DNA from: Candidatus Omnitrophota bacterium
Lineage (GTDB): Bacteria; Omnitrophota; Gorgyraeia; JABMRN01; RBG-13-46-9
NCBI GenBank assembly: GCA_016782425.1
Contig: JADHYN010000001.1
Location: forward strand, 67,100 to 131,099
Direction: 5' to 3'
Length of the DNA stretch: 64,000 nt
Positions within the stretch are counted from its first letter, which is position 1. The number at the start of each line of letters is the position of its first letter. Position numbers and translations under genes: made by a program. The notes beneath the pieces were generated by a model. That model was given only the letters and a program-made list of their open reading frames with translations. It did no database searches and was not told the origin of the DNA. Shown piece after piece: positions 1 to 64,000 of the stretch.

Positions 1-772
1 TTAATATATCTTTTGTTTTCAGGCAATCTCCGATAGGGTCCGGGCTCTCATTTATAATGGTTATGTCGACTTTACTTTTTACTACATGCCCAAGAAGCAG
101 TTTTAACTCTTTTGTTCCGGTTATCAAATGGCGCCTTTCCCCTTTTTTCGTATACTCTATTCCCGAAAAATGCGCGTGAATATGCTTTATATTTTTTAGC
201 TTTTTGAAAACATTTCTATAATTTATTCTTCCTTCCCGCCCCAGAATATGCGCGAAATCAACACAGAGTTCGCACCCTGTTTCCCCGGCAAGACGCAAAA
301 GCTCGTCGAGACTACCGAACTGTGATTTTTTACCTGTTGTTTCGGGAGCCAGCGCTATGTCCCACTTCTTCTTTTTTATCGTGCGAAGCATGTCCTTGAT
401 TTCCTTTTTGACCATCATATACGTCTCGCCTTCCGACCTCGATTGGTAAAAACCCGCGTGGAACACCACGTATCGCGCCCCGAGATAATGGGCCCTTTCC
501 GAGCTTAAGAGAATTCTTTTCTTTGATTGTACAATTTTACAAGGCTCAAAAGATGCTAAATTAACGTAATAGGGACAATGAACAGAGAGTAAGATGTTTA
601 ATGCTTTAGCGAGTTTTCCTATGGCCTTTGCATCGTTATTTGATATCTGGACTCCGTAAGTAAACTCAACCTCCATAGCATCGAACCCGAGCTCATGCGC
701 TTTTTTAACTCCTTCAAGATTTCCTAAACCCCCGGAACCCGCCGGACCTATTTGTATATGGGGACGTTTCAC
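1..772 (-). CDS. AP endonuclease family 2 / xylose-isomerase-like TIM-barrel protein (endonuclease IV-like); 3' end runs off the window
   Basis: My own minus-strand translation from GTG at 772 gives VKRPHIQIGPAGSGG..VHCPYYVNLAS..VVFHAGF..LAPETTG..VDFAHI..HAHFSGIEY. This is an Endo IV-like H/E/D ligand pattern. There is no stop before position 1. The ORF is absent from the supplied track. Confidence 0.5.
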   Translation of the reverse strand, partial: MKRPHIQIGPAGSGGLGNLEGVKKAHELGFDAMEVEFTYGVQISNNDAKAIGKLAKALNILLSVHCPYYVNLASFEPCKIVQSKKRILLSSERAHYLGARYVVFHAGFYQSRSEGETYMMVKKEIKDMLRTIKKKKWDIALAPETTGKKSQFGSLDELLRLAGETGCELCVDFAHILGREGRINYRNVFKKLKNIKHIHAHFSGIEYTKKGERRHLITGTKELKLLLGHVVKSKVDITIINESPDPIGDCLKTKDIL

Positions 773-811
773 TTTGCCCTATCTTCTTTCACATTAAATA
801 GTTGCGACATC

Positions 812-1507
812 TTATTTTCCACTTGCTGTTTCGCTTGCAGCCTGAGGTAGCAAATCACAATACATAAATCTATCATCCCTTAATACGGTTTCGCCTTTTT
901 CATAATAGATTCTATTTTTAAAAATTGGGCCGTCATAAACAAACGTATGAAATTCCCCGTTTTCGCCGCAGGGATCGATAGTTTCCGGAAGTTCCGATAG
1001 AAACTGTTTATCAAATTCTCTTCCGGTGAATTTACCGTCGAGAAGTTTCGTATCCACGCAGGTCAAAATTGTCTTAAACCCCAGATCTATAAAAAGATTT
1101 GCCAGCTCCTCTGTATTCTTTTTCCACAGCGGAAATACGGCTTTCATTCCGACTTTCGACAAATTCGCCTCTCTGTAAGATCTTATATCCTCTAAAAAAA
1201 TATCTCCGAACGCTACTGATTCCAAGCCTTTACTCTTATAGAGCTCTAACGCGTTTTTCATCTTGTTTTTATACTCTTCGTGAGAAGAGTTTGCGGATAT
1301 TTCAATTTTTTCTAAAAGAATACCGAGAGACTTAGCCTGTTTTTCGAGAAGCGCTTCTCTTACGCCATGCATGCTGATTCTTCCGTAATCTTTTGTTACG
1401 GTCGTAAAAAGTGTTTTTATCGAGTACGCGGTATCTTTTTTTAGCTCGTAGAGAGCCAGTGCCGAATCCTTCCCCCCGCTCCATGTCATAATAATACTTT
1501 CCGGCAT
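812..1507 (-). CDS. Dph6/MJ0570-related ATP pyrophosphatase (adenine nucleotide alpha-hydrolase fold)
   Basis: N-terminal SGGKDS PP-loop motif (TWSGGKDSALAL), C-terminal GENGEFHTFV motif, and a GAGAGGA-type RBS upstream. Confidence 0.65.
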   Translation of the reverse strand: MPESIIMTWSGGKDSALALYELKKDTAYSIKTLFTTVTKDYGRISMHGVREALLEKQAKSLGILLEKIEISANSSHEEYKNKMKNALELYKSKGLESVAFGDIFLEDIRSYREANLSKVGMKAVFPLWKKNTEELANLFIDLGFKTILTCVDTKLLDGKFTGREFDKQFLSELPETIDPCGENGEFHTFVYDGPIFKNRIYYEKGETVLRDDRFMYCDLLPQAASETASGK

Positions 1508-1572
1508 TTGTTTTCCTCTCTTTTTAAATTATACTGCTAAAAACACTATCATTAAAGTATTTTTAACTAAAA

Positions 1573-1910
1573 AGAGGGTTACGGGCGTTGCTTGAGCGGC
1601 TTTCAAAAGTCGCGAATACCTTATCGCGCCATTTCGTTGCGCCTGCCTCGATAAAATATTTTAAGCTGCCTTTTGAGGCATTGCTATACAAAAAGGGGCC
1701 CCCGACGGGGTATGCGTAGCGGGACCTAAAAATCCTGAGCGGGCATGGTTTTTCGCCTCGCCATGCCGCAGGCGTGGCAAGGCGAAAAGAGCGAGGGATT
1801 TTTTAGAGCGAAGACCGCCTCGCTGGGGCGGTCGAGCGATCCCGCGTAGCATACCCCTGAGTGGGGACCACAAAGCAATGCCCTGAAGGTAGCTTAAAAT
1901 ATTTTCGAGG
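1573..1910. repeat. GC-rich nested inverted-repeat (MITE-like) element, copy A
   Basis: Positions 1573-1642 match the reverse complement of 51025-51094 at 67/70 nt. Internal arms pair 1646-1685 with 1874-1910 and 1707-1724 with 1840-1857. The element lies between the hypE stop and the next gene. Confidence 0.6.
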
Positions 1911-1914
1911 GGGA

Positions 1915-2901
1915 TCAACAAATTCGCGGGAGTTGGTCGGATTCAAGTTCGGGTAAGATTCGCATGGGTCCGAGAATGGTCTTAAGATGCACCTCTTTGG
2001 CGTGCGAGCGCACGACCTTCCCGATAATACGCGCGTCCTTACCCATGGCGCTTCGCACCCGGCAGGCATCATTTCGGCGCACAAAACAAAGAAATTTACC
2101 TTCGTTCGCGATATAAAGCGGGTCAAACCCGAGTATGTCGCAAAAGCGCGCGACGCGCGGCCTGACCGGTATTAATTTCTCGTCGATCTCGATACCGAGG
2201 TTTGAGAAATGAGCTATTTCATGAAGTACAGTGGCCACGCCCCCGCGCGTTGGATCCCGCAAAACATGTATATGACGCGATGCCTTAAGAGTTCTTTCCA
2301 CGTCAAAATTTAAGTTTATACAGTCGCTTTTTATGTTCGATATAAAACCCAATTTCTCCCGCGCATTTAGAACCGCAAGCCCATGCTCGGCAATAGGGCC
2401 GTTTATAATAATTTCGTCACCTTCGCGCGCTTTTGCGTCTATTTTCGAAGCATAACTGATTATGCCTATTCCGGAGGTATTTATAAAAATCTTATCGCAA
2501 GCGCCTTTCTCGACAACCTTTACGTCGCCGGTGATAACCTGAACCTTTGCTTTTTTTGCGGCGTTTTTTATGGAATCCGAGATTTCTAGAAGTATACTCG
2601 TTTCAAGCCCTTCTTCTATAATGAGCCCAAGAGATATATAGAGAGGCTTCGCGCCCTTCATGGCAATGTCGTTTACGGTCCCGAAAACCGCTAGTTTTCC
2701 TATATCGCTCCCCGGGAAAAATAGCGGGTTCACCACGTAAGAGTCCGTGCTAAAGGCAATTTTAGAGTTTCCGACGGTAAATTCGGCCGCGTCTGCCATC
2801 TCATCCAGGATTTTGTTGGAAAACTTAAGAGCAAGATGCTCTATAAGTTCATGCATGAGGCGTCCGCCGTTACCGTGGGCCAGAGTTATTTTATTTTCCA
2901 T
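1915..2901 (-). CDS. hypE: Hydrogenase maturation protein HypE
   Basis: AIR-synthase-like sequence ending in the canonical C-terminal PRIC motif. It overlaps hypD by 11 nt. Confidence 0.9.
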   Translation of the reverse strand: MENKITLAHGNGGRLMHELIEHLALKFSNKILDEMADAAEFTVGNSKIAFSTDSYVVNPLFFPGSDIGKLAVFGTVNDIAMKGAKPLYISLGLIIEEGLETSILLEISDSIKNAAKKAKVQVITGDVKVVEKGACDKIFINTSGIGIISYASKIDAKAREGDEIIINGPIAEHGLAVLNAREKLGFISNIKSDCINLNFDVERTLKASRHIHVLRDPTRGGVATVLHEIAHFSNLGIEIDEKLIPVRPRVARFCDILGFDPLYIANEGKFLCFVRRNDACRVRSAMGKDARIIGKVVRSHAKEVHLKTILGPMRILPELESDQLPRIC

Positions 2902-3901
2902 ATCTATAATACGCCGCGCAGGTGCCTTCAGATGAAACCATACAGGGCCCTACAGGATGCCGCGTTGTGCAAGCCTTTCCGAAAAGTTTGCAGTCGGCGG
3001 GCTTCTTCAAGCCCTTTAGGATTTCTCCGCATATGCAGCCTTTTTTCTTCAAAACGCTTCTTCTTTTTACCTTAAATATTCTTTCTGCATCAAAATCTTT
3101 GTATTTATTTCTTAATTTAAGGCCGCTTTTTTTAATAACCCCTAAACCGCGCCATTCTACACCCCGGGGTGTAAATACCTCTTTAAGCACATCTTGCGCA
3201 GTGGGGTTTCCTTTTTTTCTTACTGCACGCGCGTATTCTATTTCTACGCCATAATTTTTATCCCTGACCCGGCGAACGAGCTTTTCTATGCCTTTTAGAA
3301 TATCTCCCGGCTCAAATCCGGTTATAACGCAGGCTTTTTTATATCTCTTCGCGATTTTCTCGTACGGGACACTGCCTGTTATAACACTCACGTGCCCGGG
3401 GCATATAAAGCCGTCTATCTGAACCTCTCTTGAGCCCGCGATAGTGCGAAGCGCCGGAAATATGAGTTTAAAGTTCGATAGTATAGAAAAATTTTTTATT
3501 TTTCGCGCTCTCGCTTCTTTTAATACCGAGGCTACGGTAGGAGAAGTAGTTTCAAATCCCACTCCCATGAAGACTACCTTATGCTTTGGATTTTCTTCGG
3601 CTATTCGTAAAGCATCAAGCACAGAATAGACGATTCTTATATCAGAGCCTTTTTGCTTTGTCTCTTCGAAGCTTCCCGTGGAACCCGGAACGCGCATCAT
3701 ATCTCCGAACGTTGTCATTATTACGTCTTTTTGCCGGGCTATGTCTATTGCCGCATCTATGTCGCGTTCGCTTGTAACGCACACAGGGCACCCTGGCCCT
3801 GAAACAAGCTCTATCCATGCAGGCAGAAGCTTCTTTATACCGGCTCTGACTATAGCCATTGTGTGAGTACCGCAGACTTCCATTAATTTGATTGTATTCA
3901 T
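2891..3901 (-). CDS. hypD: Hydrogenase maturation protein HypD (N-terminally short)
   Basis: Motifs MEVCGTHT, GPGCPVCVT, GFETT, PGHVS and a C-terminal Cys cluster (CxxxxxCxxxHPxGxCMVSSEGxC). The ORF starts only 6 residues before MEVCG. Confidence 0.88.
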   Translation of the reverse strand: MNTIKLMEVCGTHTMAIVRAGIKKLLPAWIELVSGPGCPVCVTSERDIDAAIDIARQKDVIMTTFGDMMRVPGSTGSFEETKQKGSDIRIVYSVLDALRIAEENPKHKVVFMGVGFETTSPTVASVLKEARARKIKNFSILSNFKLIFPALRTIAGSREVQIDGFICPGHVSVITGSVPYEKIAKRYKKACVITGFEPGDILKGIEKLVRRVRDKNYGVEIEYARAVRKKGNPTAQDVLKEVFTPRGVEWRGLGVIKKSGLKLRNKYKDFDAERIFKVKRRSVLKKKGCICGEILKGLKKPADCKLFGKACTTRHPVGPCMVSSEGTCAAYYRYGK

Positions 3902-3907
3902 ATCTAG

Positions 3908-4078
3908 TTTTCGTCGGTCGATTGCGGTTGCGTCCCTAGCGGTCTGTATAGAAAATGTGGTGCTAGGGATTCCCTTCGGTCATCGCACGAATCGTCGGTT
4001 GTTAAACGGTTGCGTGCATTTTCTTCACGCAACCGAATAACGCAACCGTTTCTCGCGACACTACCTACCGACACAACC
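3908..4078. repeat. Palindromic intergenic element, family 2 (GGTTGCG-rich), copy a
   Basis: Shares the TCGGTTGCGGTTGCGTC left arm, the central hairpin CGGTTGCGTG..CACGCAACCG and the ACGCAACCGTTTCTCGCGAC..CCGACACAACC right arm with 25135-25258 and 34411-34529. Confidence 0.65.
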
Positions 4079-4080
4079 AT

Positions 4081-4302
4081 TCAACGACTAAACCTCTTTA
4101 GCTCCTTGAGTGCCCCCAAAGTATCATCCGCTTCCTGCTTGGTTACTTTACCGATAGCAAACCCGGCGTGGACAAGCACGTAGTCCCCTACCCTAACCCC
4201 GTCGAGAATCCCGAGCGAAATCTCTCGCCTTACCCCGCCGAAGTCAACGGTGGCGGTCTGTTTTTTTATTCGCTCAATTTTTGCCGGTACTGCAAGACAC
4301 AT
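4081..4302 (-). CDS. hypC: Hydrogenase maturation chaperone HypC
   Basis: Starts MCLAVPAKI (the Cys2 signature), is 73 aa long, and lies between hypF and hypD. Confidence 0.9.
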   Translation of the reverse strand: MCLAVPAKIERIKKQTATVDFGGVRREISLGILDGVRVGDYVLVHAGFAIGKVTKQEADDTLGALKELKRFSR

Positions 4303-5344
4303 AGTATTGTCCTAATGATATGTTCAGGTCATTAACCGGGTTCTTTTCGTTTATAAACACCCTGAATTCGGAAAGAGATAAAATTTTTATAGCCCTCATC
4401 TTTAAAAATTTGTTTTGGAATACGCCTCCTGAAAGAGCAACCGTTTTTATGTTTGTATCACCGGATATTTTCTTTACTGTATCTAATATGATGTTTGCCA
4501 TTGAATTATGGAAGTTGGTTGCTATTATACTTTTTTTCTTTTTCTTTTTAATGTCACGGAGCATTGCGTTAAATAAGGGCCTGACATCTATTTCGTAAGA
4601 GTTTTTTTGTTTTTTTATATTAAACTTATAGCTTCCGAGTTCACTTCTTTCGCACAGCTTCTCAAGTTTTAAGGGAGCTTCGGCTTCGAAAGACGCACGC
4701 ACGCATAAACCTAAAGTTGCGGCAGCTGCGTCAAAAATGCGGCCCGCGCTTGAAGTAAGCGGGCAATTTATTCTTTTCTTAAGCATTTCGAGAACACTTC
4801 TTTTTTCCTTTTTGCTTACTCTTTTTATAAAAGGTGCCGCCTTCTCGCCTATTATGCTTAACGCCATACGCCAGGGCTCTTTTATGCACTTTTCCCCTCC
4901 CGGCATTTCCCTGTAAGTAAAATGAGCGGCTCTTTTGAAACCTGCTTTATCTACCACAAGAAATTCGCCTCCCCAGATATTTCCGTCTGTTCCGTAGCCA
5001 GTACCGTCGAAGGATACGCCTATCACGGGCCCCTTGAGTCCATGCTCGAACATAACGCTTGCTATGTGGGCATGGTGGTGCTGGACAGGTTGCAGGTTAC
5101 AGGTTGCAGGTTGCAGATTGCAGGTCTTTGCAAAGCGGGTTGAAAAATAACCCGGGTGCAGATCATGAATAACAATATTCGGTTTAGATCTTTTTATTAC
5201 TTGATAAACCTCTGTTTTAAAAAACTCATAATTATTTGCATCGCCCAGGTCGCCTGTGTCAGGACCAAAACTTATATTCTGCCCGTCAGATATAAGAAAT
5301 CTGTTCTTTATGTCAGAACCTAACGCAAGTATTGTTTTATCCAT
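4274..5344 (-). CDS. hypF: HypF-like protein consisting only of the C-terminal Kae1/ASKHA-like domain
   Basis: Motifs VQHHHAHIASV and GVSFDGTGYGTDGNIWGGEF. At 356 aa it has no acylphosphatase, Zn-finger or YrdC-like region. Confidence 0.75.
   Translation of the reverse strand: MDKTILALGSDIKNRFLISDGQNISFGPDTGDLGDANNYEFFKTEVYQVIKRSKPNIVIHDLHPGYFSTRFAKTCNLQPATCNLQPVQHHHAHIASVMFEHGLKGPVIGVSFDGTGYGTDGNIWGGEFLVVDKAGFKRAAHFTYREMPGGEKCIKEPWRMALSIIGEKAAPFIKRVSKKEKRSVLEMLKKRINCPLTSSAGRIFDAAAATLGLCVRASFEAEAPLKLEKLCERSELGSYKFNIKKQKNSYEIDVRPLFNAMLRDIKKKKKKSIIATNFHNSMANIILDTVKKISGDTNIKTVALSGGVFQNKFLKMRAIKILSLSEFRVFINEKNPVNDLNISLGQYYVSCSTGKN
5085..5126. repeat. In-frame 6 x 7-nt tandem array inside hypF
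   Basis: Units are acaggtt gcaggtt acaggtt gcaggtt gcagatt gcaggtc. The 42 nt encode TCNLQPATCNLQPV just before the HHHAH motif. Confidence 0.8.
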
Positions 5345-5352
5345 TTTTTTCG

Positions 5353-5387
5353 GTAGCCTGAAACCTATGACCTGAGGCCTGTAACCT
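5353..5387. repeat. Intergenic 5 x 7-nt tandem array (NNNNCCT)
   Basis: Units are gtagcct gaaacct atgacct gaggcct gtaacct. The array fills the hypA-hypF spacer and overlaps the hypA stop. Confidence 0.7.
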
Positions 5388-5628
5388 ATTCCACATCAAA
5401 GGATACTACTTCGATCCGCGAAGCCGGAAAACTATTCATTTCCAGTTCCGCACTCTCAAGAACAGTCCCCTTAGCCAGGACATTAAACGTTTCTTTAAAA
5501 GATTCTTCTTTTATACCGGTGTAAATACCTATTTTAACGCGTAATTTTGACACTTTCCCGCCACCTTCTTTTTTAACATGCTCCGAAATCCCGTCTATAA
5601 TCGGCTGTATAAGGTGTGTTTCATGCAT
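5386..5628 (-). CDS. hypA: HypA-like nickel metallochaperone lacking the zinc-finger domain
   Basis: N-terminal MHE Ni-binding motif and a HypA-like core. It is only 80 aa with no CxxC pair, and ends ..EVVSFDVE. Confidence 0.6.
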   Translation of the reverse strand: MHETHLIQPIIDGISEHVKKEGGGKVSKLRVKIGIYTGIKEESFKETFNVLAKGTVLESAELEMNSFPASRIEVVSFDVE

Positions 5629-6082
5629 TTTGACTCTCCTCCACTAATCCCACTATTTCTATTATTGTTTTTTTTATCTCGTCGGACATGTTTTCATCAA
5701 AATTTATTCGTAATGGCTGTATACCCAAAAGATACATATCGGCTTTTGTTTCTTTGCTCAAATACTCAATTAAAACAGCAGGCGATAAATCGTGCGTCGT
5801 GAAGCCGGTTTTTAAAATTTCCTGTTTTTCTAAAAGCGCGTATTCTCCGGGCAGGCGATTTATGTCCGCGGCGTCAACAAAAAGCACAGTGTCCGGATTT
5901 TCCTTTATTATTTTTCCGAGATAATTTTCAGGGGCCGTTCCCGCGTCAATGCAAAGTGCCTTTACCTTTCCCTGTATTTTTTCAATAACTGAGGGGCCGG
6001 CTCCGTCATCGCCCTTTAGCGTGTTGCCTAGCCCAACGATAACAGTTTTGCCCTTTAGTATGTTACGAAAAATATTATTCAT
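5621..6082 (-). CDS. Hydrogenase maturation endopeptidase (HycI/HybD family)
   Basis: VIVGLGNTLKGDDGAGP motif, FVDAA and a TTHD-like motif, 153 aa, directly downstream of the hydrogenase genes. Confidence 0.85.
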   Translation of the reverse strand: MNNIFRNILKGKTVIVGLGNTLKGDDGAGPSVIEKIQGKVKALCIDAGTAPENYLGKIIKENPDTVLFVDAADINRLPGEYALLEKQEILKTGFTTHDLSPAVLIEYLSKETKADMYLLGIQPLRINFDENMSDEIKKTIIEIVGLVEESQNA

Positions 6083-6090
6083 TTTATTAT

Positions 6091-6118
6091 AGCTTAAAGC
6101 TTATAGCTTACAGCTACT
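6091..6118. repeat. Intergenic 4 x 7-nt array (AGCTTAN)
   Basis: Units are agcttaa agcttat agcttac agctact. On the mRNA strand the array gives TAG/TAA stops in all three frames. Confidence 0.75.
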
Positions 6119-6731
6119 TAGTGGTAAGTGTCGTCTCTCTCCTGCAACGAGCGCAGAGTATCTTGACCCGGTCAGACCGACCAAAGTCTTTCATACAAGA
6201 TATGATATTTTCATCTATAATGCCGAGAGATTTAAGGCGGGAAAGGTAAAGTGTAGGGTTCGAGTAGGTAAGTTCTCCTATTTTCTCGGAAATCCATTTA
6301 AGATGGTCTTTTGTGGCAATTACATCACCGCAAATCTCGCAGAGCGCAAGTTCTTTTTCGATTGTTTCCTGCGCCTGACTCCTATCAAAAAACGAGAGCT
6401 CCCAATCGTTCGAAAGCTTTATTCCCTGATTATCCGCTATACATGCAGCCTCGCACTGTCCGCAAAATATGCAGGTGTCAGTATAGTGTATCATTACGCG
6501 TTTCGGTACTTTGTTTTTATCTATAATATCTTTGTGCGCGATTGCTTCCACCGGGCACACCTCTTCGCATCCTAAGCATCCGACGCAGATTTTCTCGTCG
6601 AACTTTGGCTGGCCCCTGAAATTCGGGTGCGGCACGTGCGGCACCTTGGGAAATTTCGATGTGTACGGGCCCTTTATAAGCGCCTTCACTGCTTCTATAA
6701 TCTCACGTATTTTAGGTAATGGTATTCGCAT
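6114..6731 (-). CDS. 2x[4Fe-4S] ferredoxin subunit of the membrane hydrogenase (NuoI/HycF/MbhN-like) with a C-terminal CxxC..CxxC extension
   Basis: Motifs CVGCLGCEEVCP and CIFCGQCEAAC, plus CEICG..CARC in the tail. Confidence 0.75.
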   Translation of the reverse strand: MRIPLPKIREIIEAVKALIKGPYTSKFPKVPHVPHPNFRGQPKFDEKICVGCLGCEEVCPVEAIAHKDIIDKNKVPKRVMIHYTDTCIFCGQCEAACIADNQGIKLSNDWELSFFDRSQAQETIEKELALCEICGDVIATKDHLKWISEKIGELTYSNPTLYLSRLKSLGIIDENIISCMKDFGRSDRVKILCARCRRETTLTTK

Positions 6732-6744
6732 ATTTCTTTCTTAT

Positions 6745-6772
6745 AGCTTAAAGCTTACAGCCTATAGCTGTT
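6745..6772. repeat. Intergenic 4 x 7-nt array (AGCTTAN)
   Basis: Units are agcttaa agcttac agcctat agctgtt, the same family as 6091-6118 and 47003-47044. Confidence 0.75.
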
Positions 6773-7106
6773 ATAATTCGCCTTCTTTATCTTCTGTGTA
6801 TCGATCCACAACGCTTTCTTTGCAGAGCTTAACTCCTGAACGGTGAGCGCCGCGGGCAATCGCGTGCGCCGCAACCGGCGAGGTGAGAAGAATAAACAGA
6901 ATACAAAGGAGTGCTTTTATGCCTGCTGCACAAAAGCCTACTATTATAAAGGTTCCCATCAATATACTGCAGGTACCCAGGGTAACGCATTTCGTGGCAG
7001 CCTGGAGCCTGTTATACACATCAGGGAGCCGCACAAGGCCCAGGCACCCGAAAACGTCAAACAACAACCCCACGCTTATTAATATTAATCCGATAATATC
7101 ACTCAT
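6771..7106 (-). CDS. MrpG/MnhG-like membrane subunit (MbhC-like)
   Basis: MSDIIGLILISVG..LVRLPDVYNRLQA..AHAIARGA. I chose the start at 7106, which overlaps the upstream stop by 8 nt (stop codon 7099-7101). The longer track ORF (to 7175) adds an implausible Arg-rich extension. Confidence 0.75.
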   Translation of the reverse strand: MSDIIGLILISVGLLFDVFGCLGLVRLPDVYNRLQAATKCVTLGTCSILMGTFIIVGFCAAGIKALLCILFILLTSPVAAHAIARGAHRSGVKLCKESVVDRYTEDKEGEL

Positions 7107-7467
7107 CGAAATCCCTTCCCTCCAGATACTTGGAAAGCGCAAGCGTCGATATAAAACTCTGAAGCGCCCAGGCAATGCCTATATCAATATACCAGGACCT
7201 TCCTGTTGAAATAGTTAATACTGCGCAGAGACCCACGATCATGATTCCTAAAATATCTACGGCGACTATCCTGTCGGCACCCGTCGGTCCCTTCCATATT
7301 CTATAAAGCGTTAGAAAGCATGCAAGAATAATTATGTAAAGCGCCCTTCCTAAAAATCCTACATGCGGAAGATTCTGGTAAAAAAGAAATGGGAACGGCT
7401 TTATTATAATAAGGGATACGATGCCTATCAGTAACGCTGCACCTAAAAACCACCTGATAATCTTCAT
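7099..7467 (-). CDS. MrpF/MnhF-like membrane subunit (MbhB-like)
   Basis: Three predicted TM helices and the GPTGADRIVAVDILG motif. Confidence 0.7.
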   Translation of the reverse strand: MKIIRWFLGAALLIGIVSLIIIKPFPFLFYQNLPHVGFLGRALYIIILACFLTLYRIWKGPTGADRIVAVDILGIMIVGLCAVLTISTGRSWYIDIGIAWALQSFISTLALSKYLEGRDFDE

Positions 7468-7507
7468 CTTATTTATCTTTCCCTATTCGCGTTTATTCGT
7501 GTCCTAC

Positions 7508-8005
7508 TTAATCAAAAATTCGCTTTAGTATTTTTTCGAAACGCGCAACAATTATTTTCGTCGCCTCTTCAGTATCTTCGGTCTTGACGTATATCCAGTG
7601 AACATAAAGAACGCTTTTTTTGGTATCTATATCGACGCTCAACGTTCCCGGAGTAAGCGTTATAGAATTCGCCAGAAACGTAAGAGCCGTGTCTGACTTT
7701 AAGATTGTTTTAACCTTCACTATCCCGGGGCGTATCGGAAGCGCCGGATGCGCTACCCTGTAGGCCACTTCTATGTTTGCCTTAATAATCTCCCACAAAA
7801 ATATAGGAACATATTGAAAGAAAAAGTAAAAATACCTTTGGGGGTGCTTGAGGACATGGGGCCTCTGAATGAAAAGATCCCCTGTTAAAAACGCCACCAA
7901 GGCCGCGACGAAAACGCCCACGACCATATGCTGCCAGTCCGGCACCCAGCTTAAAAGGCACCATATAACAAATCCGAGAATAAAAAGAATAATTCTACTT
8001 TTCAT
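7508..8005 (-). CDS. MrpE/MnhE-like membrane subunit (MbhA-like)
   Basis: Two N-terminal TM helices with a soluble tail. Size and position in the Mrp module fit. Confidence 0.65.
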   Translation of the reverse strand: MKSRIILFILGFVIWCLLSWVPDWQHMVVGVFVAALVAFLTGDLFIQRPHVLKHPQRYFYFFFQYVPIFLWEIIKANIEVAYRVAHPALPIRPGIVKVKTILKSDTALTFLANSITLTPGTLSVDIDTKKSVLYVHWIYVKTEDTEEATKIIVARFEKILKRIFD

Positions 8006-8009
8006 ATCT

Positions 8010-9521
8010 TCACATAATAGCCTTGAGAACTACGCTTGCGTAATTTGATCCGTTTGAAATAACATCTACTGCCCTATCGAGAAACATCTCGCGCGCTGTT
8101 GGAATAATTAAAACGCCTCCTATGACGCATATAATGGCCAGGGATATCATGGATATTTTCATGAAAGCCGGGACCCCTTGTATTTTTTCCCATTTCTTTT
8201 TAAGCTCGCCGAAAAACGCGTATTTCATGACTTTCAGGAATGAAGCGAGCGTAAGAACGCTCGCTAAAACAGCCCAGAAGGCATAGCCATATCTTTGGGC
8301 CTGGACTACCGCGATTATAATTATCAGCTTGCTGAAGAACCCGTTAAAAGGAGGTATCCCGGCGATTGCCATGGAGGCAATTAAATTAGTCGTGCCGGTA
8401 ACCGGCATTTTATGAATAAGCCCGCCCATCTCCTTAAGCTGGCGCGTTCCTGTCTCATATTCAATAGCGCCTGAATTTAAAAAGAGAAGCGATTTAAATA
8501 CGGAGTGATTAAAAAGATGAAAAAGCCCTCCCAGTATTCCAAGAGGCGTGCCAAGGCCAAGCCCAAGAATCACGTATCCGATCTGGCTTATCGAGTGATA
8601 CGCGAGCAATCTTTTCAGATCCCACTGTCCGATCGCTAAAAAGACCCCTATCACCATAGAAAGTGCGCCCAAAAACATTAGTATGGATGAGATCTCGGCA
8701 GTTATGCCGAATATATTGTAGAATATCCTGATGAGCGCGTATATGCCGAGCGATTTTATTAAAACCCCTGAAAGCATAGCGGATATCGGCGCGGGTGCTG
8801 AAGGGTGCGCATCCGGAAGCCATGCGTGAAACGGGACAAGGGCGGATTTAAATCCGAACCCCATCAAAAACAGCACGCTTACCATGAGTATGATATTCGC
8901 GCTTTTACCTCCAGCGAGAACACTTGCCATATCCGCCATGTTCAATGTGGAGGTAAAACTGTATAAGAATACTATGCCAAGCAATATAAAAAGTGACGCA
9001 ACGGTTCCCATGACCGCGTATTTGAATGCCGCTTCAAGCTCGTGTTTTTCTGTGCCAAAGGCAACGAGCGCGTAACTCGCCACAGAGGCAATTTCAAGAA
9101 ATACAAACAGGTTGAATATGTCGCCCGTTATCACAACGCCGTTCATTCCCGCCACCATCAAAAGAAACAGAGTGTAGAATTTCCATTTCGAGGTGTAATG
9201 CTCCATATAATTTATCGAGAATACGCAGACGGCGCTCGCGATCAAATTTACGACAACAAGCATGAATACGCTCAATCCGTCCAGGACCATGGCAATTCCT
9301 ATGGGCGCTTTCCACGCGCCTACGCTGTATACAAGCGTGCCATAACTATTTATGGCCCAAACAGCGGCAATAGCCGCCAAAAGCGAACCTAGAGTCGCGA
9401 AAAATCCGAGTAAATCCGGAAGCGCCTTAAAACGCCTCCCGAGGATAGATATTAAAAATGATCCGGTAAGCGGTATCACCACAAAAAGCGGTATTATGTT
9501 TAATGCGGTCGTTTGGGTCAT
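8010..9521 (-). CDS. Antiporter-like subunit, MrpD/NuoN/MbhH family
   Basis: 503-aa polytopic protein with FHAWLPDAHPSAP and SQIGY motifs. Confidence 0.85.
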   Translation of the reverse strand: MTQTTALNIIPLFVVIPLTGSFLISILGRRFKALPDLLGFFATLGSLLAAIAAVWAINSYGTLVYSVGAWKAPIGIAMVLDGLSVFMLVVVNLIASAVCVFSINYMEHYTSKWKFYTLFLLMVAGMNGVVITGDIFNLFVFLEIASVASYALVAFGTEKHELEAAFKYAVMGTVASLFILLGIVFLYSFTSTLNMADMASVLAGGKSANIILMVSVLFLMGFGFKSALVPFHAWLPDAHPSAPAPISAMLSGVLIKSLGIYALIRIFYNIFGITAEISSILMFLGALSMVIGVFLAIGQWDLKRLLAYHSISQIGYVILGLGLGTPLGILGGLFHLFNHSVFKSLLFLNSGAIEYETGTRQLKEMGGLIHKMPVTGTTNLIASMAIAGIPPFNGFFSKLIIIIAVVQAQRYGYAFWAVLASVLTLASFLKVMKYAFFGELKKKWEKIQGVPAFMKISMISLAIICVIGGVLIIPTAREMFLDRAVDVISNGSNYASVVLKAIM

Positions 9522-9856
9522 CCGTTAAGCTCCCGTATCTTGGTTATGTCGAAAGTACCATACTTCTGGTAGATCCGCATGGCTATTCCTATAAGTAACG
9601 CTGTTGTCGCAAGGCCTATAACAATAGACGTAAGGACCACGGCCTGGGGAAGAGCGTCGACCATGTTTTCTATGGCCTGCTCCGGCGAATGTATCGGAGA
9701 GCGGCCGCCTATTTTATAGGCAACAAGAACAAAAAATAGATTCACCGCGTATTCGCAAATTATAATGCCTACTATGATCTTTATTATATTGCGCTTGCGC
9801 AAGACGCAGTAAAGCCCTATCAGAAAAAGCGAGAGACACAAAAGATATAAACTCAT
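9518..9856 (-). CDS. MrpC/NuoK-like membrane subunit (MbhG-like)
   Basis: 112 aa with three TM helices and 4-nt overlaps with both neighbours. Confidence 0.75.
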   Translation of the reverse strand: MSLYLLCLSLFLIGLYCVLRKRNIIKIIVGIIICEYAVNLFFVLVAYKIGGRSPIHSPEQAIENMVDALPQAVVLTSIVIGLATTALLIGIAMRIYQKYGTFDITKIRELNG

Positions 9857-10314
9857 TTCTTATTTTCCTTACTCTCTGTGTCAAATTTTAATAGCACAAG
9901 CGCGACAAATATCGCGAAAAGCCCGGCGCCTACCTTAAGGCCTATCGCTATATTGCAAAGTGGTATGATGCCTGCTGAAAAGAGCCTGAAGGGCTCGCCT
10001 TTCGCTAAAAAATTAATAAAGAAATAACCGCTCGTAAATCCTATAAGCGCTATGCTTAAAAATATAATCGCGCCCATTCCCTCAAAAAGTGACGTTACTC
10101 CGCGTGGAAGCTTCTCGAGCGCTACATCCTTGCCGTAGGCAAGCATGAGATGAACAAACGAAAGCGCCACTATTATACCCCCGGCGAAACCACCGCCCGG
10201 AGAGACATGGCCGTGAGACAGGATATGGATTCCGTAAAGAAATATAAGCCCGACCGTAAGACGGGTAATCGTCTTAACTATAACGCTCATGCCTTTGTCG
10301 TGTTCGCGGCTCAT
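9853..10314 (-). CDS. MnhB-domain membrane subunit (MbhF-like)
   Basis: The HGHVSPGGGFAGG motif is typical of the MnhB/MrpB domain. Confidence 0.65.
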   Translation of the reverse strand: MSREHDKGMSVIVKTITRLTVGLIFLYGIHILSHGHVSPGGGFAGGIIVALSFVHLMLAYGKDVALEKLPRGVTSLFEGMGAIIFLSIALIGFTSGYFFINFLAKGEPFRLFSAGIIPLCNIAIGLKVGAGLFAIFVALVLLKFDTESKENKK

Positions 10315-10316
10315 TA

Positions 10317-10868
10317 TTAATATTCCTCTTTATCGGATATAGTTTCGTCCGCTCGTTTTCTTCCGATGCGGCGCACAAGCGCCAGAACGCCTATTACAGC
10401 GGTAAAAAGAACAGTCGCTTCTCCTAAAGTATCAAATGCCCTGTAATCGAGAATAACCGACGCAATTATGTTTGCAGCGCCTGTTTTTGGCAGCCCTTCT
10501 TTAAGGTAAGTTTCTGCCACTCTCATGATCGGATAGCCGAATTCCGGAAGATCCTTGAAACATTTATATGCTACGACCAATATTACGCCTATGAAACAAA
10601 CCGCGATGAACGTGTTCAGAACCCACCTGCCGGAAGCAGAAAATGGGAGATCCTTGCGGAGCGTCGCCCGTATTAGAATTATAAGCGCGAGTATTTCGAC
10701 GACAAGCTGGGTAATCGCGACGTCCGGTGCTTTCAAAACAAGAAAAGCTATGGAAAGCACAAGGCCCACGGCACCCAAAGCAACAACAGAAGATAAAAGA
10801 TCTTTTACTTCAACAGCTATTATAGCGCCTATTATCATCGCAATAAGCAAAAGATGCAGGTCAATCAT
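10317..10868 (-). CDS. DUF4040 plus MnhB-N-like membrane subunit (MbhD/E-like fusion)
   Basis: APDVAITQLVVE in the DUF4040-like part, then ILDYRAFDTLGE in the MnhB-like part. Confidence 0.6.
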   Translation of the reverse strand: MIDLHLLLIAMIIGAIIAVEVKDLLSSVVALGAVGLVLSIAFLVLKAPDVAITQLVVEILALIILIRATLRKDLPFSASGRWVLNTFIAVCFIGVILVVAYKCFKDLPEFGYPIMRVAETYLKEGLPKTGAANIIASVILDYRAFDTLGEATVLFTAVIGVLALVRRIGRKRADETISDKEEY

Positions 10869-10872
10869 ACAT

Positions 10873-12525
10873 TCACCTTAGCAATATAAAAAATAAAACC
10901 ATCATGCCAAGCAAGCACCAAGCCAGATATGTGGGGAGAACGCCGTTATGAAGGTATCGAAGGAAACCATTGAATCCAAATGTAAGCTTACTGCCTACTT
11001 CATATATGTCAAAGAATTTCTTGTTCGCGAGTTCATATATGAACTTAAGTATCCCTATTTCCTGTATGGTATTATAGAATTCTGTTCCGGAGAGACGCAT
11101 TTCGGGAACATCGCTTACTCTTTCTCCTCCCACGAATATTTCTGTTTCCCTCGGCTTCACGGCTTTTCCTAAAAGATATATAATGATACCTATTATAATA
11201 CCGGCTACTAACAGTATTGTTGCCGGCGCGGCCCACCAGCTACCTATAAAGCTTACAGGTTCTCCTATAGCCGGTAAGATAAACATCTTTAGAGGGACCC
11301 TGTAAACCAGGACGCCGAAGAGAACGCACAAGCCCGCCAGCGTAACCATGGGGATCCACATCGTGGGCCCGACTTCGCGTATTGGGTTCTGTGCGCTACG
11401 CACTTCGTCGAAAGGTTGGCCAAGAAATACCGCATGAATAAGTTTCATGAAACTCGCCAGTGTCAGAGCGCTACCGAACATCGCAGCTACGAGCCATATG
11501 AACCAGAGATGATTGCCATTTTTAGCTGTTTCAATAATACCCTGGTAAATCATCCATTTTGAAGCAAAGCCATTAAAGGGCGGAACGCCGGATATGGCAA
11601 GAGATGCAATGAGAAAAGCTATAAATGTAATAGGCATCATTTTCGCAAGCCCACCGAGTTTATCAAGATTCGTGGTACCGGTTCTTTTTTCGACAGCTCC
11701 ACCTGATAAGAAAAGGCCGGATTTGTATATCGCGTTATTAAGCATGTGAAAAAGGCCGCCCGCAATTCCTATGGGATTTCCTGTCCCTATTCCAAGCACC
11801 ATGTATCCTACCTGGCTGACCGCGTGATACCCCAGGAGTCTTTTTAAATCATGCTGCACAAGTGCCATCATGACCGCGGCCACGATACTAACGCTTCCTA
11901 TTACCATTAGAAACGTATTCATGGCGAAATTCATCTTAAATATATAAAGGGAGATCCTTGCGAGAAAATAAATACCCAGAAGCTTATCAAGTGACGCCGG
12001 AAGAAATGCTGTAACCGGAGTCGGCGCGTCTTCAGCCGTGTCCGGAACCCATGTGTGAAAAGGCATGGCTCCTGCCTTCGCAAACGCGCCTGCAGCAAGG
12101 CATAGATACGCAAGAATTGCGGCTTTGCTGTTAAGCGCGATATTCAAGCCGTCCATTTTAAAAGTTCCTGTCATCACCCAGATAAGCGCTATACCGAAAA
12201 GCATGAAGGCGTCGGTACCGCCTATTATTATGAAGGCTTTTTTAGCCGTAGCTTGAGTCCTTTTCTTATCTCCGAATCCTATTAAGAGATAAAGAAGAAG
12301 TCCTAAAAATCCCCAGAATATGACAAAAAGTATAAGATTGTTCGCAAAAACAGCCGCCATCGAGACTAAAAGCGTAAGTATTAGATAAAGGTAATAACTG
12401 ATAAGTCTCTTTTCTTTCCGCATGAATCCGAGAGAATAAATTATCGTTATGACAGAAAAAAATACTATGAATATGCTTACAAATATAGATAGGTTATCAA
12501 ATCTAAAAAGCTGATCGATTGTCAT
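10873..12525 (-). CDS. Second antiporter-like subunit, NuoL/MrpA family
   Basis: 550-aa polytopic protein with FHTWVPDTAEDAPTP and SQVGY motifs. Confidence 0.8.
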   Translation of the reverse strand: MTIDQLFRFDNLSIFVSIFIVFFSVITIIYSLGFMRKEKRLISYYLYLILTLLVSMAAVFANNLILFVIFWGFLGLLLYLLIGFGDKKRTQATAKKAFIIIGGTDAFMLFGIALIWVMTGTFKMDGLNIALNSKAAILAYLCLAAGAFAKAGAMPFHTWVPDTAEDAPTPVTAFLPASLDKLLGIYFLARISLYIFKMNFAMNTFLMVIGSVSIVAAVMMALVQHDLKRLLGYHAVSQVGYMVLGIGTGNPIGIAGGLFHMLNNAIYKSGLFLSGGAVEKRTGTTNLDKLGGLAKMMPITFIAFLIASLAISGVPPFNGFASKWMIYQGIIETAKNGNHLWFIWLVAAMFGSALTLASFMKLIHAVFLGQPFDEVRSAQNPIREVGPTMWIPMVTLAGLCVLFGVLVYRVPLKMFILPAIGEPVSFIGSWWAAPATILLVAGIIIGIIIYLLGKAVKPRETEIFVGGERVSDVPEMRLSGTEFYNTIQEIGILKFIYELANKKFFDIYEVGSKLTFGFNGFLRYLHNGVLPTYLAWCLLGMMVLFFILLR

Positions 12526-12538
12526 CTCTTTTTATCCC

Positions 12539-13717
12539 TTACCGCTTACCCCTTAGCTTTTCTGTCTTCTCCTGCGAAAGTTTTACTAAATCCTCGCCGG
12601 TATATAATTTCTTTCCTTTTATATTGCGCACAGCCATCCTCTCCGTGCAGCAATAGCAAGGATCTATCGCGGCAAGAATTATTGTCGCATCCGATATCGT
12701 TTCTCCCACAACGGTCGCTTTATATGTAGGCAAATTCATGAATGTTGGCGCTCTTACTTTGTGACGCGCAGGCCTGTTTGTGCCGTCAGAACGAACGTAA
12801 TGAAACGTCTCGCCTCTAGGAGCCTCGATATGTCCTATCCCTTCTCCGGGCGGAATGCTTTTTAGGTTGAGGTCTATTTCACCTTTCGGCAAATTCAGGA
12901 GACAGTGCTTCATTATTTTTACCGCCTCAAACATTTCAAGCACTCTTACGATAACCTTATCAAAAACATCGCCGTTCTGCGTTACTATCATATCCCACTC
13001 TACTGCATCGTAAGCTCCGTACGACGAGTCTTTTCTCACGTCTCTTGCAACGCCTGAAGCCCTGGAAGTGGGCCCGAGAGCCGAATAGTTTAGGGCCTCT
13101 TCTTTGGTTAAAACGCCTATTCCTTTCGTGCGGGCGTGAAGAACAGGATCATCTATTACGGCTTTTTTAAGCATATTAAGAGTTGGTACGATAGAATCTA
13201 TTTTTTTAATACACCCTGGTATGTCTTCGGATTTAATATCGCGCCTTACCCCACCCGGCTTAAACATAGCGTAGTTGTTTCTGTTGCCGGAAAGAATTTC
13301 CATTACATCCAGAATTTCTTCCCTCAACTTCCAAGCCCACATATAAACCGTATTATACCCCAGGAAATGCCCGGCAAGGCCGAGCCACAAAAGATGAGAA
13401 TGAATTCTCTCACCTTCGGCTATTATGGTCCGTATGTACTTGGCCCTCTCGGGAACCTCAACCGGTATTATGTCCTCGACGGCTCTGGTATAAGCAAACG
13501 GATGGCTCGTAGAGCAAATCCCGCATATTCTTTCTATGACAAAGGTTGACTGATCGAACGTCTTCATCTCTGAAAGTTTCTCTATGCCACGGTGGTTGTA
13601 CCCCACGCGGACGTCTATATCCACAACTCTCTCACCCTCAACGGTAAGAGTAAAAAATTCCGGCTCTTCCTGCAGCGGATGATACGGGCCTATTGGTACT
13701 ATTGTTCGTTTACTCAT
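12539..13717 (-). CDS. Group 4 membrane-bound [NiFe]-hydrogenase large subunit (NuoD/MbhL/HycE-like)
   Basis: N-terminal RICGICSTSH and C-terminal DPCYCCTER motifs mean all four Ni-ligand Cys are present. A 32-aa tail follows the R. Confidence 0.9.
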   Translation of the reverse strand: MSKRTIVPIGPYHPLQEEPEFFTLTVEGERVVDIDVRVGYNHRGIEKLSEMKTFDQSTFVIERICGICSTSHPFAYTRAVEDIIPVEVPERAKYIRTIIAEGERIHSHLLWLGLAGHFLGYNTVYMWAWKLREEILDVMEILSGNRNNYAMFKPGGVRRDIKSEDIPGCIKKIDSIVPTLNMLKKAVIDDPVLHARTKGIGVLTKEEALNYSALGPTSRASGVARDVRKDSSYGAYDAVEWDMIVTQNGDVFDKVIVRVLEMFEAVKIMKHCLLNLPKGEIDLNLKSIPPGEGIGHIEAPRGETFHYVRSDGTNRPARHKVRAPTFMNLPTYKATVVGETISDATIILAAIDPCYCCTERMAVRNIKGKKLYTGEDLVKLSQEKTEKLRGKR

Positions 13718-13718
13718 A

Positions 13719-13781
13719 TAGTTTTTAGTTATCAGTTTTCAGCTATCGTTTCTGATAACTGATTACTGAAGACTGATTACT
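13719..13781. repeat. Intergenic 9 x 7-nt array
   Basis: Units are tagtttt tagttat cagtttt cagctat cgtttct gataact gattact gaagact gattact. The array fills the spacer between the NuoC-like and large-subunit genes. Confidence 0.7.
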
Positions 13782-13784
13782 GCT

Positions 13785-14258
13785 TCATACTCCTCTATCT
13801 CGTATTGCCTTCTTATCCCATTCCTTATAGTCGCACCGCAACGGGTACACACCTTCCGGCCATTGGTCCGGCAAAAGAAGCCGTCTCAAATCCGGGTGGC
13901 CCTTGAAATTGATTCCCAAAAGCTCATACATCTCACGCTCGATCCAGTTCGCCGCCTCAAAAAGCGGCGCGAGAGAATCGATTTCAGGCTTAACTTTATC
14001 GAGTTTTACCTTGAACGAAATAAGTAAATTTATATCTTCGATAGTAAAATGATATAAAATTTCTATGGCACTTCTTGTATCCACCCCTGACGCAATATTG
14101 AACCGCGCGCAAAGTTCCCTGAATATATATTCAGAAACAATGCGGATCGATTCCGGTTTGATTTCGATATAAACTCTCTTCGGAGATTTATCGAATACTT
14201 CTAGTATGTCGCTTTTAAAGCGCTCTTTTATATCTTTTAAGATTTCGCTGCGCGTCAT
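13785..14258 (-). CDS. NuoC/MbhK-like 30-kDa subunit
   Basis: [27 protein letters not shown] motif, 157 aa. Confidence 0.8.
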
Positions 14259-14680
14259 GCGTTTCCTTTCAACTTCTCGATCAACTTTACTGCTCCCGCA
14301 ATGATCGCCTCTGGCTTAGGCGGGCATCCCGGGATATACGCGTCTACCGGTATGATCTTATCTAAAGGCACCGGACAATTATAACTTTGCATAAACATGC
14401 CTCTTGACATGGCGCATTCACCTATTGCGACTACGAGGCACGGCTTCGGCGCCTGCTCATACAATCTTTTCATCCTTGTAACCGACTGCCTGTTACATGA
14501 GCCGGTTACTAAAAGAACATCCGCATGCTTTATGCTGCCGGCGAGAATCATGCCGAAGCGCTCAATGTCAAATCTCGGCGTAAGGCAATCCAGGATCTCT
14601 ATGTCGCAGTTATTGCAGCTTCCCGTCGAGAGGTGAAAAACCCACGGAGATTTAAGCAGTGCTTTAAGCTTAAGGCTCAT
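14255..14680 (-). CDS. Hydrogenase small subunit, NuoB/MbhJ-like
   Basis: Cys ligand pattern CNNC..GSC..GECA..IPGCPP for the proximal [4Fe-4S] cluster. Confidence 0.85.
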
Positions 14681-14683
14681 TTA

Positions 14684-15607
14684 TTATAATCCTTTAAATG
14701 CTAATATGACCGCTATAATTGCCAGGATCGTAACCGGCCCCCAGAAAAATCTGACCGCCTGGTCTATTCGTACCCTCGGATTTGTATTTCTTATAACCGT
14801 TATAATAGCTACAAGACCCACATATTTTAACACGCCGTACAATAAATGTATACCGTCGGTCCTTAGTCCTCCCATGAAAATTATCATGAGAAAAAATGGC
14901 AACACGAAAAGCAACATGTTCTTCATGAGTTTATACACGGCGAGCGGCGTTCCCGAATATTCTATCAGCACCCCGCCTGCAATCTCTGTTTCAGCTTCAG
15001 GCATATCAAAAGGAACAAGTGCCAGTTTTGCCTGCACGCAAAGGATAGCCACGATAAGCGCCAAAGCGCCTGATAAACTTCCTGCAAAAACACCGTTTGA
15101 GGCCTGATAAGTTAATAGACTTCCGATTCTAATGGAAAAACCCGAGTGTATAACCGGCACGAGCACTGCAAGGACAAAAGGAAGTTCGTAGCTTAAAACA
15201 AGCTTCATTTCTCTTGAGGCTCCTATGCTCGCTAAAGGGTTGCTCGAAGCAAATCCGCCCATGATAATACTTATAGAAGGAATTGTTAAAACATAGAGCA
15301 CGACTATGAGGTCTCCCAAAAAAGTATTTTGTGTGTTTATATTGTTCATCCAGAGAATTGTCGAAACAAGCATGACGCTTGCCAGGCCAAAAAGTGGCGC
15401 ACCTAAAAAAGCTGCTTTCGACGCTCCTCGGGGAACGAGCGTTTCTTTGCCTAAAAGTTTTACGATGTCGATTAACGGCTGCAAAACCGGCGGCCCGACC
15501 CTGTATTGAACCCTGGCCGTGACCTTTCTGTCAATCCAGCTCGCCACAAGCCCGATCACCGCCGTTAAGAAAAAACCATATAAGATAAAATAAAGTAAAT
15601 AAATCAT
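14684..15607 (-). CDS. NuoH/MbhM/HycD-like membrane subunit
   Basis: Polytopic protein with RKVTARVQYRVGP and ETEIAGG motifs. I chose the start at 15607 (MIYLLYF) because the longer track ORF runs into a repeat element. Confidence 0.85.
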   Translation of the reverse strand: MIYLLYFILYGFFLTAVIGLVASWIDRKVTARVQYRVGPPVLQPLIDIVKLLGKETLVPRGASKAAFLGAPLFGLASVMLVSTILWMNNINTQNTFLGDLIVVLYVLTIPSISIIMGGFASSNPLASIGASREMKLVLSYELPFVLAVLVPVIHSGFSIRIGSLLTYQASNGVFAGSLSGALALIVAILCVQAKLALVPFDMPEAETEIAGGVLIEYSGTPLAVYKLMKNMLLFVLPFFLMIIFMGGLRTDGIHLLYGVLKYVGLVAIITVIRNTNPRVRIDQAVRFFWGPVTILAIIAVILAFKGL

Positions 15608-15617
15608 CACTGGTCTC

Positions 15618-15709
15618 GTTCCGATAGACGATAGACGATCGTGCCCTGCGGGCACTCGGACGATAGACGATTCGTCCTTTCGTACTTTCGTCCTTTCGTC
15701 CTTCGTAGC
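15618..15709. repeat. Palindromic intergenic element, family 1 (GTTCCGA..TCGTCCTTTCG), copy a
   Basis: gttccgatagacga .. cgtgccctgcgggcactcg .. tcgtcctttcgtactttcgtcctttcgtcc. Related to 22793-22889, 36877-36991 and 37800-37915. Confidence 0.65.
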
Positions 15710-15716
15710 TTAGTTT

Positions 15717-16232
15717 TCACGCTCGTTCCCTGTCCCAGTGTGTCGAATGCACTATTAAGTTGTCTCCCACCAGAAACGTGTTTTCACCTAATTCAACATC
15801 TCCTTTTTTTAAACTCAAGGCCCCGTAAGGGCAGCTCTTTATGCAAAGAGGCTCATTATTTTCTTTTCTTCTATCCAGGCATAAATCGCAACTACTGACT
15901 AAAAACGGCACCAGTTCCGGATAAATCGTTCCGTAAGGACATGCATGAGAACATGACTTACAGCTAATACAACGCATGTTGTGCCTTACGAGCAGCTTAT
16001 CTTTTTCTTTGTCCTGCTCGAGCGCGTCTTTCGGGCACGCATTAACACAATGCGCCTCCTCGCACTTCCTGCATACCAGAACATAGGTAGCGAGTTCCGC
16101 TATGGAAATTATTCCGTTATTGCCCGGAGTCTGCGTGTGATAAAAATAGCTGCATTTTATCTCGCACTTTTTACATTCGCCGGTAGCGCATGCGTCGAGA
16201 TCAATATAAAGCCTATCGTTACTTGTGCCCAT
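15717..16232 (-). CDS. Poly-[4Fe-4S] ferredoxin (HycB/CooF-like)
   Basis: Four Cys clusters, including CRKCEEAHCVNACP, CISCKSCSHACP and CDLC..CIKSCP. Confidence 0.75.
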   Translation of the reverse strand: MGTSNDRLYIDLDACATGECKKCEIKCSYFYHTQTPGNNGIISIAELATYVLVCRKCEEAHCVNACPKDALEQDKEKDKLLVRHNMRCISCKSCSHACPYGTIYPELVPFLVSSCDLCLDRRKENNEPLCIKSCPYGALSLKKGDVELGENTFLVGDNLIVHSTHWDRERA

Positions 16233-16235
16233 CTT

Positions 16236-17054
16236 TTAATCCCAAATCTCGTGGTAATTTTTTATCTGGCTATACTTAAATACCGGGCCATCCTTGCAGG
16301 CATAATATATGCCTATCCTGCAGTGCCCGCACTTACCTATCCCGCAGGACATATTTTTTTCCATCGAAAGATATATATTTTCATCCTGAAACCCCATGTC
16401 AAGAAGCTTCATGGTAGCATATTTCATAGCTATAGGCGGACCGCAGACAATTCCGATTCCGTTTTTGCAGTCCATACTAATGCCGTCCATTATGGTTGTA
16501 ACAACACCGACGTTTTCCTTCCAAGTCGGGTCACCCTTGTCGACGGTAAGCCGCATATCCACGCTTTTATGCTCTTTTTTCCACTCGTTTATTTCTTTTT
16601 TGTAAAGAAAGTCCTGCGGCGTTTTGCACCCGCCCCTGTAGATAACTTTCTTAAAATCACCTATATTCTCGAAAAGCTCGTACATGAGCGCCCTTAAAGG
16701 AGCAAGTCCGCATCCGCCGCCTACTACAAGGATTTCTTTGTTCCTAAAATCCTCCAAGGGGTAGCCTTTTCCGAGAGGACCCCTTAAGCCCACAGTGTCA
16801 CCCTTCTTAAGTTCGTGTATCTTTTCAGTAACCTTGCCTACTTTCATGACAGTTACTTCCATCATGTCCTTAACAGACGACCTCGAAGAAGGTGTAAACG
16901 GCGCTTCGCCGACGCCCGGAACGGTTAACTCTATAAACTGGCCCGCGCGAAATTCTATGGGTTCGACCGGTTTTAGCCGTAACGTCTTTATGTTGGACGT
17001 TTCCGTGATTACGTCGAGAACCTCTGTTTTTATGGGCCTGTAAGGATTATTCAC
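16236..17054 (-). CDS. FAD/NAD(P)-binding plus [2Fe-2S] oxidoreductase, sulfhydrogenase gamma (HydG)/AsrB/PyrK-like
   Basis: RAGQFIEL, GPLGKG and VVGGGCGLAPL motifs, plus the C-terminal CGIGKCGHCRIG. Confidence 0.8.
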   Translation of the reverse strand: MNNPYRPIKTEVLDVITETSNIKTLRLKPVEPIEFRAGQFIELTVPGVGEAPFTPSSRSSVKDMMEVTVMKVGKVTEKIHELKKGDTVGLRGPLGKGYPLEDFRNKEILVVGGGCGLAPLRALMYELFENIGDFKKVIYRGGCKTPQDFLYKKEINEWKKEHKSVDMRLTVDKGDPTWKENVGVVTTIMDGISMDCKNGIGIVCGPPIAMKYATMKLLDMGFQDENIYLSMEKNMSCGIGKCGHCRIGIYYACKDGPVFKYSQIKNYHEIWD

Positions 17055-18072
17055 CTTTGACCAGCCTTTTTAATACTTTTCGTATATCGATTTTAGCGGG
17101 GCACGCTGTAATACAGCGGCCGCAGCCGGTACATGCGTAAAAATCAGCCACTTTCGGGAAATAGTAGAATTTTTTCTCGAACCTGTTTCGAAGGCGCATC
17201 CAAAGCTTCGCCCTGGGGTTGGCGCCGCCCGCAACGCGCGCGAAATCCTTTATCATGCAGGAATCCCAGATTCTGAGACGGGCTAAATTTTCCTTATTTT
17301 TTTCATCGTAGAGAAGGAAGCAGTGGCACGTGGGACAGACAGTATTGCACGCGCCGCATTCAACGCACGCTCTTGCCTCATCCTTCCATATATCTGATTC
17401 AAAATTTTTCTCGATTATGCCCTTGAGGCTCTCCTGGCGCGGGACATTGTTTTCTTTTATGTTGCGTTCAACATCTTTTGTAACTTTTTTTCGTTGTTCG
17501 TCTTTTTGCGACTTAGCTCGGGTTTTTACACTTTCAAAAAGGTTTGCATGCGCATCAATAGTAGCCTTACCTTTTTCCGAACCGGTTTCCGCTATAAAAC
17601 CGCCTTCAACAGAAGAAAGGTTAATATCAAAATCTTTCTCAGGGTACGGGGTTACGCCTACAGCAAGGCAAAAACACGTATCTATCGCCGAGGTGCAGTC
17701 AGCGCTGATAATAAGGTTATTTTCTCTATTTCGTATATAAAACGGGTCCTTGTAGTCATGATTTAAAAACACATGGTCCTGAACCTTGAACCCCTTAAGA
17801 TCGCAGGCCTTTACCCCTACGATAGCGAGAGGCTTCTTATTCATTTGCGGAGAAGTATTTTTAAAGCCTTCCGCCACTATCTCTCTTGCGTGACTAAAAA
17901 ACGCCTTTGCCGGCTCAAAGGCCCTTACTTCACCTATTATTATATCTTCTCTTGGCGTGTCGTACTTTTTGTAAAACCTTTGTTTGTCCTTTTTTACGGG
18001 CACAAATACGTTAAAAGTATTTTTTAATTTGTCTAAAAATTTAAAAAAATTGTCGTTTGAGATATAGTGCAA
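17047..18072 (-). CDS. Fe-S subunit, sulfhydrogenase beta (HydB)/AsrA-like
   Basis: CVECGACNTVCPTCHCF and CTGCGRCITACP motifs, 341 aa, overlapping the HydG-like gene by 8 nt. Confidence 0.72.
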   Translation of the reverse strand: MHYISNDNFFKFLDKLKNTFNVFVPVKKDKQRFYKKYDTPREDIIIGEVRAFEPAKAFFSHAREIVAEGFKNTSPQMNKKPLAIVGVKACDLKGFKVQDHVFLNHDYKDPFYIRNRENNLIISADCTSAIDTCFCLAVGVTPYPEKDFDINLSSVEGGFIAETGSEKGKATIDAHANLFESVKTRAKSQKDEQRKKVTKDVERNIKENNVPRQESLKGIIEKNFESDIWKDEARACVECGACNTVCPTCHCFLLYDEKNKENLARLRIWDSCMIKDFARVAGGANPRAKLWMRLRNRFEKKFYYFPKVADFYACTGCGRCITACPAKIDIRKVLKRLVKGE

Positions 18073-18078
18073 AGCGTC

Positions 18079-18708
18079 CTACCTCTTATTGGCCAAAAAA
18101 TAAGAGAGCGTCTCGAGCTCTCTTGATAAATCTACGTTTTTTATTTTAACGTTTTCCGGCACGGAAATTGAAGCGGGGGCAAAATTTAAAATGCACTCCA
18201 CGCCTGATGACACCAGTTTATCCGCAACGCCTTGAGCGCTCTCAGCCGGAACCGCCACCACGCCTATGGTCACTTTTTTATCCTTTATATTTTTTAAGAT
18301 CTCTGAAATGTTTTGGATCGTCACGTTGCTTATTTTCTTTCCGATTTTTTTATCTTCCGAGTCAAATGCCGCGACCATGTTCAGGTTGTGCGTCTTGAAT
18401 CCCGGGTACGTAAGAAGCGCTGACCCCAGGTGCCCGGCCCCCACTACAGCTACGTTCCAGACCTTGTTTTTACCAAGTATTTTCTCAAGGGCGGTTTTAA
18501 GTTCTTCCGTATCATACCCGGCGCCACTTGTCCCGAATTGCCCCACGTGCCCCAGGTCTTTTCTCACCTGCACGTCGCTTAAGTTTACCCTTTCCCCGAG
18601 CTCTGCCGACGAGATTGTCCGGATATTCATGCCGCAAAGGACTACAATCTCCCTCAAATATAAAAAGAGCCTTGAAACAGTGCTTTCGGGAATTTTTTTA
18701 TTGCTCAT
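18079..18708 (-). CDS. rex: Redox-sensing transcriptional repressor Rex
   Basis: N-terminal IPESTVSRLFLYLR winged helix and the Rossmann motif VAVVGAGHLGSAL. Confidence 0.85.
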   Translation of the reverse strand: MSNKKIPESTVSRLFLYLREIVVLCGMNIRTISSAELGERVNLSDVQVRKDLGHVGQFGTSGAGYDTEELKTALEKILGKNKVWNVAVVGAGHLGSALLTYPGFKTHNLNMVAAFDSEDKKIGKKISNVTIQNISEILKNIKDKKVTIGVVAVPAESAQGVADKLVSSGVECILNFAPASISVPENVKIKNVDLSRELETLSYFLANKR

Positions 18709-18731
18709 TGCTCGTTCCGTTCTTCACGAAC

Positions 18732-18760
18732 TTTGTACCATTTTTCACGGAATTAGTCAA
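18732..18760 (-). promoter_or_regulatory. Candidate sigma70-type promoter for the rex-hydrogenase array
   Basis: On the minus strand, TTGACT, a 17-nt spacer, then TACAAA, about 25 nt upstream of the rex ATG. Confidence 0.45.
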
Positions 18761-18768
18761 GAAAAAAC

Positions 18769-18797
18769 TTGACAATATTCGTTAAATAGAATACAAT
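18769..18797 (+). promoter_or_regulatory. Candidate sigma70-type promoter for the Rrf2-TauE-DUF2490 unit
   Basis: TTGACA (18769-18774), a 17-nt spacer, then TACAAT (18792-18797), with the ATG at 18823. Confidence 0.55.
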
Positions 18798-18822
18798 CCC
18801 TATAAACAAAGTAGGGAATTGC

Positions 18823-19224
18823 ATGAGACTAACGACAAAAAGCGAATATTCGATACTGGCTCTCATTTACATTGCCCGCCATAAAAAGGTTGGCTTCGTA
18901 AAAATTGGAGCTATTTCTTCCAAGTACGATATCCCCCACAAATACCTCGAGCATTTGCTTCTTGTGCTTAAACAAAACAGGTTCCTGAAAGCGCGTCGAG
19001 GTGCCGCGGGAGGCTATATACTGGCTCTGCCTCCCCGGAAAATACGCATAGCAGATATTATCCGTCTAATGGACGGGGCGCTCGCGCCGACAGAATCGGT
19101 AAGTACGTATTTTTTCTCACATACGCCCCTAGAAAAAGAAAAAAAAATAATGTTTGTTTTCAAGGAAATAAGGGACTACATTTCAAAGAAGATGGAAAAA
19201 CTAAAGCTTTCTGACCTGGTATAA
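18823..19224 (+). CDS. Rrf2-family transcriptional regulator (no Cys cluster)
   Basis: MRLTTKSEYSILALIYIA..GAAGGYILA wHTH signature. Confidence 0.85.
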   Translation: MRLTTKSEYSILALIYIARHKKVGFVKIGAISSKYDIPHKYLEHLLLVLKQNRFLKARRGAAGGYILALPPRKIRIADIIRLMDGALAPTESVSTYFFSHTPLEKEKKIMFVFKEIRDYISKKMEKLKLSDLV

Positions 19225-19237
19225 AAAGGAGACATAA

Positions 19238-19999
19238 ATGGAAGATACAAAGCTTCTTTTTCTTATACCCTTGGCGTTCGTCTGCGAGTTTATTGATTCA
19301 AGCCTCGGCATGGGATATGGGACAAGCCTCACCCCTATTCTTCTTCTCATGGGATTTCAGCCGCTTCAGGTAGTGCCAGCCGTTCTTCTTTCTGAATTCG
19401 TATCCGGAATCACGGCTGCCTCGTTTCATCATACTATACAAAATGTGGATTTTAAGCTCAAATCCAAGGATACGCATATCGCCGTTGTTCTGGCTGTATT
19501 TTCTGTAATAGGGACTGTCGCTGCCGTATTTCTGGCAATAAAATTACCTGCTCGTATTTTAAAGCTCTGGATCGGCTGGATAGTCGTCTTCATGGGCGTT
19601 TTTATATTGGCTACTTTTAAAAGACCCCCCAGATTTACTTGGAAAAAAATTACGATTCTCGGTACTATTGCCTCTTTTAATAAGGGCATGTCAGGCGGTG
19701 GATACGGCCCTCTCGTCATGGGTGGGCAGATGCTTTCCGGAATAGGCGTAAAAAATGCGGTAGCGATCACGTCTTTAGCCGAAGGGGTTACCTGCCTTGC
19801 GGGTGTAATAGTATATTTTTTCGCCTCGACTAAAATTGACTGGACACTTGCGCCATGGTTAATGACCGGCGCAGTTCTATCGGTGCCCTTGGCAGCGCAT
19901 ATTTTAAAGCGCATTCCTGAGAAAAAGGCTAAAATCATAGTGGCTATTGTTATGGTACTGCTTGGATCGCTGACATTGTTTAAGGTATTTGCAAAATAA
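19238..19999 (+). CDS. TauE/SafE (TSUP) family anion permease
   Basis: 253-aa polytopic protein with internal two-fold repeat features (GMGYG, GGGYGP). Confidence 0.75.
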   Translation: MEDTKLLFLIPLAFVCEFIDSSLGMGYGTSLTPILLLMGFQPLQVVPAVLLSEFVSGITAASFHHTIQNVDFKLKSKDTHIAVVLAVFSVIGTVAAVFLAIKLPARILKLWIGWIVVFMGVFILATFKRPPRFTWKKITILGTIASFNKGMSGGGYGPLVMGGQMLSGIGVKNAVAITSLAEGVTCLAGVIVYFFASTKIDWTLAPWLMTGAVLSVPLAAHILKRIPEKKAKIIVAIVMVLLGSLTLFKVFAK

Positions 20000-20010
20000 C
20001 AAAAGAAAAA

Positions 20011-20670
20011 ATGTATAAGAAAATAGCTTTGTTATCTCTTGGTTTTTCGCTGCTTTCTTTTTGTTCGGCTCGCGCTTTTCAAAACGGAGATTTTCAATAC
20101 TGGAACGTCGAAACAATTCAGGTTAAGATTTCAGATAAAGCAAAACTTGGTATCCAGGAAGAATTTCGTTTTGGTGACAACGCCAGTACCTGGTACTATA
20201 ATCACACTGACATTGGGATTAAATATAAAACTAACAAATATCTGGAAACGGGCGTGTTTTACCGTCAGATTATCGAGAAGAAAAGTAAGCACTGGAACCC
20301 GGAATACAGGCCTCACATTGACGCCACGTTACAAATTGATCTTTTTAGTTTCAGGCTAAAAGATCGAAACAGGATCGCTTACAGGATCCGTGGAAATAAA
20401 CACGGTACCTGGAGCTATAGAAATAAAGCCTACATTGGATTACCGTTTGATATACGGAACATAAAATTTACTCCTTACGTCGCGGACGAGATCTTTATAC
20501 AAACCGACACAAAGGGCATAAGCCGAAATCGGCTATATCTGGGCATGAAGTTTCCGTTCGTCGAGAAATTAACCGTGGATGTATTCTATCTTAGGCAGGC
20601 CACAAGGGGCGCAAAAGATAAGTGGACGGATTATAACATATTCGGAACAAGCGCAACTATCTCTTTCTAA
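20011..20670 (+). CDS. Outer-membrane beta-barrel-like protein (DUF2490-like)
   Basis: Signal peptide (..SFCSARA), alternating aromatic beta-strand pattern and a C-terminal Phe. Confidence 0.55.
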   Translation: MYKKIALLSLGFSLLSFCSARAFQNGDFQYWNVETIQVKISDKAKLGIQEEFRFGDNASTWYYNHTDIGIKYKTNKYLETGVFYRQIIEKKSKHWNPEYRPHIDATLQIDLFSFRLKDRNRIAYRIRGNKHGTWSYRNKAYIGLPFDIRNIKFTPYVADEIFIQTDTKGISRNRLYLGMKFPFVEKLTVDVFYLRQATRGAKDKWTDYNIFGTSATISF

Positions 20671-20677
20671 GCCAAAT

Positions 20678-21316
20678 CTATTTAAAAATAAACCCTGTTT
20701 CGTTCGACCAGAATAAAAGATCCAGCGCCCCGAGCGGTATATTGTTTTTTTTAGCAAATTTCCTCATTTTATTTTCTATTTCCAGGTAATTTTTTTTCGT
20801 GATTGTTTCCGGAACTTTTTTGACGACTCTTTCTTTCTTAAGATTCCGGATAACATGCCTGTCTATTATCGCGATATCCCTGCCAAGCCCTATGTTTCTC
20901 AGAAAATGGCTCGCCTCTTTGTAGCCCAACCCTTTTATTTCTTTAACAAGTTTATCGCGAATAAAAAAAACGTTTTTTGTTCCTAAAAATTCTTTGCACC
21001 GAAGCCTGCCTTTTTTCGTAAGCGCTTTCCTGGCAAGTACAATATATTCGGCTTTTTTGTTATGAAAGCGCACCCAGCGCTTTAATATTGGTTTTATTTT
21101 GTTCGCAGAGCCTTCCAGGAGAAGTTTTTTCTTACGTAACTTGCAAAGCGCCTTATTGCAGTTTACTGCTTTTGATTGAGGGGTAAGAAGACAAAAACAT
21201 AGTTCCGCAAATATATGCTCATCTTCATTACCAAGATTTTTCTCAAACTCTTCCAGCCGCTTCGTGATCTCTTTTCTCTTCTTCTTATACTCAGCAACAA
21301 TAAGGGGACGTTTCAC
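20678..21316 (-). CDS. 8-oxoguanine DNA glycosylase/AP lyase, Ogg2-type HhH-GPD
   Basis: GLGYKEASHFLRNIG (HhH with the catalytic Lys) and IIDRHV (Asp). GTG start. Confidence 0.7.
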   Translation of the reverse strand: MKRPLIVAEYKKKRKEITKRLEEFEKNLGNEDEHIFAELCFCLLTPQSKAVNCNKALCKLRKKKLLLEGSANKIKPILKRWVRFHNKKAEYIVLARKALTKKGRLRCKEFLGTKNVFFIRDKLVKEIKGLGYKEASHFLRNIGLGRDIAIIDRHVIRNLKKERVVKKVPETITKKNYLEIENKMRKFAKKNNIPLGALDLLFWSNETGFIFK

Positions 21317-21455
21317 TTTATTCTAATCCTTTTAATATCAATGAGTTGCAACCTGCTGTTTTCCATTTTGCCATTACCTTATTTTTTTTGGAAAAGGACG
21401 TGTTATAACCCTATTACCTGCAATAAGTTACAACAAGATGAAACGTCCCCTTATT
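21299..21455 (-). promoter_or_regulatory. 17-nt perfect inverted repeat able to pair with the ogg start codon region
   Basis: AATAAGGGGACGTTTCA (21299-21315) is the exact reverse complement of 21439-21455. The arms are 123 nt apart, and the downstream arm covers 2 of the 3 nt of the GTG start (21314-21316) plus codons 2-6. Confidence 0.4.
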
Positions 21456-21457
21456 AG

Positions 21458-21646
21458 TCATGAAGCTAGTTTTATGAGGTTTTCGGCGAGTTTTATATGT
21501 GCTGCTTCGTCATTTCTTATGGAAACCAGTTTCTCTTTTATCTTCTCATCTTCCAGCTGGTCGATGTAATGATTGTAAAAGTGTTTCGCCCGTTTCTCCA
21601 GTTCCAGTATCGCATAGAATTCTTTTCTTAAAATCTCAATACTCAT
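21458..21646 (-). CDS. Small helical protein, possible ferritin-like half (ExxH)
   Basis: 62 aa with a heptad-like helical pattern and NDEAAH. It overlaps the upstream ORF by 11 nt. Confidence 0.35.
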   Translation of the reverse strand: MSIEILRKEFYAILELEKRAKHFYNHYIDQLEDEKIKEKLVSIRNDEAAHIKLAENLIKLAS

Positions 21647-21878
21647 CTTTTGAAGCCTTTCTCACGTCCTCAATTATATTATCTATCACTTCTTTGTGCC
21701 TTGTAGAATCGCGATAGAGTTTTGTAAGTATTGCGTTTATTTTTTCTTTTTTTTGAGGGTCAACGTTCTTTGTTTCTTTTAAAAGACTTTTGGAAAACTT
21801 AGCAAAGAGCGTTACCATGCCTTCTTCAACGTATGTAAGCTCATGGAGCCCTCCGAGCAGCCTTGTCTTTGAGATCAT
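21636..21878 (-). CDS. Small helical protein, possible ferritin-like half
   Basis: 80 aa, overlapping the trxB stop by 4 nt, with an E-rich helix pair. Confidence 0.35.
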   Translation of the reverse strand: MISKTRLLGGLHELTYVEEGMVTLFAKFSKSLLKETKNVDPQKKEKINAILTKLYRDSTRHKEVIDNIIEDVRKASKDEY

Positions 21879-22786
21879 GCTCCTCCTTTTGATCGCGCTA
21901 AATATCTGAATACGGAAAGTGTAGCCTTCGCGCCCTCTCCTGCGGCTATTATGATCTGTTTTTCAGGTATGTCAGTAACGTCACCGGCTGCAAATATGCC
22001 GGATATGCTTGTTTCATTATACGAATTTATTTTTATTTCGCCTTTTTTATTCTTTTCAAGGGATCTAAGAAACGCCGAGTTCGGAACAAGGCCTATTTCC
22101 ACAAAAATGCCCTCGAGAGGAATTTTTCTTTCGGCGCCACGCACTTTTATTTTTAACCCGTTTACCATTTTGTCCCCGGTAATCTCCAGGATCTCGGCGC
22201 CGGTTACGATCTCGACCTTTTTGTCATATCTTGCTTTTTCTTCCAGTATCGCGTCACCCGTTATCTTATTTGATGCTTCTATAAGATAGATCTTCTTCGC
22301 GATTTTCATAAGCTGTATTACAGCTTCTAAACCTGCGTTTCCCCCGCCTATTACAGCTACATCTTTTCCGGCAAACACAGGCCCGTCGCAAGTCGCGCAG
22401 TAGGTAACTCCTTTGTTTTTGAATTGTTTTTCGCCTGGGATACCGAGTTCACGCGATTTTTTACCGGAGGCGATAATGACGGTTTTTGTTTCGTATTCAC
22501 CGCTTTCTGTCTTGATCTTTATACTATTGCTTTCTTTTGTGAGGCGTTTTACTTTTTCACCTTCTTTAAGAGGAACCTCGTATTTTTTCATGTGTTCGGC
22601 AAACTTTGCCACAAGGCTTGTTCCTGCGATGAACTGGTATCCTGTGTAGTTCTCTATGTCCCCGCTCCACGCTGTCTGTCCTCCTATGTCCTCGCTGATA
22701 ACAAGAAAATTCATGCGTTTCCGCGCAGCATATACGCTTGCTGTTATCCCTGCTGGGCCTGCTCCTATTATTACGAGATCGTACAT
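21875..22786 (-). CDS. trxB: Thioredoxin-disulfide reductase-like flavoprotein
   Basis: IIGAGPAG, the redox-active CATCDG, and VIGGGNAG motifs. Confidence 0.85.
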   Translation of the reverse strand: MYDLVIIGAGPAGITASVYAARKRMNFLVISEDIGGQTAWSGDIENYTGYQFIAGTSLVAKFAEHMKKYEVPLKEGEKVKRLTKESNSIKIKTESGEYETKTVIIASGKKSRELGIPGEKQFKNKGVTYCATCDGPVFAGKDVAVIGGGNAGLEAVIQLMKIAKKIYLIEASNKITGDAILEEKARYDKKVEIVTGAEILEITGDKMVNGLKIKVRGAERKIPLEGIFVEIGLVPNSAFLRSLEKNKKGEIKINSYNETSISGIFAAGDVTDIPEKQIIIAAGEGAKATLSVFRYLARSKGGA

Positions 22787-22792
22787 ACGCGC

Positions 22793-22889
22793 CTTCCGTT
22801 ACGATGGACGAGGGGACGACCGCTCGCTTCGCTCGCTAGGACGATGGACGATTCGTCCATCGTCTTTTCGTCCTTTCGTCCCTCGGAAC
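22793..22889. repeat. Palindromic intergenic element, family 1, copy b
   Basis: ttccgttacgatggacga..gacgaccgctcgcttcgctcgct..tcgtcctttcgtccctcggaac. Confidence 0.65.
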
Positions 22890-23923
22890 TAGAAAATTGC
22901 ATTAGCCAGAATCCCAAACAAAACAACCTGTGGCACAGTGACGATCGGCAGCCACATAGCTGTCCTCTTGCCTATATTGTGCCATATGAGGCCTATCTCC
23001 GTATAGTCGGTCGCTACACCTGCCATCAAAAATACAAAGCTGTTGCCGAGGGCTCCTGTCTGCCGAAAAATCTCAAACGCCATGGGAGCCGAGCCTTCGG
23101 AACATACCTCTATTACGGTCGCCAACGCAAGCGTAACAAAAAGTCCGAGCATGGTGGGCCCCATGTAGCTTTTGAAAAATTCAGGGGGGATATAGGCCCC
23201 GGCAAGGCTCGCAAGAGCCATGCCTATAAAAACCCACCATAAAACCATGTTTCCGAGCGACAAGGTGCCGGCATATATACCTTTGATATCCTCTTTTATT
23301 TGTTGAAAAGAAAAATTGTACTGCTTTACTCTTTTTTTAATGTCATCTGTTATAGAGAAATCGTCTTTTGTGTATACAATATTATTATTTTTTTCGATAA
23401 GATTCTTCTTTTCCAGGAACTGAAACACAAACCCCGTTATAATGGCAATTACGAATGCGCTTATAATTATAAATAATGCCTTGAGCCCGAAAAAACCTAA
23501 GAGCATTATTGTGATCGTAAGATTGGCCCAGGGACTCGCCAGAAGAAATGATACTACAGCGGGATTCGAGGCGCCTTTTTTGTGAAGTTCTATAGATAAT
23601 GCCAATATTCCGTGCGAACACGCGCTTGCGAGAAATCCCAGGAGAACAGAATAAAAAATAGTTCTTTTTTTTGGTTTTGCCAGGATGTGTGAAATATATT
23701 CTCTTGGGACGTAATACTCCATGGCTCCTCCGAGAACAAGTCCCAGGAGTATCGCCCACCAGATTTTGCCAAGATATGCAAACAAGGACTGTCTGAATGG
23801 CGCAAGAAATGTAACCGGGTAAGAAATCAATACGAGAAAAGCCAGGATAGAAGCAGTTATGAACGTTTTATTTAGATATAACGGGACAGCGTTTTTCTTG
23901 CAGCAGGCCGGATCTTTTGTCAT
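22889..23923 (-). CDS. Permease, COG0701/DUF318 (YraQ/ArsP-like)
   Basis: 344-aa polytopic protein with an N-terminal CC pair and a two-domain permease layout. Confidence 0.65.
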   Translation of the reverse strand: MTKDPACCKKNAVPLYLNKTFITASILAFLVLISYPVTFLAPFRQSLFAYLGKIWWAILLGLVLGGAMEYYVPREYISHILAKPKKRTIFYSVLLGFLASACSHGILALSIELHKKGASNPAVVSFLLASPWANLTITIMLLGFFGLKALFIIISAFVIAIITGFVFQFLEKKNLIEKNNNIVYTKDDFSITDDIKKRVKQYNFSFQQIKEDIKGIYAGTLSLGNMVLWWVFIGMALASLAGAYIPPEFFKSYMGPTMLGLFVTLALATVIEVCSEGSAPMAFEIFRQTGALGNSFVFLMAGVATDYTEIGLIWHNIGKRTAMWLPIVTVPQVVLFGILANAIF

Positions 23924-23924
23924 T

Positions 23925-24161
23925 TTATATGCCGAGTGATTTCTTTATAGCGTCTTTATCAAAGCCGGTGATGATATCGCCTTCTATGTCGAGAACCGGA
24001 ACGCCCATCTGTCCGGATTTGTCTATCATTTCCTGCGCTTTTTCCTGGTTTGAGGAAACGTCTATGTCTTCGAAATTTATGTTATTATCTTTAAAAAATT
24101 GCTTTACTTTTATGCAGTACGGGCACGTGGGGGTTGAATAAATTGCTACTTTTTTCGCCAT
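23925..24161 (-). CDS. Glutaredoxin-like protein (CPYC)
   Basis: IYSTPTCPYCIKVKQFF..GVPVL. Confidence 0.8.
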   Translation of the reverse strand: MAKKVAIYSTPTCPYCIKVKQFFKDNNINFEDIDVSSNQEKAQEMIDKSGQMGVPVLDIEGDIITGFDKDAIKKSLGI

Positions 24162-24186
24162 AATTTTTTCCTTTCATTAATAAAAG

Positions 24187-24660
24187 TTAAAAAGCCAGGA
24201 CTTCCTTTATGTTTTCCAGATCTTTTACGTGCTTTTCTTCTTCCTTAATAAGGGTATCTATCAGATTATCCTGCTCTTTTGGCACGATTTTTTTCATACC
24301 TTTGTAAAACTCTATGGACTCTCTTTCAAACCCAAGCGCAGTCTCAAGCGCTTCTTCCGTTGTTTTCGCATTTTTAGCGTACAGAACGCCTTTTGCTCTT
24401 TGTGTAAATACGTACTGGCTTGCAAGCGCGTTCATGTGGGAAAAATACTCCTCGGGGTACGCTTCTTTCGGCTCGTATTCTTTAACCGTATGCAGGATTT
24501 TCTTGAATACATCTATGTGATGCGCTTCCTGTTCGGCCAGGTAAGAAAAAAGATCCTTTGCTTTCGGTTTCCTTGTATTCTTGACAAGCTCTTCGTAAAA
24601 CTCTTTTCCGTTTATCTCTATTTGCACGCCGAGCTCTACTATTTCACTTGCTGTAAACAT
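24187..24660 (-). CDS. Rubrerythrin/ferritin-like di-iron protein without a rubredoxin domain
   Basis: Two E..ExxH-type motifs (EQEAHH, EEEKHV) in a four-helix pattern. Confidence 0.6.
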   Translation of the reverse strand: MFTASEIVELGVQIEINGKEFYEELVKNTRKPKAKDLFSYLAEQEAHHIDVFKKILHTVKEYEPKEAYPEEYFSHMNALASQYVFTQRAKGVLYAKNAKTTEEALETALGFERESIEFYKGMKKIVPKEQDNLIDTLIKEEEKHVKDLENIKEVLAF

Positions 24661-24670
24661 GTTTTTCTCC

Positions 24671-25111
24671 TTATAGAGCTACTTCTTTCGCCCACGCCCC
24701 GTGAAGGGTGCACAACTCTATAGCTGTCAACGTACCAGAACTTGCCTTAAGATGCAATGCCGCTGCAGGATTAAGCTTTCCAGGCATTAAAATAACTCTC
24801 GAAATGAATTCCTTATCCAGGTAAAAATCAATATGCGTAATAAAGTGCTTCTTCTCCATGGGGTGTATTATTTCGCCCATTTTAACGTGCACATCAGTGC
24901 AGCCTTCTATAAGGCCGCATTTCTTCAATACAAGAACCACTGGTATGTGCTTTTTTTCAAGATCCGTCAGGTTCTTGGGATCGGCCGGAGTTTTGATAGC
25001 ATCGATTTTTTCTTCAAAAGATGCCTTTGGCGCGTGACATACCGGACAGTTCTCAGGGGCGTTACCATTGATCGCGATATAGCCGCATACTTTGCATACG
25101 TAGATTTTCAT
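24671..25111 (-). CDS. Superoxide reductase with an N-terminal rubredoxin-type CxxC..CxxC domain
   Basis: N-terminus CKVCG..CPVCH. The SOR core has KHIPV, HPMEKKHFITH and CTLHG. Confidence 0.72.
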   Translation of the reverse strand: MKIYVCKVCGYIAINGNAPENCPVCHAPKASFEEKIDAIKTPADPKNLTDLEKKHIPVVLVLKKCGLIEGCTDVHVKMGEIIHPMEKKHFITHIDFYLDKEFISRVILMPGKLNPAAALHLKASSGTLTAIELCTLHGAWAKEVAL

Positions 25112-25134
25112 GAGATTTCCTTTTTTTGGTTTTT

Positions 25135-25258
25135 GTCAATCGGTTGTGGTTGTATCGCGCAAAACGTCGGCCGTCGAATGGTTGCGTGTTTTTTTTCGCA
25201 CGCAACCCACTGACGCAACCGATTCTCGCGACGCCACCGCAAACGCAAACGCAACCGA
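25135..25258. repeat. Palindromic intergenic element, family 2, copy b
   Basis: gtcaatcggttgtggttgtatcgcg..ggttgcgtg-T8-cgcacgcaacc..acgcaaccgattctcgcgacgc. Confidence 0.65.
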
Positions 25259-25265
25259 AAGCATA

Positions 25266-25862
25266 TTAATAATTCTCACACAATACTTCGTAATACGCCT
25301 TGGGGTGCGCACAAGCCGGGCATTTATCCGGCGCAAATTTCCCCTCGTGCACATAACCACAGTTACGGCATTTCCATTTTACAGCCGCGTCCTTCTCGAA
25401 AACTTTCCCGTCTTTTATGTTTTTCAGAAGCTTTCTGTAACGGGTTTCGTGCTCTTCTTCAACTTCAGCTATTTCTTTAAACTGCACCGCAACTTCTTCG
25501 AATCCTTCTTTTCGCGCTGTGCGCTCGGCTTCTTTGTAAAGCTTTGTCCACTCAAGGTTCTCACCCGTAGCCGCGGCCAAAAGATTCTTAGGCGTATCCC
25601 CTATTACCCCTGCCGGGTAAGATGCCTGGATTTGGAGCTCTCCGCCTTCAAGAAACTTAAAAAAGCGCTTTGCGTGTTCTTTTTCGTTATCAGCTGTCTC
25701 TAAGAAAATAGCTGCGATTTGCTCGTAGCCTGCTTTCTTAGCTACGCCACCGAAATATGTATACCTGTTTCTTGCCTGCGACTCACCTGCAAATGATGCC
25801 AGAAGATTCTTTTCTGTTTCGGTTCCTTTAATCGATTTTGTTTTTTTTGCTGTCTCTGCCAT
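25266..25862 (-). CDS. rbr: Rubrerythrin
   Basis: The di-iron domain (GESQARNRY, EKEHAKRF, EEEHETRY) plus a C-terminal CRNCG..CPAC. The start at 25862 has an AAGGAG RBS. The track's longer start lies in a repeat. Confidence 0.9.
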   Translation of the reverse strand: MAETAKKTKSIKGTETEKNLLASFAGESQARNRYTYFGGVAKKAGYEQIAAIFLETADNEKEHAKRFFKFLEGGELQIQASYPAGVIGDTPKNLLAAATGENLEWTKLYKEAERTARKEGFEEVAVQFKEIAEVEEEHETRYRKLLKNIKDGKVFEKDAAVKWKCRNCGYVHEGKFAPDKCPACAHPKAYYEVLCENY

Positions 25863-25871
25863 AAAGTCTCC

Positions 25872-25910
25872 TTTTCGTCTATCGTCCTTTCGTCCTTTCG
25901 TCCTTCGTAA
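25872..25910. repeat. Partial family-1 element (right half only)
   Basis: tcgtctatcgtcctttcgtcctttcgtccttcgtaac, between the desulforedoxin stop and the rbr start. Confidence 0.5.
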
Positions 25911-25912
25911 CA

Positions 25913-26032
25913 CTACGTCCTCTCCATTGGCTGGCCGCAGCACACTAGTTCCCCGCCTCCGGATTTAGTAACCTTCACTTCATTTCCACAAATTTCACAC
26001 TTATATTCCTCCCCTATTTTTTCTACCTGCAT
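25913..26032 (-). CDS. Desulforedoxin-like 39-aa protein (not in the supplied ORF track)
   Basis: Codon-by-codon translation gives [39 protein letters not shown]. It has the CxxC..CC Dx signature and a GTGAGG RBS. Confidence 0.7.
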
Positions 26033-26048
26033 ATGAGCCTCACTTTCT

Positions 26049-26471
26049 TTATTTTATAAAATCCATGTAAACTGCCAATAAAATCGCCGCTGCCGAAAGC
26101 CCGAATATAAACACATAGTTTATGGTTTCCTTCCGAGAATTCAGGCCGCATAAAATAGCTGATATGAGATTATAGTCCTCATCTTTAAGGGCCTTTCTGT
26201 CTTTTACTTTTTCTACAAGCTTCCGACCTATTATTATTTTTGCTCTTGCTCTATTGATGCGAAATTTATATACGAAAAAAGCAAAAAAACCACCGACTCC
26301 TATATACCAGGCGATTTTCGAATATACCGGATTAACGTGTACCAATACGGTCACGACCCTTATGGCTATCGTAGCGACAATGCCTATTATAAAAAATATC
26401 CAGGACGTAAAGGAGTCCCTACAATTCTTGTATTCCGTACAATTAACACATTTATTGTTTTCAATAGCCAT
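26049..26471 (-). CDS. Membrane protein with an N-terminal Cys motif ([10 protein letters not shown]); function unknown
   Basis: Three to four TM helices. I chose the start at the second Met to limit the overlap with the upstream gene. Confidence 0.4.
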
Positions 26472-27201
26472 GTTTTTCGTATCCCGCAAAGTTTTCTTTA
26501 TGTATTTGATTATCGCCAAGTTGCAGTTCGTTTTTTAATAATAAATCCAAGGCGCCTACCATGCCCGGCGGACCGCATACAAAAAAATGCCTGTCTTTAT
26601 AATCAGGTATTACTTTTTTTATCATATCACTTTTTATCCGTCCGTAAAGCCCTTTCCACGTTTGAGCAGAGTCTTTTTCTTCATCCGTAACAGTATAAAC
26701 AATACGTATATTCCGGTCTCTTAATGCCATGCTGTCAAGGTCTTCTTTGAACGGAATATCACTTACGCGCTTATTGCTATATAAAAGAATTATATCTCTA
26801 TCAAGCTTTGCATCGCAAGTAAATTTGCACATGCTACGTATGGGCGTTATGCCGATGCCGCCGGAAAGAAATGCTATTTTCTTTTCATTCCCGAAGGTGA
26901 ATATGCCTAAAGGAAGCTTTATATGTACCCTATCGCCTTTTTTGAGCTTAAGAAGGGCCTGCGAAAAAGGGCTTTCGGTTATTCTCTTGGTAAACTCTAT
27001 ATAGCCTTTTTCCGTGGGCGAGTTGGAAAATGAAAAATATTTGGATTCGGGCTTACCGGCTACTGTTATAGTCAGCTGGAAAAACTGCCCTGCCTTAAAC
27101 TCTATATCATTCGATGCAGCAAACCGAAAACTTATAATATCATGTGTTCTTTTTAGTATATCTATTATTTTAGTGTCAAGCTCTTGCATCTTACCTCGCA
27201 A
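26461..27201 (-). CDS. FNR-like FAD/NAD(P)-binding oxidoreductase
   Basis: KAGQFFQL, YFSFSNSP, FLSGGIGITP and FVCGPPGMV motifs. Confidence 0.7.
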   Translation of the reverse strand: MRGKMQELDTKIIDILKRTHDIISFRFAASNDIEFKAGQFFQLTITVAGKPESKYFSFSNSPTEKGYIEFTKRITESPFSQALLKLKKGDRVHIKLPLGIFTFGNEKKIAFLSGGIGITPIRSMCKFTCDAKLDRDIILLYSNKRVSDIPFKEDLDSMALRDRNIRIVYTVTDEEKDSAQTWKGLYGRIKSDMIKKVIPDYKDRHFFVCGPPGMVGALDLLLKNELQLGDNQIHKENFAGYEKHGY

Positions 27202-27601
27202 GATTCTTTATGAGATCTTTTATGGTAATCGAATTCAATACTCTTATTGCATTTTTTTCTATGCCATCCAGCGCTTTTTTCAGCTTACATACTTTTATGT
27301 GCGGGCATAGTCTTTTTATAAAAACGTGCTCACTTAATTGTATTTTACCCTGAAATGCTTCAATTACTTCTCTAACCCTTATAAGCCCGGGTTTGCGCAT
27401 TAAAACAAAACCGCCACCCTTTCCCCTTGTTGACTTGAGAAATCCTTTTTTATTAAGGTGCTGAAGTATTTTTCTCAAGAAGGGTTTTGTTATTTTTGAT
27501 TCCTTAACAAGCCCCTTTACGGAAAGAACTTTTTTCTCATTTTTAGCTATATAGCAAAGCGCGCGTATCGCGTAATCAGTATTTCTGGTAATTAGTTTCA
27601 T
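27191..27601 (-). CDS. Rrf2-family regulator with candidate cluster-binding Cys residues
   Basis: MKLITRNTDYAIRALCYIA wHTH, with C-terminal Cys residues in ..RLCPHIKVCKL. Confidence 0.85.
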   Translation of the reverse strand: MKLITRNTDYAIRALCYIAKNEKKVLSVKGLVKESKITKPFLRKILQHLNKKGFLKSTRGKGGGFVLMRKPGLIRVREVIEAFQGKIQLSEHVFIKRLCPHIKVCKLKKALDGIEKNAIRVLNSITIKDLIKNLAR

Positions 27602-27609
27602 TTCTCTTT

Positions 27610-28161
27610 TTATATGCTGTACGCTACGATTTCGGAAAGCACCACTATGTCTTCTGTTTCAAAAATATCGGCTATATTCTTATCAAAAAGCACGTTAGCT
27701 TCCGGGCCAAATTCATCATCGCCCCGCCACATCGTAATAAGAATGGGCACCTTTTCTAAAGGCTCGAGGATCACGCTTATATCCGCCATTTGCACGGCTT
27801 TGGCTTTAAATCGCTCTACGAGCTTTGCGAGTTTTTCCGGGAAGTCTCCGTATTTTTCTTTTATTACGTCTATTACCCTTTTTTTAAACGTCGGGTAATA
27901 CCCCTCGCCTCCTGCAAGTTCCTTGAAAGAAATCCAGTCGCCTGAAACAGGCCGAAGGCCTTCAAGGTGTTTGGTTAAATAATGCATGGCTATTATGCTT
28001 GTATAATCCTTTGCCGGTATGCCGGAGGGTACCGAAAGAACCTTTTGTTTTTCGAGGTCTATCATATAATTAGTGGATAGGAATTTTACTGTATGGTTTT
28101 TTTTGTCCGATACTTTTTTGAGATCCTTCCATGATTTTGAAAGAGCCTGTTCGTATCCCAT
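27610..28161 (-). CDS. DUF3786-like protein
   Basis: 183 aa. The family is recalled from the N-terminal pattern only. Confidence 0.45.
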   Translation of the reverse strand: MGYEQALSKSWKDLKKVSDKKNHTVKFLSTNYMIDLEKQKVLSVPSGIPAKDYTSIIAMHYLTKHLEGLRPVSGDWISFKELAGGEGYYPTFKKRVIDVIKEKYGDFPEKLAKLVERFKAKAVQMADISVILEPLEKVPILITMWRGDDEFGPEANVLFDKNIADIFETEDIVVLSEIVAYSI

Positions 28162-28166
28162 CCGTT

Positions 28167-28649
28167 TTATTTTCTGGCGGAGAGTTTCTTATCTATTTCT
28201 TTTATGCCTTTTTCTCCAGCCTTCTTTATTTCCTCCAATATGCCGGCCGGGGTAGATTCTTCTTCGCGCTGCTCTTTAACAAACCACTGAAGAAAATTTT
28301 CCGTTTCCGTATCTTTTTCGGTTCTCGCCAGTTCAACAAGGGCTTTAATAAGGCCTGTCACCTTTTTTTCGTGAGCGAGCGTTTTTTCAAACAGATCCTG
28401 CCCGGATGTAAAGTCTTGCGGCGGCTCGTCAATCGCTTTTAGCATGGCCCTTTGTCCGTTTTTGTTTATGTAGTTGAGGATAACTTTTGCGTGAGCTATT
28501 TCTTCTTTCCATTGAGCATAAAACCAGTTGGCAAAACCACCAAGCCCTGTTGATGCGGCATAGTCTGACATGCCTAGATAGAAATAGCCGGAATAGATCT
28601 CTTTATTCATCTGTTCGCTTAAGTTCTCAAGTATTTTTTTACTTAGCAT
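28167..28649 (-). CDS. ftn: Ferritin
   Basis: NKEIYSGYFYL, EEIAHA and a ferroxidase-centre Glu/His pattern, 160 aa. Confidence 0.85.
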   Translation of the reverse strand: MLSKKILENLSEQMNKEIYSGYFYLGMSDYAASTGLGGFANWFYAQWKEEIAHAKVILNYINKNGQRAMLKAIDEPPQDFTSGQDLFEKTLAHEKKVTGLIKALVELARTEKDTETENFLQWFVKEQREEESTPAGILEEIKKAGEKGIKEIDKKLSARK

Positions 28650-28890
28650 TTTTATTGCCTCTCTCTTTTAGGTATTTTTTATACACTTCGTCTCCTACGC
28701 ACTCTTTGGCGTACTTACACCAATCTAGGCAAGCAGGTGAATTTTTTCGGGTCACTATTTTTTTGCACTTCGGGCATTTTATCTTTGTCTCATCCGTCCA
28801 TATCTCTATTTTTTCTCCGCAGAATGAACATTTTATCTCTTCAGGCTGTGGCCGGCTGAATTTCTGCGACCCCGGACACTTAAAGATCAT
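28639..28890 (-). CDS. Cys-rich zinc-ribbon protein
   Basis: CSFCG..CPKC ribbon plus the CLDWCKYAKEC motif. Confidence 0.45.
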   Translation of the reverse strand: MIFKCPGSQKFSRPQPEEIKCSFCGEKIEIWTDETKIKCPKCKKIVTRKNSPACLDWCKYAKECVGDEVYKKYLKERGNKNAK

Positions 28891-29576
28891 ATTTTATCAC
28901 CTTTTATACTGACAGTCACTTCTTTAAAAGGTATTTTCTTTCCTGATGCGGCAATAGCCCCTTTTACCATACTTACAAGGCCAAAACAGCACGGCACTTC
29001 CATATGTGCCGAAGTAATGGATTTTACGTCATTTTGCTTCAATATATCTGTAAGCTTCTTACTATAATATTGTGCATCGTCAAGCTTAGGACAGCCTACA
29101 AGAAGCACTTTCCCGGAAAGTAAATCATTATGAAAATCCGCATACACAAAGGGAACACAATCCGCAGCCACAAGAAGATCAGCCCCATTAAAATAAGGCG
29201 CAAACACCGGAACAAGCCTTATCTGAAGGGGCCAATTTCCAAGCTGTGAGATCTGGGTTCCGGATGCCTTGTCCCGAATACCGGACTTCTTGCTCTTATT
29301 AAGATCCATGACTTTTGAGCCTGGACACTTGCCCTGAGCATGGAGATTCTCGTGAGCCTTCTTTTTATCGAACGATTCGACTTCGCGTTCCTCTATTGTA
29401 ATGGCCCCCTCTGGGCAGTGGCCTATGCACGCACCCAGGCCGTCACAAAAAACCTCACTTACAAGGCGCGCCTTTTCGTTTATAATCTGCAAAGCTCCTT
29501 CAGCGCAATTTGGAACGCATTGGCCGCATCCGTTACATTTATCTTCATCAATTTTAATTATCTTTCGCTTCGACAT
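28887..29576 (-). CDS. 4Fe-4S dicluster domain protein with a Cys-rich C-terminal domain
   Basis: CNGCGQCVPNC, CDGLGACIGHCP, GCPKLDD and EVPCC motifs, with an AAGGAG RBS. Confidence 0.6.
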   Translation of the reverse strand: MSKRKIIKIDEDKCNGCGQCVPNCAEGALQIINEKARLVSEVFCDGLGACIGHCPEGAITIEEREVESFDKKKAHENLHAQGKCPGSKVMDLNKSKKSGIRDKASGTQISQLGNWPLQIRLVPVFAPYFNGADLLVAADCVPFVYADFHNDLLSGKVLLVGCPKLDDAQYYSKKLTDILKQNDVKSITSAHMEVPCCFGLVSMVKGAIAASGKKIPFKEVTVSIKGDKI

Positions 29577-29603
29577 AATTAACTCCTTAAAAATTTGGGC
29601 AGT

Positions 29604-29684
29604 TTAGAGTGATGCCCAGCACCGCATATTGCAGCCTTCTTTGCAGTGAGCAACCGCTCTAAGCATGGATTTTCTGGTCCACAT
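29604..29684 (-). CDS. Candidate 26-aa Cys-rich leader ORF
   Basis: MWTRKSMLRAVAHCKEGCNMRCWASL. There is a perfect AAGGAGG 6 nt upstream of the ATG. The ORF is below the track's size cut-off. Confidence 0.3.
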   Translation of the reverse strand: MWTRKSMLRAVAHCKEGCNMRCWASL

Positions 29685-29704
29685 GGTAAACCTCCTTGTT
29701 AGTT

Positions 29705-29734
29705 AAATGATACCATATTGGTATCATTTGTCAA
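29705..29734 (-). promoter_or_regulatory. Promoter with an overlapping 10-5-10 palindromic operator
   Basis: AAATGATACC-atatt-GGTATCATTT (29705-29729) abuts the minus-strand -35 TTGACA (29729-34) and covers the TATCAT -10. Confidence 0.5.
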
Positions 29735-29754
29735 GTCTTTTCACGAAACTTTTT

Positions 29755-30921
29755 TTATAGAGAAGATTTTAGTATAGAAACTATATCGCGCTCGGCAAGT
29801 GTTTTAAAGGACCCTACTTTACCCCAGTCTTGGATTGCGCTTTGGGCCATTTTGAGAAAATGATCAGATGGAATGTTTACTTCTTTTAGCGTTACGGGAA
29901 GGCCAAGAGTTTTAAAAAAGTTTTTTGTTTTTTCTATTGCTTCGAAAGCGATGCTTTCTTTCGCCTTATGCTTGTCGATACCCCATACATTTATTCCGTA
30001 GTCAGCGAATTTATTGATTGTTTTCCCGCTTAAGACATGCTTCATCCAGTTCGGGACTACGATCGCCAATCCCGCTCCGTGGCTTATGTCGTATATGGCA
30101 GAGAGTTCATGCTCTATGGCGTGAGATGCCCAATCCTCTTCCTTACCCTCGCCTATCAAATCATTTAATGCGAGCGTCCCGGCCCATAGAATATTTGCGC
30201 GGGCATCATAGTCAGCTGGTTTTTTACATGCAACAGGGCCGTACTTTAAGCATACTTTTAAAAGCGCCTCTGCAATGCGGTCCTGGACGTCTGCAGCATG
30301 GGTGTGACTGAAATATTGCTCAAAGATATGCGCCATTATGTCAGCGACACCGGCGGCAGTGTGATAGCGGTTAACCGTATACGTGTATTCCGGGTCAAGA
30401 ACGGAGAAGCAAGGCCTGAGAACAGGCGAACCTATGGCAAGCTTTCGTTTTGTATCTTCTTTGGTAATAACCGTATTCCCGTTCATTTCAGATCCTGTCG
30501 CAGCCAGCGTAAGCACTGTTCCTATTGGAAGCGCTTTTACAGGACGCACCCCTTTCGAAAAAAAGTCCCACACATCTCCTTTATATAAGACCCCGCAAGC
30601 TATGGCTTTCGAAGCATCTATTACGCTCCCGCCTCCCACTGCAAGTATAAAATCTATTTTTTCTTTTTTGCAAAGCTCTATGCCCTGATATACGCTTTTA
30701 AGACGGGGATTTGGAAGAATTCCGGAAAGCTCGATGAAGGGTATTTTGGCCTTTTTGACTTGTTTTATTACAGCGTCAAATATGCCATTACGTTTTACGC
30801 TGCCCTGGCCCGTTACAACCAGTATCTTTTCGGCGCGTTTTTTAAGCTCTGCTTCAATTGCTTCTACTTGCCCCTTGCCAAAATAAATGATTGTCGGTAT
30901 ATTATGTGTAAAGTTTATCAT
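29755..30921 (-). CDS. Iron-containing alcohol dehydrogenase (YqhD/BdhA-like)
   Basis: GGGSVIDASK and the His-rich metal site (HIFEQY, HAIEHELS), 388 aa. Confidence 0.9.
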   Translation of the reverse strand: MINFTHNIPTIIYFGKGQVEAIEAELKKRAEKILVVTGQGSVKRNGIFDAVIKQVKKAKIPFIELSGILPNPRLKSVYQGIELCKKEKIDFILAVGGGSVIDASKAIACGVLYKGDVWDFFSKGVRPVKALPIGTVLTLAATGSEMNGNTVITKEDTKRKLAIGSPVLRPCFSVLDPEYTYTVNRYHTAAGVADIMAHIFEQYFSHTHAADVQDRIAEALLKVCLKYGPVACKKPADYDARANILWAGTLALNDLIGEGKEEDWASHAIEHELSAIYDISHGAGLAIVVPNWMKHVLSGKTINKFADYGINVWGIDKHKAKESIAFEAIEKTKNFFKTLGLPVTLKEVNIPSDHFLKMAQSAIQDWGKVGSFKTLAERDIVSILKSSL

Positions 30922-30933
30922 GTTCTGTTTCTT

Positions 30934-30963
30934 AATGAAACCATATTGACATTATCTTGTCAA
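30934..30963 (-). promoter_or_regulatory. Second copy of the operator/-35 module, upstream of the adh gene
   Basis: aatgaaaccatattgacattatcTTGTCAAgtct aligns with 29706-29738 (aatgataccatattggtatcatTTGTCAAgtct). Confidence 0.4.
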
Positions 30964-31010
30964 GTCTCCTGAAACTATCGCTCCGTAAGCTTATTGTATC
31001 CCTCATTTTT

Positions 31011-32219
31011 TTAATCCTTAAAAGGCCTTTCCTTAAGCGATTTAAAGGCGTATCCTGACTGCGCGCTCGGCACGGGAGCTACGGGATCGGTCAAAAGAAA
31101 ATCTTTCTTTTCGATCCGCTCCTTCAGTATGTTTGCGATCTCCAACGCCTTTCTATAACTGGAAAGGCTTGCCGTAGGAACTTCATTGCCCCGGACAGTT
31201 ATCTTACCGGACTTTAGCTCTTCGTAGTTTTTTTCATCCAATGAACCTGGTTTTCCGTTAGGATATGCGTCGCTATAATCAACTACCTGGGCCCATATTT
31301 CCCTGTCTCTAACAGCTGTGTATTGACATATTTCCTCATTCAGAATGGGTATGGGAATGCCTATACCTACTGTAAGCGTTACTCCATATCCCTGAAACGA
31401 CGAACCCTTGAGCCATTTTGGACTCATCTGTTTAAGGTCCCCTAAAACAGCCAGCGTACCTGCCGGTGCCTGCGGCACTCCGTTATCCTTGCGCTTAACA
31501 GAAGGGTTGTGCTGGGTTCCGTGCCATACCACATATCCTTCGCCTCCACCCAGGAATATCTTCGTACCTATACCTATCGTCTTATAGTACGGGTCGTTTA
31601 AAAGCGGCGAAAGCTGGCCTGCCGAGCAATAGTTTGCATTTCCAAGTTTCGGTTTCAGCGTACCCATATAGGTATATATGACTTTTTCTGACAGGTTAAC
31701 CGCTACATTGTAATTCTGATAAGCGTTTCGCGGATTAAAAAGTACCGCCTCATTCAGATCTTTGATGTTTATGAGCGTTTTTAATTTCTTCCGCGGATAG
31801 CAGTCAGTACCGTAGGCAGTTGCCTCAAGTTTCAGATCCTTGCCGGCCACTAGATCCTCGATTACGTGGGCTCCCCCATATTCAAACGCGCCGGGAAAAA
31901 CTTTGTTGCATGGGTCATCGTCCGCGAGCATTGTCGCTCCTATATAAAGATCAACTGCTGCAAATCCAGCATGGGTGGGCACACCGTTTATATAAGCTTT
32001 TCCACCGCCTATTTTCATCTTTGGCTTTGTGTGGCCTATGTTTAGATAAGCTCCGGATGAGCACATAGGGCCGAAGGTGCCGGTGGTAACCACGTCTACT
32101 TTCTCGGCTGCTTTTTTTACGCCGAGTTTGTCCACAATATCTATAATTTCTTCCGCTGTCACGACAACAGCATGCCCTTTTTTTATCTTCTCGTTGATCT
32201 CTTTTATCGTCTTTGCCAT
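31011..32219 (-). CDS. DUF39/COG1900-type homocysteine biosynthesis protein
   Basis: VVTTGTFGPMCSSG and other family-typical motifs, adjacent to cysK. Confidence 0.65.
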   Translation of the reverse strand: MAKTIKEINEKIKKGHAVVVTAEEIIDIVDKLGVKKAAEKVDVVTTGTFGPMCSSGAYLNIGHTKPKMKIGGGKAYINGVPTHAGFAAVDLYIGATMLADDDPCNKVFPGAFEYGGAHVIEDLVAGKDLKLEATAYGTDCYPRKKLKTLINIKDLNEAVLFNPRNAYQNYNVAVNLSEKVIYTYMGTLKPKLGNANYCSAGQLSPLLNDPYYKTIGIGTKIFLGGGEGYVVWHGTQHNPSVKRKDNGVPQAPAGTLAVLGDLKQMSPKWLKGSSFQGYGVTLTVGIGIPIPILNEEICQYTAVRDREIWAQVVDYSDAYPNGKPGSLDEKNYEELKSGKITVRGNEVPTASLSSYRKALEIANILKERIEKKDFLLTDPVAPVPSAQSGYAFKSLKERPFKD

Positions 32220-32245
32220 TTTTTTCTCCTTTTTAAAATAAGACT

Positions 32246-33172
32246 TTACTTCTCGTCAAACAAACCCGTGGAAAGATACCTTTCTCCCGAATCCGGTAAA
32301 ATTGCAACAATAAGTTTATTTTTATTTTCTTTTCTCTTTCCTACCTCAATTGCCGCCCATACTGCTGCGCCGGAAGAAATACCCGTAAATAACCCTTCTT
32401 CTTTGGCTAATCTTCTTGCGGTTATCGCCGCATGTTCGTTTGTCACCTGAATTATCTCGTCTAATAAATCTCTCCTTAATACACCAGGAATAAATCCTGC
32501 GCCAATACCCTGGATCTTGTGCGGGCCGGGCCTTCCTCCGGAAAGGATCGGTGAATCTTTTGGCTCAACAGCGATAGCTTTAAAGTCTTTTTTTCGCTTC
32601 TTAATTACTTCGCTTATGCCAGTAATCGTTCCCCCTGTGCCGACTCCGGAAACCACTATATCCACCCTGCCATCCGTATCCTTCCATATCTCTTCAGCCG
32701 TGGTCTTGCGATGAACTTCAGGGTTTGCCGGATTCTTAAATTGTTGGGGTACAAAATATTGTGAATTACTTTTTGCCAGCTCTTCTGCTTTTTCTACGGC
32801 CCCTTTCATGCCTTCGTTTCCGGGCGTCAGGATTGTTTTAGCGCCTAAGGCCTTTAATAGGGACCTTCTCTCAAGGCTCATAGTATCAGGCATCGTAAGA
32901 ATAAGTTTATACCCTCTTGCGGCACAGGCAAAAGCCAGGGCTATACCTGTATTTCCGCTTGTAGGCTCAACAATAACAGAATCCTTGGTTATTGCTCCTT
33001 CTTTTTCTCGAGCCTCTATCATACTTATCCCTATTCTGTCCTTGACGCTCGAAAGTGGATTAAAAAATTCAAGCTTCCCTACAATATCAGCATGAACTCC
33101 TGATGTTATTCTATTCAGCCTTACCAGCGGCGTGTTTCCTATTAACTCTGTAATATCTTTTGCTATTTTCAT
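32246..33172 (-). CDS. cysK: Cysteine synthase A (O-acetylserine sulfhydrylase)
   Basis: [11 protein letters not shown] (the PLP Lys), EPTSGNTG and [10 protein letters not shown] motifs. Confidence 0.9.
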
Positions 33173-33189
33173 TTTTTTATCCTTTATTT

Positions 33190-33612
33190 TTATATCTGGT
33201 ACGCAATAGCACTTTCTATTCCTTTTGCCCGTTTTACTATATCCTCGAAAGTAATTTTATCCAGCACCCGGGCCATTGCATCCTCTACTTCATTCCATAT
33301 CTTCGTAAATACAACTTTCTTTTTTCCGGCAGAATCAGCCACCGGTAAAAACGGTCCTCCCATCTGGCGCATTACTTCCCCGAGGCTTATTTCATTCGAC
33401 TCCTTGGCAAGATTATACCCTCCACTCTTTCCTCTGGCACTTACAACTAATCCCATCCTTTGCAGCTGGATCAGAATTTGTACCAGGTATTTTATGGGTA
33501 TCCCCTGTTTTCGCGATATGTCTTTTGTATGGAGAGGATTTTTATTTGGCCGGTGTAGCGCCAACTCAAGGAGTGCCCTACAAGCATAATCGCATCTAGC
33601 TGAAATCCTCAT
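33190..33612 (-). CDS. Rrf2-family regulator (CymR/IscR-like)
   Basis: [18 protein letters not shown] wHTH, first gene of the cysK unit. Confidence 0.85.
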
Positions 33613-33655
33613 ACACGGTCCTTTCTAATCATTATTATGTTTATCAACATAGTAA

Positions 33656-33684
33656 AGTATGCCATTTTTTTCCTTTTTTGTCAA
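33656..33684 (-). promoter_or_regulatory. Candidate promoter for the Rrf2-cysK-DUF39 unit
   Basis: On the minus strand, TTGACA (33679-84), a 17-nt spacer, then CATACT (33656-61). Confidence 0.5.
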
Positions 33685-33702
33685 TAGAAATATTAATTCT
33701 TT

Positions 33703-33750
33703 CCAAAAAAATACCTCTCATCCTTTTGTTGCGCCAAAAAGATGAGAGGT
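33703..33750 (-). terminator. Rho-independent terminator after the Isf-like gene
   Basis: A 10-bp stem (ACCTCTCATC / GATGAGAGGT) with an 18-nt loop, followed on the minus strand by ATTTTTTT. Confidence 0.65.
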
Positions 33751-33796
33751 AAATTATTTGCTCTATATTGCCTTTATCGAGCTGCCTACTGTGGTG

Positions 33797-34393
33797 TTAC
33801 ATTGAAGGTTTCCTAGGTTTCTCCGTAATTCTTATACCTAATTCAAATGCCTTATCGAGAAGTTCCTTCTGCTCCAAAACCGCACCTTTGTAATCTAACC
33901 CTTTACACAAAAGCTCTTCCTTATAATTTAAGCTTGCGGTCGCAAAGAAGTTTTTGATTATGGATTTTGCGTTTGCGAGAAAATCATCTCTTTTAGACGC
34001 CTCGACTAAAATAAGCGCCCCGGTTTTTTTTTCTGTCCTCTGTCCTCTGCCTTCTGTCTTCTGTGTCATATACTTATAGCGCCAGGCGCATTGGAACCTG
34101 TCGATAAGGATTTTCGACTGGGCGCTTAAAGACCCGAAGAATATAGGCGAGGCAAAGATTACAGCGTCTGCTTCTTTTATTTTCTTAAAGGTTTCCTGAA
34201 AGTCGTCCTCTATCTTGCACGTGCCGTCACCTTTGACATCTTTGCACTCCTGGCACGGAACCATTTTCAAATCATTCAGGACTATTTTTTCCGTCTTAGC
34301 GCCCTTTGAACGGGCGCCAATAAGCGCCTTCTCAAGAAGCGTATCTGTGTTGCCGTTTTTTCGGGGGCTACCTAGTATGCCGAGTATGTACAT
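33797..34393 (-). CDS. Iron-sulfur flavoprotein / NADPH-dependent FMN reductase-like
   Basis: ILGSPRKNGNT flavodoxin-like start and a CQECKDVKGDGTC compact Cys motif. Confidence 0.7.
   Translation of the reverse strand: MYILGILGSPRKNGNTDTLLEKALIGARSKGAKTEKIVLNDLKMVPCQECKDVKGDGTCKIEDDFQETFKKIKEADAVIFASPIFFGSLSAQSKILIDRFQCAWRYKYMTQKTEGRGQRTEKKTGALILVEASKRDDFLANAKSIIKNFFATASLNYKEELLCKGLDYKGAVLEQKELLDKAFELGIRITEKPRKPSM
34033..34067. repeat. In-frame 7-nt tandem array inside the Isf-like gene
   Basis: Units are ctgtcct ctgtcct ctgcctt ctgtctt ctgtgtc, preceded by a T-run. The array encodes ..TQKTEGRGQRTEKK.. Confidence 0.75.
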
Positions 34394-34410
34394 ATCTTTT
34401 ATCGTTTTTC

Positions 34411-34529
34411 GTCAATCGGTTGCGGTTGCGTCGCGTGAAACGTCAATCGTCAGTCGGTTGCGTGAATATCGACGCGGCCGAACGACGCAACCGTTTCTCG
34501 CGACGCAAACTACCGACACAACCACAACC
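34411..34529. repeat. Palindromic intergenic element, family 2, copy c
   Basis: gtcaatcggttgcggttgcgtcgcg .. acgcaaccgtttctcgcgacgcaaactaccgacacaaccacaacc. Confidence 0.65.
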
Positions 34530-34533
34530 AAAA

Positions 34534-34758
34534 CTAACTAACTTGCTCTACCCCTTTAACCTCCGGTATCTCACGTTTCAAAGTCGCTTCGATGCCGGAT
34601 TTAAGCGTCATCTGACTCATCGGGCAATGACTGCAGGCCCCCACAAGCCTTACCTTTACTATGCCGTCCGACGTTACCTCTATTAACTGAACATCTCCGC
34701 CGTCTCTCTGGAGCGCCGGGCGTATTTTCGCTATTACTGCTTCAACTTTTTCTTTCAT
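34534..34758 (-). CDS. NifU C-terminal-domain (Nfu-type) Fe-S carrier
   Basis: GGDVQLIEV..GACSHCPMSQMTLK. Confidence 0.8.
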   Translation of the reverse strand: MKEKVEAVIAKIRPALQRDGGDVQLIEVTSDGIVKVRLVGACSHCPMSQMTLKSGIEATLKREIPEVKGVEQVS

Positions 34759-34771
34759 TATTACCCCTTTT

Positions 34772-35740
34772 CTATAGATATGTTCCGTTTTCGAGATACC
34801 CTACATAGTCCTTCACCGCGTCTTTTAGCGTGAAAAACTTATGCTTTGTTCCCGCCTTTTTAAGTTTCGTAAGATCCGCCTCTGTAAAATATTGATATTT
34901 GTCGCGTAAACTTTGCGGCATATCTACATATTCTATGTTCGGCTTCTTGCCTAGAGCCGCAAAAAGCGCTTCGGCAAGCGCGTTCCAGGTCTGGGCATAC
35001 CCGGTTCCTATATTAAATATGCCGCGCATCTCGGGATTCTTAAAGAAATGATAAACAAGCTCCATAGTGTCCTTCACGTAGATAAAGTCTCTTTTCTGCT
35101 CGCCGTCTGCATAATCAGGCCGGTGGGATTTAAAAAGTCGAATTTTCCCTGTTTCTTTTATCTGTTTGTAGCCCTTATTCACCATACTTCGCATGTCGTC
35201 CTTATGGCTTTCGTTCGGCCCGTATACGTTAAAAAATTTGAATCCGACGAATTCTTTTTGTAGCCTGTTCTTTAAAACCCATAGGTCGAAGGCGTGTTTT
35301 GAGTAACCGTAAACATTTAAAGGCTTGAGCCCGGGTGTAACCTTGTCGTTATCCGAATACCCATCCTTGCCGCTACCGTACGTGGCAGCACTTGAAGCAT
35401 ACAGAAATCTTTTTCGGTTTTTAAGCGCCCATTGGGCAAGGCGTTTTGAATACACGTAATTATTTTCCATCATGTACGTGGCGTCTGTTTCAGTGGTGGA
35501 TGTGCACGCGCCCATGTGTATGATAACGTCGATTTTGTTCTTTAATGATGGGTCATCGAGAAGCGATAAAAACTTATCCTTCTCCACGTAATCCTCGAAA
35601 CGCTTGCCAACAAGGTTTTTCCATTTTTCAGAACCGGCCAGGTGATCCACGATGATTATATCTTGAATACCGGCCGCATTAAGCTTCCAAACAATGGCGC
35701 TTCCTATGAACCCGGCGCCACCCGTAACTAAAACTTTCAT
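34772..35740 (-). CDS. hldD: ADP-L-glycero-D-manno-heptose 6-epimerase
   Basis: VTGGAGFIGS, YGYSK, and overall HldD-like length and sequence. Confidence 0.8.
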   Translation of the reverse strand: MKVLVTGGAGFIGSAIVWKLNAAGIQDIIIVDHLAGSEKWKNLVGKRFEDYVEKDKFLSLLDDPSLKNKIDVIIHMGACTSTTETDATYMMENNYVYSKRLAQWALKNRKRFLYASSAATYGSGKDGYSDNDKVTPGLKPLNVYGYSKHAFDLWVLKNRLQKEFVGFKFFNVYGPNESHKDDMRSMVNKGYKQIKETGKIRLFKSHRPDYADGEQKRDFIYVKDTMELVYHFFKNPEMRGIFNIGTGYAQTWNALAEALFAALGKKPNIEYVDMPQSLRDKYQYFTEADLTKLKKAGTKHKFFTLKDAVKDYVGYLENGTYL

Positions 35741-35749
35741 ATTATCCTC

Positions 35750-36859
35750 CTAAGCATTGGCGCATTCGATGATCCTATCTATATCAACATAGCGCTCGAC
35801 CATTTTTATTATTATATCCACTTTTATTCTGTCTTCCGGTTTTATCTTTACTTTTATGCCGTGTATTTTAGCTGCAACCGAATAAGTATCTTTACCCGAG
35901 AGAAGTGTCGGGATTTTAGCGTCTTCCAGACGCTTGAGTACCAAGTTGCTCGGCTTCCGGCCGCCTGAAAGCACGAGTCCTGATATGCTACTTTCTTTTC
36001 TTTTACTTTTCGTCTGTAGATCTATTATAGCATTTATTATATCTATCTTATCAAAAGCAGTTATGAGAAGAGAGTTCTCTTCGACGTATTTCAGGGCTTC
36101 GCTTGCTTCCATAGCGCCCACGAGGATTTTATCAACCGGGCTGTCAAGGTAATCTTTGCCGCACAGAAGCTCTATTTTTAATTCCTCCAAAATTTCGCGC
36201 ACCGTAGGAAGGGCCAGGCGCTTTTGATAAGGCATAACACCTAATACGGGCGTTTTCTTTTTTTCAAACCCCATGCGCACGTACTTATTAATTTTTGCGA
36301 ATTTACCGGGAAGCACCTTGTTCACGACAACGCCGGCGAGTTTTACGCGTTCGGTATCAAAAAGGGATTTGTTAAGCATGGCCTCGTCTATCGGCCGCCC
36401 TATCCCTCCGGGCGTAAGAAGCACTACCTCGGCGTTTAATAGACGCGCAACTGTCGCGTTGGATAGGTCAAATACGGATCCGACACCGGCATGGCCGGTG
36501 CCCTCTATAATAACAAAATCCGAGTCTTCTGCCACTTTATCAAACGAGTCTTTTATGTCTTTCGCGTAGTTTCCTCCTGCCTTGCCTTCTATATACTTTT
36601 CAGTGAACCCTTTTTCGACTGCTATGGGAGAAAGGTCTTTTATATTATGCTCTCTTGAGACATTAAAAATTTTATCGATAAGAACCGAATCCTCGTCTAC
36701 CTTGAACCCCTGTTCCATGAGGTACCTCTGCCCGATAGGTTTTATAAAACCTATCCTCTTAAATCTTTTCGTAAGGGCGGCGATGAGCCCGAGGGAAAAT
36801 GTAGTCTTTCCCTCGTTTTGAAGTGTCGCCGCTATAAAGATACGTTTAGGTTGGGACAT
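35750..36859 (-). CDS. BioD-like P-loop plus DRTGG domain protein (phosphotransacetylase N-terminal-like)
   Basis: ATLQNEGKTT P-loop and GFIKPIG motif. There is no Pta catalytic domain. Confidence 0.55.
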   Translation of the reverse strand: MSQPKRIFIAATLQNEGKTTFSLGLIAALTKRFKRIGFIKPIGQRYLMEQGFKVDEDSVLIDKIFNVSREHNIKDLSPIAVEKGFTEKYIEGKAGGNYAKDIKDSFDKVAEDSDFVIIEGTGHAGVGSVFDLSNATVARLLNAEVVLLTPGGIGRPIDEAMLNKSLFDTERVKLAGVVVNKVLPGKFAKINKYVRMGFEKKKTPVLGVMPYQKRLALPTVREILEELKIELLCGKDYLDSPVDKILVGAMEASEALKYVEENSLLITAFDKIDIINAIIDLQTKSKRKESSISGLVLSGGRKPSNLVLKRLEDAKIPTLLSGKDTYSVAAKIHGIKVKIKPEDRIKVDIIIKMVERYVDIDRIIECANA

Positions 36860-36876
36860 CTTATCTATACTTTCTA

Positions 36877-36991
36877 GTTCCGATGGACGATGCCTGCCTG
36901 CCGGTCAGGCAGGGACGACCGCTCGCTCACGCTCGCTCGGACGAGAGACGAATCGTCCTTTCGTCCTTTCATCCCTTCGTCCTTTCGGAAC
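36877..36991. repeat. Palindromic intergenic element, family 1, copy c (complete)
   Basis: The ends GTTCCGATGGACGA and TCGTCCTTTCGGAAC flank an internal hairpin (gcctgcctgccggtcaggcaggg) and the cgctcgctcacgctcgct core. Confidence 0.7.
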
Positions 36992-36996
36992 GTTGT

Positions 36997-37785
36997 TTAC
37001 TTCGTTCTGTACGCCTCCAAGAATGAATCGCAATAAATATTTTTATTCAGTATAAGTTCGGCGGTTATCGCCGCGTCCATAAGGAGTTTATCAAGCGGGT
37101 CGCATATCGCTGCTGTTAGGCCGTTAGCTATAGCCATAACCAAGTAGATCCTGTTTATAAGCGGCCTCTCCTTCGTGCTCTGGGAGGCGTTGCTTAAGCC
37201 TACTATTGTCTTTGGCGCCGGGTCGCACAAAAGCGCGAATTCTTTTATTGATTCCATAATTTCCGGGCCTTGAGCCTGCGCCACATTGACAGGCATGACA
37301 ATTGGGTCGAGATACAGGTCGCTCATTGGGACGCCCGCCTCCTGGCATTTTGTCACTATTTTGACCGCGTGCTCCATTCGCTCATTCTTGTCTCTGGGTA
37401 TCCCGCTTTTTCCCATGGCAAGCCCTATCAATGAAGCATTGTATTTTAAAGCCAGGGGAACAAGCACCTCAAGCTTTTCATCGTCGGAGCTCGTTGAATT
37501 TATCATGGCTTTGTTTTTAGCCAGTTTCAACCCCTCTTCTATTACGTCGGCCTTAGTGCTATCAAGGCACAAGGGCGCGTCGCATGATTCCTGGATAGTT
37601 TCAACGAGCCATTTCATCGCATCTTTAGGATTTTTCGTATAAGGGCCCGTGTTTACATCAAGCATGGAAGCGCCTGCCGCGCGCTGGTCCTTGGCAAGTT
37701 TTTGTATAACGCCTTTATCCTTTTCTTCTATCGCCTTACCCACGGCCTTATACATGCCGTTAATCAACTCGCCTACAACTAACAT
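36997..37785 (-). CDS. acsE: Methyltetrahydrofolate:corrinoid/Fe-S protein methyltransferase
   Basis: Pterin-binding TIM-barrel sequence (GASMLDVN, INSTS). I chose the ATG at 37785, 4 nt after GAGGAGG; the track starts at the TTG at 37788. Confidence 0.85.
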   Translation of the reverse strand: MLVVGELINGMYKAVGKAIEEKDKGVIQKLAKDQRAAGASMLDVNTGPYTKNPKDAMKWLVETIQESCDAPLCLDSTKADVIEEGLKLAKNKAMINSTSSDDEKLEVLVPLALKYNASLIGLAMGKSGIPRDKNERMEHAVKIVTKCQEAGVPMSDLYLDPIVMPVNVAQAQGPEIMESIKEFALLCDPAPKTIVGLSNASQSTKERPLINRIYLVMAIANGLTAAICDPLDKLLMDAAITAELILNKNIYCDSFLEAYRTK

Positions 37786-37799
37786 CAAACCTCCTCATA

Positions 37800-37915
37800 G
37801 TTCCGATGGACGATGGGCGACCGCTCGCTTCGCTCGCTTGGACGAATGGACGATTACTTTATGCCGTTATATTCGAATCGTCCTTTCGTCCCTCGTCCCT
37901 TCGTCCTTTCGGAAC
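37800..37915. repeat. Palindromic intergenic element, family 1, copy d (complete)
   Basis: Same ends as 36877-36991, with a shared gaccgctcgcttcgctcgct core. Confidence 0.7.
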
Positions 37916-37916
37916 G

Positions 37917-38879
37917 TTATTTATTTCCCATTAACTTCCCGATATATCCTCTCGTCACATCCACTGCCTTAGGATGCCGCATGACGAGAATATCTGCTCC
38001 TGCCTGCAGCATGCACGCGGCTGTCGAGGCTTCCCATAGAATGCCCCTTGATTCTTCCTCGCCCCATTCCGGAGCCTGTGAAAAAAGGGTCTTCGCCTCT
38101 TTAGCGCGCCATGCCTCCTGCCCGATAAAGGCTATGAAGGGCATCGAGAGCATTTTATCGTCGATTAAGGCGGCATATCTGGCACGCTCCATTATCGAAT
38201 ATGCGTATTCCATGCCGTAGCCCAGCGCCCCGATCGTAGGATTTATGACGATCTTGTCGAGTGGAAATCCCATTTCGCTTATAAGGATATTTGCCTGTTT
38301 CGCTATGTTGATATCGATAGGAGATTCGGCTATTATGTTGTGCCCGTCCGCAAGACAGCTGGCAGTAAGTGTCTTGTAGTTTTTTTCTGTCGCGTCGCCC
38401 AGAAGGCAACGCTCGCCCTTTGCAGCCTGGCTCACCTTGGATAAAACGATATTGTCTTTTTCGTCATCACCCGAACCCAATATGATAAGTGGCACTTTTA
38501 CCGCCTGCAAAACGTCTTTAATGAGCTTTGCCGAATCCTCTGCCGATTTATTTCCGAAATCAGGATGCGTGCCGGCAAGCTTCACGCATATGATTTCCGC
38601 CTTGAATTCATCCTGGCATTTAACGGCCCATTTGGCCGGGTCCTTCAAAGCGTCGCCAAAAGGTTTTTTAAGCACTTCCGGCCAGTCCACCGGTTCCGTG
38701 TCCAGGACCTCCATGGCTATGCGAGGCATGTTCGGCATGTCGCCTTCGTGAAACAAAAAAGGAAGCGTTGTCTCCCCTCCGACCGTAATCTTTGAGGCCC
38801 TTGTCCCGCCTTCGGCGTTTGTGGCACCTATTGTGATTTCAGCTATTTTCCCGGGCCATTTTTCCTTCAACAATTCCAT
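37917..38879 (-). CDS. acsD: Corrinoid/Fe-S protein small subunit
   Basis: CdhD/AcsD-like TIM-barrel sequence, between cooC and acsE. Confidence 0.85.
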   Translation of the reverse strand: MELLKEKWPGKIAEITIGATNAEGGTRASKITVGGETTLPFLFHEGDMPNMPRIAMEVLDTEPVDWPEVLKKPFGDALKDPAKWAVKCQDEFKAEIICVKLAGTHPDFGNKSAEDSAKLIKDVLQAVKVPLIILGSGDDEKDNIVLSKVSQAAKGERCLLGDATEKNYKTLTASCLADGHNIIAESPIDINIAKQANILISEMGFPLDKIVINPTIGALGYGMEYAYSIMERARYAALIDDKMLSMPFIAFIGQEAWRAKEAKTLFSQAPEWGEEESRGILWEASTAACMLQAGADILVMRHPKAVDVTRGYIGKLMGNK

Positions 38880-38890
38880 TCAAGCTCCTT

Positions 38891-39622
38891 TCAAGCTATT
38901 TCTTCTATCTTTTTTGCGATAATGTTATCGTTTTTCAATGAAAAAACAGGCTTACCGTGTAAGGCCATGTTCTCTATGGTGTTATCGTATGGCAACGTAG
39001 CTTTTACTTTAAGTTCTGTTTTATCTATTTCCTTTTGTAAAGGACCAAGGTCCTCTTTTGCCTTATTTACAATAAGGGCCTTTTCCTTTGTTTTTATCTT
39101 TAATTCATCCACGAGCCTTGAAATTCTCGCCGCCGAGCGCATTCCGACAGCAGTAGAATCGCTCACTATAAAAAGTCTGTCCACGGCGCGGACAAGGCGC
39201 CTTGAGAGATGCTCCATGCCCGCCTCGTTATCGATAATAATATAGTCGTAATTTTTCATCAGACGCGCTATAAGGTCGCGTAGAAGGTTATTAATAAAAC
39301 AATAGCACCCGGGTCCTTCGGGCCTGCCCATGCTCAAAAGGTCAAACCCTTCCTCTTCGTTCAGTATTTCCTGTATTTTCATATCAAGGTAGCGGTCCTT
39401 TGTCATGCCCTTCGGGATGCTTTCTGAATTTTCAGATATGTCGTCAACTATCTCCACTATGCTTGAAACATTCTTCACGCCGAGAACCTCACCGAGATTC
39501 GCATTGGGGTCAGCGTCTATAGCGAGCACAGAGCCCGCCTTTTTGCTCTTAAGGGCTTTAACAATCAAAGCTGCGAGAGTGGTTTTGCCTGTTCCGCCTT
39601 TTCCGGCTACTGCTATTATCAT
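38891..39622 (-). CDS. cooC: CODH/ACS nickel-insertion ATPase (CooC/AcsF family)
   Basis: GKGGTGKTT P-loop and the GPGCYC metal motif. Confidence 0.85.
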   Translation of the reverse strand: MIIAVAGKGGTGKTTLAALIVKALKSKKAGSVLAIDADPNANLGEVLGVKNVSSIVEIVDDISENSESIPKGMTKDRYLDMKIQEILNEEEGFDLLSMGRPEGPGCYCFINNLLRDLIARLMKNYDYIIIDNEAGMEHLSRRLVRAVDRLFIVSDSTAVGMRSAARISRLVDELKIKTKEKALIVNKAKEDLGPLQKEIDKTELKVKATLPYDNTIENMALHGKPVFSLKNDNIIAKKIEEIA

Positions 39623-39639
39623 TGATCTTTTTTTATATT

Positions 39640-39752
39640 GATTACACTGATTCTCTGCTTCTAATAAGATGCAACCAAGATTACACAGATAAAATATAAT
39701 CTGCGTAATCGATGTTGCACAATTTTTGAGCAGGAAATCTGTGTAATCATTT
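39640..39752. repeat. GATTACAC-type nested palindromic element, copy a
   Basis: GATTACAC occurs at 39640 and 39679. Its inverse G(C/T)GTAATC occurs at 39703 and 39741. Positions 39716-39751 match 41741-41776 at 34/36 nt. Confidence 0.65.
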
Positions 39753-39753
39753 T

Positions 39754-41682
39754 TTATTTTACGCTAGGAAACTTCTCCAGGTTCGTATGCGGAAAAAATA
39801 AACTTGAGATGTATTCATCCATGTACGCCGGATCCTTGCTTAATTCGACATATGTCATTTTTCTTGCCGTGTCTTCAGCCTTTTTCATAGTATCGTATGA
39901 AAGCAAAATCTCGCGTGAACCTATAAGCGAGCTGTTCCCCACGAATTTGAATTTCTTCCTGTCAACGTCAGGTAAAAGGCCTATAGTAACGGCGTTTTCT
40001 ATGTCAAGATATGTGCCAAATCCTCCGGCTATGTAAATTTTATCGATTTGGTCAAATGTAAGATTGAATTTTTTCACGAGGATTGCTGCCGCCGAAAAAA
40101 TAGCCCCTTTTGAACGTTTTATGTTTTCGATGTCGCTTTCTTTTATCACAATATCGTACCCGCAGCATGCTTTATTCTTAGGAACTACCACATATTCTAA
40201 TTCGCCGTCTTTTTTTCTTATCTTTTTCGTCTTGGCATCGGCGTTGAGTCTTCCGTCTCTTTTCATAATGTCTTTTTTAAGCATTTGGGCTAGAAGGTCT
40301 ATATACCCGGAACCGCATATGCCCATTGGTTTTGAGTTTGCTATTGTTTTGACCTTGGCATTAAGCTTTGCATCTATTTCAACACGCTCAATAGCGCCTT
40401 TTATGGCCCTCATCCCGCAGGAAACGCCGCTCCCCTCAAATGCCGGGCCGGCCGAAGCCGAACAGCAAGCCATCCACTCTTTATTGCCAAAAGCGATCTC
40501 GCCGTTTGTTCCTATGTCCAAGAGAAGCGTGAGCGCCTCCTCATTGTCTATGCCGCAAGCTATGACACCGGCTACAATATCCCCTCCCACATAAGTGCTG
40601 ACGCCCGGTATGCATGCCAGAAGCCCGCGCGGATGTATTTTAATACCGGATTCCGCGGCTCTTATGACAGGAACGAAATTAGCTGTTGAAACATACGGCT
40701 CTTTTCTTATGTAGGTCGGGTCAACGCGCAAAAGAAGGTGCATCATAGTGGTATTGCCTGCGCACATAACGCCTGTTACATTATTGAGCGCAACGCCATG
40801 CTCCTCTGTTAACTCCTTAATAATGGAGTTCATGTTATCTATGACAGCGTGGTGCAGCCTTTCCAGGCCGCTTTCTTCCGTAGCGAACATTATCCTTGTT
40901 ATCACGTCATCGCCGAACATTACCTGTTTATTATGCGTTCCTTTTGTTCCGAGGACTTTTTTTGTATTGAGATCCACCAGCTGGCCTGAAACAGTTGTCG
41001 TGCCGATATCAAATGCCACGCCATAATTTTGTTTTGATGTGTTGCCGGGCTCGATGATAACGATCTCCGTAGTTTCATTGCGCTTGCCGAGCGTCACTGT
41101 TACCTTCCAGTCGCTGTGCCGTAAAAGGGCGCCGAGACGCCTTATATTCCTTAAGCCGGCTTGCATTATGGAAATTTTGTATTTTGATTTTATTTCCCGT
41201 ATTAAGCGCTCATAGTCGCTGACCGAATCGTTCAATGTGGGACGAGGCAACTCTGCGTAGACCTTGGTCGATACAGGGCTATGAGTAAAAATGCCTTCGT
41301 CTATAATGGGTTTGCCCTTGTCGACTTCCGCGCTTTCCGAATAAAGCCCCTTCAAGCGGTACACCCGGGCTTGTTCTTTTTTGGTTTTATCAAGCTCAAG
41401 CCTTGATTGAGGCGGGATATAAACTTCCAGATTGCCTTCAACAGTTGTAAGGCAGGCTAAACAAAAATTTTTCTTTTTTTCTTCCGGCGTTATCCGCCCC
41501 GTGGGCTCTGTCTGAAACTTGCCTTTTTTAATGACAACCTTGCACCTTCCGCATACGCCCTCTCCCCCGCAGCTTGAATTTATATAGACACCGGCCGCAA
41601 CAGCGCTTGCCAAAAGGTCCGCACCTTTTCTTACCTCGATCGTCTTATTACTCGGCTTGAAGATAATTTTGCATTTTTCCAT
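39754..41682 (-). CDS. Reductive activator of the corrinoid/Fe-S protein (RACo; [2Fe-2S] plus ASKHA ATPase)
   Basis: N-terminal CGGEGVCGRCKV plant-type ferredoxin motif, and DIGTTT/DIGTNGE ASKHA phosphate motifs. Confidence 0.85.
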   Translation of the reverse strand: MEKCKIIFKPSNKTIEVRKGADLLASAVAAGVYINSSCGGEGVCGRCKVVIKKGKFQTEPTGRITPEEKKKNFCLACLTTVEGNLEVYIPPQSRLELDKTKKEQARVYRLKGLYSESAEVDKGKPIIDEGIFTHSPVSTKVYAELPRPTLNDSVSDYERLIREIKSKYKISIMQAGLRNIRRLGALLRHSDWKVTVTLGKRNETTEIVIIEPGNTSKQNYGVAFDIGTTTVSGQLVDLNTKKVLGTKGTHNKQVMFGDDVITRIMFATEESGLERLHHAVIDNMNSIIKELTEEHGVALNNVTGVMCAGNTTMMHLLLRVDPTYIRKEPYVSTANFVPVIRAAESGIKIHPRGLLACIPGVSTYVGGDIVAGVIACGIDNEEALTLLLDIGTNGEIAFGNKEWMACCSASAGPAFEGSGVSCGMRAIKGAIERVEIDAKLNAKVKTIANSKPMGICGSGYIDLLAQMLKKDIMKRDGRLNADAKTKKIRKKDGELEYVVVPKNKACCGYDIVIKESDIENIKRSKGAIFSAAAILVKKFNLTFDQIDKIYIAGGFGTYLDIENAVTIGLLPDVDRKKFKFVGNSSLIGSREILLSYDTMKKAEDTARKMTYVELSKDPAYMDEYISSLFFPHTNLEKFPSVK

Positions 41683-41700
41683 TTGTGTTTATTTTTATAA

Positions 41701-41776
41701 ATGATTAGACAGATAGACAGTCAATCTGTGTAATCTATACTGCACAATTTTTGAACAGGAAATCGGTGTAATCATT
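41701..41776. repeat. GATTACAC-type palindromic element, copy b
   Basis: atgattagacagat..atctgtgtaatc..atcggtgtaatcatt. It overlaps the acsC stop codon. Confidence 0.65.
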
Positions 41777-43109
41777 TACTAAGATTCCTTAAAAATACCG
41801 GTATCCCCGAGGCCTCGCGCGGGCCGACAATCACCTTTTTGCCGGATTCCTCTTCAAGCTTTCCGCTTAAAACAGACACATAACCCGGGAGTATGACTTC
41901 ATTATGCTTTACTTTATCCTTTAAGCCTAATTTCTCGAATGATTGCGCAATTGTTTCCGCTGTGAACTTGTCCGCTGCCCATGCCGTAAGCACTGACATG
42001 CCCTCTGAATCGCACGTAACTATAAAGGCGGGCACCTTGCTTGACTCTACCTCTCCTTCTACCGTGTAATAAGTGAGAGAAAAATTTGTCGTTATAAGAA
42101 CGGGGGATTTATCCGTAACCTGCCCTATCTCGTAGATTTTCGGCTCCACTTGAAGAGGCTTCTGCGGATCAGTGTATATATTCTGCCTGGCTGTCAGGAT
42201 CGGAAGAACCTGCCACGGGTTTCTTCCCTTCATTACTACTATGCTCGCGTATTTCGCCACGTATGTAGTCGCCTCTATTGCCTCCTCCAGCGGGTTCGTC
42301 GATTCAACAAAAGCGATCACGGGATAGCCAAAAGTTCTGAATGACTTCTTAAGCGCGAGCTTGCGCATTTGCGTGAAATCCCATATTTTTTCCGGAAGGC
42401 CCTTTTTACCCGTATCGAGAACCAGGTCCCGAACGCCCTCGGTATTTACGTTTTTGATGAGCGCCTCAAGTTCCTCAAGGCTCGGCGCGCTAACAACGAG
42501 TGGAGCCTTATATTCCTTAGAAAGACCGGCCATTTCTTTAAAGTTTTCTTTTGTCGCGCGGCATATAAGAGGGGCTTTTCCTTTTGTCTCTTCCAGGCCT
42601 ATTTTCATTACCTGAGCGTCATCGGTAACCAAAGCAAGCGGCAAATCAGACGCAGCCAGGACTAATTTGACTGCATTTGCAAATTTATTTCCATCACCGC
42701 TTTTACATAATACGGAGATTAGGTTTACTTCTATTTTCTGCCCTACCCTCTCGAAGTTGAGCTTTTTTATTTCATCGATAGATTTCTTCATATCGTCTTC
42801 GCTCAATGTATCTTCTATGCTAAAGCCTATGCCGGTAGGATGGTAGAACTTTTCCTCATGCCTGAACATAACTGTTTCATTTCCAACCTCGAGCTTCGCC
42901 TCTCCCACCCCTACCGTAATGAGTTTGATCGGAGGCTCGGCAGCGCTTTCGAGAGATTTTTTGGCCGTCTCCGATACGTGCGGGCACTTATCAAGCGCAA
43001 CCTTCTTCGCGGCAAGCTGCATGGCGAAAGCAAGGCACGTCGGGAACCCGCAGTCTTTGCAGTTTGTCTTGGGCAAAAGTTTATATATTCCTAATCCGGA
43101 TAATGCCAT
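41772..43109 (-). CDS. acsC: Corrinoid/Fe-S protein large subunit
   Basis: N-terminal CKDCGFPTCLAFA [4Fe-4S] motif and 445 aa of CdhE/AcsC-like sequence. Confidence 0.9.
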   Translation of the reverse strand: MALSGLGIYKLLPKTNCKDCGFPTCLAFAMQLAAKKVALDKCPHVSETAKKSLESAAEPPIKLITVGVGEAKLEVGNETVMFRHEEKFYHPTGIGFSIEDTLSEDDMKKSIDEIKKLNFERVGQKIEVNLISVLCKSGDGNKFANAVKLVLAASDLPLALVTDDAQVMKIGLEETKGKAPLICRATKENFKEMAGLSKEYKAPLVVSAPSLEELEALIKNVNTEGVRDLVLDTGKKGLPEKIWDFTQMRKLALKKSFRTFGYPVIAFVESTNPLEEAIEATTYVAKYASIVVMKGRNPWQVLPILTARQNIYTDPQKPLQVEPKIYEIGQVTDKSPVLITTNFSLTYYTVEGEVESSKVPAFIVTCDSEGMSVLTAWAADKFTAETIAQSFEKLGLKDKVKHNEVILPGYVSVLSGKLEEESGKKVIVGPREASGIPVFLRNLSK

Positions 43110-43124
43110 ATGTTCTCCCTTCGA

Positions 43125-43176
43125 TGGGGACAGGTCTCTTAGCTTTTGTTTAAATGCATGATGAGACCTGTCCCCA
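43125..43176 (-). other. 14-bp perfect intercistronic hairpin between acsB and acsC
   Basis: TGGGGACAGGTCTC (43125-38) pairs with GAGACCTGTCCCCA (43163-76) across a 24-nt loop. No T-tract follows. Confidence 0.6.
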
Positions 43177-43181
43177 CTAAA

Positions 43182-46100
43182 TTACATTAATGGATCCATC
43201 GTAACAGCAGGATGCCCTTTTTCTGTTAAAAATTTTACGAGCGCTTCTGATTCAGTCGCGTTCTCTTCTGTAGCGATTTTATCAAATAAATCCGCTGCGC
43301 CGTCTTCCTCGCAACGCTTTTTAAGTTTGCCGACAAGCGCTTCTTTAAGTTCTTTCGGCATCCACACCAGACGTTTCAGGCCTCCGTCCGCAATCAGGAA
43401 TTTTTTACTTACTATGTAAAGCCTTCCCACACCCATGAACCCAGGTGTCTGGTTTCCGCCGCCAACAGAGCCCGCAAGCGTTGAAAACTTCATTCCTGCC
43501 GGCGTAAATCCGGCGTACTCGCGGTTTACCACCATAAATCCGTTTGCCTCCGGTAATATCGCTATGATACATTCAAAACACCCGCAAGCTGTGTCTGGAA
43601 ATGTCATAATTGAATACGCGTGGAACCTTTCAATAGCTTTATTTGACTTTTGATAAATAAATTCATTTACACCTTTCCATTCACCTTTTACGGGATCGAT
43701 AATCTCACCTTTTTTAACCGGCTGGTTTGGGCCTGTTGGACTAAGTTCATAACAAGCTTTCGCATCAATGTAACTATAGGCGCCGCACAAGCCTATTCTT
43801 TCTGGCTTAACTATACATACATGATTTGGCGCAAATGATTGGCAGTTTTTGACTACAATCCCATTTACTAAATAATTATGCGGACCAGGTACGCTAAAAT
43901 TGTAAACTGCCTTTTGGTTATATTCAATGCTTTCTATCTTCTTTACCTTAACAAAATTAATTTTGGAATAACACCAAGCATAGAGTTCTTTAAATAAGCT
44001 GTTTCCGGTATTGATGTTGGGCTTTAATTCATCCAAAAGTGCTGCTAGTTTTTCTTTCGAAATACGATATTTAAATTCTATCCAGTCGTTTATTATTCCG
44101 CGATCAACTGCGGAAAGGTGTGACTTGATAATCTTAAGTGAGCTAAATAATTTATCAACTATACGACTGCAAAGCCAAGGAACCGTATCCGTCCTTATAG
44201 TGTGGTATTTGTCTTGGTTAAATTTCAGGGTTTCCATTCGCGCTTTTTTACCGGAATGCTTAGATGAGACAGCCGTTGTAAACTTCTCATATTCAACTCT
44301 GTTTTGTACACAAACTTGGTAACAACCCGTGGCTTTTCTAATTGTGGTATGTATGCCCAATTTTTTAAATAAGAAATAAACATGCTGCGCTTCTTTGTAC
44401 CCTTTTGTAGAAATGGCAACTCCTGACTGTGTAACATGTCCGTCACCATCGAATAGCCCTTTAAGAAAAGAGCCGATAAATGTTGAAGGAAAGCGAGAAA
44501 TAACGCTCCCTTGCCATTTCATACTTCTGTTTGCCGGCCTAATTCCTAAATTAACTATGATGCTTGCTATAACAGGAGCATAAAGTTCGACCGTCCATGT
44601 CTTCTTGTGATGTTCAGCATATCTTGGCTTTGTTCTAACCCTACATTTATCAGCAAAATATCGTTCTGCAATGTTGCAAAATTCTTTAATTAGAGAATAC
44701 TCGGAATTTGTAAAAGTAATTCTAAGGGGTATTCCATCTTTAGATCTACTGTCATAACGAATTGTCCCGTCAGCAGCTATAAGACCTGCTATATACATAA
44801 AATCTTCTTTAAGAATTGTCTTTTTGAGAGACTGACCACGACTATTACCAAGTCTTGAAATCTTATGTTTAGCTGCATCCCAATCTAAGCTGATGTTTTC
44901 AAGAATCGCTTTTATTTCACTTATTTTGAGACGATTTGGTCCATTTATTCTACGTTTTTGTAAACCGCGATAGAACCTGTGATATTTAATACCTATCTGC
45001 TTTGCCGCTTTTTGAAGAGAGTTATATTTTGACAAAACTCGATCCCTTAACCACCCTATGAAATCCTCATCATAAACTTTAAGCGCATCCAAAACGAAAT
45101 CTATTAAATAGAATTCGTTTTTGGTTTTGTTTTCTACTGCATGAAGTAAAGTTTGTTTTGGAGAAAGCACATAGTCTACGTTTGTTATGTCACCTGCCTC
45201 AATCCAATCCAAACCCTGTTTAGTATCAACAAGAATGCGATGATTCTTGGTTAAAGTTATTGAATTTCCATCTCTTAAGGTAATTTTTATAAGTTTTTTT
45301 GGGGCAGGGTGTGCAAATAATTCTCCTATTGCTTTCTTTTTAATGCCCTGATTCTCGAAAGATAATACCTCTACATCATGTTTATCTGCTACAGTTTCTA
45401 TCACTCTTTCTATGGTATCAAAGGATCCATCCTTGAGAGTTATTAATTCTCCCTGCGGTACGCACAAAGTACACGAATAAAACGTATCCACGCTTTCGTC
45501 AGTCATGCCTTCAATGCGCGCATCACGCTCCTCGTAGGACTTAACCGCTTCAGGCATGATGCGCTCCACATCTTCTTTTTTCGTGTAAATAGTTATTTGC
45601 GCTTTATCCACTATTTTTCCGTACGTGTCATGGAAACGCGCGTGGAGTATCGTGCCAAAGTGTTTTAATTTAAAGCCCTTTTTCACAGCCTCCTTTGAAA
45701 TTCGTATCCAGCACATATTGCGTTGGCCCATATGGAATACGCCCATTGCCTCATTTAAAAATGAGTGGGCCTGTCTTTCCAGTATAGGTTCGAAATCAGG
45801 CTGCATTTTTCTTCCCGCGACTTCCATTAGAATGCCCAGGGGATAAGCCTCGCCCTCTTTCATATCGTCTATTTCCGGGCCTACTACCTCTATTTTGCCA
45901 TCTTCTACTTCGTCCAACGATTTTGACCGGGTAAATTCAAAAGCCGACGAGAATTTTCCCCCGAACTGGACATACATGTTCTGCCTTCTCACTCTCTCCC
46001 CTTCAAACGCGGCGCTGTAAGCGACGGGAACAGGGATTTTAGAAAGCTTTACCTTCACGCCCCGCACTTCTATCGAGCGCTGTACTATTTTCTTATAGTC

Positions 46101-46979
46101 AAACTCTTTTACGAGGTGCTCATAAGTACAGATGCCAGTGGGCTTTATTTCCGGTATATCCGTATCAGCTATGATAGGAAACCCCATATTTATAGCACCG
46201 GCGCCTGTTGCGTATTTAATATCGTCGAGCGGCCCGAGCGTTAAACCAAAAGCAAATACTCTTTCCTTGCAATATAAAAGGCAGTCTTTGGCGTTGCCAG
46301 CTTTTATGCCGCCGAACGTAAGCGCCCCGCGTATTGCCCAGTGCAAAGGATAAATCCCTGAAATCGTATCTCTTCCGTAAGGAACTATGTAGGTATCCCA
46401 GCCCATTTCCACTTTTTCTTCTATTAGCTGGTCTATTATGCTTTTTCCGTTAGATGATGACCCGACAAAAGTCATGATGTTGCGCTTTTGAAATTCACGC
46501 ACTATCTCAACGGCTGTTTTATTATCAGGCGCGGCTCCGAGAATCGCGGCAAAGCCCGGCATCCTCCCGTCGACAAGCTGTATGCCAAGTGTTCTTAATA
46601 TAGTATCGCTAAAAAAGCCGTTGCAGTCTTTTTGCGGCTCCTGATTGTAGAGATACCGCAGCACGCATATAATTTCCTCGGCTAAAAGAGCGGCAATCCC
46701 GGAATCAAGAGCGTCCCCGAGATACGGAAGCCACAAGTCTTTTGTCGGTTCATCGTGTATGAGGGATTTCGCTTCTTTTAATACCGGCAAAACTTCGTTT
46801 AAGGTTTTTACCTCTGCCCCGAGAAGCGCATTCGCCATGGGAAGGTAAAAAGCGGTTTCCGGGAATTCTATTTTTTGGTCTTTTCCTTTTTCCTCGAGCG
46901 CTTTATTTAAAAACTCTTCGGCCTGTTTTACAAGTTCCCGAGCGCCGCGTATGGCCGCTCCAGCCACTATCTTCGACAT
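43182..46979 (-). CDS. acsB: Acetyl-CoA synthase catalytic subunit AcsB, interrupted by an intein
   Basis: The flanks (505 + 220 aa) are colinear AcsB and carry CTL/C-QSFAPNHVC and ACGCFEC A-cluster motifs. The whole 1265-aa ORF is in one frame. Confidence 0.9.
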   Translation of the reverse strand: MSKIVAGAAIRGARELVKQAEEFLNKALEEKGKDQKIEFPETAFYLPMANALLGAEVKTLNEVLPVLKEAKSLIHDEPTKDLWLPYLGDALDSGIAALLAEEIICVLRYLYNQEPQKDCNGFFSDTILRTLGIQLVDGRMPGFAAILGAAPDNKTAVEIVREFQKRNIMTFVGSSSNGKSIIDQLIEEKVEMGWDTYIVPYGRDTISGIYPLHWAIRGALTFGGIKAGNAKDCLLYCKERVFAFGLTLGPLDDIKYATGAGAINMGFPIIADTDIPEIKPTGICTYEHLVKEFDYKKIVQRSIEVRGVKVKLSKIPVPVAYSAAFEGERVRRQNMYVQFGGKFSSAFEFTRSKSLDEVEDGKIEVVGPEIDDMKEGEAYPLGILMEVAGRKMQPDFEPILERQAHSFLNEAMGVFHMGQRNMCWIRISKEAVKKGFKLKHFGTILHARFHDTYGKIVDKAQITIYTKKEDVERIMPEAVKSYEERDARIEGMTDESVDTFYSCTLCVPQGELITLKDGSFDTIERVIETVADKHDVEVLSFENQGIKKKAIGELFAHPAPKKLIKITLRDGNSITLTKNHRILVDTKQGLDWIEAGDITNVDYVLSPKQTLLHAVENKTKNEFYLIDFVLDALKVYDEDFIGWLRDRVLSKYNSLQKAAKQIGIKYHRFYRGLQKRRINGPNRLKISEIKAILENISLDWDAAKHKISRLGNSRGQSLKKTILKEDFMYIAGLIAADGTIRYDSRSKDGIPLRITFTNSEYSLIKEFCNIAERYFADKCRVRTKPRYAEHHKKTWTVELYAPVIASIIVNLGIRPANRSMKWQGSVISRFPSTFIGSFLKGLFDGDGHVTQSGVAISTKGYKEAQHVYFLFKKLGIHTTIRKATGCYQVCVQNRVEYEKFTTAVSSKHSGKKARMETLKFNQDKYHTIRTDTVPWLCSRIVDKLFSSLKIIKSHLSAVDRGIINDWIEFKYRISKEKLAALLDELKPNINTGNSLFKELYAWCYSKINFVKVKKIESIEYNQKAVYNFSVPGPHNYLVNGIVVKNCQSFAPNHVCIVKPERIGLCGAYSYIDAKACYELSPTGPNQPVKKGEIIDPVKGEWKGVNEFIYQKSNKAIERFHAYSIMTFPDTACGCFECIIAILPEANGFMVVNREYAGFTPAGMKFSTLAGSVGGGNQTPGFMGVGRLYIVSKKFLIADGGLKRLVWMPKELKEALVGKLKKRCEEDGAADLFDKIATEENATESEALVKFLTEKGHPAVTMDPLM
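43845..45464 (-). mobile_element. 540-aa intein with a LAGLIDADG homing-endonuclease domain inside acsB
   Basis: It begins at Cys506 (CVPQGELITL) and ends ..NGIVVKN, followed by the +1 Cys (CQSFAPNHVC). LAGLIDADG-type motifs are YIAGLIAADGTI and FLKGLFDGDGHV. Confidence 0.85.
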
Positions 46980-47002
46980 ATGAATATTCTCCTTTTGCTT
47001 CC

Positions 47003-47044
47003 AGCTTAAAGCTTACAACTTAAAGCTTACAGCTTATAGCTTAT
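47003..47044. repeat. 6 x 7-nt array (AGCTTAN) between the FAD oxidoreductase gene and acsB
   Basis: Units are agcttaa agcttac aacttaa agcttac agcttat agcttat. The array supplies the last codons and the TAA stop of the upstream gene. Confidence 0.8.
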
Positions 47045-48316
47045 TACGGTATCTCTAAATTCTTCTTCGCTAAACTTATCTTTGAACTTTCGTACCAGCG
47101 GTAACATTTTGGCATAATTAAAACTATCCTCGTACAGCATATCCTTTATACTCGATACGTCTATTTTCCTTTTTATTAAAACGCTTATTACGCCCGCCGC
47201 AGATATATCCCCCACAAGCACCATTCCGACGATTATATTATTTTTAAGAATAAATTTTTTGTAATTTTCGCCTCTTGTTGCATTTATAATTTCAGAACCC
47301 CCTTCTTTCGGCTTTGTAATGCCCATCGAAATCGAGGCAAGGCCGAAGAAATCCACCGAGTTCATCGAGAGCGAGCCTTCATAAATTTGTTTTTTGCCCA
47401 GCATATTGAAAGCGGCTACTCTTCCCTGCGCTACGGCGCATGGCCATAGCGCGTTCACGCGCGGCGTGCCTCTGGCTATGTCGCGCGTTTCTGCTACATC
47501 TCCCGCGGCAAAAATATTTTCATCAGAAGTCTCGAGGTATTGGTTCACGGTTATTCCCTGATCAACTTTAAGCCCGCTTTTTTTGGCTATTTCTACGTTT
47601 GGTTCTACGCCTTTACCTATTATAACGAGCTCACATTTAATTGTTTTGCCGTTATCAAGAACAACTTCCTCTATCGCACCTTTTCCTTTTATTTCCTTTG
47701 CCGCTACACAAGTTTCTATTTTTATCCCGCTTGCCGCAAGCTTACCGGCTATTATCGTCGCGGCCTCCGGATCAACCATCTGTGATAAGACATGCTGGCT
47801 TCTTACGACTACCGTTACTTCCTTGCCCTTAACCCTTAGCGCGTACGCGTCTTTTAAGCCTATGAGGCCACCGCCTAAAACAACCACATGTTTTACTTTA
47901 TCAAGCATTTTTATTATTCGGCGTGCGTCCTCAATGTTCCGCACAGTAAAGACGCCTCTTTTGTCCGCGCCTTTTATGTCAACCGTTTTCGCCGATGCAC
48001 CCGTAGCTATGAGCAGCTTGTCGTATAGTACCTTTGTTTCATCATCAAGAAGCATTTCTTTCTTTTTTCTGTCGATAGATATGGCCTTCTTGCCGAGATA
48101 CGTTTTGATTTTGTTTGCTTTATAAAAATCCCTATCTTTAAAATAAAGTTTTTCCTCACCTATTGAACCGGCAATAAGATATGTTAAAAGGCACCTCGAG
48201 TAAAGTAGAGATTCCTCCTCTGATATAAGCGTAATATCGCACTTTTTGTCATTTTTCCGCAGCACTTCGGCTGCGTTCACTCCGGCTGCGCTACCGCCTA
48301 TGATTACATATTTCAT
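47027..48316 (-). CDS. FAD/NAD(P)-dependent pyridine nucleotide-disulfide oxidoreductase (CODH-associated)
   Basis: VIIGGSAAG and VVLGGGLIG dinucleotide motifs. I chose the start at 48316, which forms an ATGA overlap with the cooF stop. The track's longer start is Cys/Arg-rich junk. Confidence 0.8.
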   Translation of the reverse strand: MKYVIIGGSAAGVNAAEVLRKNDKKCDITLISEEESLLYSRCLLTYLIAGSIGEEKLYFKDRDFYKANKIKTYLGKKAISIDRKKKEMLLDDETKVLYDKLLIATGASAKTVDIKGADKRGVFTVRNIEDARRIIKMLDKVKHVVVLGGGLIGLKDAYALRVKGKEVTVVVRSQHVLSQMVDPEAATIIAGKLAASGIKIETCVAAKEIKGKGAIEEVVLDNGKTIKCELVIIGKGVEPNVEIAKKSGLKVDQGITVNQYLETSDENIFAAGDVAETRDIARGTPRVNALWPCAVAQGRVAAFNMLGKKQIYEGSLSMNSVDFFGLASISMGITKPKEGGSEIINATRGENYKKFILKNNIIVGMVLVGDISAAGVISVLIKRKIDVSSIKDMLYEDSFNYAKMLPLVRKFKDKFSEEEFRDTVISYKL

Positions 48317-48810
48317 TTCTCTTTCGCTTTTTTTTCTTCGATGCGTTTTCTGAATTCCTCTTCCGTTCCAGCAAATAACGCCCCTGTCGGGCACGCAACA
48401 ACGCAAGCATAATCGTCCCTATCCGGGCAGAGGTCGCATTTTACCGCAATGTGATTCTCAACATCTCTCACGATAGCACCAAAGGGGCATGCCATCACGC
48501 ACATCCAGCATCCGACGCATTTTTCCTTATCCTGTATTGTAGCCCCTGTCTTTTCGTCTTTCGAAAGAGCACCTGACATGCACGCCGTGATGCATGGCGC
48601 ATCCTGGCAGTGCTGGCAATGCAGTGAAATAATTATCTTGCCGGAAGATTCGGCCTTTACCCTCTTTTTGGGTAAAGGTTTTTCTTTTAAAGCGTTGTAA
48701 ATATTTTTTGATTTTGAATGTTCAACCGCGCAAGCCATTTCGCATGAGCGGCACCCGATGCATTTGGTTATATCGCAATATATTTTTATATTTTTTGTTT
48801 TTGTTTTCAT
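48313..48810 (-). CDS. cooF: CooF-type poly-[4Fe-4S] ferredoxin
   Basis: Four CxxCxxCxxxC-type clusters (CIGCRSCEMAC, CQHCQDAPC, CVGCWMCVMACP, CDLC..C). Confidence 0.85.
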   Translation of the reverse strand: MKTKTKNIKIYCDITKCIGCRSCEMACAVEHSKSKNIYNALKEKPLPKKRVKAESSGKIIISLHCQHCQDAPCITACMSGALSKDEKTGATIQDKEKCVGCWMCVMACPFGAIVRDVENHIAVKCDLCPDRDDYACVVACPTGALFAGTEEEFRKRIEEKKAKEK

Positions 48811-50738
48811 TTCTTTACTGTTGCTGTTTTTTCCTTATACATAACTTCGCCGAGTTTTAGCGCTTTGCGCTTTTTATCGATGTGCTTAATCATCATGTGC
48901 GCTGCTTTTATAGGGTCCGCTTCAAAAGCGAACTTACCGCCCATTGTATGTTCGATTTCATTCGTTATGTAATTTGTTACGTTTTCGCTTCCCATCACAG
49001 GTTGAGGCGTTCCGAACACGGTGTAGACACCGCTACCGACAAAATAAAAGCCTATCGAGATTGCTTTCTCGCTCATCCACTCGGGTGCAGCACCCGCTGC
49101 CGGTAGATCGCTTATATCTTCGCCAAGGCCACCTTCCGCTACGACCGCGGAAAGAATAAGAAGAATTCTCGAATTATCCACGCATGAGCCGACATGTAAA
49201 ACAGGCGGTATGCCGACCGCTTCGCAAACCTCGCGAAGGCCCACGCCGGCGTACTCATATGCGCTTTCGGGCGTCAATAGGCCCGCTTTGGCGCAGGCAA
49301 TAGCAGAGCATCCTGTCTGGACAACGAGAACATCGTTCCTTAAAAGCTCTTTCACCATTTCAACGTGCGCCCAGTCGTGTTTTATGTTCGGATTATTGCA
49401 GCCAACAACGCCGGCAGCCCCTCTCAAGCGACCTGAAATTATCGCGTCGTTTAAAGGTCTTACGGTAAAGCGATATTTTCCGCCTAATATCCTGAAGGCA
49501 TTTTCCGTTGTAAACCCGGCTACGAGGCCTTTTATCTCTTTGGGAATGTCAACTCTTTGTTGAACTCTATTTTTGTAGTTCTCAACTCCCTTTCGTATTA
49601 TGTTTTTTGCTATCTCAAGCGCTTTTTCTTCTTTGAATTCCACGTGTTCTACACCGGGAAATTTGCATTTCGGAGAAGTAGTGACAAGCTTTGTATGGAA
49701 ACAGTTAGCCACGCTAGAAAGCGCCGGCATTATGCACTGAACGTCAACCATCATCAGTTCCACAGAACCGGTAAGTATCGCGAGTTCCTGCTGCAGAAAA
49801 TTACCAGCCGAAGGCAGGCCGTGGCGCATGAGAATTTCATTTGCCGTGCAGCACATTCCGACAAGATTTATGCCTTTGGCTCCGTATTTTTTAGCAAGAG
49901 CCAGAAGCTCCGGGTCCTTAACCGCGTCTGTTACAACATCTGAAAGTGTCGGTTCGTGGCCATGAACAACGATATTAACGTGGTCTTTCTTAAGAGTGCC
50001 TAAATTTACAGTGGCGCGGATTGGTTCAGGAGAGCCGAACAAAATATCAGAAAGCTCTGTAGCTATCATCGATCCACCCCAGCCGTCGCCGAGCGCCGCG
50101 CGCATTCCGTGATTTATAACGTTTTTGTAATCGTTATCGACACCTATATGGGTGCGGTGCATGATTTCTACGATTTCTCGATCGATTCCGCGTGGAGCTA
50201 TGCCAAGCTTACGCCAGATTTCCTGTCTTTTTTTGGGCGCAAGCGAAAGAAGCCGTAGCTCACCGTGTTGCTGCCCAAATTCCGCAAGACATTTCTCTCC
50301 GAGTTCCTTGCCTATTTTTTCCGTGCTTTTTCCTTTTGTATCTATCCCGTAAACTTGAGCCGTTCTTTTAAGTTTTTCCGTGCCCTTTAGATGATAATCA
50401 TGCGCTTCGCCGTCTGCGGCCAGAAGAAGCGCATGCGCTATATCCCTTCCGTGATCCGAATGCGCCGCAGCGCCTGATGCAATCATTCTTACAAGGTTTC
50501 GCGCTACAATTGTGTCTTTTGAGGCTCCACAGATACCTGTTTGCGGGCCATCCCCGAACGGGTCTATCCTGCACGGGCCCATGTTGCAGATTTTACAGCA
50601 TATTCCGAGCTCGCCGAAACCGCACTGTGGTTGCATGGCGTCGTAACGGTCCCATACAATTTCGATGTTTTCTTTCTCGGCTTTTTGTATCATTTTTTGG
50701 CTGGCAGGGTCGTATGAGCGCTTCTCGTGTCGCTTCAT
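48807..50738 (-). CDS. cooS: Anaerobic Ni-Fe carbon monoxide dehydrogenase catalytic subunit
   Basis: N-terminal CGFGELGICCKICNMGPCRI, with internal GHEP.. and C-cluster Cys context, 643 aa. Confidence 0.92.
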   Translation of the reverse strand: MKRHEKRSYDPASQKMIQKAEKENIEIVWDRYDAMQPQCGFGELGICCKICNMGPCRIDPFGDGPQTGICGASKDTIVARNLVRMIASGAAAHSDHGRDIAHALLLAADGEAHDYHLKGTEKLKRTAQVYGIDTKGKSTEKIGKELGEKCLAEFGQQHGELRLLSLAPKKRQEIWRKLGIAPRGIDREIVEIMHRTHIGVDNDYKNVINHGMRAALGDGWGGSMIATELSDILFGSPEPIRATVNLGTLKKDHVNIVVHGHEPTLSDVVTDAVKDPELLALAKKYGAKGINLVGMCCTANEILMRHGLPSAGNFLQQELAILTGSVELMMVDVQCIMPALSSVANCFHTKLVTTSPKCKFPGVEHVEFKEEKALEIAKNIIRKGVENYKNRVQQRVDIPKEIKGLVAGFTTENAFRILGGKYRFTVRPLNDAIISGRLRGAAGVVGCNNPNIKHDWAHVEMVKELLRNDVLVVQTGCSAIACAKAGLLTPESAYEYAGVGLREVCEAVGIPPVLHVGSCVDNSRILLILSAVVAEGGLGEDISDLPAAGAAPEWMSEKAISIGFYFVGSGVYTVFGTPQPVMGSENVTNYITNEIEHTMGGKFAFEADPIKAAHMMIKHIDKKRKALKLGEVMYKEKTATVKK

Positions 50739-50811
50739 GCTATCTCCTTTTCGCTTATATAATCTTATTTTAAGATTAATGGGGGGTTATATTAATAAAT
50801 AACGCGTTTCG

Positions 50812-50841
50812 ATTTTAGCATTAAGGGGTAGGGTTAGTCAA
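50812..50841 (-). promoter_or_regulatory. Candidate promoter for the cooS-acs array
   Basis: On the minus strand, TTGACT (50836-41), an 18-nt spacer, then TAAAAT (50812-17), about 70 nt upstream of the cooS ATG. An AAGGAG RBS is present. Confidence 0.4.
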
Positions 50842-50895
50842 GGAAAAGAGGAGGAGGCTGCGTGCGGGATAGCACTTCTACGACTTGATTTAAGA

Positions 50896-51094
50896 AGAGG
50901 GTTACGGGCATTGCTTTCGCTTGACGTTTCCGCCAGAGGCGGACCCGCCTCGGGCGGGCGCTCGGGGATGCGCGCCCTTCGCTCACTCTACAAAAGTCGC
51001 TCATGCCCTACTGCGCAAAAGATTGCGCAACGAAATGGCGCGATAAGGTATTCACGACTTTTGTACGCCGCTCAAGCAACGCCCGTAACCCTCT
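50896..51094. repeat. MITE-like element, copy B, with terminal inverted repeats
   Basis: The ends AGAGGGTTACGGGCATTGCT and its inverse ..GCAACGCCCGTAACCCTCT flank a GC-rich hairpin interior. The right 70 nt match copy A in inverted orientation. Confidence 0.65.
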
Positions 51095-51326
51095 TTTATT
51101 CTAGTTATCGCCTTAAGGGCGCCCACTGTGCAGCCTTCAAAAAATGGACTATTAGGCTTCCGAGGCGCGCCTGCCGAGCGGCGAACTTTTGCGCCGAATT
51201 CGTATTGTTTACACCCTCGCCAGCAACCTTTTGGTATTCTTATAGCAATAGATGGGGTGAGCAGCGAGGTAGGCGCGGTTCGGAAGCTTATACGCACAAA
51301 ACGCAGTGTTCCGCTTTTTGCTTTAA

Positions 51327-54300
51327 TTAAGCTGACTGGAGAGTGCGCAAAATACCAAGATATTCTTTCTCGAGTTCAGGGGTCAGTGGGCCTACGGGGC
51401 GTAGGATATAAACTCTAAAGACAAGGCCGCTTTGCCTCATGTGAACCGCTACATTTAAGGCTTCGGCAAATGAATATGTAGAGTGCTTGTATAAACCCAC
51501 CAGAACCACAGGAACCTTAAGACTCGCTAAATTCTGCGGGTGTCCTCCAGGCCCTTTGATGAGAGCAAGTACGTCCCCGGCTCCTTCGGCTTTCATCACT
51601 TCAAGAAGCGCTCTTGCCTCTTTGGCATAATCCGATTGGGATTTTGGATGGGCTTTTATTAATCTCGGCTTTTCTCGGATAAGTTCATCCAGTGTTTTTG
51701 TAGTTACCTTTATTTTTCGGGAAGCGCGCTCTATCATATTTCTCATTATCTTTCCGTTTTTCTCTTTTCGCGCGTAAAGAAATACTGTCCCCCCTGCCAG
51801 CAAATCATGTTTTATAAGAACATCTTTAACCGTTTTTTCGAAGTCCACTACGGCAACTTCTTCTAACAGATCGTCTGCGTAAATCGCAATGCTCTGGCCC
51901 TTTACATCGTCCTCGCCTAAAATCTCGTCCGCTTCCTTAGCCCGCTTATTATATTCTTCCAGATTCTCACGACGTAATATTTCATTGAAAATGATGAATT
52001 CTTTTTCCTCGTCTAAATCAGTTTTGGCCGCAAGCACTTCCTGCTTTCCGAGCAATATCCTTAATCTCGCAAAATCGATCGAGTGCGGAATGCCTTGCGA
52101 ACGTTGGAGACGGGCATATAACTTATCAACCGCTTTCTGTATTTCACCAAGCCGCATTTCTCCAACAGCTTTTTCTCCGGGCCGCCTGGTTCCCGAGGAC
52201 ATCTTTGTTGGTAATGAATATTTTTCGGTTTCCTCCCCATCAACTCGCAAGTCTTTCCTGATCTTGCTTCTTAAGTTTTCCACAAGCACGTCCAGTCTTT
52301 CGTCAGTTATTGATAATCTTTCAAGTATTCTCGTTTTATGCGTGTCCTGCCCTGCCTCGGATAGTACAGCTTCTAATTGTTGCGTCATTTCTTCTCTGTC
52401 AGCCACGTAACGGCTCCTTATCGTCTCATAGCCCCTGCGAAAACCGCGTAAATAGTTTTCCATGTTATCTATGAAAGTTTGCCTGTCATGAGGAAGGACC
52501 CAGCCCGTTAAAGAATACATAGTCCTGGAAGCCTCGTAGAAATCCTCTTCTGGCGATTTCTCAAGATAGCGCCTGGTAAGCAGGTTCTCTCTGTCTATAT
52601 TTACAATTGCCCTTTTTTTAATATCCAGCAATTCTTCTTCGGAATATCTTTTTATCTTTTTGATATTTATTACAAGATTATGCCATCTATCGCACATTCC
52701 AAGGACATGTGCCTCGGCCATGGCAGCGCCCAAAGAAAAGAAAAACTTTTCCATAAATTCTTCGTTCGCGGAATGCGTACCCAACTCACTTAGAAAATCA
52801 ACCATGTCCACGCCGCGTATTTCGCGTATATAGACGTACCGCTTTCCCTCTTCCACCCAAACATGAACACCTCTTATGGCGTCAATTAACCTGTTTCCCG
52901 TAATGTGCGAAATATTGTCAAAATCGCCGCTTATCTCTTTGTCCTTTATTACCGTCCTCATCGGAAATCCATGTTCATCTATGATTACCGCGAAATACGG
53001 CATAGTCATAGCCATGTCGCATATATATCTGGAAATAGCCATCCTGCCGCTTTTTCTCCTTAACATTTTTGATCCGGGAAAATCTTTCATTATATGTTCT
53101 GAAAGTTGTCCTGCGCTACCTTCCGGAACGTCGGTAAATATCGTTCTGTGCGAAGCGGTTGTTCTTTGAACCGTAGCTCCTTCAAGGAAAACTAATTCTT
53201 TCATATCGTCAAAAATTCCTCCTACGGAATCCCTGCCCGGCAATTCAGAAATTGCTTCCTTCTGAAACCGCGTTAAAAGTTCTCTTTTTTTCATCCGGTC
53301 AAGTTTTCTAATGCACTCTAAATCGGCTTCCCCTCCGATGTCGCCCGTTTCTTTCCGCTTAACAAGCGCCAGCGCGACTTCGGCAAGCGCCTCTTTTCTC
53401 GGAATGTCGTCTCTGTCCCGCAATTTTTTAAAGAATGACCCTATTGAGGTCAGTTCTTCCGGCGAGGCGCTTTCTATGCGCTCTGTTAATGGCCTTATCG
53501 CATCTACCAGCAGCTCCTGGCTAACGCCTATTTGGTCATTATTCTCATTCGCCTTAAAAGCCTCAATAGCCCGCCGCGCTTCTTCAATCATACCTTCAAT
53601 GGGTTGAGAAATAGCCACAGAACCAATTCCAAAACCTGGTTTAGAGATGGGTTTTTGTTCATAGCCATGAACATCTGCAAAAAGTATTCCTTCTTCATCT
53701 TTAACATCAACGCGTGATGAGGGAACATCTTCTTCGGAAAAAATAAATGATGATGGGGGCCTATGTAAACCCTTGGGCCCGCCAAAATTTACGAAAACAA
53801 CCGGTTTCTTACATCGTATTGCAAGTTTCTTCGGCCATGCAACCGCTTCGGCCATATCAGTCCCTGCAGGTAACAGGATCACGTCTACTTCCTCAAGTAA
53901 TGAATACAAAGCTGTATCCAAGGATCTTTTAATTACATTTTTGCATTCGCTGCATATAAAAAGCGCTGCTTTGGTGCCGTTGATTACAAAGAATCGATTT
54001 TGCATGTTTCTCTCAAATTTATGGAATACGAGCGGCTCCTGTTTTGGCCGCAATATAGTATATGTGCAATTATATGACCCGGCCTTCTCTTGCTGATCCT
54101 TTCTGGTAGTTTCGATAAAATAACCAGCCGCAATACCAGTAGTTTCAACAAGTTTCTGGAGCGTTGAAATCCTATTTTCAGGATCAACATTGATGGAATT
54201 AGGGTCATCCATTGTTTCAGGGAAAATTACAATATCGGGCTTCCATGTTCCCCAGGTATTCATGACTTTAAGAATTTCAGCTATTCGATTTGTGTTATTA

Positions 54301-57300
54301 TGAAAATTATTTTCGGAAAGCTGAACGCCGCAAACCTTAAATGCATCATTTGCAGGTTGACGACGCGCGTACACGGATAATTCTAAATGTTCTGTTTTAA
54401 GACAAATAGGGACAGCTCTATTTTCCACGCCGATCTGCGACGCCGCCTCCGGACCTCGCAAGTCCGTAGAGGTCGGCTTTTGGCCATTGGTTATATCTTC
54501 CGCGCGCACAGCGCTGCCTGCGGCGCCGCGGTCTATCCCGCCCATGAGTATATTTTCCTCGGATGCGCTGTCGAGCCTTAGCAATTCCTCAATGGAAAGC
54601 GAACTATCGCTTATAAGTGACCCGCGAAGCGCGGAACATTCTTCGGAAAAACCGTCACTCTCATCAAGCTCTCCCTCCAAAAGCTTGCCTACCTTATCAT
54701 AGAAGCCGGTTATAATATCTTTCTGGTTAAACGCAAGTTGGTCAGACAGGATCTGCAGTAAATCTCTTGCATTACTTATATCGCTCGCAAAGTCAGATTC
54801 ATCCTTAGAACTTTCAATAGTGTCATAGTCAAAAACACTTAAAAGATTTGTGTTGTAGGGGCTTAAGACACTTCCATCTATGTTATGCATTTTACTGCGT
54901 TTGCCGCTTTTGAGAAGCGTATTCATGTTATGTGCAAGGTAAGAGGCCAGCCTGAGCCTGAAAGCCGCGGCTTTCAGTATGAATTCTACGGCTTTGTCCT
55001 TATCGAGCGACCGTCCGGAGGCATCTTCAACTACTATTTTCTGACCGTCTTTTCGTATTGTTAACCCGTAGTATCCAAAAAACAGCCTTAAGGTCTCTGG
55101 TTTATCCATTGAAAGCTCACTTGTTCTCGTGGAGACGGCTGTTTTGTAAAACATAACATACATGTCCTGGTCCATGCCAAGCATCTCCAGGGCCTTTTCG
55201 CGCTCGAGAAGGATTGTCTCTCCCATGTCGGCAAGAAGCGCGTTCCTTGTATTTTTACTGGCCATTGCTCGGCGCCTATCCGTTATTGCCGCGGGTATGG
55301 CCAGCGGCCTGAAGCCTGTTTCCGGGGAGAAGAAGATGTCTTCTTTGACGTTGAGTATCTCGGTAAGCGCTTTTATGTCGGGACGGGTCCTCATGAGCTT
55401 GCGGAACGCTCTGTGAAGGGATGAGGTTAATGCGGGGTCTATCTCGCTCTTTATAACTCCGCCGTCAAATCTTCCTATTTCGTTAACATCATAAAAAATA
55501 TGAAGCCCCGGAATAGTGCTAAATGCGTAAAAATTGCCCGAGCCCTTAAAGACAAAAGACGGTTCGCTATCTGTGTGACGCGATCTTCCGTGCGTTTCGG
55601 AATTAACGCCTGAGACCATGGGAATTAAAAATAGGTTATTTATCGCTTTGAGGCCGGTCGCATCCTTAAGGCTCCTGCCAAGAATAGCATTCCTTTTAAA
55701 TACAGTATTGCCTCTTACGTCTTTTACCTTTCCTACAGGAATTATGATTCCTTTTTTTACGGCCTCCTGCACGCTTTTCATGTCCGAATCTCTGCCCGGT
55801 ATCATGATAGCGGGAACGAGGATGGTATTGGGAATGCTTGAGGCAAAAATGACCTTCTTTTTAAGAAGCCCGATGAGTTTTATTCTCTCTTTGTTTTCTG
55901 TGTTTTTTAATTCATCTTCAAGCTCTCTTATAAGGGATTCGCGTTTTTCGGGCGTTGCTTTTTTTCCGGCGCGAAGTGAAAAAATAATTCTGAGGAGATC
56001 AAATCTCTTCTCCTCGCATAGCCTTATGAGGGAAGATAACTTTTTAGGTTCCAGTTCACGGGATATGAATTCCAGATGTTTAATGTTTTCCGATATAAGT
56101 CGTGCGTTATCTCCTATTGTTTCTACATAACCAGCTAAATCTAGAGCGTTTATGTCAGTATGAGAAAAGTTTAATCCTGTAGCTTTGGCAAGCTCGATAA
56201 GAGCGAGGGATTTTTCGTAAGAGTCTTCTATTTCATCTATTGCGCCTCGGGCGAGTTTAAGGTCCTTACGGGTTTTAGTTGCTTTGGCAAGTTCTATAAG
56301 GGCGAGGGATTTGTAGTGAGGACGCTGTATTTTATCTATTGCGCCTCGGGCGAGTTTAAGGTCCTTACGGGTTTTAGCTGCTTTGGCAAACTCTAAAAGG
56401 GCGAGGGATTTTTCGTAAGGATACGGTATTTCATTCATTGCGCGGCGTATTTTTTTATTCAAGGCGATTTCCTCAAGCACATTAGAAGCTTCTTCTAAAT
56501 ATGCCTTGCGTACGGGTTCTTCGTCATCCACAGGTAATGTCGCCATTGCAAGCACCCCGCCTCTTATAAACTTCTCAAGATTATACAATCCATGAATAAG
56601 CATAATAAGCGGAAGAGCATATGAAGGAATAAAGAATATAAAAGCAAGATATGCTGTTCGGATTAAGAGGACTATTCTTAGTATATCTCTTTTGTCCTTG
56701 TAATTAGCGGATTTTTTTTCGATAATGCCATTGTTTACTTTTAAAACATACCAGAAGTGCACGGCAAAGAAGAGAAAGAAACTTACACAGGAATTCGCGA
56801 TTACATGATTGAATAATGGCGCTTCCTCGATGATAATACCGCTAAAGATATATTCTTCTATCATGCTTGCTAAGAAAACAAAAATTCCTATTGAAAATTT
56901 CGAAACGTTTTTAGCTTGTAACCAACTAATCAGTTTCCACCAAAGGCCTGGAACCATGCCCAGCGGAACTTCGTGTCGGCCGGAAGTAAGGCTACTATCG
57001 CCTATCTCTTCCTCGCGCGCGGAGGTAGCCGTTTCAGGCAGGCTCCATTCTGATATTTTCGGCGGGACCTCTTCATTCAGTTTCTCGCTTACCGCTATAG
57101 AACGCGTAAATGGTTTCCTTGAATGATTCACAACTGCTCTTGAGAAAGTAGAACCACCAAATATTTCATATTCAGAATACGTTTCTTGTTCGGAACGTAA
57201 ATATTTACGCTTAAGGTGTTTTGCTATTTTTACTATCATATGAGCAAAATCAATGATATAGCTTAAAACTATAACGCCGACAACAATAACACCCGCAATA

Positions 57301-60300
57301 ATCGCAAACAATGAATCCGCGCGATAAAGCATCTTAAAACCGCGCCCAAAAACGCAACCTGTGACCAAACTGGTAAGAAATGCTAAAATTACTGTTTTTC
57401 TAATTGCTTTCTTATATTTTCCAAAATCCGGTTTACCGGAACTAGATTGTAGTGCCGTTACGGCCGCAGAAGGCGTGGCTTTCACCGCACCATCCTCCGA
57501 AACTACTTTCGGAACTGGCTTGCGCCCGGTATGGGAATCAAGAAATCCTATATCTTTACCTTCGGTTCCTTCGGTACTGAATGGTTCTATAGGATGTCCA
57601 AAACTTAAAAGAGTAGCTTCTTGCCTGCTATCACCCGCCTCTTTTTCGCACGCGGGGGTAAGCAAGGCTTCTGGTTCATCCAATCTACGAACTTCTTCGG
57701 ACTTTACCGCTGATAACATTTTTCCTATGTCAAGAACTTGTATTGTGGTTTCCGGTTTGCGTTGATATATTTCAAAAAGGTTTTCTATTTTTGTAATGTC
57801 GAATTCATCTTCAACGTCAAGCCAATTTTCGCTTGAAAAGAATACTACATATTTCGCGCCCGGCTTAAGCCCTGTAGGGCTTAGTAATTTTTCTTTTAAT
57901 CTTTGCTTAAAATCTTCCATGCTTTCCTGGCTTAACAGACTCCCTGGCCAGTGAAAAATAATGTCAAACTCTGACAGATCTCGACCAAAATAATCGCCTT
58001 GTTTAAAATGGACGTTCTGAGAGCCGAGATTTTCTAATCCCCGGCTACCTGCAATTTCTCTATAGAAAATAAGTTTCGCTTTTCTGGCTAGTTGGGCATT
58101 TAATTCATTGCCATAAGTATCCAACCCCAAAGCAGCCATTGCGGCCATCAGCCTGCCGTCACCAAAGCCCATATCATAAAATTTAGCGCAAGACGGTACA
58201 TTTAATTTTTTGCACAGCCGCCAAAACGCTTCGATCCCAGCCATCGATATAGGCAAATATTCGCATGTAGGCTCATTGACGCCATGTGTGCTATATAAAC
58301 TCGAGACATTATCTATGATTTGCATTTCTTCTTCGGTTAAGTCCACATCAAGCATGATTTCATCTGCTTCTGAACCGCGTAGGCCCGAAGCGCTCAAATT
58401 CTCCTTCCCTTCGTCGCCGCGCGAAACTGTATTCGCTGCAAAATCAACCTGTGCTCTACCTTGATATTTTTTTGATAACGTGGCGAATAAGAGCTTTCTC
58501 ACTCCGAATGGTATGAATGGAATGTTGGCTAAAATAAGATTGAACCAGTGCGGGGTAGATTGACGTATGGCTAATAATTCATGTAGAATATGTCTGTGAG
58601 TTGCGCCGTTAAGAAGTTTTGCATAGATGTTTACAGGAGCATCCAGACGCATTTTTCTTCCTGTCTCTACTCCCGCATACAGCCAGAACGCGGGCCATTT
58701 TTGATGGCCTGAAACAATAAAGTTTATACCTAGCTTTTCAATATCCAGGTGCTCTTTTGTCAGTCTTTCATATAGTTCTAATGCCTTTTTCACGATTGGC
58801 GCATCATTATAAGCTACTGATGGTTTCATCCTGAATCTTCGTTCTAAGCTACCCAGCTCTTCTTTCACATCTTTTTCAGTCGCTCCCAGTAAGTTGCGCT
58901 CGGCAGGCTTCATCTCTCCGTCAAAATCCGCTTCACCCTCTATTTCTACGAGCCACTTGGTGCGACAGATATCAGAAATCACATAAAGACTTACAGAATC
59001 AGTGAAAATTTTTCTGCATATATCTTTCACACGCTCCGGATCATGAGTGCGTTTGACATAAACCCTTATCTGATGCACATCTTTAAAAGCCGGTTTTGCG
59101 GTTATCCTATGTTGCGCAAGATTGGGTTGTGACATCAAGACCGCGATATTGTCAATCGTAACCCACGTTTGGGCCTCGATAGCGGTTTTAGCGTAAATAG
59201 CTGCCTGCCGGCCAGGCTCACCAAAGTTTTTCATTTCAACCTGAAAGCCGCGTGCTCTTAATGCATCCGGGCCTCCGGCAACTAAGGCTATGTTCTTTAT
59301 CTTAACCCATGTGGGCACATAGTTATCATCGGGATATAAAACATCTTCTCCCTTTACAGAAGCTGTTCCGGAAATATACAGCTTAACCTTTTTACTCGCT
59401 TTTCTTACAACCGCCTTTGCCCTTTCGAATTTAGGGGATGGCTTTGATCCTTTTTCGTCTCCGACAAGAACGCGCTGGCTGTAATTATAAGGGGCTATCT
59501 GTTCGGGGTTTTCAACAGGCACTATCGAAATAGCGGTTTCATCTGTCTTAGCGGCTATGAATTCAATGGTAACGCCCCCGGCATCAATACCTATACCTGT
59601 TGCAGAGGCATAACCGTTTTTGAAAGCTGACGCTGCGTAATATTTTGCCCGGATACCGCAGAATATAGTGTAATTATTCGTCTTGCCATCGCCTTCCACG
59701 GGTATTTCTACGATGTCCTCTACATAATTCCATTGCCGCACGACGTCGTCAAAGCTTAATCCCTCTCTATCCAGAATAGCTTTCATGATAGAGAAGACTT
59801 CTTCAGATTGGGCGTGCCTACCTTGAATTTCTTCGCCGGCTGTTATACCGGTTACATGTAAAAATTTTGAGCCCCCTATTTTTATAACCGCGTATCGCAC
59901 GCTGCGGAAAACCTTATGCTCAATTTTTAAATCACGGCCTTTCAAAGGTAAAAGCACTGTTACTTCCATGCTAACATTCGAGCCGTCAACAGATGGCTGG
60001 GCTACGAAGCTTGCGGGCATAGAATTGTTTTCGTAGAAACGATCTATGCAAGCTGTGAGGTTTTCTTTTTTAGCAAAATAATCGTGCCCTTTCGCTGCTT
60101 TTATAAAGACTGTTTGTTTTATTATGGCACCTTTTTCAGCGCCCAATTTAGCCAGATTCTTTCGCAGCGTAGACAGGCAATTCTTGAGTTGCTCCTCGTG
60201 GCTGCCGGCTTCTTCAGGAATAATAGTAAACTTGATTTCCCGGTAAACTCCGTTATCGATCTCTTTGTAAGAGGTTTTGCCGGGCCGGTCAGCGGGCCTT

Positions 60301-61913
60301 TCATCTAAGCCGGGCTCCGGAACCGCCTCCGGGCTTCGCGGGTTCGAAGCAGCGGCCTCAACTGCATTTATCAAATCAGGCATTCGAGAAACATAGTGCA
60401 AAGTAATATCCGGAGTTTCTTGCCGGGAGGTATCTTCATTAAGATGCCCGTCTTTAAACAACTTGTATGTTAATCCATTGTTTTCCAGTGTTTTCAAAAT
60501 TGTTTTGCGAAAATCATAAGGGTCGTGCTCTTCAGGGTATGTAAATCTGCCTGCGGGTAAATAAAAATGTTTTTGTAGTTTTTCTCCACTCTTAATTCTC
60601 TGTGCGATTCTTCTGATTATGCAATCAATTGCCAGATCCCAGCAAACTATTACGCTACCACCAAGCATTACTATATGAGATTCATCTTCAGGGCCCAGTA
60701 TTTCGTCTACCTGCACAGCGCTTATTTCTCCTATAGGAGATGGGAAGACAGTAACGCCTTCAGGAAGTTGTTTGTTTTTAAACTCATTTATCTCGGGAGA
60801 GTCCATTAATAGATATTTTCGTAATATTTTTCCATTTTTAACAATACCGGCTTTTTTTAGCCTATTCTCAACATGATCGGCATCGGATAAAAAAGAGACA
60901 CTGTGCACTTCTACTATAACGGGTAGGACATTTTCAACTTTGGGAGTTGGGATGTCTGTTCCCCCTGCGCGCATAGCGCCGGGCTCCGGAACCGCCTCTG
61001 GATTATGTAGGTCCGTAGCAGTATCTTTCTCTCTACTATCGACTGACGACTGACGACCATCGACTGATTCCGCCCGGTCAAACACGAAGCCGTTAGCGTA
61101 AGCAGTTTCTATTATGTCTTTACGAAGTTCGGGATTATGGAATTCCTGTCCGAAGTATTGCCTACCCTTGCGTGCAAGGTAAAATTCAGAATGTCCCGCG
61201 ATAATAGGATTGATAGCTTTGTAAAAGCGCCATTCGTTCAGCGTAAAATCCCGGCGCCGTGAAACAAGGTTCTTTCGCACGAGAAACTCGAGCTCGAAGC
61301 CCCGCGCTATTATATCGTTCAGCACGAGTTCGCTGTGAAGATCAGGCTCAGTATGAAGTTTTCTTTTATCCTCCGGAAAAAGCTCAAGATAAGATTTAAG
61401 AATGGCCCTTTTGGAAAAAACTTCTTGTCGTATCTTCTCGTGTCTGTCTTTTTCTCTCTTTCTTTTGGCTTCATCCGGGTCAATGCTATGCGCCATCATC
61501 TGCATGAGGGCTTCTATCTCCTCATGGATAACAGCGCGGATAACCTTTATGCGATCCTGTTTGATTTTTTCTGAAACAAGAATTTTTCCGTCATTCTCAA
61601 GAAGCAGCGCATCGGGCCAGTCACGCTGTTCCATTATGCGCCTGTAGAGTTCTTTTTGTTCAGGGTTATCGGAATAGACAAGGCGGCGGGACTTTTCAAG
61701 CGCCATTATCCAGCCTTCGCCTCGTACAGCAGGATTAAGAACTCCCGGACTTGGCGCAAGCGTCCCTCGACTCTGCTCGGGACTCCCGTTGGTCGCGCGT
61801 GCCTCTTCTATGCCGGGAATGCTGTTTAAAAACACAAGGCATGCCAGGCACATAGCTACAAATCTTATACTTATATGACTCTTTAGCTTAAACATATAGA
61901 TAAAATATAGCAT
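51327..61913 (-). CDS. Giant 3528-aa multidomain protein of unknown function
   Basis: The reading frame is uninterrupted for 10.6 kb. There is an N-terminal signal/TM segment. Motif-level domain calls are listed in the findings: RidA-fold FkbO-like, SAM-MTase DMGFGDG, TM block with CPBP-like EExxxS/FxxxH/HxxxN, 33-aa repeats, CN-hydrolase E-K-C, and a DRWHN kinase-like loop. Confidence 0.8.
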   Translation of the reverse strand: MLYFIYMFKLKSHISIRFVAMCLACLVFLNSIPGIEEARATNGSPEQSRGTLAPSPGVLNPAVRGEGWIMALEKSRRLVYSDNPEQKELYRRIMEQRDWPDALLLENDGKILVSEKIKQDRIKVIRAVIHEEIEALMQMMAHSIDPDEAKRKREKDRHEKIRQEVFSKRAILKSYLELFPEDKRKLHTEPDLHSELVLNDIIARGFELEFLVRKNLVSRRRDFTLNEWRFYKAINPIIAGHSEFYLARKGRQYFGQEFHNPELRKDIIETAYANGFVFDRAESVDGRQSSVDSREKDTATDLHNPEAVPEPGAMRAGGTDIPTPKVENVLPVIVEVHSVSFLSDADHVENRLKKAGIVKNGKILRKYLLMDSPEINEFKNKQLPEGVTVFPSPIGEISAVQVDEILGPEDESHIVMLGGSVIVCWDLAIDCIIRRIAQRIKSGEKLQKHFYLPAGRFTYPEEHDPYDFRKTILKTLENNGLTYKLFKDGHLNEDTSRQETPDITLHYVSRMPDLINAVEAAASNPRSPEAVPEPGLDERPADRPGKTSYKEIDNGVYREIKFTIIPEEAGSHEEQLKNCLSTLRKNLAKLGAEKGAIIKQTVFIKAAKGHDYFAKKENLTACIDRFYENNSMPASFVAQPSVDGSNVSMEVTVLLPLKGRDLKIEHKVFRSVRYAVIKIGGSKFLHVTGITAGEEIQGRHAQSEEVFSIMKAILDREGLSFDDVVRQWNYVEDIVEIPVEGDGKTNNYTIFCGIRAKYYAASAFKNGYASATGIGIDAGGVTIEFIAAKTDETAISIVPVENPEQIAPYNYSQRVLVGDEKGSKPSPKFERAKAVVRKASKKVKLYISGTASVKGEDVLYPDDNYVPTWVKIKNIALVAGGPDALRARGFQVEMKNFGEPGRQAAIYAKTAIEAQTWVTIDNIAVLMSQPNLAQHRITAKPAFKDVHQIRVYVKRTHDPERVKDICRKIFTDSVSLYVISDICRTKWLVEIEGEADFDGEMKPAERNLLGATEKDVKEELGSLERRFRMKPSVAYNDAPIVKKALELYERLTKEHLDIEKLGINFIVSGHQKWPAFWLYAGVETGRKMRLDAPVNIYAKLLNGATHRHILHELLAIRQSTPHWFNLILANIPFIPFGVRKLLFATLSKKYQGRAQVDFAANTVSRGDEGKENLSASGLRGSEADEIMLDVDLTEEEMQIIDNVSSLYSTHGVNEPTCEYLPISMAGIEAFWRLCKKLNVPSCAKFYDMGFGDGRLMAAMAALGLDTYGNELNAQLARKAKLIFYREIAGSRGLENLGSQNVHFKQGDYFGRDLSEFDIIFHWPGSLLSQESMEDFKQRLKEKLLSPTGLKPGAKYVVFFSSENWLDVEDEFDITKIENLFEIYQRKPETTIQVLDIGKMLSAVKSEEVRRLDEPEALLTPACEKEAGDSRQEATLLSFGHPIEPFSTEGTEGKDIGFLDSHTGRKPVPKVVSEDGAVKATPSAAVTALQSSSGKPDFGKYKKAIRKTVILAFLTSLVTGCVFGRGFKMLYRADSLFAIIAGVIVVGVIVLSYIIDFAHMIVKIAKHLKRKYLRSEQETYSEYEIFGGSTFSRAVVNHSRKPFTRSIAVSEKLNEEVPPKISEWSLPETATSAREEEIGDSSLTSGRHEVPLGMVPGLWWKLISWLQAKNVSKFSIGIFVFLASMIEEYIFSGIIIEEAPLFNHVIANSCVSFFLFFAVHFWYVLKVNNGIIEKKSANYKDKRDILRIVLLIRTAYLAFIFFIPSYALPLIMLIHGLYNLEKFIRGGVLAMATLPVDDEEPVRKAYLEEASNVLEEIALNKKIRRAMNEIPYPYEKSLALLEFAKAAKTRKDLKLARGAIDKIQRPHYKSLALIELAKATKTRKDLKLARGAIDEIEDSYEKSLALIELAKATGLNFSHTDINALDLAGYVETIGDNARLISENIKHLEFISRELEPKKLSSLIRLCEEKRFDLLRIIFSLRAGKKATPEKRESLIRELEDELKNTENKERIKLIGLLKKKVIFASSIPNTILVPAIMIPGRDSDMKSVQEAVKKGIIIPVGKVKDVRGNTVFKRNAILGRSLKDATGLKAINNLFLIPMVSGVNSETHGRSRHTDSEPSFVFKGSGNFYAFSTIPGLHIFYDVNEIGRFDGGVIKSEIDPALTSSLHRAFRKLMRTRPDIKALTEILNVKEDIFFSPETGFRPLAIPAAITDRRRAMASKNTRNALLADMGETILLEREKALEMLGMDQDMYVMFYKTAVSTRTSELSMDKPETLRLFFGYYGLTIRKDGQKIVVEDASGRSLDKDKAVEFILKAAAFRLRLASYLAHNMNTLLKSGKRSKMHNIDGSVLSPYNTNLLSVFDYDTIESSKDESDFASDISNARDLLQILSDQLAFNQKDIITGFYDKVGKLLEGELDESDGFSEECSALRGSLISDSSLSIEELLRLDSASEENILMGGIDRGAAGSAVRAEDITNGQKPTSTDLRGPEAASQIGVENRAVPICLKTEHLELSVYARRQPANDAFKVCGVQLSENNFHNNTNRIAEILKVMNTWGTWKPDIVIFPETMDDPNSINVDPENRISTLQKLVETTGIAAGYFIETTRKDQQEKAGSYNCTYTILRPKQEPLVFHKFERNMQNRFFVINGTKAALFICSECKNVIKRSLDTALYSLLEEVDVILLPAGTDMAEAVAWPKKLAIRCKKPVVFVNFGGPKGLHRPPSSFIFSEEDVPSSRVDVKDEEGILFADVHGYEQKPISKPGFGIGSVAISQPIEGMIEEARRAIEAFKANENNDQIGVSQELLVDAIRPLTERIESASPEELTSIGSFFKKLRDRDDIPRKEALAEVALALVKRKETGDIGGEADLECIRKLDRMKKRELLTRFQKEAISELPGRDSVGGIFDDMKELVFLEGATVQRTTASHRTIFTDVPEGSAGQLSEHIMKDFPGSKMLRRKSGRMAISRYICDMAMTMPYFAVIIDEHGFPMRTVIKDKEISGDFDNISHITGNRLIDAIRGVHVWVEEGKRYVYIREIRGVDMVDFLSELGTHSANEEFMEKFFFSLGAAMAEAHVLGMCDRWHNLVINIKKIKRYSEEELLDIKKRAIVNIDRENLLTRRYLEKSPEEDFYEASRTMYSLTGWVLPHDRQTFIDNMENYLRGFRRGYETIRSRYVADREEMTQQLEAVLSEAGQDTHKTRILERLSITDERLDVLVENLRSKIRKDLRVDGEETEKYSLPTKMSSGTRRPGEKAVGEMRLGEIQKAVDKLYARLQRSQGIPHSIDFARLRILLGKQEVLAAKTDLDEEKEFIIFNEILRRENLEEYNKRAKEADEILGEDDVKGQSIAIYADDLLEEVAVVDFEKTVKDVLIKHDLLAGGTVFLYARKEKNGKIMRNMIERASRKIKVTTKTLDELIREKPRLIKAHPKSQSDYAKEARALLEVMKAEGAGDVLALIKGPGGHPQNLASLKVPVVLVGLYKHSTYSFAEALNVAVHMRQSGLVFRVYILRPVGPLTPELEKEYLGILRTLQSA
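56181..56438. repeat. 99-nt tandem repeat (2 full units plus 1 partial) inside the giant ORF
   Basis: 56241-56278 and 56340-56377 are identical (38 nt). Each unit encodes a 33-aa helical repeat, ..YEKSLALIELAKATKTRKDLKLARGAIDEI.. Confidence 0.85.
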
Positions 61914-61961
61914 ATAATCACATGCGAAGTGTCACAGAAAGGTAAAAATTTTATCGCTTAA

Positions 61962-62111
61962 CCGTTAAGGGCGCCCCTTGTGGGCGCCCGTACAATAATG
62001 ATTATTTGTTTCGTGGGAGGCGATTTTATGGTCGCCGGGTAGGTGGCCGTAGGGGCGACCTTTATGGTCGCCCTATCGTTATTTCCTTAAGAGCGCCCAC
62101 AAGGGGTGTCC
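61962..62111. repeat. REP/BIME-like cluster of GC-rich hairpins downstream of folD
   Basis: Hairpins include GGGCGACCTTTATGGTCGCCC and GCGCCCACAAGGGGTG. About 100 nt are roughly 90% identical by eye to 63181-63288, inside the RAYT gene. Confidence 0.75.
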
Positions 62112-62954
62112 CTATGATAATTTAAACGCAGTTACGACATTCCGCATGAGCATGGTGACGGTGAGCGGCCCTACTCCGCCAGGGACAGGGGTTATGAATG
62201 AGGCTCTGTCTTTTGCAGGCTCAAATTCCACGTCGCCTACGATTCTTTCACCGACGCGGTTGATGCCTACGTCGATAACAATAGCGCCCGGTTTTATCCA
62301 CTCGCCCTTTATGAGGCCGGCTTTACCGACCGCGACCACGAGTATCTCGGCCCGTTTTACGTGCTCGGGCAAAACACCGCGCTCTCCGGTGGCAATGTGG
62401 CAGACTGTAGTAGTGACAAAGCTATTTAAAAGAAGAAGCGCCAGGGGTTTGCCTACGATTTCAGAGTGGCCGACGATGACTGCTTCCTTGCCATAAAGAT
62501 TCTCACGCGTTGATTCTATAAGCTCGAAGGCAGCCTGCGCCGTGCATGGCGCTACGGATGCGTCCCCGAGAAGAACGTGGCCCAGATTCTCCGGGTGCAT
62601 TCCCTCGGCGTCTTTCGCGGGAGAAATAGACCTAATGATCAGCCTATGGTCGATCCCTTTCGGAAGCGGAAGCTGGACGATAATACCTGATACGCTATTA
62701 TCTTTATTCAAGGATTTTATCTCGGTAACAAGAGTGTCCTGTTTAGTATCCGCGCCTAACGTTTTCAGACCATACTCTATTCCGAGAGCCTCGGCGGTTT
62801 TTTTCTGTGCCCTTATATAAACAGCTGAAGAGGTATTCTCCCCTACCTGGATGCTTACAAGTTTTGGCTTTTCCTTAAAAGACGCGATCTTTTTCTTCAA
62901 CGCTTCTTTTATGCTTGCCGCTATCGCCTTACCTTCTAATAACTGTGCGCTCAT
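62112..62954 (-). CDS. folD: Bifunctional methylene-THF dehydrogenase/methenyl-THF cyclohydrolase
   Basis: LLEGKAIA.., VQLPLP and GHSEIVGKPL motifs. The start at 62954 has GGAGGAG 6 nt upstream. Confidence 0.9.
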   Translation of the reverse strand: MSAQLLEGKAIAASIKEALKKKIASFKEKPKLVSIQVGENTSSAVYIRAQKKTAEALGIEYGLKTLGADTKQDTLVTEIKSLNKDNSVSGIIVQLPLPKGIDHRLIIRSISPAKDAEGMHPENLGHVLLGDASVAPCTAQAAFELIESTRENLYGKEAVIVGHSEIVGKPLALLLLNSFVTTTVCHIATGERGVLPEHVKRAEILVVAVGKAGLIKGEWIKPGAIVIDVGINRVGERIVGDVEFEPAKDRASFITPVPGGVGPLTVTMLMRNVVTAFKLS

Positions 62955-63531
62955 AATTTTCTCCTCCATTGGTAAAATATTCATCGCGCTCCCATTGGCC
63001 AGGATTATTTATTATGTATTCCCGAATACGGTTTGAATCTTGCTCATCACGGATTACATGTTCATAAAAATTTCGTTGCCAGAGGTGTTTACCGAATCGT
63101 GGCCAATTATTGATTTTTACGTTACGGATGTATTCATTGGTTGTAATGGATTTAAACGCACCAATAATTTCGCCCAACGTAGGGGCGACCTTTATGGTCG
63201 CCGGGGAGGTGGCCGTATGGGCGACCTTTATGGTCGCCCTATCGTTTATTCCGTTAAGGGCACCCACAAGGGGTGCCCCTACGATAACGATGATTCCGTG
63301 TAAATGGTTTGGCATGACGATGGATTCATCTACCTCAACATTTGGAAAATGTTCCGGTAATTTCCGCCACCATTCGTCAACCATATATCCCTCGTTATTT
63401 AATATCATTTTGCCGTCACTCACATCGCCAAATATGCATTTACGGTCGTTTACACATACGGTCACATAATACATGCCATCTTGTGTATAATCGTAATTTT
63501 TTAATCTTATCGATTTTCGGTTGCCTGACAT
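62929..63531 (-). CDS. REP-associated tyrosine transposase (RAYT, IS200/IS605-like Y1 HUH family)
   Basis: HUH motif MPNHLHGII and a C-terminal WQRNFYEHVIRDE..YIINNP Tyr region. Its start overlaps the metF stop (TAATG), and its tail overlaps the folD RBS and start. Confidence 0.8.
   Translation of the reverse strand: MSGNRKSIRLKNYDYTQDGMYYVTVCVNDRKCIFGDVSDGKMILNNEGYMVDEWWRKLPEHFPNVEVDESIVMPNHLHGIIVIVGAPLVGALNGINDRATIKVAHTATSPATIKVAPTLGEIIGAFKSITTNEYIRNVKINNWPRFGKHLWQRNFYEHVIRDEQDSNRIREYIINNPGQWERDEYFTNGGENYERTVIRR
63179..63290. repeat. REP cluster copy embedded in frame in the RAYT gene
   Basis: It encodes VGAPLVGALNGINDRATIKVAHTATSPATIKVAPT, between the HUH and Tyr motifs. Confidence 0.75.
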
Positions 63532-64000
63532 TATCGATTAACCTTGCCCAACACTTCCCTTGTAGGCTCTACTTTATTTAACGCGTAGAAATGGAGCCCC
63601 GGCGCGCCCCTTTTAAGAAGGTCATTGCATTGTTCGACAGCGAATTTTACACCGGCTTTATACATCTCTTCTTTATTACCGTCAAGCGGCTTGAAAATAT
63701 CGTGCACCTTCTGCGGAATAGTAGCGCCACAGGTCTTGCAGAAGCGGAGAAGCACTTGATAGTCCGTTATAGTGATAACGCCCGGCAAGATTCTCACATT
63801 GACGCCGACTTTTTTGGCCCTGTCTAAATATTCGGAATAATCTTTGTTGTCAAAGAAAAGCTGCGTTATGACAAATTCTCCGCCTGCGTCTATTTTAATC
63901 TTAAGGTATTTCGTATCCGTTGCCTTATCAGGGCAGTTCGTATGCCCTTCGGGAAATCCGGCCACGCCAATTGAGAAGAAATCGCCGAATGTTTTTATAA
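63531..64000 (-). CDS. metF: Methylenetetrahydrofolate reductase, 5' end outside the window
   Basis: GFPEGH.., ITQLFFD and LPGV..I motifs. The ORF stays open to position 64000. Confidence 0.85.
   Translation of the reverse strand, partial: IKTFGDFFSIGVAGFPEGHTNCPDKATDTKYLKIKIDAGGEFVITQLFFDNKDYSEYLDRAKKVGVNVRILPGVITITDYQVLLRFCKTCGATIPQKVHDIFKPLDGNKEEMYKAGVKFAVEQCNDLLKRGAPGLHFYALNKVEPTREVLGKVNR

Follow-up and report, generated by a model that had tools for sequence, protein, structure and literature searches.

In-frame heptanucleotide repeat arrays in hypF and in an FMN-reductase gene of an Omnitrophota genome, and their relation to intergenic arrays

In the DNA of this Candidatus Omnitrophota bacterium, two enzyme genes contain tandem repeats of seven nucleotides that keep the reading frame, and the question arises whether such arrays act as switches, as pairing elements in RNA, as protein features, or serve no function. 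We examined it in the 64-kb stretch of DNA analysed here (the window) together with about 20 DNA loci overall, where the DNA of close relatives was obtained through exact protein matches.

Heptamer arrays in the window and at orthologous sites

The first array lies at 5085–5126, on the minus strand, in a gene at 4274–5344 (minus strand, 356 aa) that had been named hypF; the name holds, with the restriction that only the C-terminal half of HypF, the Kae1-like carbamoyltransferase half, is encoded (Pfam HypF_C and HypF_C_2; hypF-C below). The protein is 100% identical to that of an Omnitrophica MAG at NCBI, and its residues 4–349 are aligned by PDB 3VTH. The six heptamers of the original prediction are seen directly in the sequence, reading ACAGGTT GCAGGTT ACAGGTT GCAGGTT GCAGATT GCAGGTC on the plus strand and ACCTGCA ATCTGCA ACCTGCA ACCTGTA ACCTGCA ACCTGTC on the coding strand, and TRF reports period 7 at 5086–5125 with 5.7 copies and 87% matches. 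They encode TCNLQPATCNLQPV, immediately N-terminal to the QHHHAH motif. The AlphaFold2 model places this segment in a coil (residues 75–82) between a helix (67–74) and a strand (83–87), within a low-confidence block (71–80, pLDDT 62), and the corresponding linker of Caldanaerobacter HypF (PDB 3VTH) is 5 aa shorter than that of the window. Model and alignments both point to a linker that is tolerant of sequence change.

The second array, with five units at 34029–34067 (minus strand), is in a 198-aa gene at 33797–34393 (minus strand), which had been called Isf-like and is better described by its Pfam domains, FMN_red and Flavodoxin_2, as an FMN-reductase or flavodoxin-fold gene. On the coding strand it reads ACACAGA AGACAGA AGGCAGA GGACAGA GGACAGA, followed by an A9 homopolymer, and encodes TQKTEGRGQRTEKK. 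The predicted arrangement of heptamers after a T-run is thus present, with 4.7 copies of period 7 and 88% matches on the plus strand at 34032–34064, adjoining a T9 run at 34023–34031.

These arrays are part of a wider pattern, and the proposed enrichment of period-7 repeats is borne out at the scale of the window. Among arrays of at least three copies, the 64 kb contain seven of period 7 and five of period 8, where 40 third-order Markov shuffles lead us to expect 0.23 and 0.25, so that both are 20–30 times commoner than in shuffles; there are none in the window at periods 3, 6 or 9. Under a stricter scan three period-7 regions remain, the two in-gene arrays among them, compared with zero in 20 shuffles; no other period-7 array of the window is as regular as these two. 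Five of the seven period-7 arrays are in or overlap spacers in a window that is about 93% coding, and arrays are also biased to spacers in relatives. The array-filled spacers have no Shine-Dalgarno sequences and, in five of six cases, every sense frame of the spacer array is closed by a stop; both coding arrays are free of in-frame stops.

The following arrays, each assigned to the minus strand, include a few recurring units. The array at 6083–6113, between the Fer4 gene and hycI, belongs to an AAGCT[G/T/A]T family (CTGTAAG CTATAAG CTTTAAG CTATAA); it has a stop in each of the three frames and lacks a Shine-Dalgarno sequence. The array at 6732–6770, upstream of that Fer4 gene, has the same unit (AAGCTNT) in direct orientation. 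A third member of this family, at 46980–47043, overlaps the 3' end of a pyridine-nucleotide oxidoreductase gene as well as the spacer that precedes the ACS/CODH beta gene. At 12532–12555, AAGGGGT AAGCGGT AAGGGAT encodes the C-terminal LRGKR of the [NiFe]-hydrogenase large subunit along with its stop codon, and the spacer at 13718–13784 contains two mutually complementary arrays, (CAGTNAT)x4 then (CTGANAA)x3, which fold into a hairpin whose two arms are periodic. Overall, neighbouring arrays with common units make up four to five inverted pairs and two direct pairs. An 8-nt array in the ORF at 25266–25943 was rejected as a third coding case because it lies upstream of the real rubrerythrin start, marked by a Shine-Dalgarno sequence and an ATG near 25861.

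At the hypF site, heptamer arrays with differing units are found in 10 of 16 relatives with readable DNA, and the relatives with an array have protein identities to the window's protein down to 44%. The units are AACCTGC in the window, ACCCCTT in L161, ACAGCCC in L164, AAGCCC-type in L167, AGCTTAC in L165, ACGACAT in L166, CACCCTG in L170, AACTGTS in L047, TCAACTC in L001 and ATCTGTC in L003. The window's unit differs from AGCTTAC by three transitions that are found in every unit; such graded or different units at one site across a lineage are predicted by concerted evolution. In other genomes the hypF site contains units of the AAGCT[G/T/A]T family in reverse complement, and this family fills three spacers of the window; the in-gene and spacer arrays belong to the same class.

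The hypF linker is under strong conservation of length, with 70 of 120 Omnitrophota-type homologues having 19 aa as in the window. A 7-aa periodicity, taken as three or more identities out of 8 at offset 7, is present in 27 of these 70; shuffles averaged 1.07 such cases and never exceeded 5, and the count at other offsets was 0–5. Among the 50 linkers of other lengths, nine are short by exactly 7 aa, a modest excess to which we give no weight. HypF proteins of other phyla, taken from the generic HypF motif matches listed and used as outgroups only, have a linker of 14–25 aa at this position in all of the matches listed. No homologue with the same duplicated peptide encoded by non-periodic DNA was seen. 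Comparison of these homologues indicates that the hypF-site array is old, and that the site has persisted while its units were turned over.

The proposal that these segments are lineage-specific insertions (14 codons at hypF) is consequently divided in its outcome. It fails for the hypF array, where the HypF proteins compared have a linker in any case and relatives have arrays of their own, but stands for the lineage-restricted FMN-reductase array. There, the loop is a conserved 16 aa in 86 of 104 homologues and 20 aa in the window, and on this alignment the array is of younger date, having rewritten, in this lineage only, a loop that is otherwise conserved and lengthened it by 4 aa.

Possible pairing between the hypA–hypF spacer and the in-gene array

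An 80-aa hypA gene (5386–5628, minus strand; Pfam HypA) lies upstream of the hypA–hypF spacer at 5345–5385 (minus strand), which is occupied by about five degenerate heptamers (coding strand TAG GTTACAG GCCTCAG GTCATAG GTTTCAG GCTACCG) and has no Shine-Dalgarno sequence upstream of the hypF ATG. The spacer unit, CAGGTTN, matches the hypF in-gene unit when reverse-complemented, and this relation to the adjoining upstream spacer bears out the prediction that the in-gene arrays are of the same class as those in spacers. The inverted-repeat arms, at 5094–5124 and 5357–5387, are 31 nt long and 74% complementary, with the in-gene array as the 3' arm. Array-filled hypA–hypF spacers that are the reverse complement of the in-gene array are found in three lineages, with a different unit each time and inverted repeats of 25–31 nt on both sides of the hypF 5' end, and a fourth contig, L167, which ends after 14 nt of the spacer, agrees with this pattern. 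Relatives in which hypA and hypF overlap (ATGTGGAATAA) have no array spacer. On these comparisons, the spacer is an insertion into a junction at which the two genes ancestrally overlapped, and its array is an inverted copy of the in-gene array.

We consider it probable that both coding arrays are heptanucleotide simple-sequence repeats of the class that occupies many short spacers between co-directional genes in this genome, and that they are tolerated in loops and are homogenised and copied at the DNA level. By analogy with other simple-sequence repeats, the arrays would arise and stay homogeneous through replication slippage together with copying or gene conversion from one nearby array to another, whichever way round they lie, and such copying would have to bridge distances of about 230 nt or 7 kb. 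An array could survive inside an ORF only if the protein tolerates arbitrary sequence at that position (here a surface linker or loop), if the overall length preserves the reading frame, and if its orientation is free of an in-frame stop codon. The arrays look less like on/off switches than like tolerated by-products that repeat turnover leaves behind, and we infer that the coding arrays can be explained without any function. Two observations count against this reading: the conservation of the 19-aa linker and the top regularity of the coding arrays are unexpected under pure neutrality, and arms that pair far better with their cognate partners are also expected from selection for pairing.

Such selection is the basis of the best-surviving alternative, a predicted long-range mRNA helix in which the spacer array after the hypA stop would be base-paired to the array that lies about 230 nt downstream inside hypF. 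The helix would enclose the hypF start region together with the first 73 codons. Possible roles are control of hypF translation, of its coupling to hypA, or of the processing and stability of the mRNA, and tandem heptamers would provide a pairing module that is easy to re-evolve. Cognate spacer/in-gene duplexes of the three lineages have energies of −36.9, −44.1 and −42.9 kcal/mol versus −12 to −21 kcal/mol for non-cognate ones, and the MFE and centroid folds of the window, L161 and L164 all have this helix as their outermost element (fold z-scores −2.2, −3.8 and −2.9), even though the units are unrelated. The array spacers lack a Shine-Dalgarno sequence, as has also been noted for the TAACTGA spacers of Beggiatoaceae (MacGregor 2015, PMC4679880). 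Most lineages, however, have the in-gene array with no spacer, because hypA and hypF overlap, and the in-gene array is therefore independent of a pairing partner. Arm mismatches, read on the sense strand, comprise 5 G.U, 11 A.C and 9 others, which is not the G.U excess over A.C that a helix in RNA predicts; in L161 variant units do not recur in mirrored order on the two arms; and arrays share units in direct orientation too. In L161 and the window the whole block from hypA to the array is divergent, so that both arms may have been inherited or imported together, and there is no match to Rfam families anywhere in the 64-kb window. We therefore regard the helix as possible but doubtful. The broader form of this proposal is slightly less probable still, namely that heptamers are an evolvable pairing device, with a selected long-range helix gating hypF whose arms change together by concerted evolution, and with spacer hairpins of periodic arms as functional intercistronic elements that replace Shine-Dalgarno-based coupling.

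What favours DNA-level copying over selection at the RNA level is, in addition to the absence of a sense-strand G.U excess in arm mismatches, that neighbouring arrays share units both in inverted and in direct orientation, that the array at 12532–12555 is identical over 24 nt to the non-orthologous hypA–hypF spacer array of L161, and that L161 differs from the window, at an overall identity of about 90%, by a clean 132-nt array-hairpin insertion. The FMN-reductase array has no complementary array within 900 nt nor elsewhere in the window. A candidate pairing partner at 34130–34165 (z = −3.1) was judged to be chance, since it is a pyrimidine-rich conserved coding stretch without repeat structure.

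Stability of the arrays and the case for switching

Contigs that are 99.75–100% identical to the window, from several samples and assemblers, have the same arrays (six near-identical contigs compared in the hypF array region and five in the FMN-reductase region), and the arrays are not assembly artefacts. Four contigs span the hypF array and four the FMN-reductase array, and among these consensus assemblies, one of them 0.25% diverged and all of them blind to minor variants, we saw no change in unit number or in length of the A9 homopolymer. An apparent 100-nt insertion in L172 proved to be a scaffold gap filled with N.

The suggestion that the arrays are contingency loci, where a single heptamer more or less would throw hypF or the flavoprotein gene out of frame and so switch it off reversibly, in the manner of the phage-encoded acetyltransferase NeuO of E. 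coli K1, finds no support here and we consider it unlikely. Both arrays are in frame, and with one unit gained or lost HypF-C (356 residues) would end at residue 84 or 91 and the 198-residue flavoprotein at 135 or 126; the heptanucleotide coding VNTR of NeuO, with its multiple-of-three rule, is an established switch (PMC3046976); and concerted evolution at hypF implies slippage-type events over long times. Two Logan contigs stop within the hypF array, although such contig ends are expected in repeats under de Bruijn assembly. Against switching are the invariance of the consensus contigs in several samples, the 90% cluster of each protein, which is a single sequence on five contigs, and the interrupted units, which leave a longest perfect period-7 tract of 17 nt in hypF and 18 nt in the FMN-reductase gene (about 2.5 units), versus up to 93 copies in NeuO (PMC3046976). 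The targets, moreover, are housekeeping maturation and redox genes and not surface determinants.

The arms at 5094–5124 and 5357–5387 could also be recombination sites, with a 232-bp flip that moves the hypF start and turns the gene off, and inverted repeats around the hypF 5' end in three lineages are compatible with this. It is very improbable, however, as all six near-identical contigs have one orientation and none is inverted, the window arms are just 74% complementary, no recombinase is among the listed neighbouring genes, and most lineages lack the second arm. Equally improbable is selection at the protein level for a repeated 7-residue peptide, with the DNA periodicity secondary, for although the 19-aa linker and 7-aa self-similarity are common among homologues, the linker peptide is hypervariable (e.g. 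TCNLQPA, SLQLKAY, SPQPTAQ, TYDIRHT), the DNA has period 7 and not only 21 with one unit read in all three frames, the segment is modelled as a low-confidence coil, and HypF linkers of other phyla are non-repetitive in the matches listed.

Known heptanucleotide repeats and wider meaning

The closest known analogues are the STRR sequences of cyanobacteria and the TAACTGA arrays of Beggiatoaceae. Cyanobacterial STRR have the consensus units CCCCAGT, TTGGTCA and CAACAGT, none of which is in the unit lists of the window and its relatives. The arrays described here share with STRR and other long SSRs a mostly intergenic location at many loci, at least three head-to-tail copies, and an abundance above the expectation from composition, here in 64 kb. 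In Nostoc, too, heptamer repeats lie between genes for hydrogenase and hyp genes (PMC2408588). As summarised by MacGregor 2015 (PMC4679880), heptanucleotide arrays are the commonest class of long SSRs (5–11 nt) in many genomes (Mrazek et al. 2007), polymerase-related slippage has been proposed as the origin of long SSRs, and the coding repeats surveyed mostly have triplet-multiple units, whereas here 7-nt units are in frame within enzymes.

TAACTGA direct repeats are found in marine Beggiatoaceae and some Cyanobacteria and Bacteroidetes (PMC4679880), and they resemble the window's arrays in several respects. Two to six tandem 7-nt units fill stop-to-start gaps, usually with no canonical ribosome-binding site; the forward orientation has stops in three frames, as in five of the six window spacers; and the reverse orientation is found in ORFs, where it encodes 7-aa repeats at mostly tolerant positions. 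The in-gene arrays here are likewise reverse complements of spacer-type units, which matches this orientation rule. The two systems differ in phylum, here Omnitrophota, and in that one unit dominates the genome there whereas there is nearly one unit per array here, with AAGCTNT and AAGGGGT as the window's few recurring families. Neither the lineage-wide persistence of an array at one orthologous coding position nor complementary pairs of spacer and in-gene arrays are reported in the portion of PMC4679880 considered. The TAACTGA unit itself is seen in the window only as TTACTGA/TAACTGA-like repeats at 13752–13782, on the strand opposite the genes, and the other arrays are unrelated to it.

NeuO, the poly-psi VNTR of E. 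coli K1 prophage CUS-3, is similar in that a coding heptanucleotide is read as a 7-aa heptad for every three units and full-length protein is made only at multiples of three (PMC3046976). It has perfect units in 2–93 copies, with copy number changing at high frequency, in the N-terminal tract of a surface-modifying enzyme (PMC3046976), whereas the arrays here have five to six imperfect units, are invariant among assemblies and lie in internal loops of housekeeping enzymes.

A narrow full-text literature search found no published description of such repeats in Omnitrophota, and our findings extend to this phylum the poorly understood heptanucleotide-repeat phenomenon of cyanobacteria and Beggiatoaceae. 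The hypF site is a clean natural case of a 7-nt microsatellite kept at an orthologous coding site while its unit is turned over, so that the concerted evolution of coding repeats becomes measurable on a protein tree. A caution also follows, that a non-triplet repeat found in frame need not be a phase-variation switch. The complementary pairs, together with identical arrays at non-orthologous positions, point either to an unrecognised DNA-level copying between short arrays or to a new type of intercistronic RNA element, and each of these can be tested on existing metagenomes.

Heptamer arrays in genes and spacers

Two minus-strand genes of the window, which derives from an uncultured Candidatus Omnitrophota, contain arrays with a seven-nucleotide period. 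The array at 5085–5126 (plus strand ACAGGTT GCAGGTT ACAGGTT GCAGGTT GCAGATT GCAGGTC; coding strand ACCTGCA ATCTGCA ACCTGCA ACCTGTA ACCTGCA ACCTGTC) lies in ORF 4274–5344 (356 aa), which corresponds to HypF's Kae1-like C-terminal half alone (Pfam HypF_C and HypF_C_2) and belongs to an operon with the order mnhE-F-G, Fer4, hycI, hypA, hypF-C, hypC, hypD, hypE. Its peptide, TCNLQPATCNLQPV, adjoins QHHHAH on the N-terminal side, and TRF scores it as period 7 with 5.7 copies and 87% matches. The second, at 34029–34067 in ORF 33797–34393 (Pfam FMN_red), has five heptamers (coding strand ACACAGA AGACAGA AGGCAGA GGACAGA GGACAGA, then an A9 tract) and encodes TQKTEGRGQRTEKK. Each protein is 100% identical to an NCBI MAG protein labelled Omnitrophica.

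TRF and comparison with shuffled sequences establish that both coding arrays noted originally are real. A scan of the 64-kb window also shows period-7 enrichment, with seven arrays of at least three copies against 0.23 expected from shuffles; for period 8 there are five against 0.25, and periods 3, 6 and 9 give none (shuffles expect 0.25–0.35 at 6 and 9). Under a stricter definition (at least 79% identity between positions i and i+7 over 28 nt) three regions are found, two of them the coding arrays, and none in 20 shuffles. Contigs that differ in sample and assembler and are 99.75–100% identical to the window (six over the hypF locus, five over the flavoprotein locus) have the array sequences as well. 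The enrichment is statistically solid, and the arrays are not an artefact.

Most other arrays, with different units as originally proposed, occupy short spacers between co-directional minus-strand genes (5345–5385, 6083–6113, 6732–6770, 13718–13784 and 46980–47043), beginning at or beside the upstream stop codon and finishing about 10–15 nt short of the next start; one, at 12532–12555, overlaps the 3' end of the [NiFe]-hydrogenase large-subunit gene, taking in its final five codons and its stop. Five of the six array spacers carry stops in all three sense frames, and a Shine-Dalgarno sequence is missing from most of them, while AGGAG is visible in array-free spacers. In MacGregor's account (PMC4679880), the TAACTGA repeats of Beggiatoaceae show the same pattern of spacer filling, stops and missing Shine-Dalgarno sequences.

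The period-8 arrays are distinct: they make up the arms of a palindromic spacer element dispersed over five loci (15656–15716, 22787–22888, 25866–25910, 36860–36996 and 37789–37916). It resembles REP or MITE elements and has GTTCCGA...TCGGAAC ends and a GCGAGCG core; one arm bears about four copies of the 8-mer AGGACGAA and the other TCGTCC repeats. In a second spacer family (3902–4080, 25112–25265 and 34394–34533) the motifs GGTTGCGT / ACGCAACC recur alongside a hairpin; one member is directly upstream of the FMN-reductase gene. Two repeated spacer pairs (39623–39753 with 41683–41771; 62025–62120 with 63191–63287) comprise a hairpin element of the GATTACACAGATT type and a 60–100-nt repeat, 86–94% identical. 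The ACS/CODH beta-subunit gene (43182–46979, minus strand, 1265 aa) contains an intein at about residues 513–1045 with a LAGLIDADG homing-endonuclease domain (Pfam Intein_splicing, LAGLIDADG_3), and ORF 51327–61913 (minus strand, 3528 aa) holds a 99-nt (33-aa) tandem repeat at 56182–56443 (2.6 copies, 84% identity).

The two coding sites in relatives

The suggestion that both segments are lineage-specific insertions holds largely for the FMN reductase and fails for hypF. For the FMN reductase, 86 of 104 homologues share a 16-aa loop that conserves RYKYILKKxxxxKKxP; in the window the loop is 20 aa (RYKYMTQKTEGRGQRTEKKT), implying that the array overwrote about eight residues and added four. At this site L162, from a relative with 85% identity, carries a heptamer-like tract that is shorter and of another sequence (GTCAAGG GTCCGGG GTTCAGG GTTCGGA), flanked by sequence nearly identical to that of the window.

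In HypF, a linker between HPxYxS and QHHHAH is present in all proteins, at 14–25 aa and without period-7 signal in other phyla. Among 120 Omnitrophota-type homologues (55–85% identity) it has the window's length of 19 aa in 70 and is 12 aa in nine. Offset-7 identities of at least 3/8 occur in 27 of those 70, whereas shuffles average 1.07 and reach at most 5, and other offsets give 0–5. In an AlphaFold2 model (mean pLDDT 86.6) residues 75–82 form a low-confidence coil between helix 67–74 and strand 83–87, and at this point the Caldanaerobacter structure 3VTH is shorter by 5 aa; the array segment is a tolerant linker. The window protein and all 120 closest homologues (338–407 aa) have the Kae1-like half only; gene 4274–5344 does not include the N-terminal acylphosphatase, zinc-finger and YrdC-like domains.

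The identical hypF site holds clear heptamer arrays in 10 of 16 relatives with DNA, each with a different unit. These include ACCCCTT in L161 (85% protein identity to the window), ACAGCCC in L164 (62%), an AAGCCC-type unit in L167 (61%), AGCTTAC in L165 (62%), ACGACAT in L166 (59%), CACCCTG in L170 (59%), AACTGTS in L047 (60%), TCAACTC in L001 (58%) and ATCTGTC in the Ratteibacteria contig L003 (44%). The (AGCTTAC)n array corresponds to the SLQLKAYSLQL type, whose 12 homologues are scattered on a neighbour-joining tree. Three transitions, each present in every unit, convert AGCTTAC to the window unit AACCTGC, as expected of an old array under concerted evolution. L003 also has five heptamer arrays over 1.2 kb in and upstream of the HypF region (1295–1319, 1398–1429, 1649–1676, 1891–1925 and 2391–2424), all within one long open frame and including one direct and one inverted pair.

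Complementary arrays and their origin

The original prediction that spacer-type sequence occurs in ORFs in frame-preserving lengths is upheld. At hypF, the in-gene array is the reverse complement of the hypA-hypF spacer array (coding strand TAG GTTACAG GCCTCAG GTCATAG GTTTCAG GCTACCG). The arms (5094–5124 and 5357–5387) span 31 nt, are 74% complementary and lie 232 nt apart. In L161 the unit is unlike that of the window, and the arms are still complementary (25 nt, 92%; spacer AAGGGAT AAGGGGT AAGCGGT AAGGGAT versus in-gene ATCCCTT ATCCCTT ACCCCTT ACCGCTT); L164 pairs a (GTGGGCT)n spacer with (ACAGCCC)n, and the truncated L167 contig agrees over the part present. Further complementary pairs occur at window 13718–13784, L161 1739–1770/1799–1822, L001 8221–8262/8294–8322 and L003 1891–1925/2391–2424. 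In two lineages (L169, L081) the spacer lacks an array and the in-gene array is decayed.

Four results favour an origin of the arrays at the DNA level. First, neighbouring arrays that run in the same direction can also have a unit in common (window 6087/6740, L003 1295/1649). Second, a 24-nt stretch, TAAGGGGTAAGCGGTAAGGGATAA, is identical at non-orthologous junctions of two related genomes, the hydrogenase 3' end (window 12532–12555) and the hypA-hypF spacer of L161 (634–657); each unit of this array looks like TAA followed by AGGGG, the latter reminiscent of a Shine-Dalgarno sequence. Three window spacers hold the AAGCT[G/T/A]T family, which in other genomes lies reverse-complemented inside hypF. 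Third, despite about 90% overall operon identity, the hypF/hypC junction of L161 contains a clean 132-nt insertion (L161 1755–1886 versus window 4291–4306), with no copy in the window; it consists of two complementary arrays, CGTGTAC and GTACACG, and rewrites the HypF C-terminus. Fourth, arm mismatches on the sense strand (5 G.U, 11 A.C, 9 other) lack a signature of selection on sense RNA.

Alternatively, the two arms could pair in mRNA as a functional element, which we regard as unlikely, though worth weighing. Cognate duplexes (−36.9, −44.1 and −42.9 kcal/mol) are far stronger than non-cognate combinations (−12 to −21), and the helix closes both MFE and centroid structures in the window, L161 and L164 RNAs. 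However, these are three lineages only, with no sign of sense-RNA selection in the arm mismatches. Moreover, six other lineages have overlapping hypA and hypF (ATGTGGAATAA) and an in-gene array without a partner, which indicates that the spacer arose later by insertion and that the in-gene array does not depend on it. The covariation itself carries a caveat: in the region compared with L161 (window 5085–5600), a block from the hypA start to the in-gene array is 55–65% identical (local peaks to 84%), with 96–100% identity right after the array. This suggests, from sequence comparison, that the block was imported by recombination, one of its endpoints being the array or the conserved QHHHAH region, and the two arms may have been acquired as a unit, by inheritance or by import.

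The original proposal that unit gain or loss reversibly switches either gene is very improbable: gaining or losing one unit would cut both proteins short, but the arrays are interrupted (longest perfect tract 17–18 nt), unit number and A9 length are constant at consensus level across all population contigs spanning the arrays (one of them carrying 10 substitutions over 4 kb), and the 90% cluster of each protein is one sequence on five contigs. The established heptanucleotide switch NeuO of E. coli K1, in contrast, has perfect units in 2–93 copies (PMC3046976). Two Logan contigs end in the hypF array, as expected of k-mer assembly of repeats. The A9 homopolymer (34023–34031, coding strand), directly 3' of the heptamers, is invariant in 4/4 spanning contigs.

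A full-text literature search restricted to 'heptanucleotide' or 'tandem' found no earlier description in Omnitrophota. The coding arrays belong to the heptanucleotide-repeat class known from other phyla and go beyond the published cases consulted in that an array has persisted at a single orthologous coding site while its units turned over in concert, in the covarying complementarity of spacer and in-gene arrays, and in identical arrays at non-orthologous loci.

What the first reader, a model, noticed from the sequence alone, without database searches (positions are those of the whole stretch)
6114..18708. Mrp/Mbh-type group 4 [NiFe] hydrogenase genetically fused to a HydB/HydG-like NAD(P)H module and Rex
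Seventeen tightly packed genes, many overlapping, lie on one strand. In transcription order they are:
1. rex;
2. an AsrA/HydB-like Fe-S protein;
3. a HydG/AsrB-like FAD-NAD(P)-[2Fe-2S] protein;
4. a poly-ferredoxin;
5. NuoH-, NuoB- and NuoC-like subunits and the [NiFe] large subunit;
6. a NuoL-like subunit;
7. four small Mrp-type subunits;
8. an MrpD-like subunit;
9. MrpE, MrpF and MrpG;
10. a NuoI-like ferredoxin.

Membrane-bound group 4 hydrogenases (Mbh, Ech) are known as ferredoxin-dependent, while HydB/HydG are the NAD(P)H-side subunits of soluble group 3b sulfhydrogenases.

Finding the beta/gamma-like pair and a Rex NADH sensor at the head of an Mbh-like operon suggests an ion-translocating complex. 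It may link NAD(P)(H), possibly together with ferredoxin, to H2. That would be a complex-I-like machine with a non-NuoEFG input module.

The gene order differs from Pyrococcus mbhA-N. Two antiporter-like subunits are present, as in Mbs/Mbx, yet the large subunit keeps all four Ni cysteines.
Basis: partly seen in the sequence, partly recalled or inferred. Interest (0 to 1): 0.72.

Follow-up and report, generated by a model that had tools for sequence, protein, structure and literature searches.

The report
Hun-type membrane hydrogenase operon with Rex
The 17 genes are a real, tightly packed operon for a membrane-bound nickel-iron hydrogenase joined to a sodium/proton antiporter and a flavin/NAD(P)-binding electron module. 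This architecture has already been published as the "Hun" complex and is widespread in anaerobic bacteria, but its electron donor (NAD(P)H or ferredoxin) has never been tested.

Summary
**Observation: confirmed.** Window 18708..6114 (minus strand) encodes rex followed by 16 genes:
- HydB/AsrA-like, HydG/AsrB-like and a four-cluster ferredoxin;
- NuoH, NuoB, NuoC and a [NiFe] large subunit;
- a full MrpA–G-like set;
- a HycF/NuoI-like ferredoxin.

hycI and hypA, F', C, D, E follow.

**Not new.** This is the "Hun" Ni-Fe hydrogenase–Na+/H+ antiporter supercomplex (hunA–P, bioRxiv 10.1101/536078). That paper lists Omnitrophica among its hosts. The window has the published CGIC…CYCC large-subunit signature. 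The same architecture was earlier called "enigmatic" or "Mbh-Mrp-oxidoreductase type".

**Linkage is conserved.** All 80 closest HydB-like genes among 185,579 species genomes sit at the head of such a cluster. 54 of 54 evaluable loci carry the group 4 large subunit, across more than 12 phyla.

**Interpretation: partly supported.**
- FAD, NAD(P) and [2Fe-2S] residues of the HydG-like subunit are ≥95% conserved.
- Canonical Rex operators are about 300-fold enriched upstream of these operons.
- In Kosmotoga olearia, RNA-seq places the HydBG-like genes in one transcription unit with the hydrogenase core.

No biochemistry exists, and the published prediction is ferredoxin. My best reading, at about 0.5, is a reversible, ion-coupled NAD(P)H:H+ oxidoreductase. 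Interest is moderate.

The parts
18712..18760 (-). Promoter-like site (-35 TTGACT at 18760-18755, -10 TACAAA at 18737-18732) overlapped by two degenerate Rex-operator-like boxes (18750-18733 CCGTGAAAAATGGTACAA; 18729-18712 TCGTGAAGAACGGAACGA).
   Evidence: Sequence read. The boxes sit at the same distance from the rex start as the double Rex boxes of relatives L004, L012 and L013 (1-2 mismatches there, 4 each here).
18079..18708 (-). rex, the redox-sensing (NADH/NAD+) transcriptional repressor. It ends 6 nt before hunA.
   Evidence: Pfam Put_DNA-bind_N + CoA_binding. NCBIfam Rex: 249 bits against a cut-off of 126.
17047..18072 (-). hunA: HydB/AsrA-like Fe-S subunit, with 15 conserved Cys.
   Evidence: Fer4_22, E = 2e-31. 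PDB 9nez_B, E = 3.5e-44, full length. Below the ShyB, HydB and AsrA cut-offs. Cysteines conserved in 78 relatives.
16236..17054 (-). hunB: HydG/AsrB-like subunit with FAD, NAD(P) and [2Fe-2S] sites.
   Evidence: FAD_binding_6 + NAD_binding_1 + DHODB_Fe-S_bind. PDB 9nez_C, E = 3.4e-51. Cofactor motifs ≥95% conserved in 76 sequences. Position 144 is always R or K.
15717..16232 (-). hunC: CooF/HycB-type ferredoxin with four Cys4 motifs; proposed electron wire.
   Evidence: Fer4_11. PDB neighbours are polyferredoxin wires: AOR AorA (8c0z_C), HDCR HycB3/4 and FHL HycB.
15608..15716 (-). 109-nt structured spacer between hunC and hunD. It is a copy of a REP-like intergenic repeat, not a terminator/promoter pair.
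   Evidence: Fold z = -2.6, with no T-tract. Other copies lie at 22814-22894, 25857-25916, 36928-37003 and 37815-37927. In relatives the two genes overlap by 4 nt.
14684..15607 (-). hunD: NuoH/MbhM-like membrane anchor.
   Evidence: NADHdh, E = 5e-63. The 307-aa length matches called genes in L001, L084 and L086.
14255..14680 (-). hunE: NuoB-like small subunit carrying the proximal [4Fe-4S] cluster.
   Evidence: Oxidored_q6. NCBIfam NuoB subfamily: 132 bits against 116.
13785..14258 (-). hunF: NuoC-like subunit.
   Evidence: Complex1_30kDa.
12539..13717 (-). hunG: group 4 [NiFe] large subunit with RICGICSTSH and DPCYCCTER motifs and a 32-aa cleavable tail.
   Evidence: PDB MbhL 6cfw_L, E = 2.9e-89 (42% identity), and HycE 7z0s_E, E = 2e-83. 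CYCC signature checked.
10873..12525 (-). hunH: MrpA/NuoL-type antiporter-like subunit, which aligns only from about residue 70-80 of its PDB homologues.
   Evidence: Proton_antipo_M. PDB 6cfw_H, E = 8e-55; 7qru_A, E = 6e-48.
10317..10868 (-). hunI: MbhD+MbhE fusion, corresponding to the C-terminal part of MrpA.
   Evidence: Pfam MbhD + MbhE.
9853..10314 (-). hunJ: MnhB/MrpB-like subunit.
   Evidence: Pfam MnhB.
9518..9856 (-). hunK: NuoK/MrpC-like subunit.
   Evidence: Oxidored_q2.
8010..9521 (-). hunL: MrpD/MbhH-like antiporter subunit.
   Evidence: PDB 7qru_D, E = 1e-85; 6cfw_H, E = 3.5e-85.
7508..8005 (-). hunM: MrpE-like subunit.
   Evidence: MNHE, E = 5e-47.
7099..7467 (-). hunN: MrpF-like subunit.
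   Evidence: MrpF_PhaF.
6771..7106 (-). hunO: MrpG-like subunit. The likely start is the ATG at 7106; the ORF extends to 7175.
   Evidence: PhaG_MnhG_YufB. Relatives are 111 aa long.
6114..6731 (-). hunP: HycF/NuoI-like subunit with 2x[4Fe-4S] and a Cys-bearing C-terminal extension.
   Evidence: Best PDB match is E. coli FHL HycF (7z0s_F, E = 2.7e-14), ahead of Pf MbhN (E = 8.5e-10). NCBIfam best hit is the FHL iron-sulfur subunit.
1915..6082 (-). Maturation genes: hycI 5621-6082, hypA 5386-5628, short hypF (Kae1-like C-terminal part only) 4274-5344, hypC 4081-4302, hypD 2891-3901, hypE 1915-2901.
   Evidence: Pfam results.

Best explanation
**What it is (about 0.95, shown).** rex plus a complete hunA–P operon, in a Candidatus Omnitrophota genome. 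The operon encodes the published Hun [NiFe] hydrogenase–Mrp antiporter supercomplex, HydDB group 4g.

**How it most likely works (about 0.5, inferred).** It is a reversible, ion-coupled NAD(P)H:H+ oxidoreductase.
1. NAD(P)H is oxidised at the FAD of HunB (HydG-like).
2. Electrons pass through the HunB [2Fe-2S] cluster and the Fe-S clusters of HunA (HydB-like).
3. They continue along the four clusters of the CooF/HycB-like wire HunC.
4. HunC docks on the HycF-like HunP, as HycB docks on HycF in formate hydrogenlyase.
5. They reach the [NiFe] site of HunG through the NuoB-like cluster.
6. Turnover is coupled through NuoH to a complete MrpA–G-type module that moves H+/Na+.

The NAD(P)H/H2 couple is close to equilibrium at environmental H2. 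Direction therefore depends on pH2, the nucleotide ratio and the ion gradient.

Rex de-represses the operon when NADH/NAD+ rises. This points to a role as a reductant valve (H2 evolution) in this fermenter or acetogen. H2 uptake to NAD(P)H, feeding the Wood-Ljungdahl genes 20 kb away, is the reverse mode.
For: **Identity**
- Gene content and order match hunA–P.
- The large subunit carries the CGIC…CYCC signature.
- The large subunit is 85-92% identical to Omnitrophota proteins.

**Module belongs to the enzyme**
- All 80 best HydB relatives in the species-genome collection head such a cluster. Counts were 66/66 with hydG and nuoH, and 54/54 with the large subunit.
- Junctions overlap: the median hydB–hydG gap is -1 nt, and ferredoxin–nuoH overlaps by 4 nt in called genes.
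- Starting instead from the large subunit, three independent long contigs show the same head.
- The K. olearia RNA-seq transcription unit Kole_0568–0575 joins the large subunit, NuoC, NuoB, NuoH, the Fe-S protein, the FAD/NAD(P) protein and the second Fe-S protein. Their RPKM values co-vary.

**A nucleotide site is under selection**
- GQF, PFTPSS, GGGxGxAP, CGPP and the four [2Fe-2S] cysteines are ≥95% conserved in 76 sequences from more than 12 phyla.
- The closest solved homologue is the NADPH-binding gamma subunit of sulfhydrogenase I.

**Wiring logic**
- HunP is closest to HycF, and HunC belongs to the HycB/CooF wire class.

**Redox control**
- Rex boxes with ≤1 mismatch occur 23 times in 19 kb upstream of these operons, against 4 times in 1.1 Mb of background.
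- 24 of 74 loci carry a box with ≤2 mismatches.
- rex is fused to the operon head in the window.
Against: - No enzyme assay exists for any member.
- The paper that named Hun predicts ferredoxin as the donor via HunABC. Others call the module's function unknown.
- Rex also controls ferredoxin-dependent hydrogenases in other bacteria (my own knowledge), so Rex is not specific evidence for NADH use.
- Rex senses NADH. The HunB residues at the end of the second beta strand (R/K144, T/S145, K/R152) look like a 2'-phosphate (NADPH) site. That reading is inference only.
- The window's own Rex boxes are degenerate, with 4 mismatches each.
- NAD(P)H to H2 is endergonic under standard conditions, so ion pumping in that direction needs very low H2.
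- Some relatives insert a molybdopterin subunit between hunB and hunC (L065, L078). NAD(P)H therefore need not be the only partner.
- No interface was modelled.
Confidence: 0.5

Rival explanations
1. Ferredoxin-dependent Hun, as published. Reduced ferredoxin donates to HunA/HunC, and electrons flow to the [NiFe] site for H2 evolution coupled to H+/Na+ export. The FAD/NAD(P) domain of HunB is structural or serves only a minor side reaction.
For: - This is the prediction of the paper that named the complex. It is also the default assignment of HydDB group 4g and of the Omnitrophota/Auribacterota genome papers.
- The large subunit is closest to ferredoxin-dependent P. furiosus MbhL.
- Fd to H2 is exergonic enough to pump ions.
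- The window encodes ferredoxin-linked CODH/ACS.
Against: - It does not explain why an FNR-type FAD/NAD(P) domain with intact motifs is kept in 76 of 76 sequences across more than 12 phyla.
- The closest solved homologues of HunA and HunB are the NADPH-side subunits of sulfhydrogenase I.
- The ferredoxin argument rested on an analogy to AsrAB. AsrB itself is an NAD(P)-binding flavoprotein (family names).
- Mbh, Ech and FHL cores accept ferredoxin or their partners without such a module.
Confidence: 0.25
2. Dual-partner enzyme. Ferredoxin and NAD(P)(H) both connect to the same Fe-S chain. The complex then acts as a combined hydrogenase and ion-coupled Fd:NAD(P)+ oxidoreductase, in the manner of Rnf or Mbx. 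It could also co-oxidise Fd and NAD(P)H to make H2. Variants add a molybdopterin (formate-type) input.
For: - The long chain of about ten Fe-S clusters has several solvent-exposed ferredoxin-like domains.
- MopB-containing variants show that the module accepts additional catalytic partners.
- A paralogous hydBG pair sits beside Mo-cofactor and FdhD genes in L019.
- Hosts are often Rnf-containing predicted acetogens, and CODH/ACS lies in the window.
Against: - No second flavin or bifurcation-type site is detectable. HunB is a simple FNR/PyrK-type flavoprotein.
- Nothing in the sequence identifies a ferredoxin docking site.
Confidence: 0.15
3. HunABC is an independent soluble oxidoreductase, for example an NAD(P)H:sulfite, polysulfide or ferredoxin reductase. 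On this view it is only co-transcribed with a conventional Mbh-Mrp hydrogenase.
For: - Best NCBIfam names include AsrA/AsrB and the sulfhydrogenase beta/gamma subunits.
- The sulfhydrogenase beta subunit has been linked to S0 reduction (my own knowledge).
- A TauE sulfite-exporter-family gene lies nearby on the other strand.
Against: - There is no AsrC or siroheme subunit, and no group 3 hydrogenase subunits, in this cluster or in 54 related ones.
- Scores fall below all equivalog cut-offs.
- Synteny is invariant and stop/start codons overlap across phyla.
- HunP is of the HycF type, which in FHL carries a docked HycB-like wire.
Confidence: 0.05

Closest known systems
Hun Ni-Fe hydrogenase–Na+/H+ antiporter supercomplex (hunA–P; Glass et al., bioRxiv 10.1101/536078). 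Equivalent to the 'Mbh-Mrp-oxidoreductase type' (Méheust et al., 10.1101/765248) and the 'enigmatic' Saganbacteria hydrogenase (Matheus Carnevali et al., PMC6349859).
   Same: - The same 16 genes in the same order.
- An AsrAB-like pair without AsrC.
- An Fe-S protein between that pair and NuoH.
- An Mrp-like module.
- The CGIC…CYCC motifs in the large subunit.
- The host phylum, Omnitrophica, is listed in the paper.
   Different: - rex is fused to the operon head here. Rex is not mentioned in that paper.
- A REP-like 109-nt spacer lies between hunC and hunD.
- This copy has no molybdopterin insert.
Pyrococcus furiosus membrane-bound hydrogenase Mbh (PDB 6cfw; HydDB group 4d).
   Same: - Homologous NuoH, NuoB, NuoC, large-subunit and NuoI core (large subunit 42% identical).
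- Mrp-derived membrane arm.
- All four Ni cysteines and a maturation protease.
   Different: - Gene order is rearranged.
- There are two antiporter-like subunits (MrpA-type and MrpD-type) instead of one.
- Three extra subunits are present: HunA, HunB and HunC.
- The NuoI-like subunit is closer to HycF than to MbhN.
- Mbh uses ferredoxin directly.
E. coli formate hydrogenlyase (PDB 7z0s; group 4a).
   Same: A soluble input enzyme is wired to the HycF-type subunit through a HycB-type polyferredoxin. HunP's best solved match is HycF. The large subunit matches HycE at E = 2e-83.
   Different: - The input module is a HydBG-type flavoprotein pair, not FdhH.
- The membrane arm is a full Mrp set rather than HycC/HycD.
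P. furiosus sulfhydrogenase I (group 3b; PDB 9nez).
   Same: The beta and gamma subunits are the closest solved homologues of HunA and HunB. They match over full length with all cofactor ligands.
   Different: - Catalytic partners are group 4 membrane subunits, not the soluble alpha/delta pair.
- HunA and HunB score far below the HydB, HydG, ShyB and ShyC equivalog cut-offs.
Respiratory complex I.
   Same: An L-shaped modular design is implied: an NAD(P)H-side flavoprotein, an Fe-S chain, the NuoB/C/D/H/I core and antiporter-like pumps.
   Different: - There is no NuoEFG.
- The flavoprotein is FNR/PyrK-type with FAD, not NuoF with FMN.
- The acceptor is H+ at a [NiFe] site, not quinone.

Membership tests
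Hun supercomplex (hunA–P) | 16-gene operon in the order AsrA-like, AsrB-like, Fe-S protein, NuoH, NuoB, NuoC, large subunit, Mrp-like subunits, NuoI-like. | tested here: met
   Searches compared with the description. The same order is seen in L001, L084 and L086.
Hun supercomplex (hunA–P) | Large-subunit metal-site motifs CGIC … CYCC, where other group 4 enzymes have CxxC. | tested here: met
   RICGICSTSH and DPCYCCTER in the window. 55 of 59 large subunits in related loci have C-x-C-C.
Hun supercomplex (hunA–P) | AsrAB-like pair without the catalytic AsrC. | tested here: met
   No NIR_SIR or siroheme domain protein occurs among the 17 genes or their flanks.
HydDB [NiFe] group 4g | Assignment of the large subunit by the HydDB classifier. 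| not testable with these tools
   The assignment rests on two indirect links. HunG was classed 4g. The large subunit in the Tritonobacter lacicola locus L068, which is Mrp-linked like the group 4g Mbh reported for that MAG, is 67% identical to the window's.
Mbh of Thermococcales (group 4d) | 14-gene mbhA–N order, a single antiporter-like subunit (MbhH), and no separate oxidoreductase module. | tested here: not met
   Two antiporter-like subunits, three extra subunits and a different order. The mbhA–N order itself is taken from my own knowledge.
Group 3b sulfhydrogenase (HydABDG/ShyABCD) | Beta and gamma subunits reaching equivalog score, together with a group 3 alpha/delta pair. | tested here: not met
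   HunA: ShyB 194 bits against 690, HydB 162 against 750. HunB: HydG 179 against 650, ShyC 171 against 600. The large subunit is of Complex1_49kDa type.
Anaerobic sulfite reductase AsrABC | AsrA and AsrB at equivalog score, plus AsrC. | tested here: not met
   AsrA 137 bits against 323; AsrB 237 against 289; AsrC absent.
Formate hydrogenlyase (group 4a) | A FdhH-type molybdopterin formate dehydrogenase feeding HycB and HycF. | tested here: not met
   The window cluster has no molybdopterin protein. HycB-like and HycF-like subunits are present. Some relatives (L065, L078) do carry a MopB gene.
Rex regulon | Rex protein plus the TTGTGA-N6-TCACAA operator at the promoter. | tested here: inconclusive
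   The protein criterion is met. The window's boxes have 4 mismatches each but are positionally homologous to good boxes in relatives. Across loci the operator is strongly enriched. Binding was not tested.
Functional [NiFe] hydrogenase (as opposed to Mbx, Mbs or Ehr) | Four Ni/Fe cysteines, a cleavable C-terminal tail, an endopeptidase and hyp genes. | tested here: met
   hypB was not seen in the window, and hypF is a short form.

The most novel reading that the evidence does not exclude
Hun is an ion-translocating NAD(P)H-linked [NiFe] hydrogenase. It would be a complex-I-like machine whose N-module is a sulfhydrogenase-type HydBG flavoprotein pair plus a CooF-like wire.

It occurs in more than 12 anaerobic phyla. 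It would let cells exchange NAD(P)H, H2 and the Na+/H+ gradient directly. That means NAD(P)H-driven H2 release at low H2, or energy-conserving H2 uptake to NAD(P)H in acetogen-like Omnitrophota, all under Rex control.
Probability: 0.45. Interest if true: 0.7.

Novelty: already known. Interest (0 to 1): 0.4.

Why it matters
**What is open.** No energy-converting (group 4) hydrogenase has been shown to use a pyridine nucleotide. How anaerobes dispose of NADH as H2, or obtain NAD(P)H from H2 with energy conservation, is usually explained by soluble bifurcating enzymes.

**What it would change.** If Hun couples NAD(P)H to H2 and to an ion gradient, the energy budgets drawn for many uncultured subsurface phyla would change. 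These include Omnitrophota, Atribacterota, Fermentibacterota and Aerophobota. It would also be a second, independent solution to the N-module of complex I.

**How the question becomes testable.** Cultured carriers exist: Kosmotoga olearia and Desulfosarcina variabilis.

**Status of this window.** The cluster itself is an ordinary copy of a published architecture.

Tried and rejected
- **Terminator/promoter split** between the HydBG-like genes and the membrane genes. The scan found nothing convincing. The one sizeable gap (109 nt, hunC–hunD) folds well but has no T-tract. It is a copy of an intergenic repeat found at four other intra-operon gaps.
- **Canonical Rex box in the window.** A search with up to 3 mismatches gave only chance-level hits. 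The degenerate boxes were recognised only by comparison with relatives.
- **Wide alignment of 39 HydB-like proteins** for the genome scan.
- **Gene fusions as Rosetta-stone evidence.** The long HydB-like representatives P0157 and P0172 are fused to response-regulator or histidine-kinase domains, not to hydrogenase parts. They are uninformative here.
- **Rfam.** No RNA family was found in the window.
- **Literature.** Papers on Thermodesulfovibrio, Caldithrix and Moorella, and a review of complex-I-like enzymes, describe other hydrogenases or do not mention this module. Pereira et al. 2011 is not held in the library.
- **Multimer docking.** It was not attempted. The structure tool takes single chains from the window only, and a linker-fused construct without a paired alignment would not give a trustworthy interface.
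- **NADH versus NADPH.** Only a suggestive residue pattern was obtained.

Full report
**1. What is in the window**

The minus strand from 18708 to 6114 carries 17 consecutive ORFs. Pfam assigns them as follows:
- Rex;
- a Fer4_22 protein (HydB/AsrA-like);
- a protein with FAD_binding_6, NAD_binding_1 and DHODB_Fe-S_bind domains (HydG/AsrB-like);
- a Fer4_11 ferredoxin with four Cys4 motifs;
- NuoH, NuoB and NuoC;
- a large subunit with both Complex1_49kDa and NiFeSe_Hases domains;
- a NuoL-type antiporter-like protein;
- a MbhD+MbhE fusion, then MnhB and NuoK/MrpC;
- an MrpD-type antiporter-like protein;
- MnhE, MrpF and MnhG;
- a 2x[4Fe-4S] NuoI-like protein.

hycI, hypA, a short hypF, hypC, hypD and hypE follow on the same strand.

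Three ORFs, not four, lie between the two antiporter-like genes. By comparison with called genes in relatives, nuoH probably starts at 15607 and mnhG at 7106.

**2. The parts are what they seem**

- *HydB- and HydG-like proteins.* They match P. furiosus sulfhydrogenase I beta and gamma over their full length, with all cysteine, FAD and NAD(P) motifs aligned (9nez_B, E = 3.5e-44; 9nez_C, E = 3.4e-51).
- *Large subunit.* It is closest to P. furiosus MbhL (E = 2.9e-89, 42% identity) and to E. coli HycE. It has RICGICSTSH and DPCYCCTER and a 32-residue tail like the one HycI removes from HycE.
- *Antiporter-like proteins.* The 503-aa protein is MrpD/MbhH-like. The 550-aa protein is MrpA/NuoL-like.
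- *Gene order.* From the NuoL-like gene to MnhG it follows the canonical mrpABCDEFG order. The operon therefore reads as three blocks plus a final subunit: flavoprotein/Fe-S block, hydrogenase core, complete Mrp block, then the NuoI-like subunit.
- *NuoI-like subunit.* It is closer to E. coli HycF (E = 2.7e-14) than to MbhN (E = 8.5e-10).
- *Four-cluster ferredoxin.* It belongs to the HycB/CooF/AorA class of inter-module wires.

**3. Is the junction real?**

No terminator/promoter pair separates the HydBG-like genes from the membrane genes.

The only notable gap is 109 nt between the ferredoxin and nuoH. It folds stably (z = -2.6) but lacks a T-tract. It is one copy of a short repeat that also fills four other intra-operon gaps in the window. 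In relatives the two genes overlap by 4 nt.

rex ends 6 nt before the HydB-like gene. That leaves no room for a separate promoter outside the rex coding sequence.

**4. Conservation elsewhere**

The large subunit has more than 120 cluster representatives at 85-92% identity. Every source name that identifies an organism is Candidatus Omnitrophota.

A scan of one genome per GTDB species with a HydB-like alignment gave 551 confirmed relatives. I kept the best 80, at 38-74% identity. tblastn of the window's proteins against these loci gave:

| Feature downstream of the HydB-like gene | Loci with it / evaluable loci |
|---|---|
| hydG-like and nuoH | 66 / 66 |
| Group 4 large subunit | 54 / 54 |
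| Antiporter-like genes | 40 / 43 |

The three exceptions are L022 and Spirochaetota locus L031, whose antiporter-like genes lie upstream on the opposite strand, and one Auribacterota locus (L074) with none.

Record titles span Omnitrophota, Nitrospirota, Spirochaetota, Elusimicrobia, Hydrogenedentota, Fermentibacteria, Aegiribacteria, Aerophobetes, Auribacterota, Latescibacterota, Eisenbacteria, Sumerlaeota, Atribacterota and Clostridia. They also include the cultured Desulfosarcina variabilis.

Starting from the large subunit instead, every contig long enough shows the same head. The pair is therefore a dedicated orthologous group of this hydrogenase. It scores below all NCBIfam equivalog cut-offs for AsrA/B and for sulfhydrogenase beta/gamma. 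No AsrC or group 3 subunits are present.

**5. It is already described**

- *Matheus Carnevali et al. 2019.* They reported an "enigmatic" group 4 hydrogenase, closest to Zixibacteria and Omnitrophica sequences, with Mrp-like subunits, cooF-like, asrA-like and asrB-like genes. They proposed that these form an oxidoreductase module with a role like NuoE/F.
- *Méheust et al. 2020.* They named an "Mbh-Mrp-oxidoreductase type" with unknown oxidoreductase function, found in predicted acetogens.
- *Glass et al. (bioRxiv 10.1101/536078).* They named the 16-subunit complex Hun (hunA–P). Their account covers four points:
  - The hosts are Atribacteria, Firmicutes, Omnitrophica, Elusimicrobia, Bacteroidetes and cultured Kosmotoga.
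  - HunG is classed as HydDB 4g, with a distinctive CGIC…CYCC motif.
  - Some MAGs carry a molybdopterin insert between hunB and hunC.
  - The predicted donor is ferredoxin.

The window matches on gene order and on the CYCC motif. 55 of 59 large subunits in my loci share that motif. I also recovered the molybdopterin variant in L065, and L078 has a similar-sized hydG–ferredoxin gap.

HydDB lists 4g as "undetermined role". Omnitrophota genome papers simply call it an Mrp-linked, ferredoxin-dependent Mbh.

**6. What bears on the NAD(P)H idea**

In favour:
- The FAD, NAD(P) and [2Fe-2S] residues of the HydG-like subunit are ≥95% conserved in 76 sequences from many phyla. That is hard to reconcile with a purely ferredoxin-fed chain.
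- The closest solved relatives are the NADPH-side subunits of sulfhydrogenase I.
- The HycF-type terminal subunit plus a HycB-type wire reproduces the way formate hydrogenlyase attaches a soluble input enzyme.
- Canonical Rex operators (TTGTGA-N6-TCACAA, ≤1 mismatch) occur 23 times in 19 kb upstream of these operons, against 4 times in 1.1 Mb of the remaining locus sequence. 24 of 74 loci have a box with ≤2 mismatches.
- In the window, rex is the first gene. Two degenerate boxes overlap a TTGACT-17-TACAAA promoter at positions homologous to good double boxes in close relatives.
- In K. olearia, RNA-seq transcription units join Kole_0568–0575: large subunit, NuoC, NuoB, NuoH, Fe-S protein, FAD/NAD(P) protein and Fe-S protein. 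Their expression co-varies across temperatures.

Against, or unresolved:
- There is no biochemistry for any member.
- Rex also governs ferredoxin-dependent hydrogenases elsewhere (my own knowledge).
- The residues after the second strand of the nucleotide domain (R/K144, T/S145, K/R152, Y151) resemble a 2'-phosphate site. They hint at NADPH, whereas Rex reads NADH (inference only).
- Molybdopterin variants show that other partners can join.
- NAD(P)H to H2 is uphill under standard conditions.

**7. Most likely mechanism**

I take Hun to be a reversible NAD(P)H:H+ oxidoreductase coupled to H+/Na+ movement through the Mrp block.

The electron path I propose is FAD, then [2Fe-2S] (HunB), the HunA clusters, the four HunC clusters, the two HunP clusters, the HunE cluster, and finally [NiFe].

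What is shown: the subunit set, the cofactor ligands, the conserved linkage, co-transcription in one cultured relative, and Rex operators.

What is inferred: physical docking, the donor, direction and ion coupling.

At the H2 levels of anoxic sediments (about 1-100 Pa) the H+/H2 couple lies near or above the NAD(P)H couple. The reaction is then near equilibrium, and the membrane arm could either harvest or supply the difference. This is my own calculation from standard potentials.

The window also carries CODH, an intein-containing AcsB, AcsD and RACo 20-30 kb away. Hun-type enzymes were noted in predicted acetogens. H2 uptake is therefore a credible reverse mode.

I put this model at about 0.5, the published ferredoxin model at 0.25, a dual-partner model at 0.15, and an independent soluble HunABC enzyme at 0.05.

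**8. Verdict**

- The object is a standard copy of a known, named but biochemically uncharacterised complex.
- What this analysis adds:
  - a quantitative linkage survey;
  - the Rex-operator enrichment;
  - the HycF/HycB wiring analogy;
  - the conserved nucleotide-site residues;
  - a second cultured carrier, D. variabilis.
- Novelty: already known. Interest: moderate (0.4), because the donor question is open and can now be tested in culture.

Noticed in passing
window 15633-15714, 22814-22894, 25857-25916, 36928-37003, 37815-37927: A family of short purine-rich repeats (GGACGAAAG units plus small hairpins, read on the coding strand). Most copies fill gaps between consecutive same-strand genes; the 25857-25916 copy lies within the predicted 5' end of the rubrerythrin ORF. 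It resembles REP/BIME-type intercistronic elements. One copy makes up the hunC–hunD spacer.
   Followed up: partly
window 6071-6115, 6718-6762, 46983-47027: A second small repeat (AGCTTAAAGCTTAYAGCT-like) lies immediately upstream of the start codons of hycI, the NuoI-like gene and acsB. Its function is unknown.
   Followed up: no
window 43182-46979 (-): The acetyl-CoA synthase beta subunit (AcsB/CdhC) is 1265 aa long. An intein with a LAGLIDADG homing-endonuclease domain is inserted at about residues 513-1045.
   Followed up: no
window 39754-50738 (-): Wood-Ljungdahl carbonyl-branch cluster: CODH (48807-50738), a probable CooF, an FAD/NAD oxidoreductase (47027-48406), AcsB, AcsD (41772-43109) and the corrinoid activator RACo (39754-41682). 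It suggests an acetogen-like host.
   Followed up: partly
window 4274-5344 (-): hypF encodes only the Kae1-like C-terminal half (356 aa). No acylphosphatase, zinc-finger or YrdC part was seen, and no hypB was seen in the window.
   Followed up: no
window 51327-61913 (-): A giant 3528-aa ORF with almost no Pfam matches (weak L-PSP and FkbO-like N-terminal hits). It contains three 99-nt tandem repeats at 56179-56475.
   Followed up: no
window 18102-18124 (-): A terminator-like hairpin (8 bp followed by a T6 run) lies inside the last codons of rex, about 30 nt before hunA. The stem is not conserved in relative L020. It could attenuate read-through or be coincidental.
   Followed up: partly
L065 9135-10973, L065 11510-12259, L074 12267-13022, and L078: Variant Hun loci. 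L065 carries a 612-aa molybdopterin oxidoreductase between hunB and hunC, and L078 has a similar-sized gap there. L065 and L074 each carry a TPR protein (in L065 between hunC and nuoH, in L074 between hunB and hunC).
   Followed up: partly
L019 52-1970: The same Omnitrophota single-cell genome has a paralogous HydBG-like pair (31-36% identical). It lies next to MobA, FdhD, a molybdate-type ABC transporter, MoeA and MoaA. The module may also serve a formate-dehydrogenase-type enzyme.
   Followed up: partly
L022, L024, L031, L044: In the Spirochaetota loci L024, L031 and L044 the Mrp-like genes are transcribed divergently upstream of hunA. hunP and hycI follow the large subunit directly. L022, a bin with no phylum in its record title, shows the same downstream arrangement.
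   Followed up: no
Kosmotoga olearia Kole_0567 (PMC5674127, supplementary file 3): In the cultured carrier K. olearia, the gene between the large subunit and NuoK is annotated as a pseudogene. RNA-seq splits the cluster into two transcription units at that point.
   Followed up: no
window 18823-19999 (+): An Rrf2-family regulator and a TauE/SafE sulfite-exporter-family permease are transcribed divergently from the rex promoter region.
   Followed up: no
L001 18305-19606: In a related Omnitrophota genome a 433-aa HypC–radical SAM fusion follows hypA. rex lies downstream of the operon rather than upstream.
   Followed up: no

Follow-up and report, generated by a model that had tools for sequence, protein, structure and literature searches.

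The window analysed here is a 64,000-nt stretch of Candidatus Omnitrophota DNA. Its minus strand carries an acsC-type gene followed by a RACo-type and a cooC-type gene of the acs operon (Table 1). A first-pass annotation had pointed out near-identical 36-nt stretches directly behind the acsC and RACo stop codons and had read them either as a structural repeat or as paired coupling mini-ORFs. We found that positions 39716-39750 and 41741-41775 (both on the minus strand) match one 35-nt pattern with no mismatch outside its two variable positions, while no shuffle of the window contains a match. The 34/36 identity originally given holds once the A preceding the 35-nt pattern is counted. The position relative to the upstream stop codons is also as described: the RACo TAA (39754-39756) is followed by AAA and an ATG (39748-39750), and the acsC TGA (41772-41774) overlaps an ATG (41773-41775) as ATGA. 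The G of the first of these ATG triplets is base 1 of a 12-mer, GATTACACAGAT. At the second junction the acsC TGA gives the T and shares its G and A with the first 12-mer of copy 2, overlapping the first two bases of that copy.

On the minus strand the RACo-cooC junction reads, in order, F1, a 26-nt spacer, F2, an 8-nt loop, R2, a 27-nt spacer, R1, a 17-base A-rich tail and the cooC ATG, the right spacer being an inverted image of the left one. The copy behind acsC has the same order minus the outer reverse arm R1. The further direct and inverted GATTACAC copies noted earlier are present in both regions. The suggestion that they form nested hairpins applies well to copy 1, which folds into a single stable rod (-48.7 kcal/mol, z = -9.2), and poorly to copy 2, which is missing its outermost arm and folds weakly (-16.2 kcal/mol, z = -2.4). 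A scan of positions 39000-42500 with Rfam covariance models gave only chance-level matches elsewhere in the region, all with E > 0.3. A promoter and terminator scan of the window copies found no sense-strand site within the elements.

Table 1. Positions of the two repeat copies, their parts and the adjoining genes in the window
Feature	Position	Strand	Basis
Copy 1, complete F1-F2-R2-R1 foldback element, 109 nt, between RACo and cooC	39640..39748	-	rod fold
Copy 1 outer forward 12-mer F1 (GATTACACAGAT); preceding AT makes the 'ATG' of mini-ORF 1	39737..39748	-	
Copy 1 left 26-nt spacer, mini-hairpin of 8 pairs with conserved T.T mismatch	39711..39736	-	alignment A1, covariation
Copy 1 inner forward 12-mer F2 (GATTACGCAGAT)	39699..39710	-	
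Copy 1 central loop, 8 nt; position of the GxxExxY gene in full-length relatives	39691..39698	-	
Copy 1 inner reverse 12-mer R2	39679..39690	-	
Copy 1 right 27-nt spacer, inverted mini-hairpin module	39652..39678	-	row win_c1_R of A1
Copy 1 outer reverse 12-mer R1	39640..39651	-	
A-rich 17-nt tail without Shine-Dalgarno motif, copy 1 to cooC ATG; missing at relatives' empty junctions	39623..39639	-	
Copy 2, truncated (F1, spacer, F2, loop, R2; no R1), between acsC and RACo	41703..41773	-	z = -2.4
Copy 2 spacer, 26 nt, with mini-hairpin	41736..41761	-	row win_c2_L of A1
A-rich 20-nt tail, copy 2 to RACo ATG	41683..41702	-	
Mini-ORF 1, 29 codons, chance open frame, unsupported as gene	39661..39750	-	
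Mini-ORF 2, 26 codons, chance open frame, unsupported as gene	41695..41775	-	
cooC-type gene, downstream of copy 1	38891..39622	-	
RACo-type gene, between both copies	39754..41682	-	
acsC-type gene, upstream of copy 2	41772..43109	-	

The 12-mer is not confined to the acs operon. The assembly that contains the window (G000, a MAG of 1.32 Mb in 49 contigs, 82 % complete) has 16 exact occurrences of GATTACACAGAT compared to 0.16 expected. With up to two mismatches allowed, eight clusters of at least three units are found, corresponding to the window pair plus six more copies. Five of the eight clusters are of a long form with 26-nt spacers (both window copies, C12:19995, C26:10064 and C42:38324), and all five lie between co-directional genes in one orientation relative to transcription. 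The other three clusters, on C35, C38 and C44, have short spacers and are each bracketed by further hairpins.

To these short-spacer copies (C35:14900-15120, L151; C38:2590-2790, L152; C44:35860-36040, L153) we add some observations. The hairpins on either side have the form AGAGGTCGCTG...CAGCGACCTCT and AGAGATTGCTG...CAGCAATCTCT, and the C35 and C38 units exceed 90 % identity over about 170 nt. The three copies lie upstream of groES, beside a Mth938-like gene, and between uvrA and a divergent gene. Bracketing hairpins of similar kind are found at L020, L023, L024 and L050.

The tandem 12-mer pattern is present in 21 of 61 genomes, namely G000 and 20 of 60 relatives sampled across the class, in dozens of copies, while a reversed control pattern gave no match in the same 61 genomes. 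In the relatives the element usually takes the form F-F-R-R over about 80 nt, successive units being 20-22 nt apart; in the long form the 26-nt mini-hairpin separates the two 12-mers of an arm. Most copies have 5'-TG...CA-3' ends. Pairs between the arms are 92 % Watson-Crick because both arms stay close to the consensus. Of 31 copies, 27 sit between co-directional genes, with a median gap of 6 nt from the stop codon to the element and of 20 nt from the element to the next start. In six copies the TGA of the element itself serves as the stop codon. The genes adjoining the copies share no common theme.

Two loci have an unusual structure. At L032 (G007:C53, 1465-1613) two elements stand in tandem and the same gene end of roughly 25 nt (...TTAACGAAATAAAAT) precedes each of them, and therefore a unit consisting of gene end plus element has been duplicated. 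At L045 (G005:C3, 1731-1823) a GC-rich perfect palindrome, GCCTGCCTGCCGGCAGGCAGGC, is nested in the spacer mini-hairpin and looks like a second small insertion element.

We compared the acs junctions with those of ten relatives of the family, in which RACo is 74-78 % identical. The RACo-cooC junction lacks the element in G001, G003, G008, G011 and G012: the two genes overlap as ATGA in G003, G012 and G008 and in a similar way in G011, and are separated by a 4-nt gap in the same-genus G001. The acsC-RACo junction is free of repeats in G001, G008, G011, G012 and G013, with a stop/start overlap in G011 and G012 and plain spacers of 10 (G001), 12 (G008) and about 30 nt (G013). In some relatives these two junctions hold arrays of different units (GCACAGAT in G013, AACGGAT in G009 and a related unit in G004) or, in G006 and G002, unrelated GC-rich hairpins. 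When the stretch of copy 1 from GATTACAC through the tail is excised in silico, the remaining TAA-AAAA-ATG-ATA-ATA-GCA matches the G001 junction. The A-rich tails are present in G000 and missing from the empty sites of the relatives. Likewise, the junction before a maf-like gene, occupied in G000 (C26:10064), is an ATGA overlap in G001 and G011. Two copies in G005 are discrete insertions 6-9 nt past the stop codon that retain the native Shine-Dalgarno sequence on their right. The element is thus present or absent at orthologous junctions in different genera, and the tightly coupled ATGA junctions of Wood-Ljungdahl operons tolerate hairpin insertions of 70-110 nt.

Several orthologous junctions hold inserts of other kinds. 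Before the maf-like gene of G003 (L155, C30, immediately past 7738), the ATGA stop-start overlap is directly followed by a hairpin, ACCCCGTTAGAAAT...ATTTCTAACGGGGT, which is about 55 nt long and ends in GTGA, giving the gene a GTG start where G011 and G001 have a bare ATGA. The junction between an aminotransferase and a citramalate synthase (L170, in G000 on C35 behind the gene that ends near 25559) has no insert in most relatives. It is occupied by a GATTACAC copy in G005, by other inserts in G006 and G004, and in G000 by a different hairpin family resembling the arms of the dapF-dapA GIY-YIG element. At the RACo-cooC junction of G013 (L082, C10) the GCACAGAT array begins within the last RACo codons, so that the protein ends in GKHR, not VKK, and ATGAGCA stands on both sides of the insert.

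Closer to the window, contigs from three studies carry both copies unchanged and no empty site, and a 96 %-identical strain retains copy 2. A 151-nt 'skip' in sequencing run X1 was considered as an empty allele and rejected: one side measures just 20 letters and 40 foreign letters intervene, so it was assigned to another organism. The best relative in a metagenome scan with CooC was 66 % identical, and therefore the scan provided no close strain for an empty-site comparison. No consistent target-site duplication could be read from the A/T-rich flanks: two copies have direct repeats, AAATAT and AAAAT, and others have none. We also considered the A after the downstream ATG as a sign of ATGA duplication; it is found by eye in 8 of 12 cases, not clearly above the A-rich background, and was dropped.

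The relatives also contain a larger form of the element. One F-F...R-R copy in G005 has a loop of 365 nt that holds a frameshifted GxxExxY gene, and a PF13366 search was run over the same 61 genomes. Intact PF13366/TIGR04256 genes lie exactly between F2 and R2 at L058 (1492-1869) and L072 (1480-1848), a frameshifted one lies between F-F and R-R at L038/L064, and a gene fragment lies between the arms at L066. A variant unit, GATTACAGnGAT, frames PF13366 genes at L055, L052 and L053. More generally, of 26 near-full-length PF13366 loci, 12 have two or more C[AG]C[AGT]GA[AT] units pointing inward on each side. The units are oriented inward in 82 cases and outward in 11, against a background of 0.11 per 135-nt flank. 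Motif and gene are found together in 13 genomes, the motif alone in 8, the gene alone in 8 and neither in 32 (odds ratio 6.5, Fisher p = 0.002, a p value that overstates the association because the genomes are related). Eight of the 21 motif-positive genomes, one of them 99 % complete, are without the nuclease gene. The G000 assembly gave no PF13366 match, and its eight copies are therefore probably orphans, with the qualification that the MAG is 82 % complete and the unassembled part could hold a gene.

At L058 (1855-1869, minus strand) the longest nuclease frame starts at an ATG before the inner 12-mer, so that the nuclease would begin with MITQI, as do both window mini-ORFs; at L072 the frame through the 12-mer differs from that at L058.

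To see how gene and arms are related, we placed 23 nucleases on a maximum likelihood tree. All five whose arms are of the GATTACA[CG] type fall into a single clade (support 96/92) that spans four host families, and G037 holds both nuclease sub-types, each with its own arms. Mapped on the tree, the unit labels require 11 changes compared to 15.9 after shuffling (0 of 200 shuffles as low). The nuclease lineage tracks the arm unit, and gene and arms travel together. This co-divergence speaks to joint travel only, not to recognition, because gene and arms are linked DNA. The cargo protein of the relatives is predicted to be a PD-(D/E)XK nuclease with a Cas4/RecB-like core: its structure model (pLDDT 96) has Cas4 SSO0001 as the top solved fold (E = 1.4e-4), followed by lambda-exonuclease and RecB-type domains, and D61, E71, K73, Q86 and Y90 of the D...ExK and QxxxY motifs are invariant in all 23 sequences.

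We looked for nuclease-gene remnants in the loops of gene-less GATTACAC copies and found none that was significant. At the acsC-RACo junction of G009 (L084, C122, 1413-1460), the loop of the AACGGAT-unit element retains about 20 nt that align with a GxxExxY gene at its 5' end. The local alignment scores 34, a value that none of 100 shuffles reached, and the match fits an origin by internal deletion of a full cassette.

Relatives of the element enclose a nuclease gene and the same-genus acs junctions are empty; therefore the window copies are best understood as gene-less derivatives of a nuclease-associated foldback element. We consider it likely that both stretches are non-coding copies of a dispersed foldback repeat whose full-length form encloses a GxxExxY nuclease gene. 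The architecture, the family, the enclosure of the nuclease, the co-divergence of nuclease clade and arm unit and the filled or empty state of orthologous junctions in different genera are direct observations; judged from sequence, the element may also be mobile and have a regulatory role. By analogy with SsnA and its NTS repeats, we hypothesize that the nuclease recognizes the unit arrays and that this recognition somehow spreads or maintains the cassette. Gene-less copies would be left behind or carried along in trans, and would survive where nothing is broken, in the short gap that separates a stop codon from the start codon behind it. No transposition machine is known that consists of a lone PD-(D/E)XK nuclease, and therefore the copying step would be without precedent. 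The copies in the acs operon are presumably co-transcribed with it. Copy 1 would then make a very stable mRNA hairpin between RACo and cooC, and cooC and RACo would start behind an A-rich tail devoid of a Shine-Dalgarno motif.

The first-pass annotation had given equal weight to a different explanation, coupling mini-ORFs. Spelled out as a mechanism, ribosomes coming off RACo or acsC would start again at the neighbouring ATG and translate through the hairpin, and this would couple the translation of cooC or RACo, the peptide or its translation being the function. Several observations favor this explanation. The translations of 29 and 26 aa are as claimed, each window ATG overlaps the upstream stop or follows it by 3 nt, and the frames are open over most of the element and stop 38 and 12 nt short of the start that follows. 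The downstream genes cooC and RACo indeed have no Shine-Dalgarno motif, while acsC and the upstream 1265-aa gene have AGGGAG/AAGGAG. Our recount of the first 18 codons agrees with four synonymous and three non-synonymous differences, but at least two of the four synonymous changes fall in the covarying hairpin of the window copies, where pairing is preserved or restored: TGC/TGT turns C-G into U.G and CAA/CAG turns C.A into C-G.

We addressed the question by surveying start and frame in 27 copies between co-directional genes, oriented by the flanking genes. The triplet at the mini-ORF start position is ATG in 17 of the 27, GTG or TTG in 5 and a non-start in 5 (GTG in C42, TTG in L031 and ACG in L013, for example). 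Open frames from that position range from 0 to 41 codons, and the only peptide common to the 27 copies is MITQI, the translated 12-mer. Among the 13 long-spacer (class-A) copies, comprising five in G000, L018 in G004 and seven in G005, the frame ends after 8 codons in seven, with a TAA at codon 9 in the loop of the mini-hairpin, and an extra A shifts the frame in L031 and L041 of G005 and in C42 of G000. The dinucleotide AT flanks the palindrome on the left in 17 of 26 copies and on the right in 13 of 26. As it is mirrored at the far end, the AT belongs to the terminus of the repeat. The dinucleotide is self-complementary and represents either a palindromic end or a duplication, in neither case a start codon under one-strand selection.

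Codons 6-12 of the mini-ORFs, on the other hand, are a hairpin with compensatory changes. We aligned 22 spacer arms (alignment A1) and counted the pairs of the 8-pair hairpin. Three pairs switch without any unpaired cell (CG in 13 arms and UA in 9; AU in 17 and CG in 5; UA in 16 and AU in 6), and one position keeps a mismatch, 19 of the 22 arms being unpaired there. The covariation score is 0.412. Shuffled alignments give 0.159, none of 500 reaching the observed score, and slid partners do not exceed 0.118. Comparing further copies, as had been proposed at the outset, therefore decided for the structural repeat: base pairs covary across the 22 spacer arms, and codons are not kept across the 27 oriented copies. 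The structural half of the earlier interpretation stands, and the mini-ORF half, with start, frame and length varying among copies that lose the ATG or the frame while keeping the pairing, does not. Moreover, relatives couple the same genes directly through ATGA overlaps, and therefore the absence of a Shine-Dalgarno motif is ancestral. Taken together, we regard coupling mini-ORFs as very improbable. As a warning for annotation, short ATG-led frames at Omnitrophota operon junctions can be repeat termini rather than genes.

The hairpin could still act as an RNA element adopted by the host, shielding the upstream mRNA from 3' exonucleases or being a processing site and so setting the levels of AcsC, RACo and CooC. 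Such a role would be compatible with a selfish origin. The single orientation of the five long-form copies and the slightly greater stability of copy 1 in sense (-48.7 kcal/mol) than in antisense (-45.2 kcal/mol) point in this direction, and REP-type stabilisers are located at a comparable intercistronic position. The G.U wobbles, 12 in sense and 8 in antisense, nevertheless show no clear strand asymmetry, the arms are conserved in sequence beyond pairing, copy 2 has lost one arm and barely folds, and relatives have the same operon without the element. We regard an adopted RNA function as unlikely. We think it about as improbable as the mini-ORFs that each element offers four phased 12-mers as operator sites to a DNA-binding host regulator with no relation to the nuclease. 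A 12-mer conserved across the class with a phasing of 20-22 nt would suit a regulator, and three copies are at promoter-like places, including the ones upstream of groES and between uvrA and the divergent gene, but most copies abut stop codons within operons. Their neighbour genes share no theme, the orthologous junctions of relatives are empty or hold other unit families, the arrays surround a nuclease gene of a clade that goes with the unit type, and the window copies have no sense-strand promoter-like site. A REP/BIME-type repeat mobilised by a RAYT (Y1) transposase, or the MITE of an ordinary DDE transposon, would likewise be an intergenic palindromic repeat, could have the 5'-TG...CA-3' ends seen in most copies, and might be served by one of three Y1_Tnp-like matches in the genome. 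None of the three is near any 12-mer, however, the only gene found inside the arms is the PD-(D/E)XK nuclease (the relatives having been searched for PF13366 only), and target duplication is not consistent; we consider this origin extremely unlikely. One weak Y1_Tnp (PF01797) match lies in the window itself (63004-63177, minus strand; E = 0.003, below the family cut-off) in an open frame of 202 codons.

Returning to the nuclease-associated foldback element, a more far-reaching proposal can be made, which from the analysis as a whole we regard as possible yet rather doubtful. The phased 12-mer arrays may be the recognition sites of the GxxExxY nuclease, and gene plus arms may constitute an undescribed self-propagating element that settles between the stop and start codons of operons and leaves gene-less hairpins behind. 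The acs operon would have been invaded twice and two ancestral stop-start couplings broken, so that cooC and RACo would now depend on a new A-rich leader. A literature search found neither the 12-mer nor a paper linking GxxExxY/PF13366 to repeats, and we found no published description, in the literature searched, of the pairing of a dispersed palindromic repeat with a GxxExxY nuclease.

Several known systems share parts of this organization. Coupling ORFs and leader peptides occupy the same place, with an ATG right behind a stop codon, but here start, frame and length differ among copies. MITEs such as the Correia elements of Neisseria are gene-less, about 100 nt long, have terminal inverted repeats, are co-transcribed and can fold in the mRNA. 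The inverted ends are common to both, whereas here we found no DDE transposase relative and no clear target duplication, and the cargo of the full-length form is a nuclease. REP, BIME and REPIN sequences are palindromes scattered over intergenic regions between co-directional genes, frequently as inverted pairs, and are linked to one enzyme gene (RAYT) framed by the repeats. The element described here has these features in common with them, but its enzyme is not a Y1 transposase, the Y1-like genes of G000 are not framed by the repeat, and it is built of 12-mer arrays instead of hairpins headed by GTAG or CGTC.

A GIY-YIG link was considered for the window family and rejected: none of the four GIY-YIG genes of G000 is flanked by the 12-mer, and as these genes have other arms they represent a different family. 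The closest published analogue in design is nevertheless the Ssn system. There, a small stand-alone GIY-YIG nuclease gene is framed by a short hairpin-forming repeat (NTS/SRM) with further copies dispersed over the genome. The repeat is found together with the gene in different taxa, and cleavage by SsnA has been demonstrated (Chenal et al. 2025, PMC11893778). Both systems have a nuclease gene framed on both sides by a dispersed hairpin repeat, and a co-occurrence of repeat and gene. They differ in the fold of the enzyme, GIY-YIG there and PD-(D/E)XK here, and in the arms, which are a single hairpin there and arrays of at least two phased 12-mers here. GxxExxY (PF13366, TIGR04256) is a large family without an assigned role, and the linked repeat provides a concrete candidate substrate for it, comparable to NTS for SsnA.
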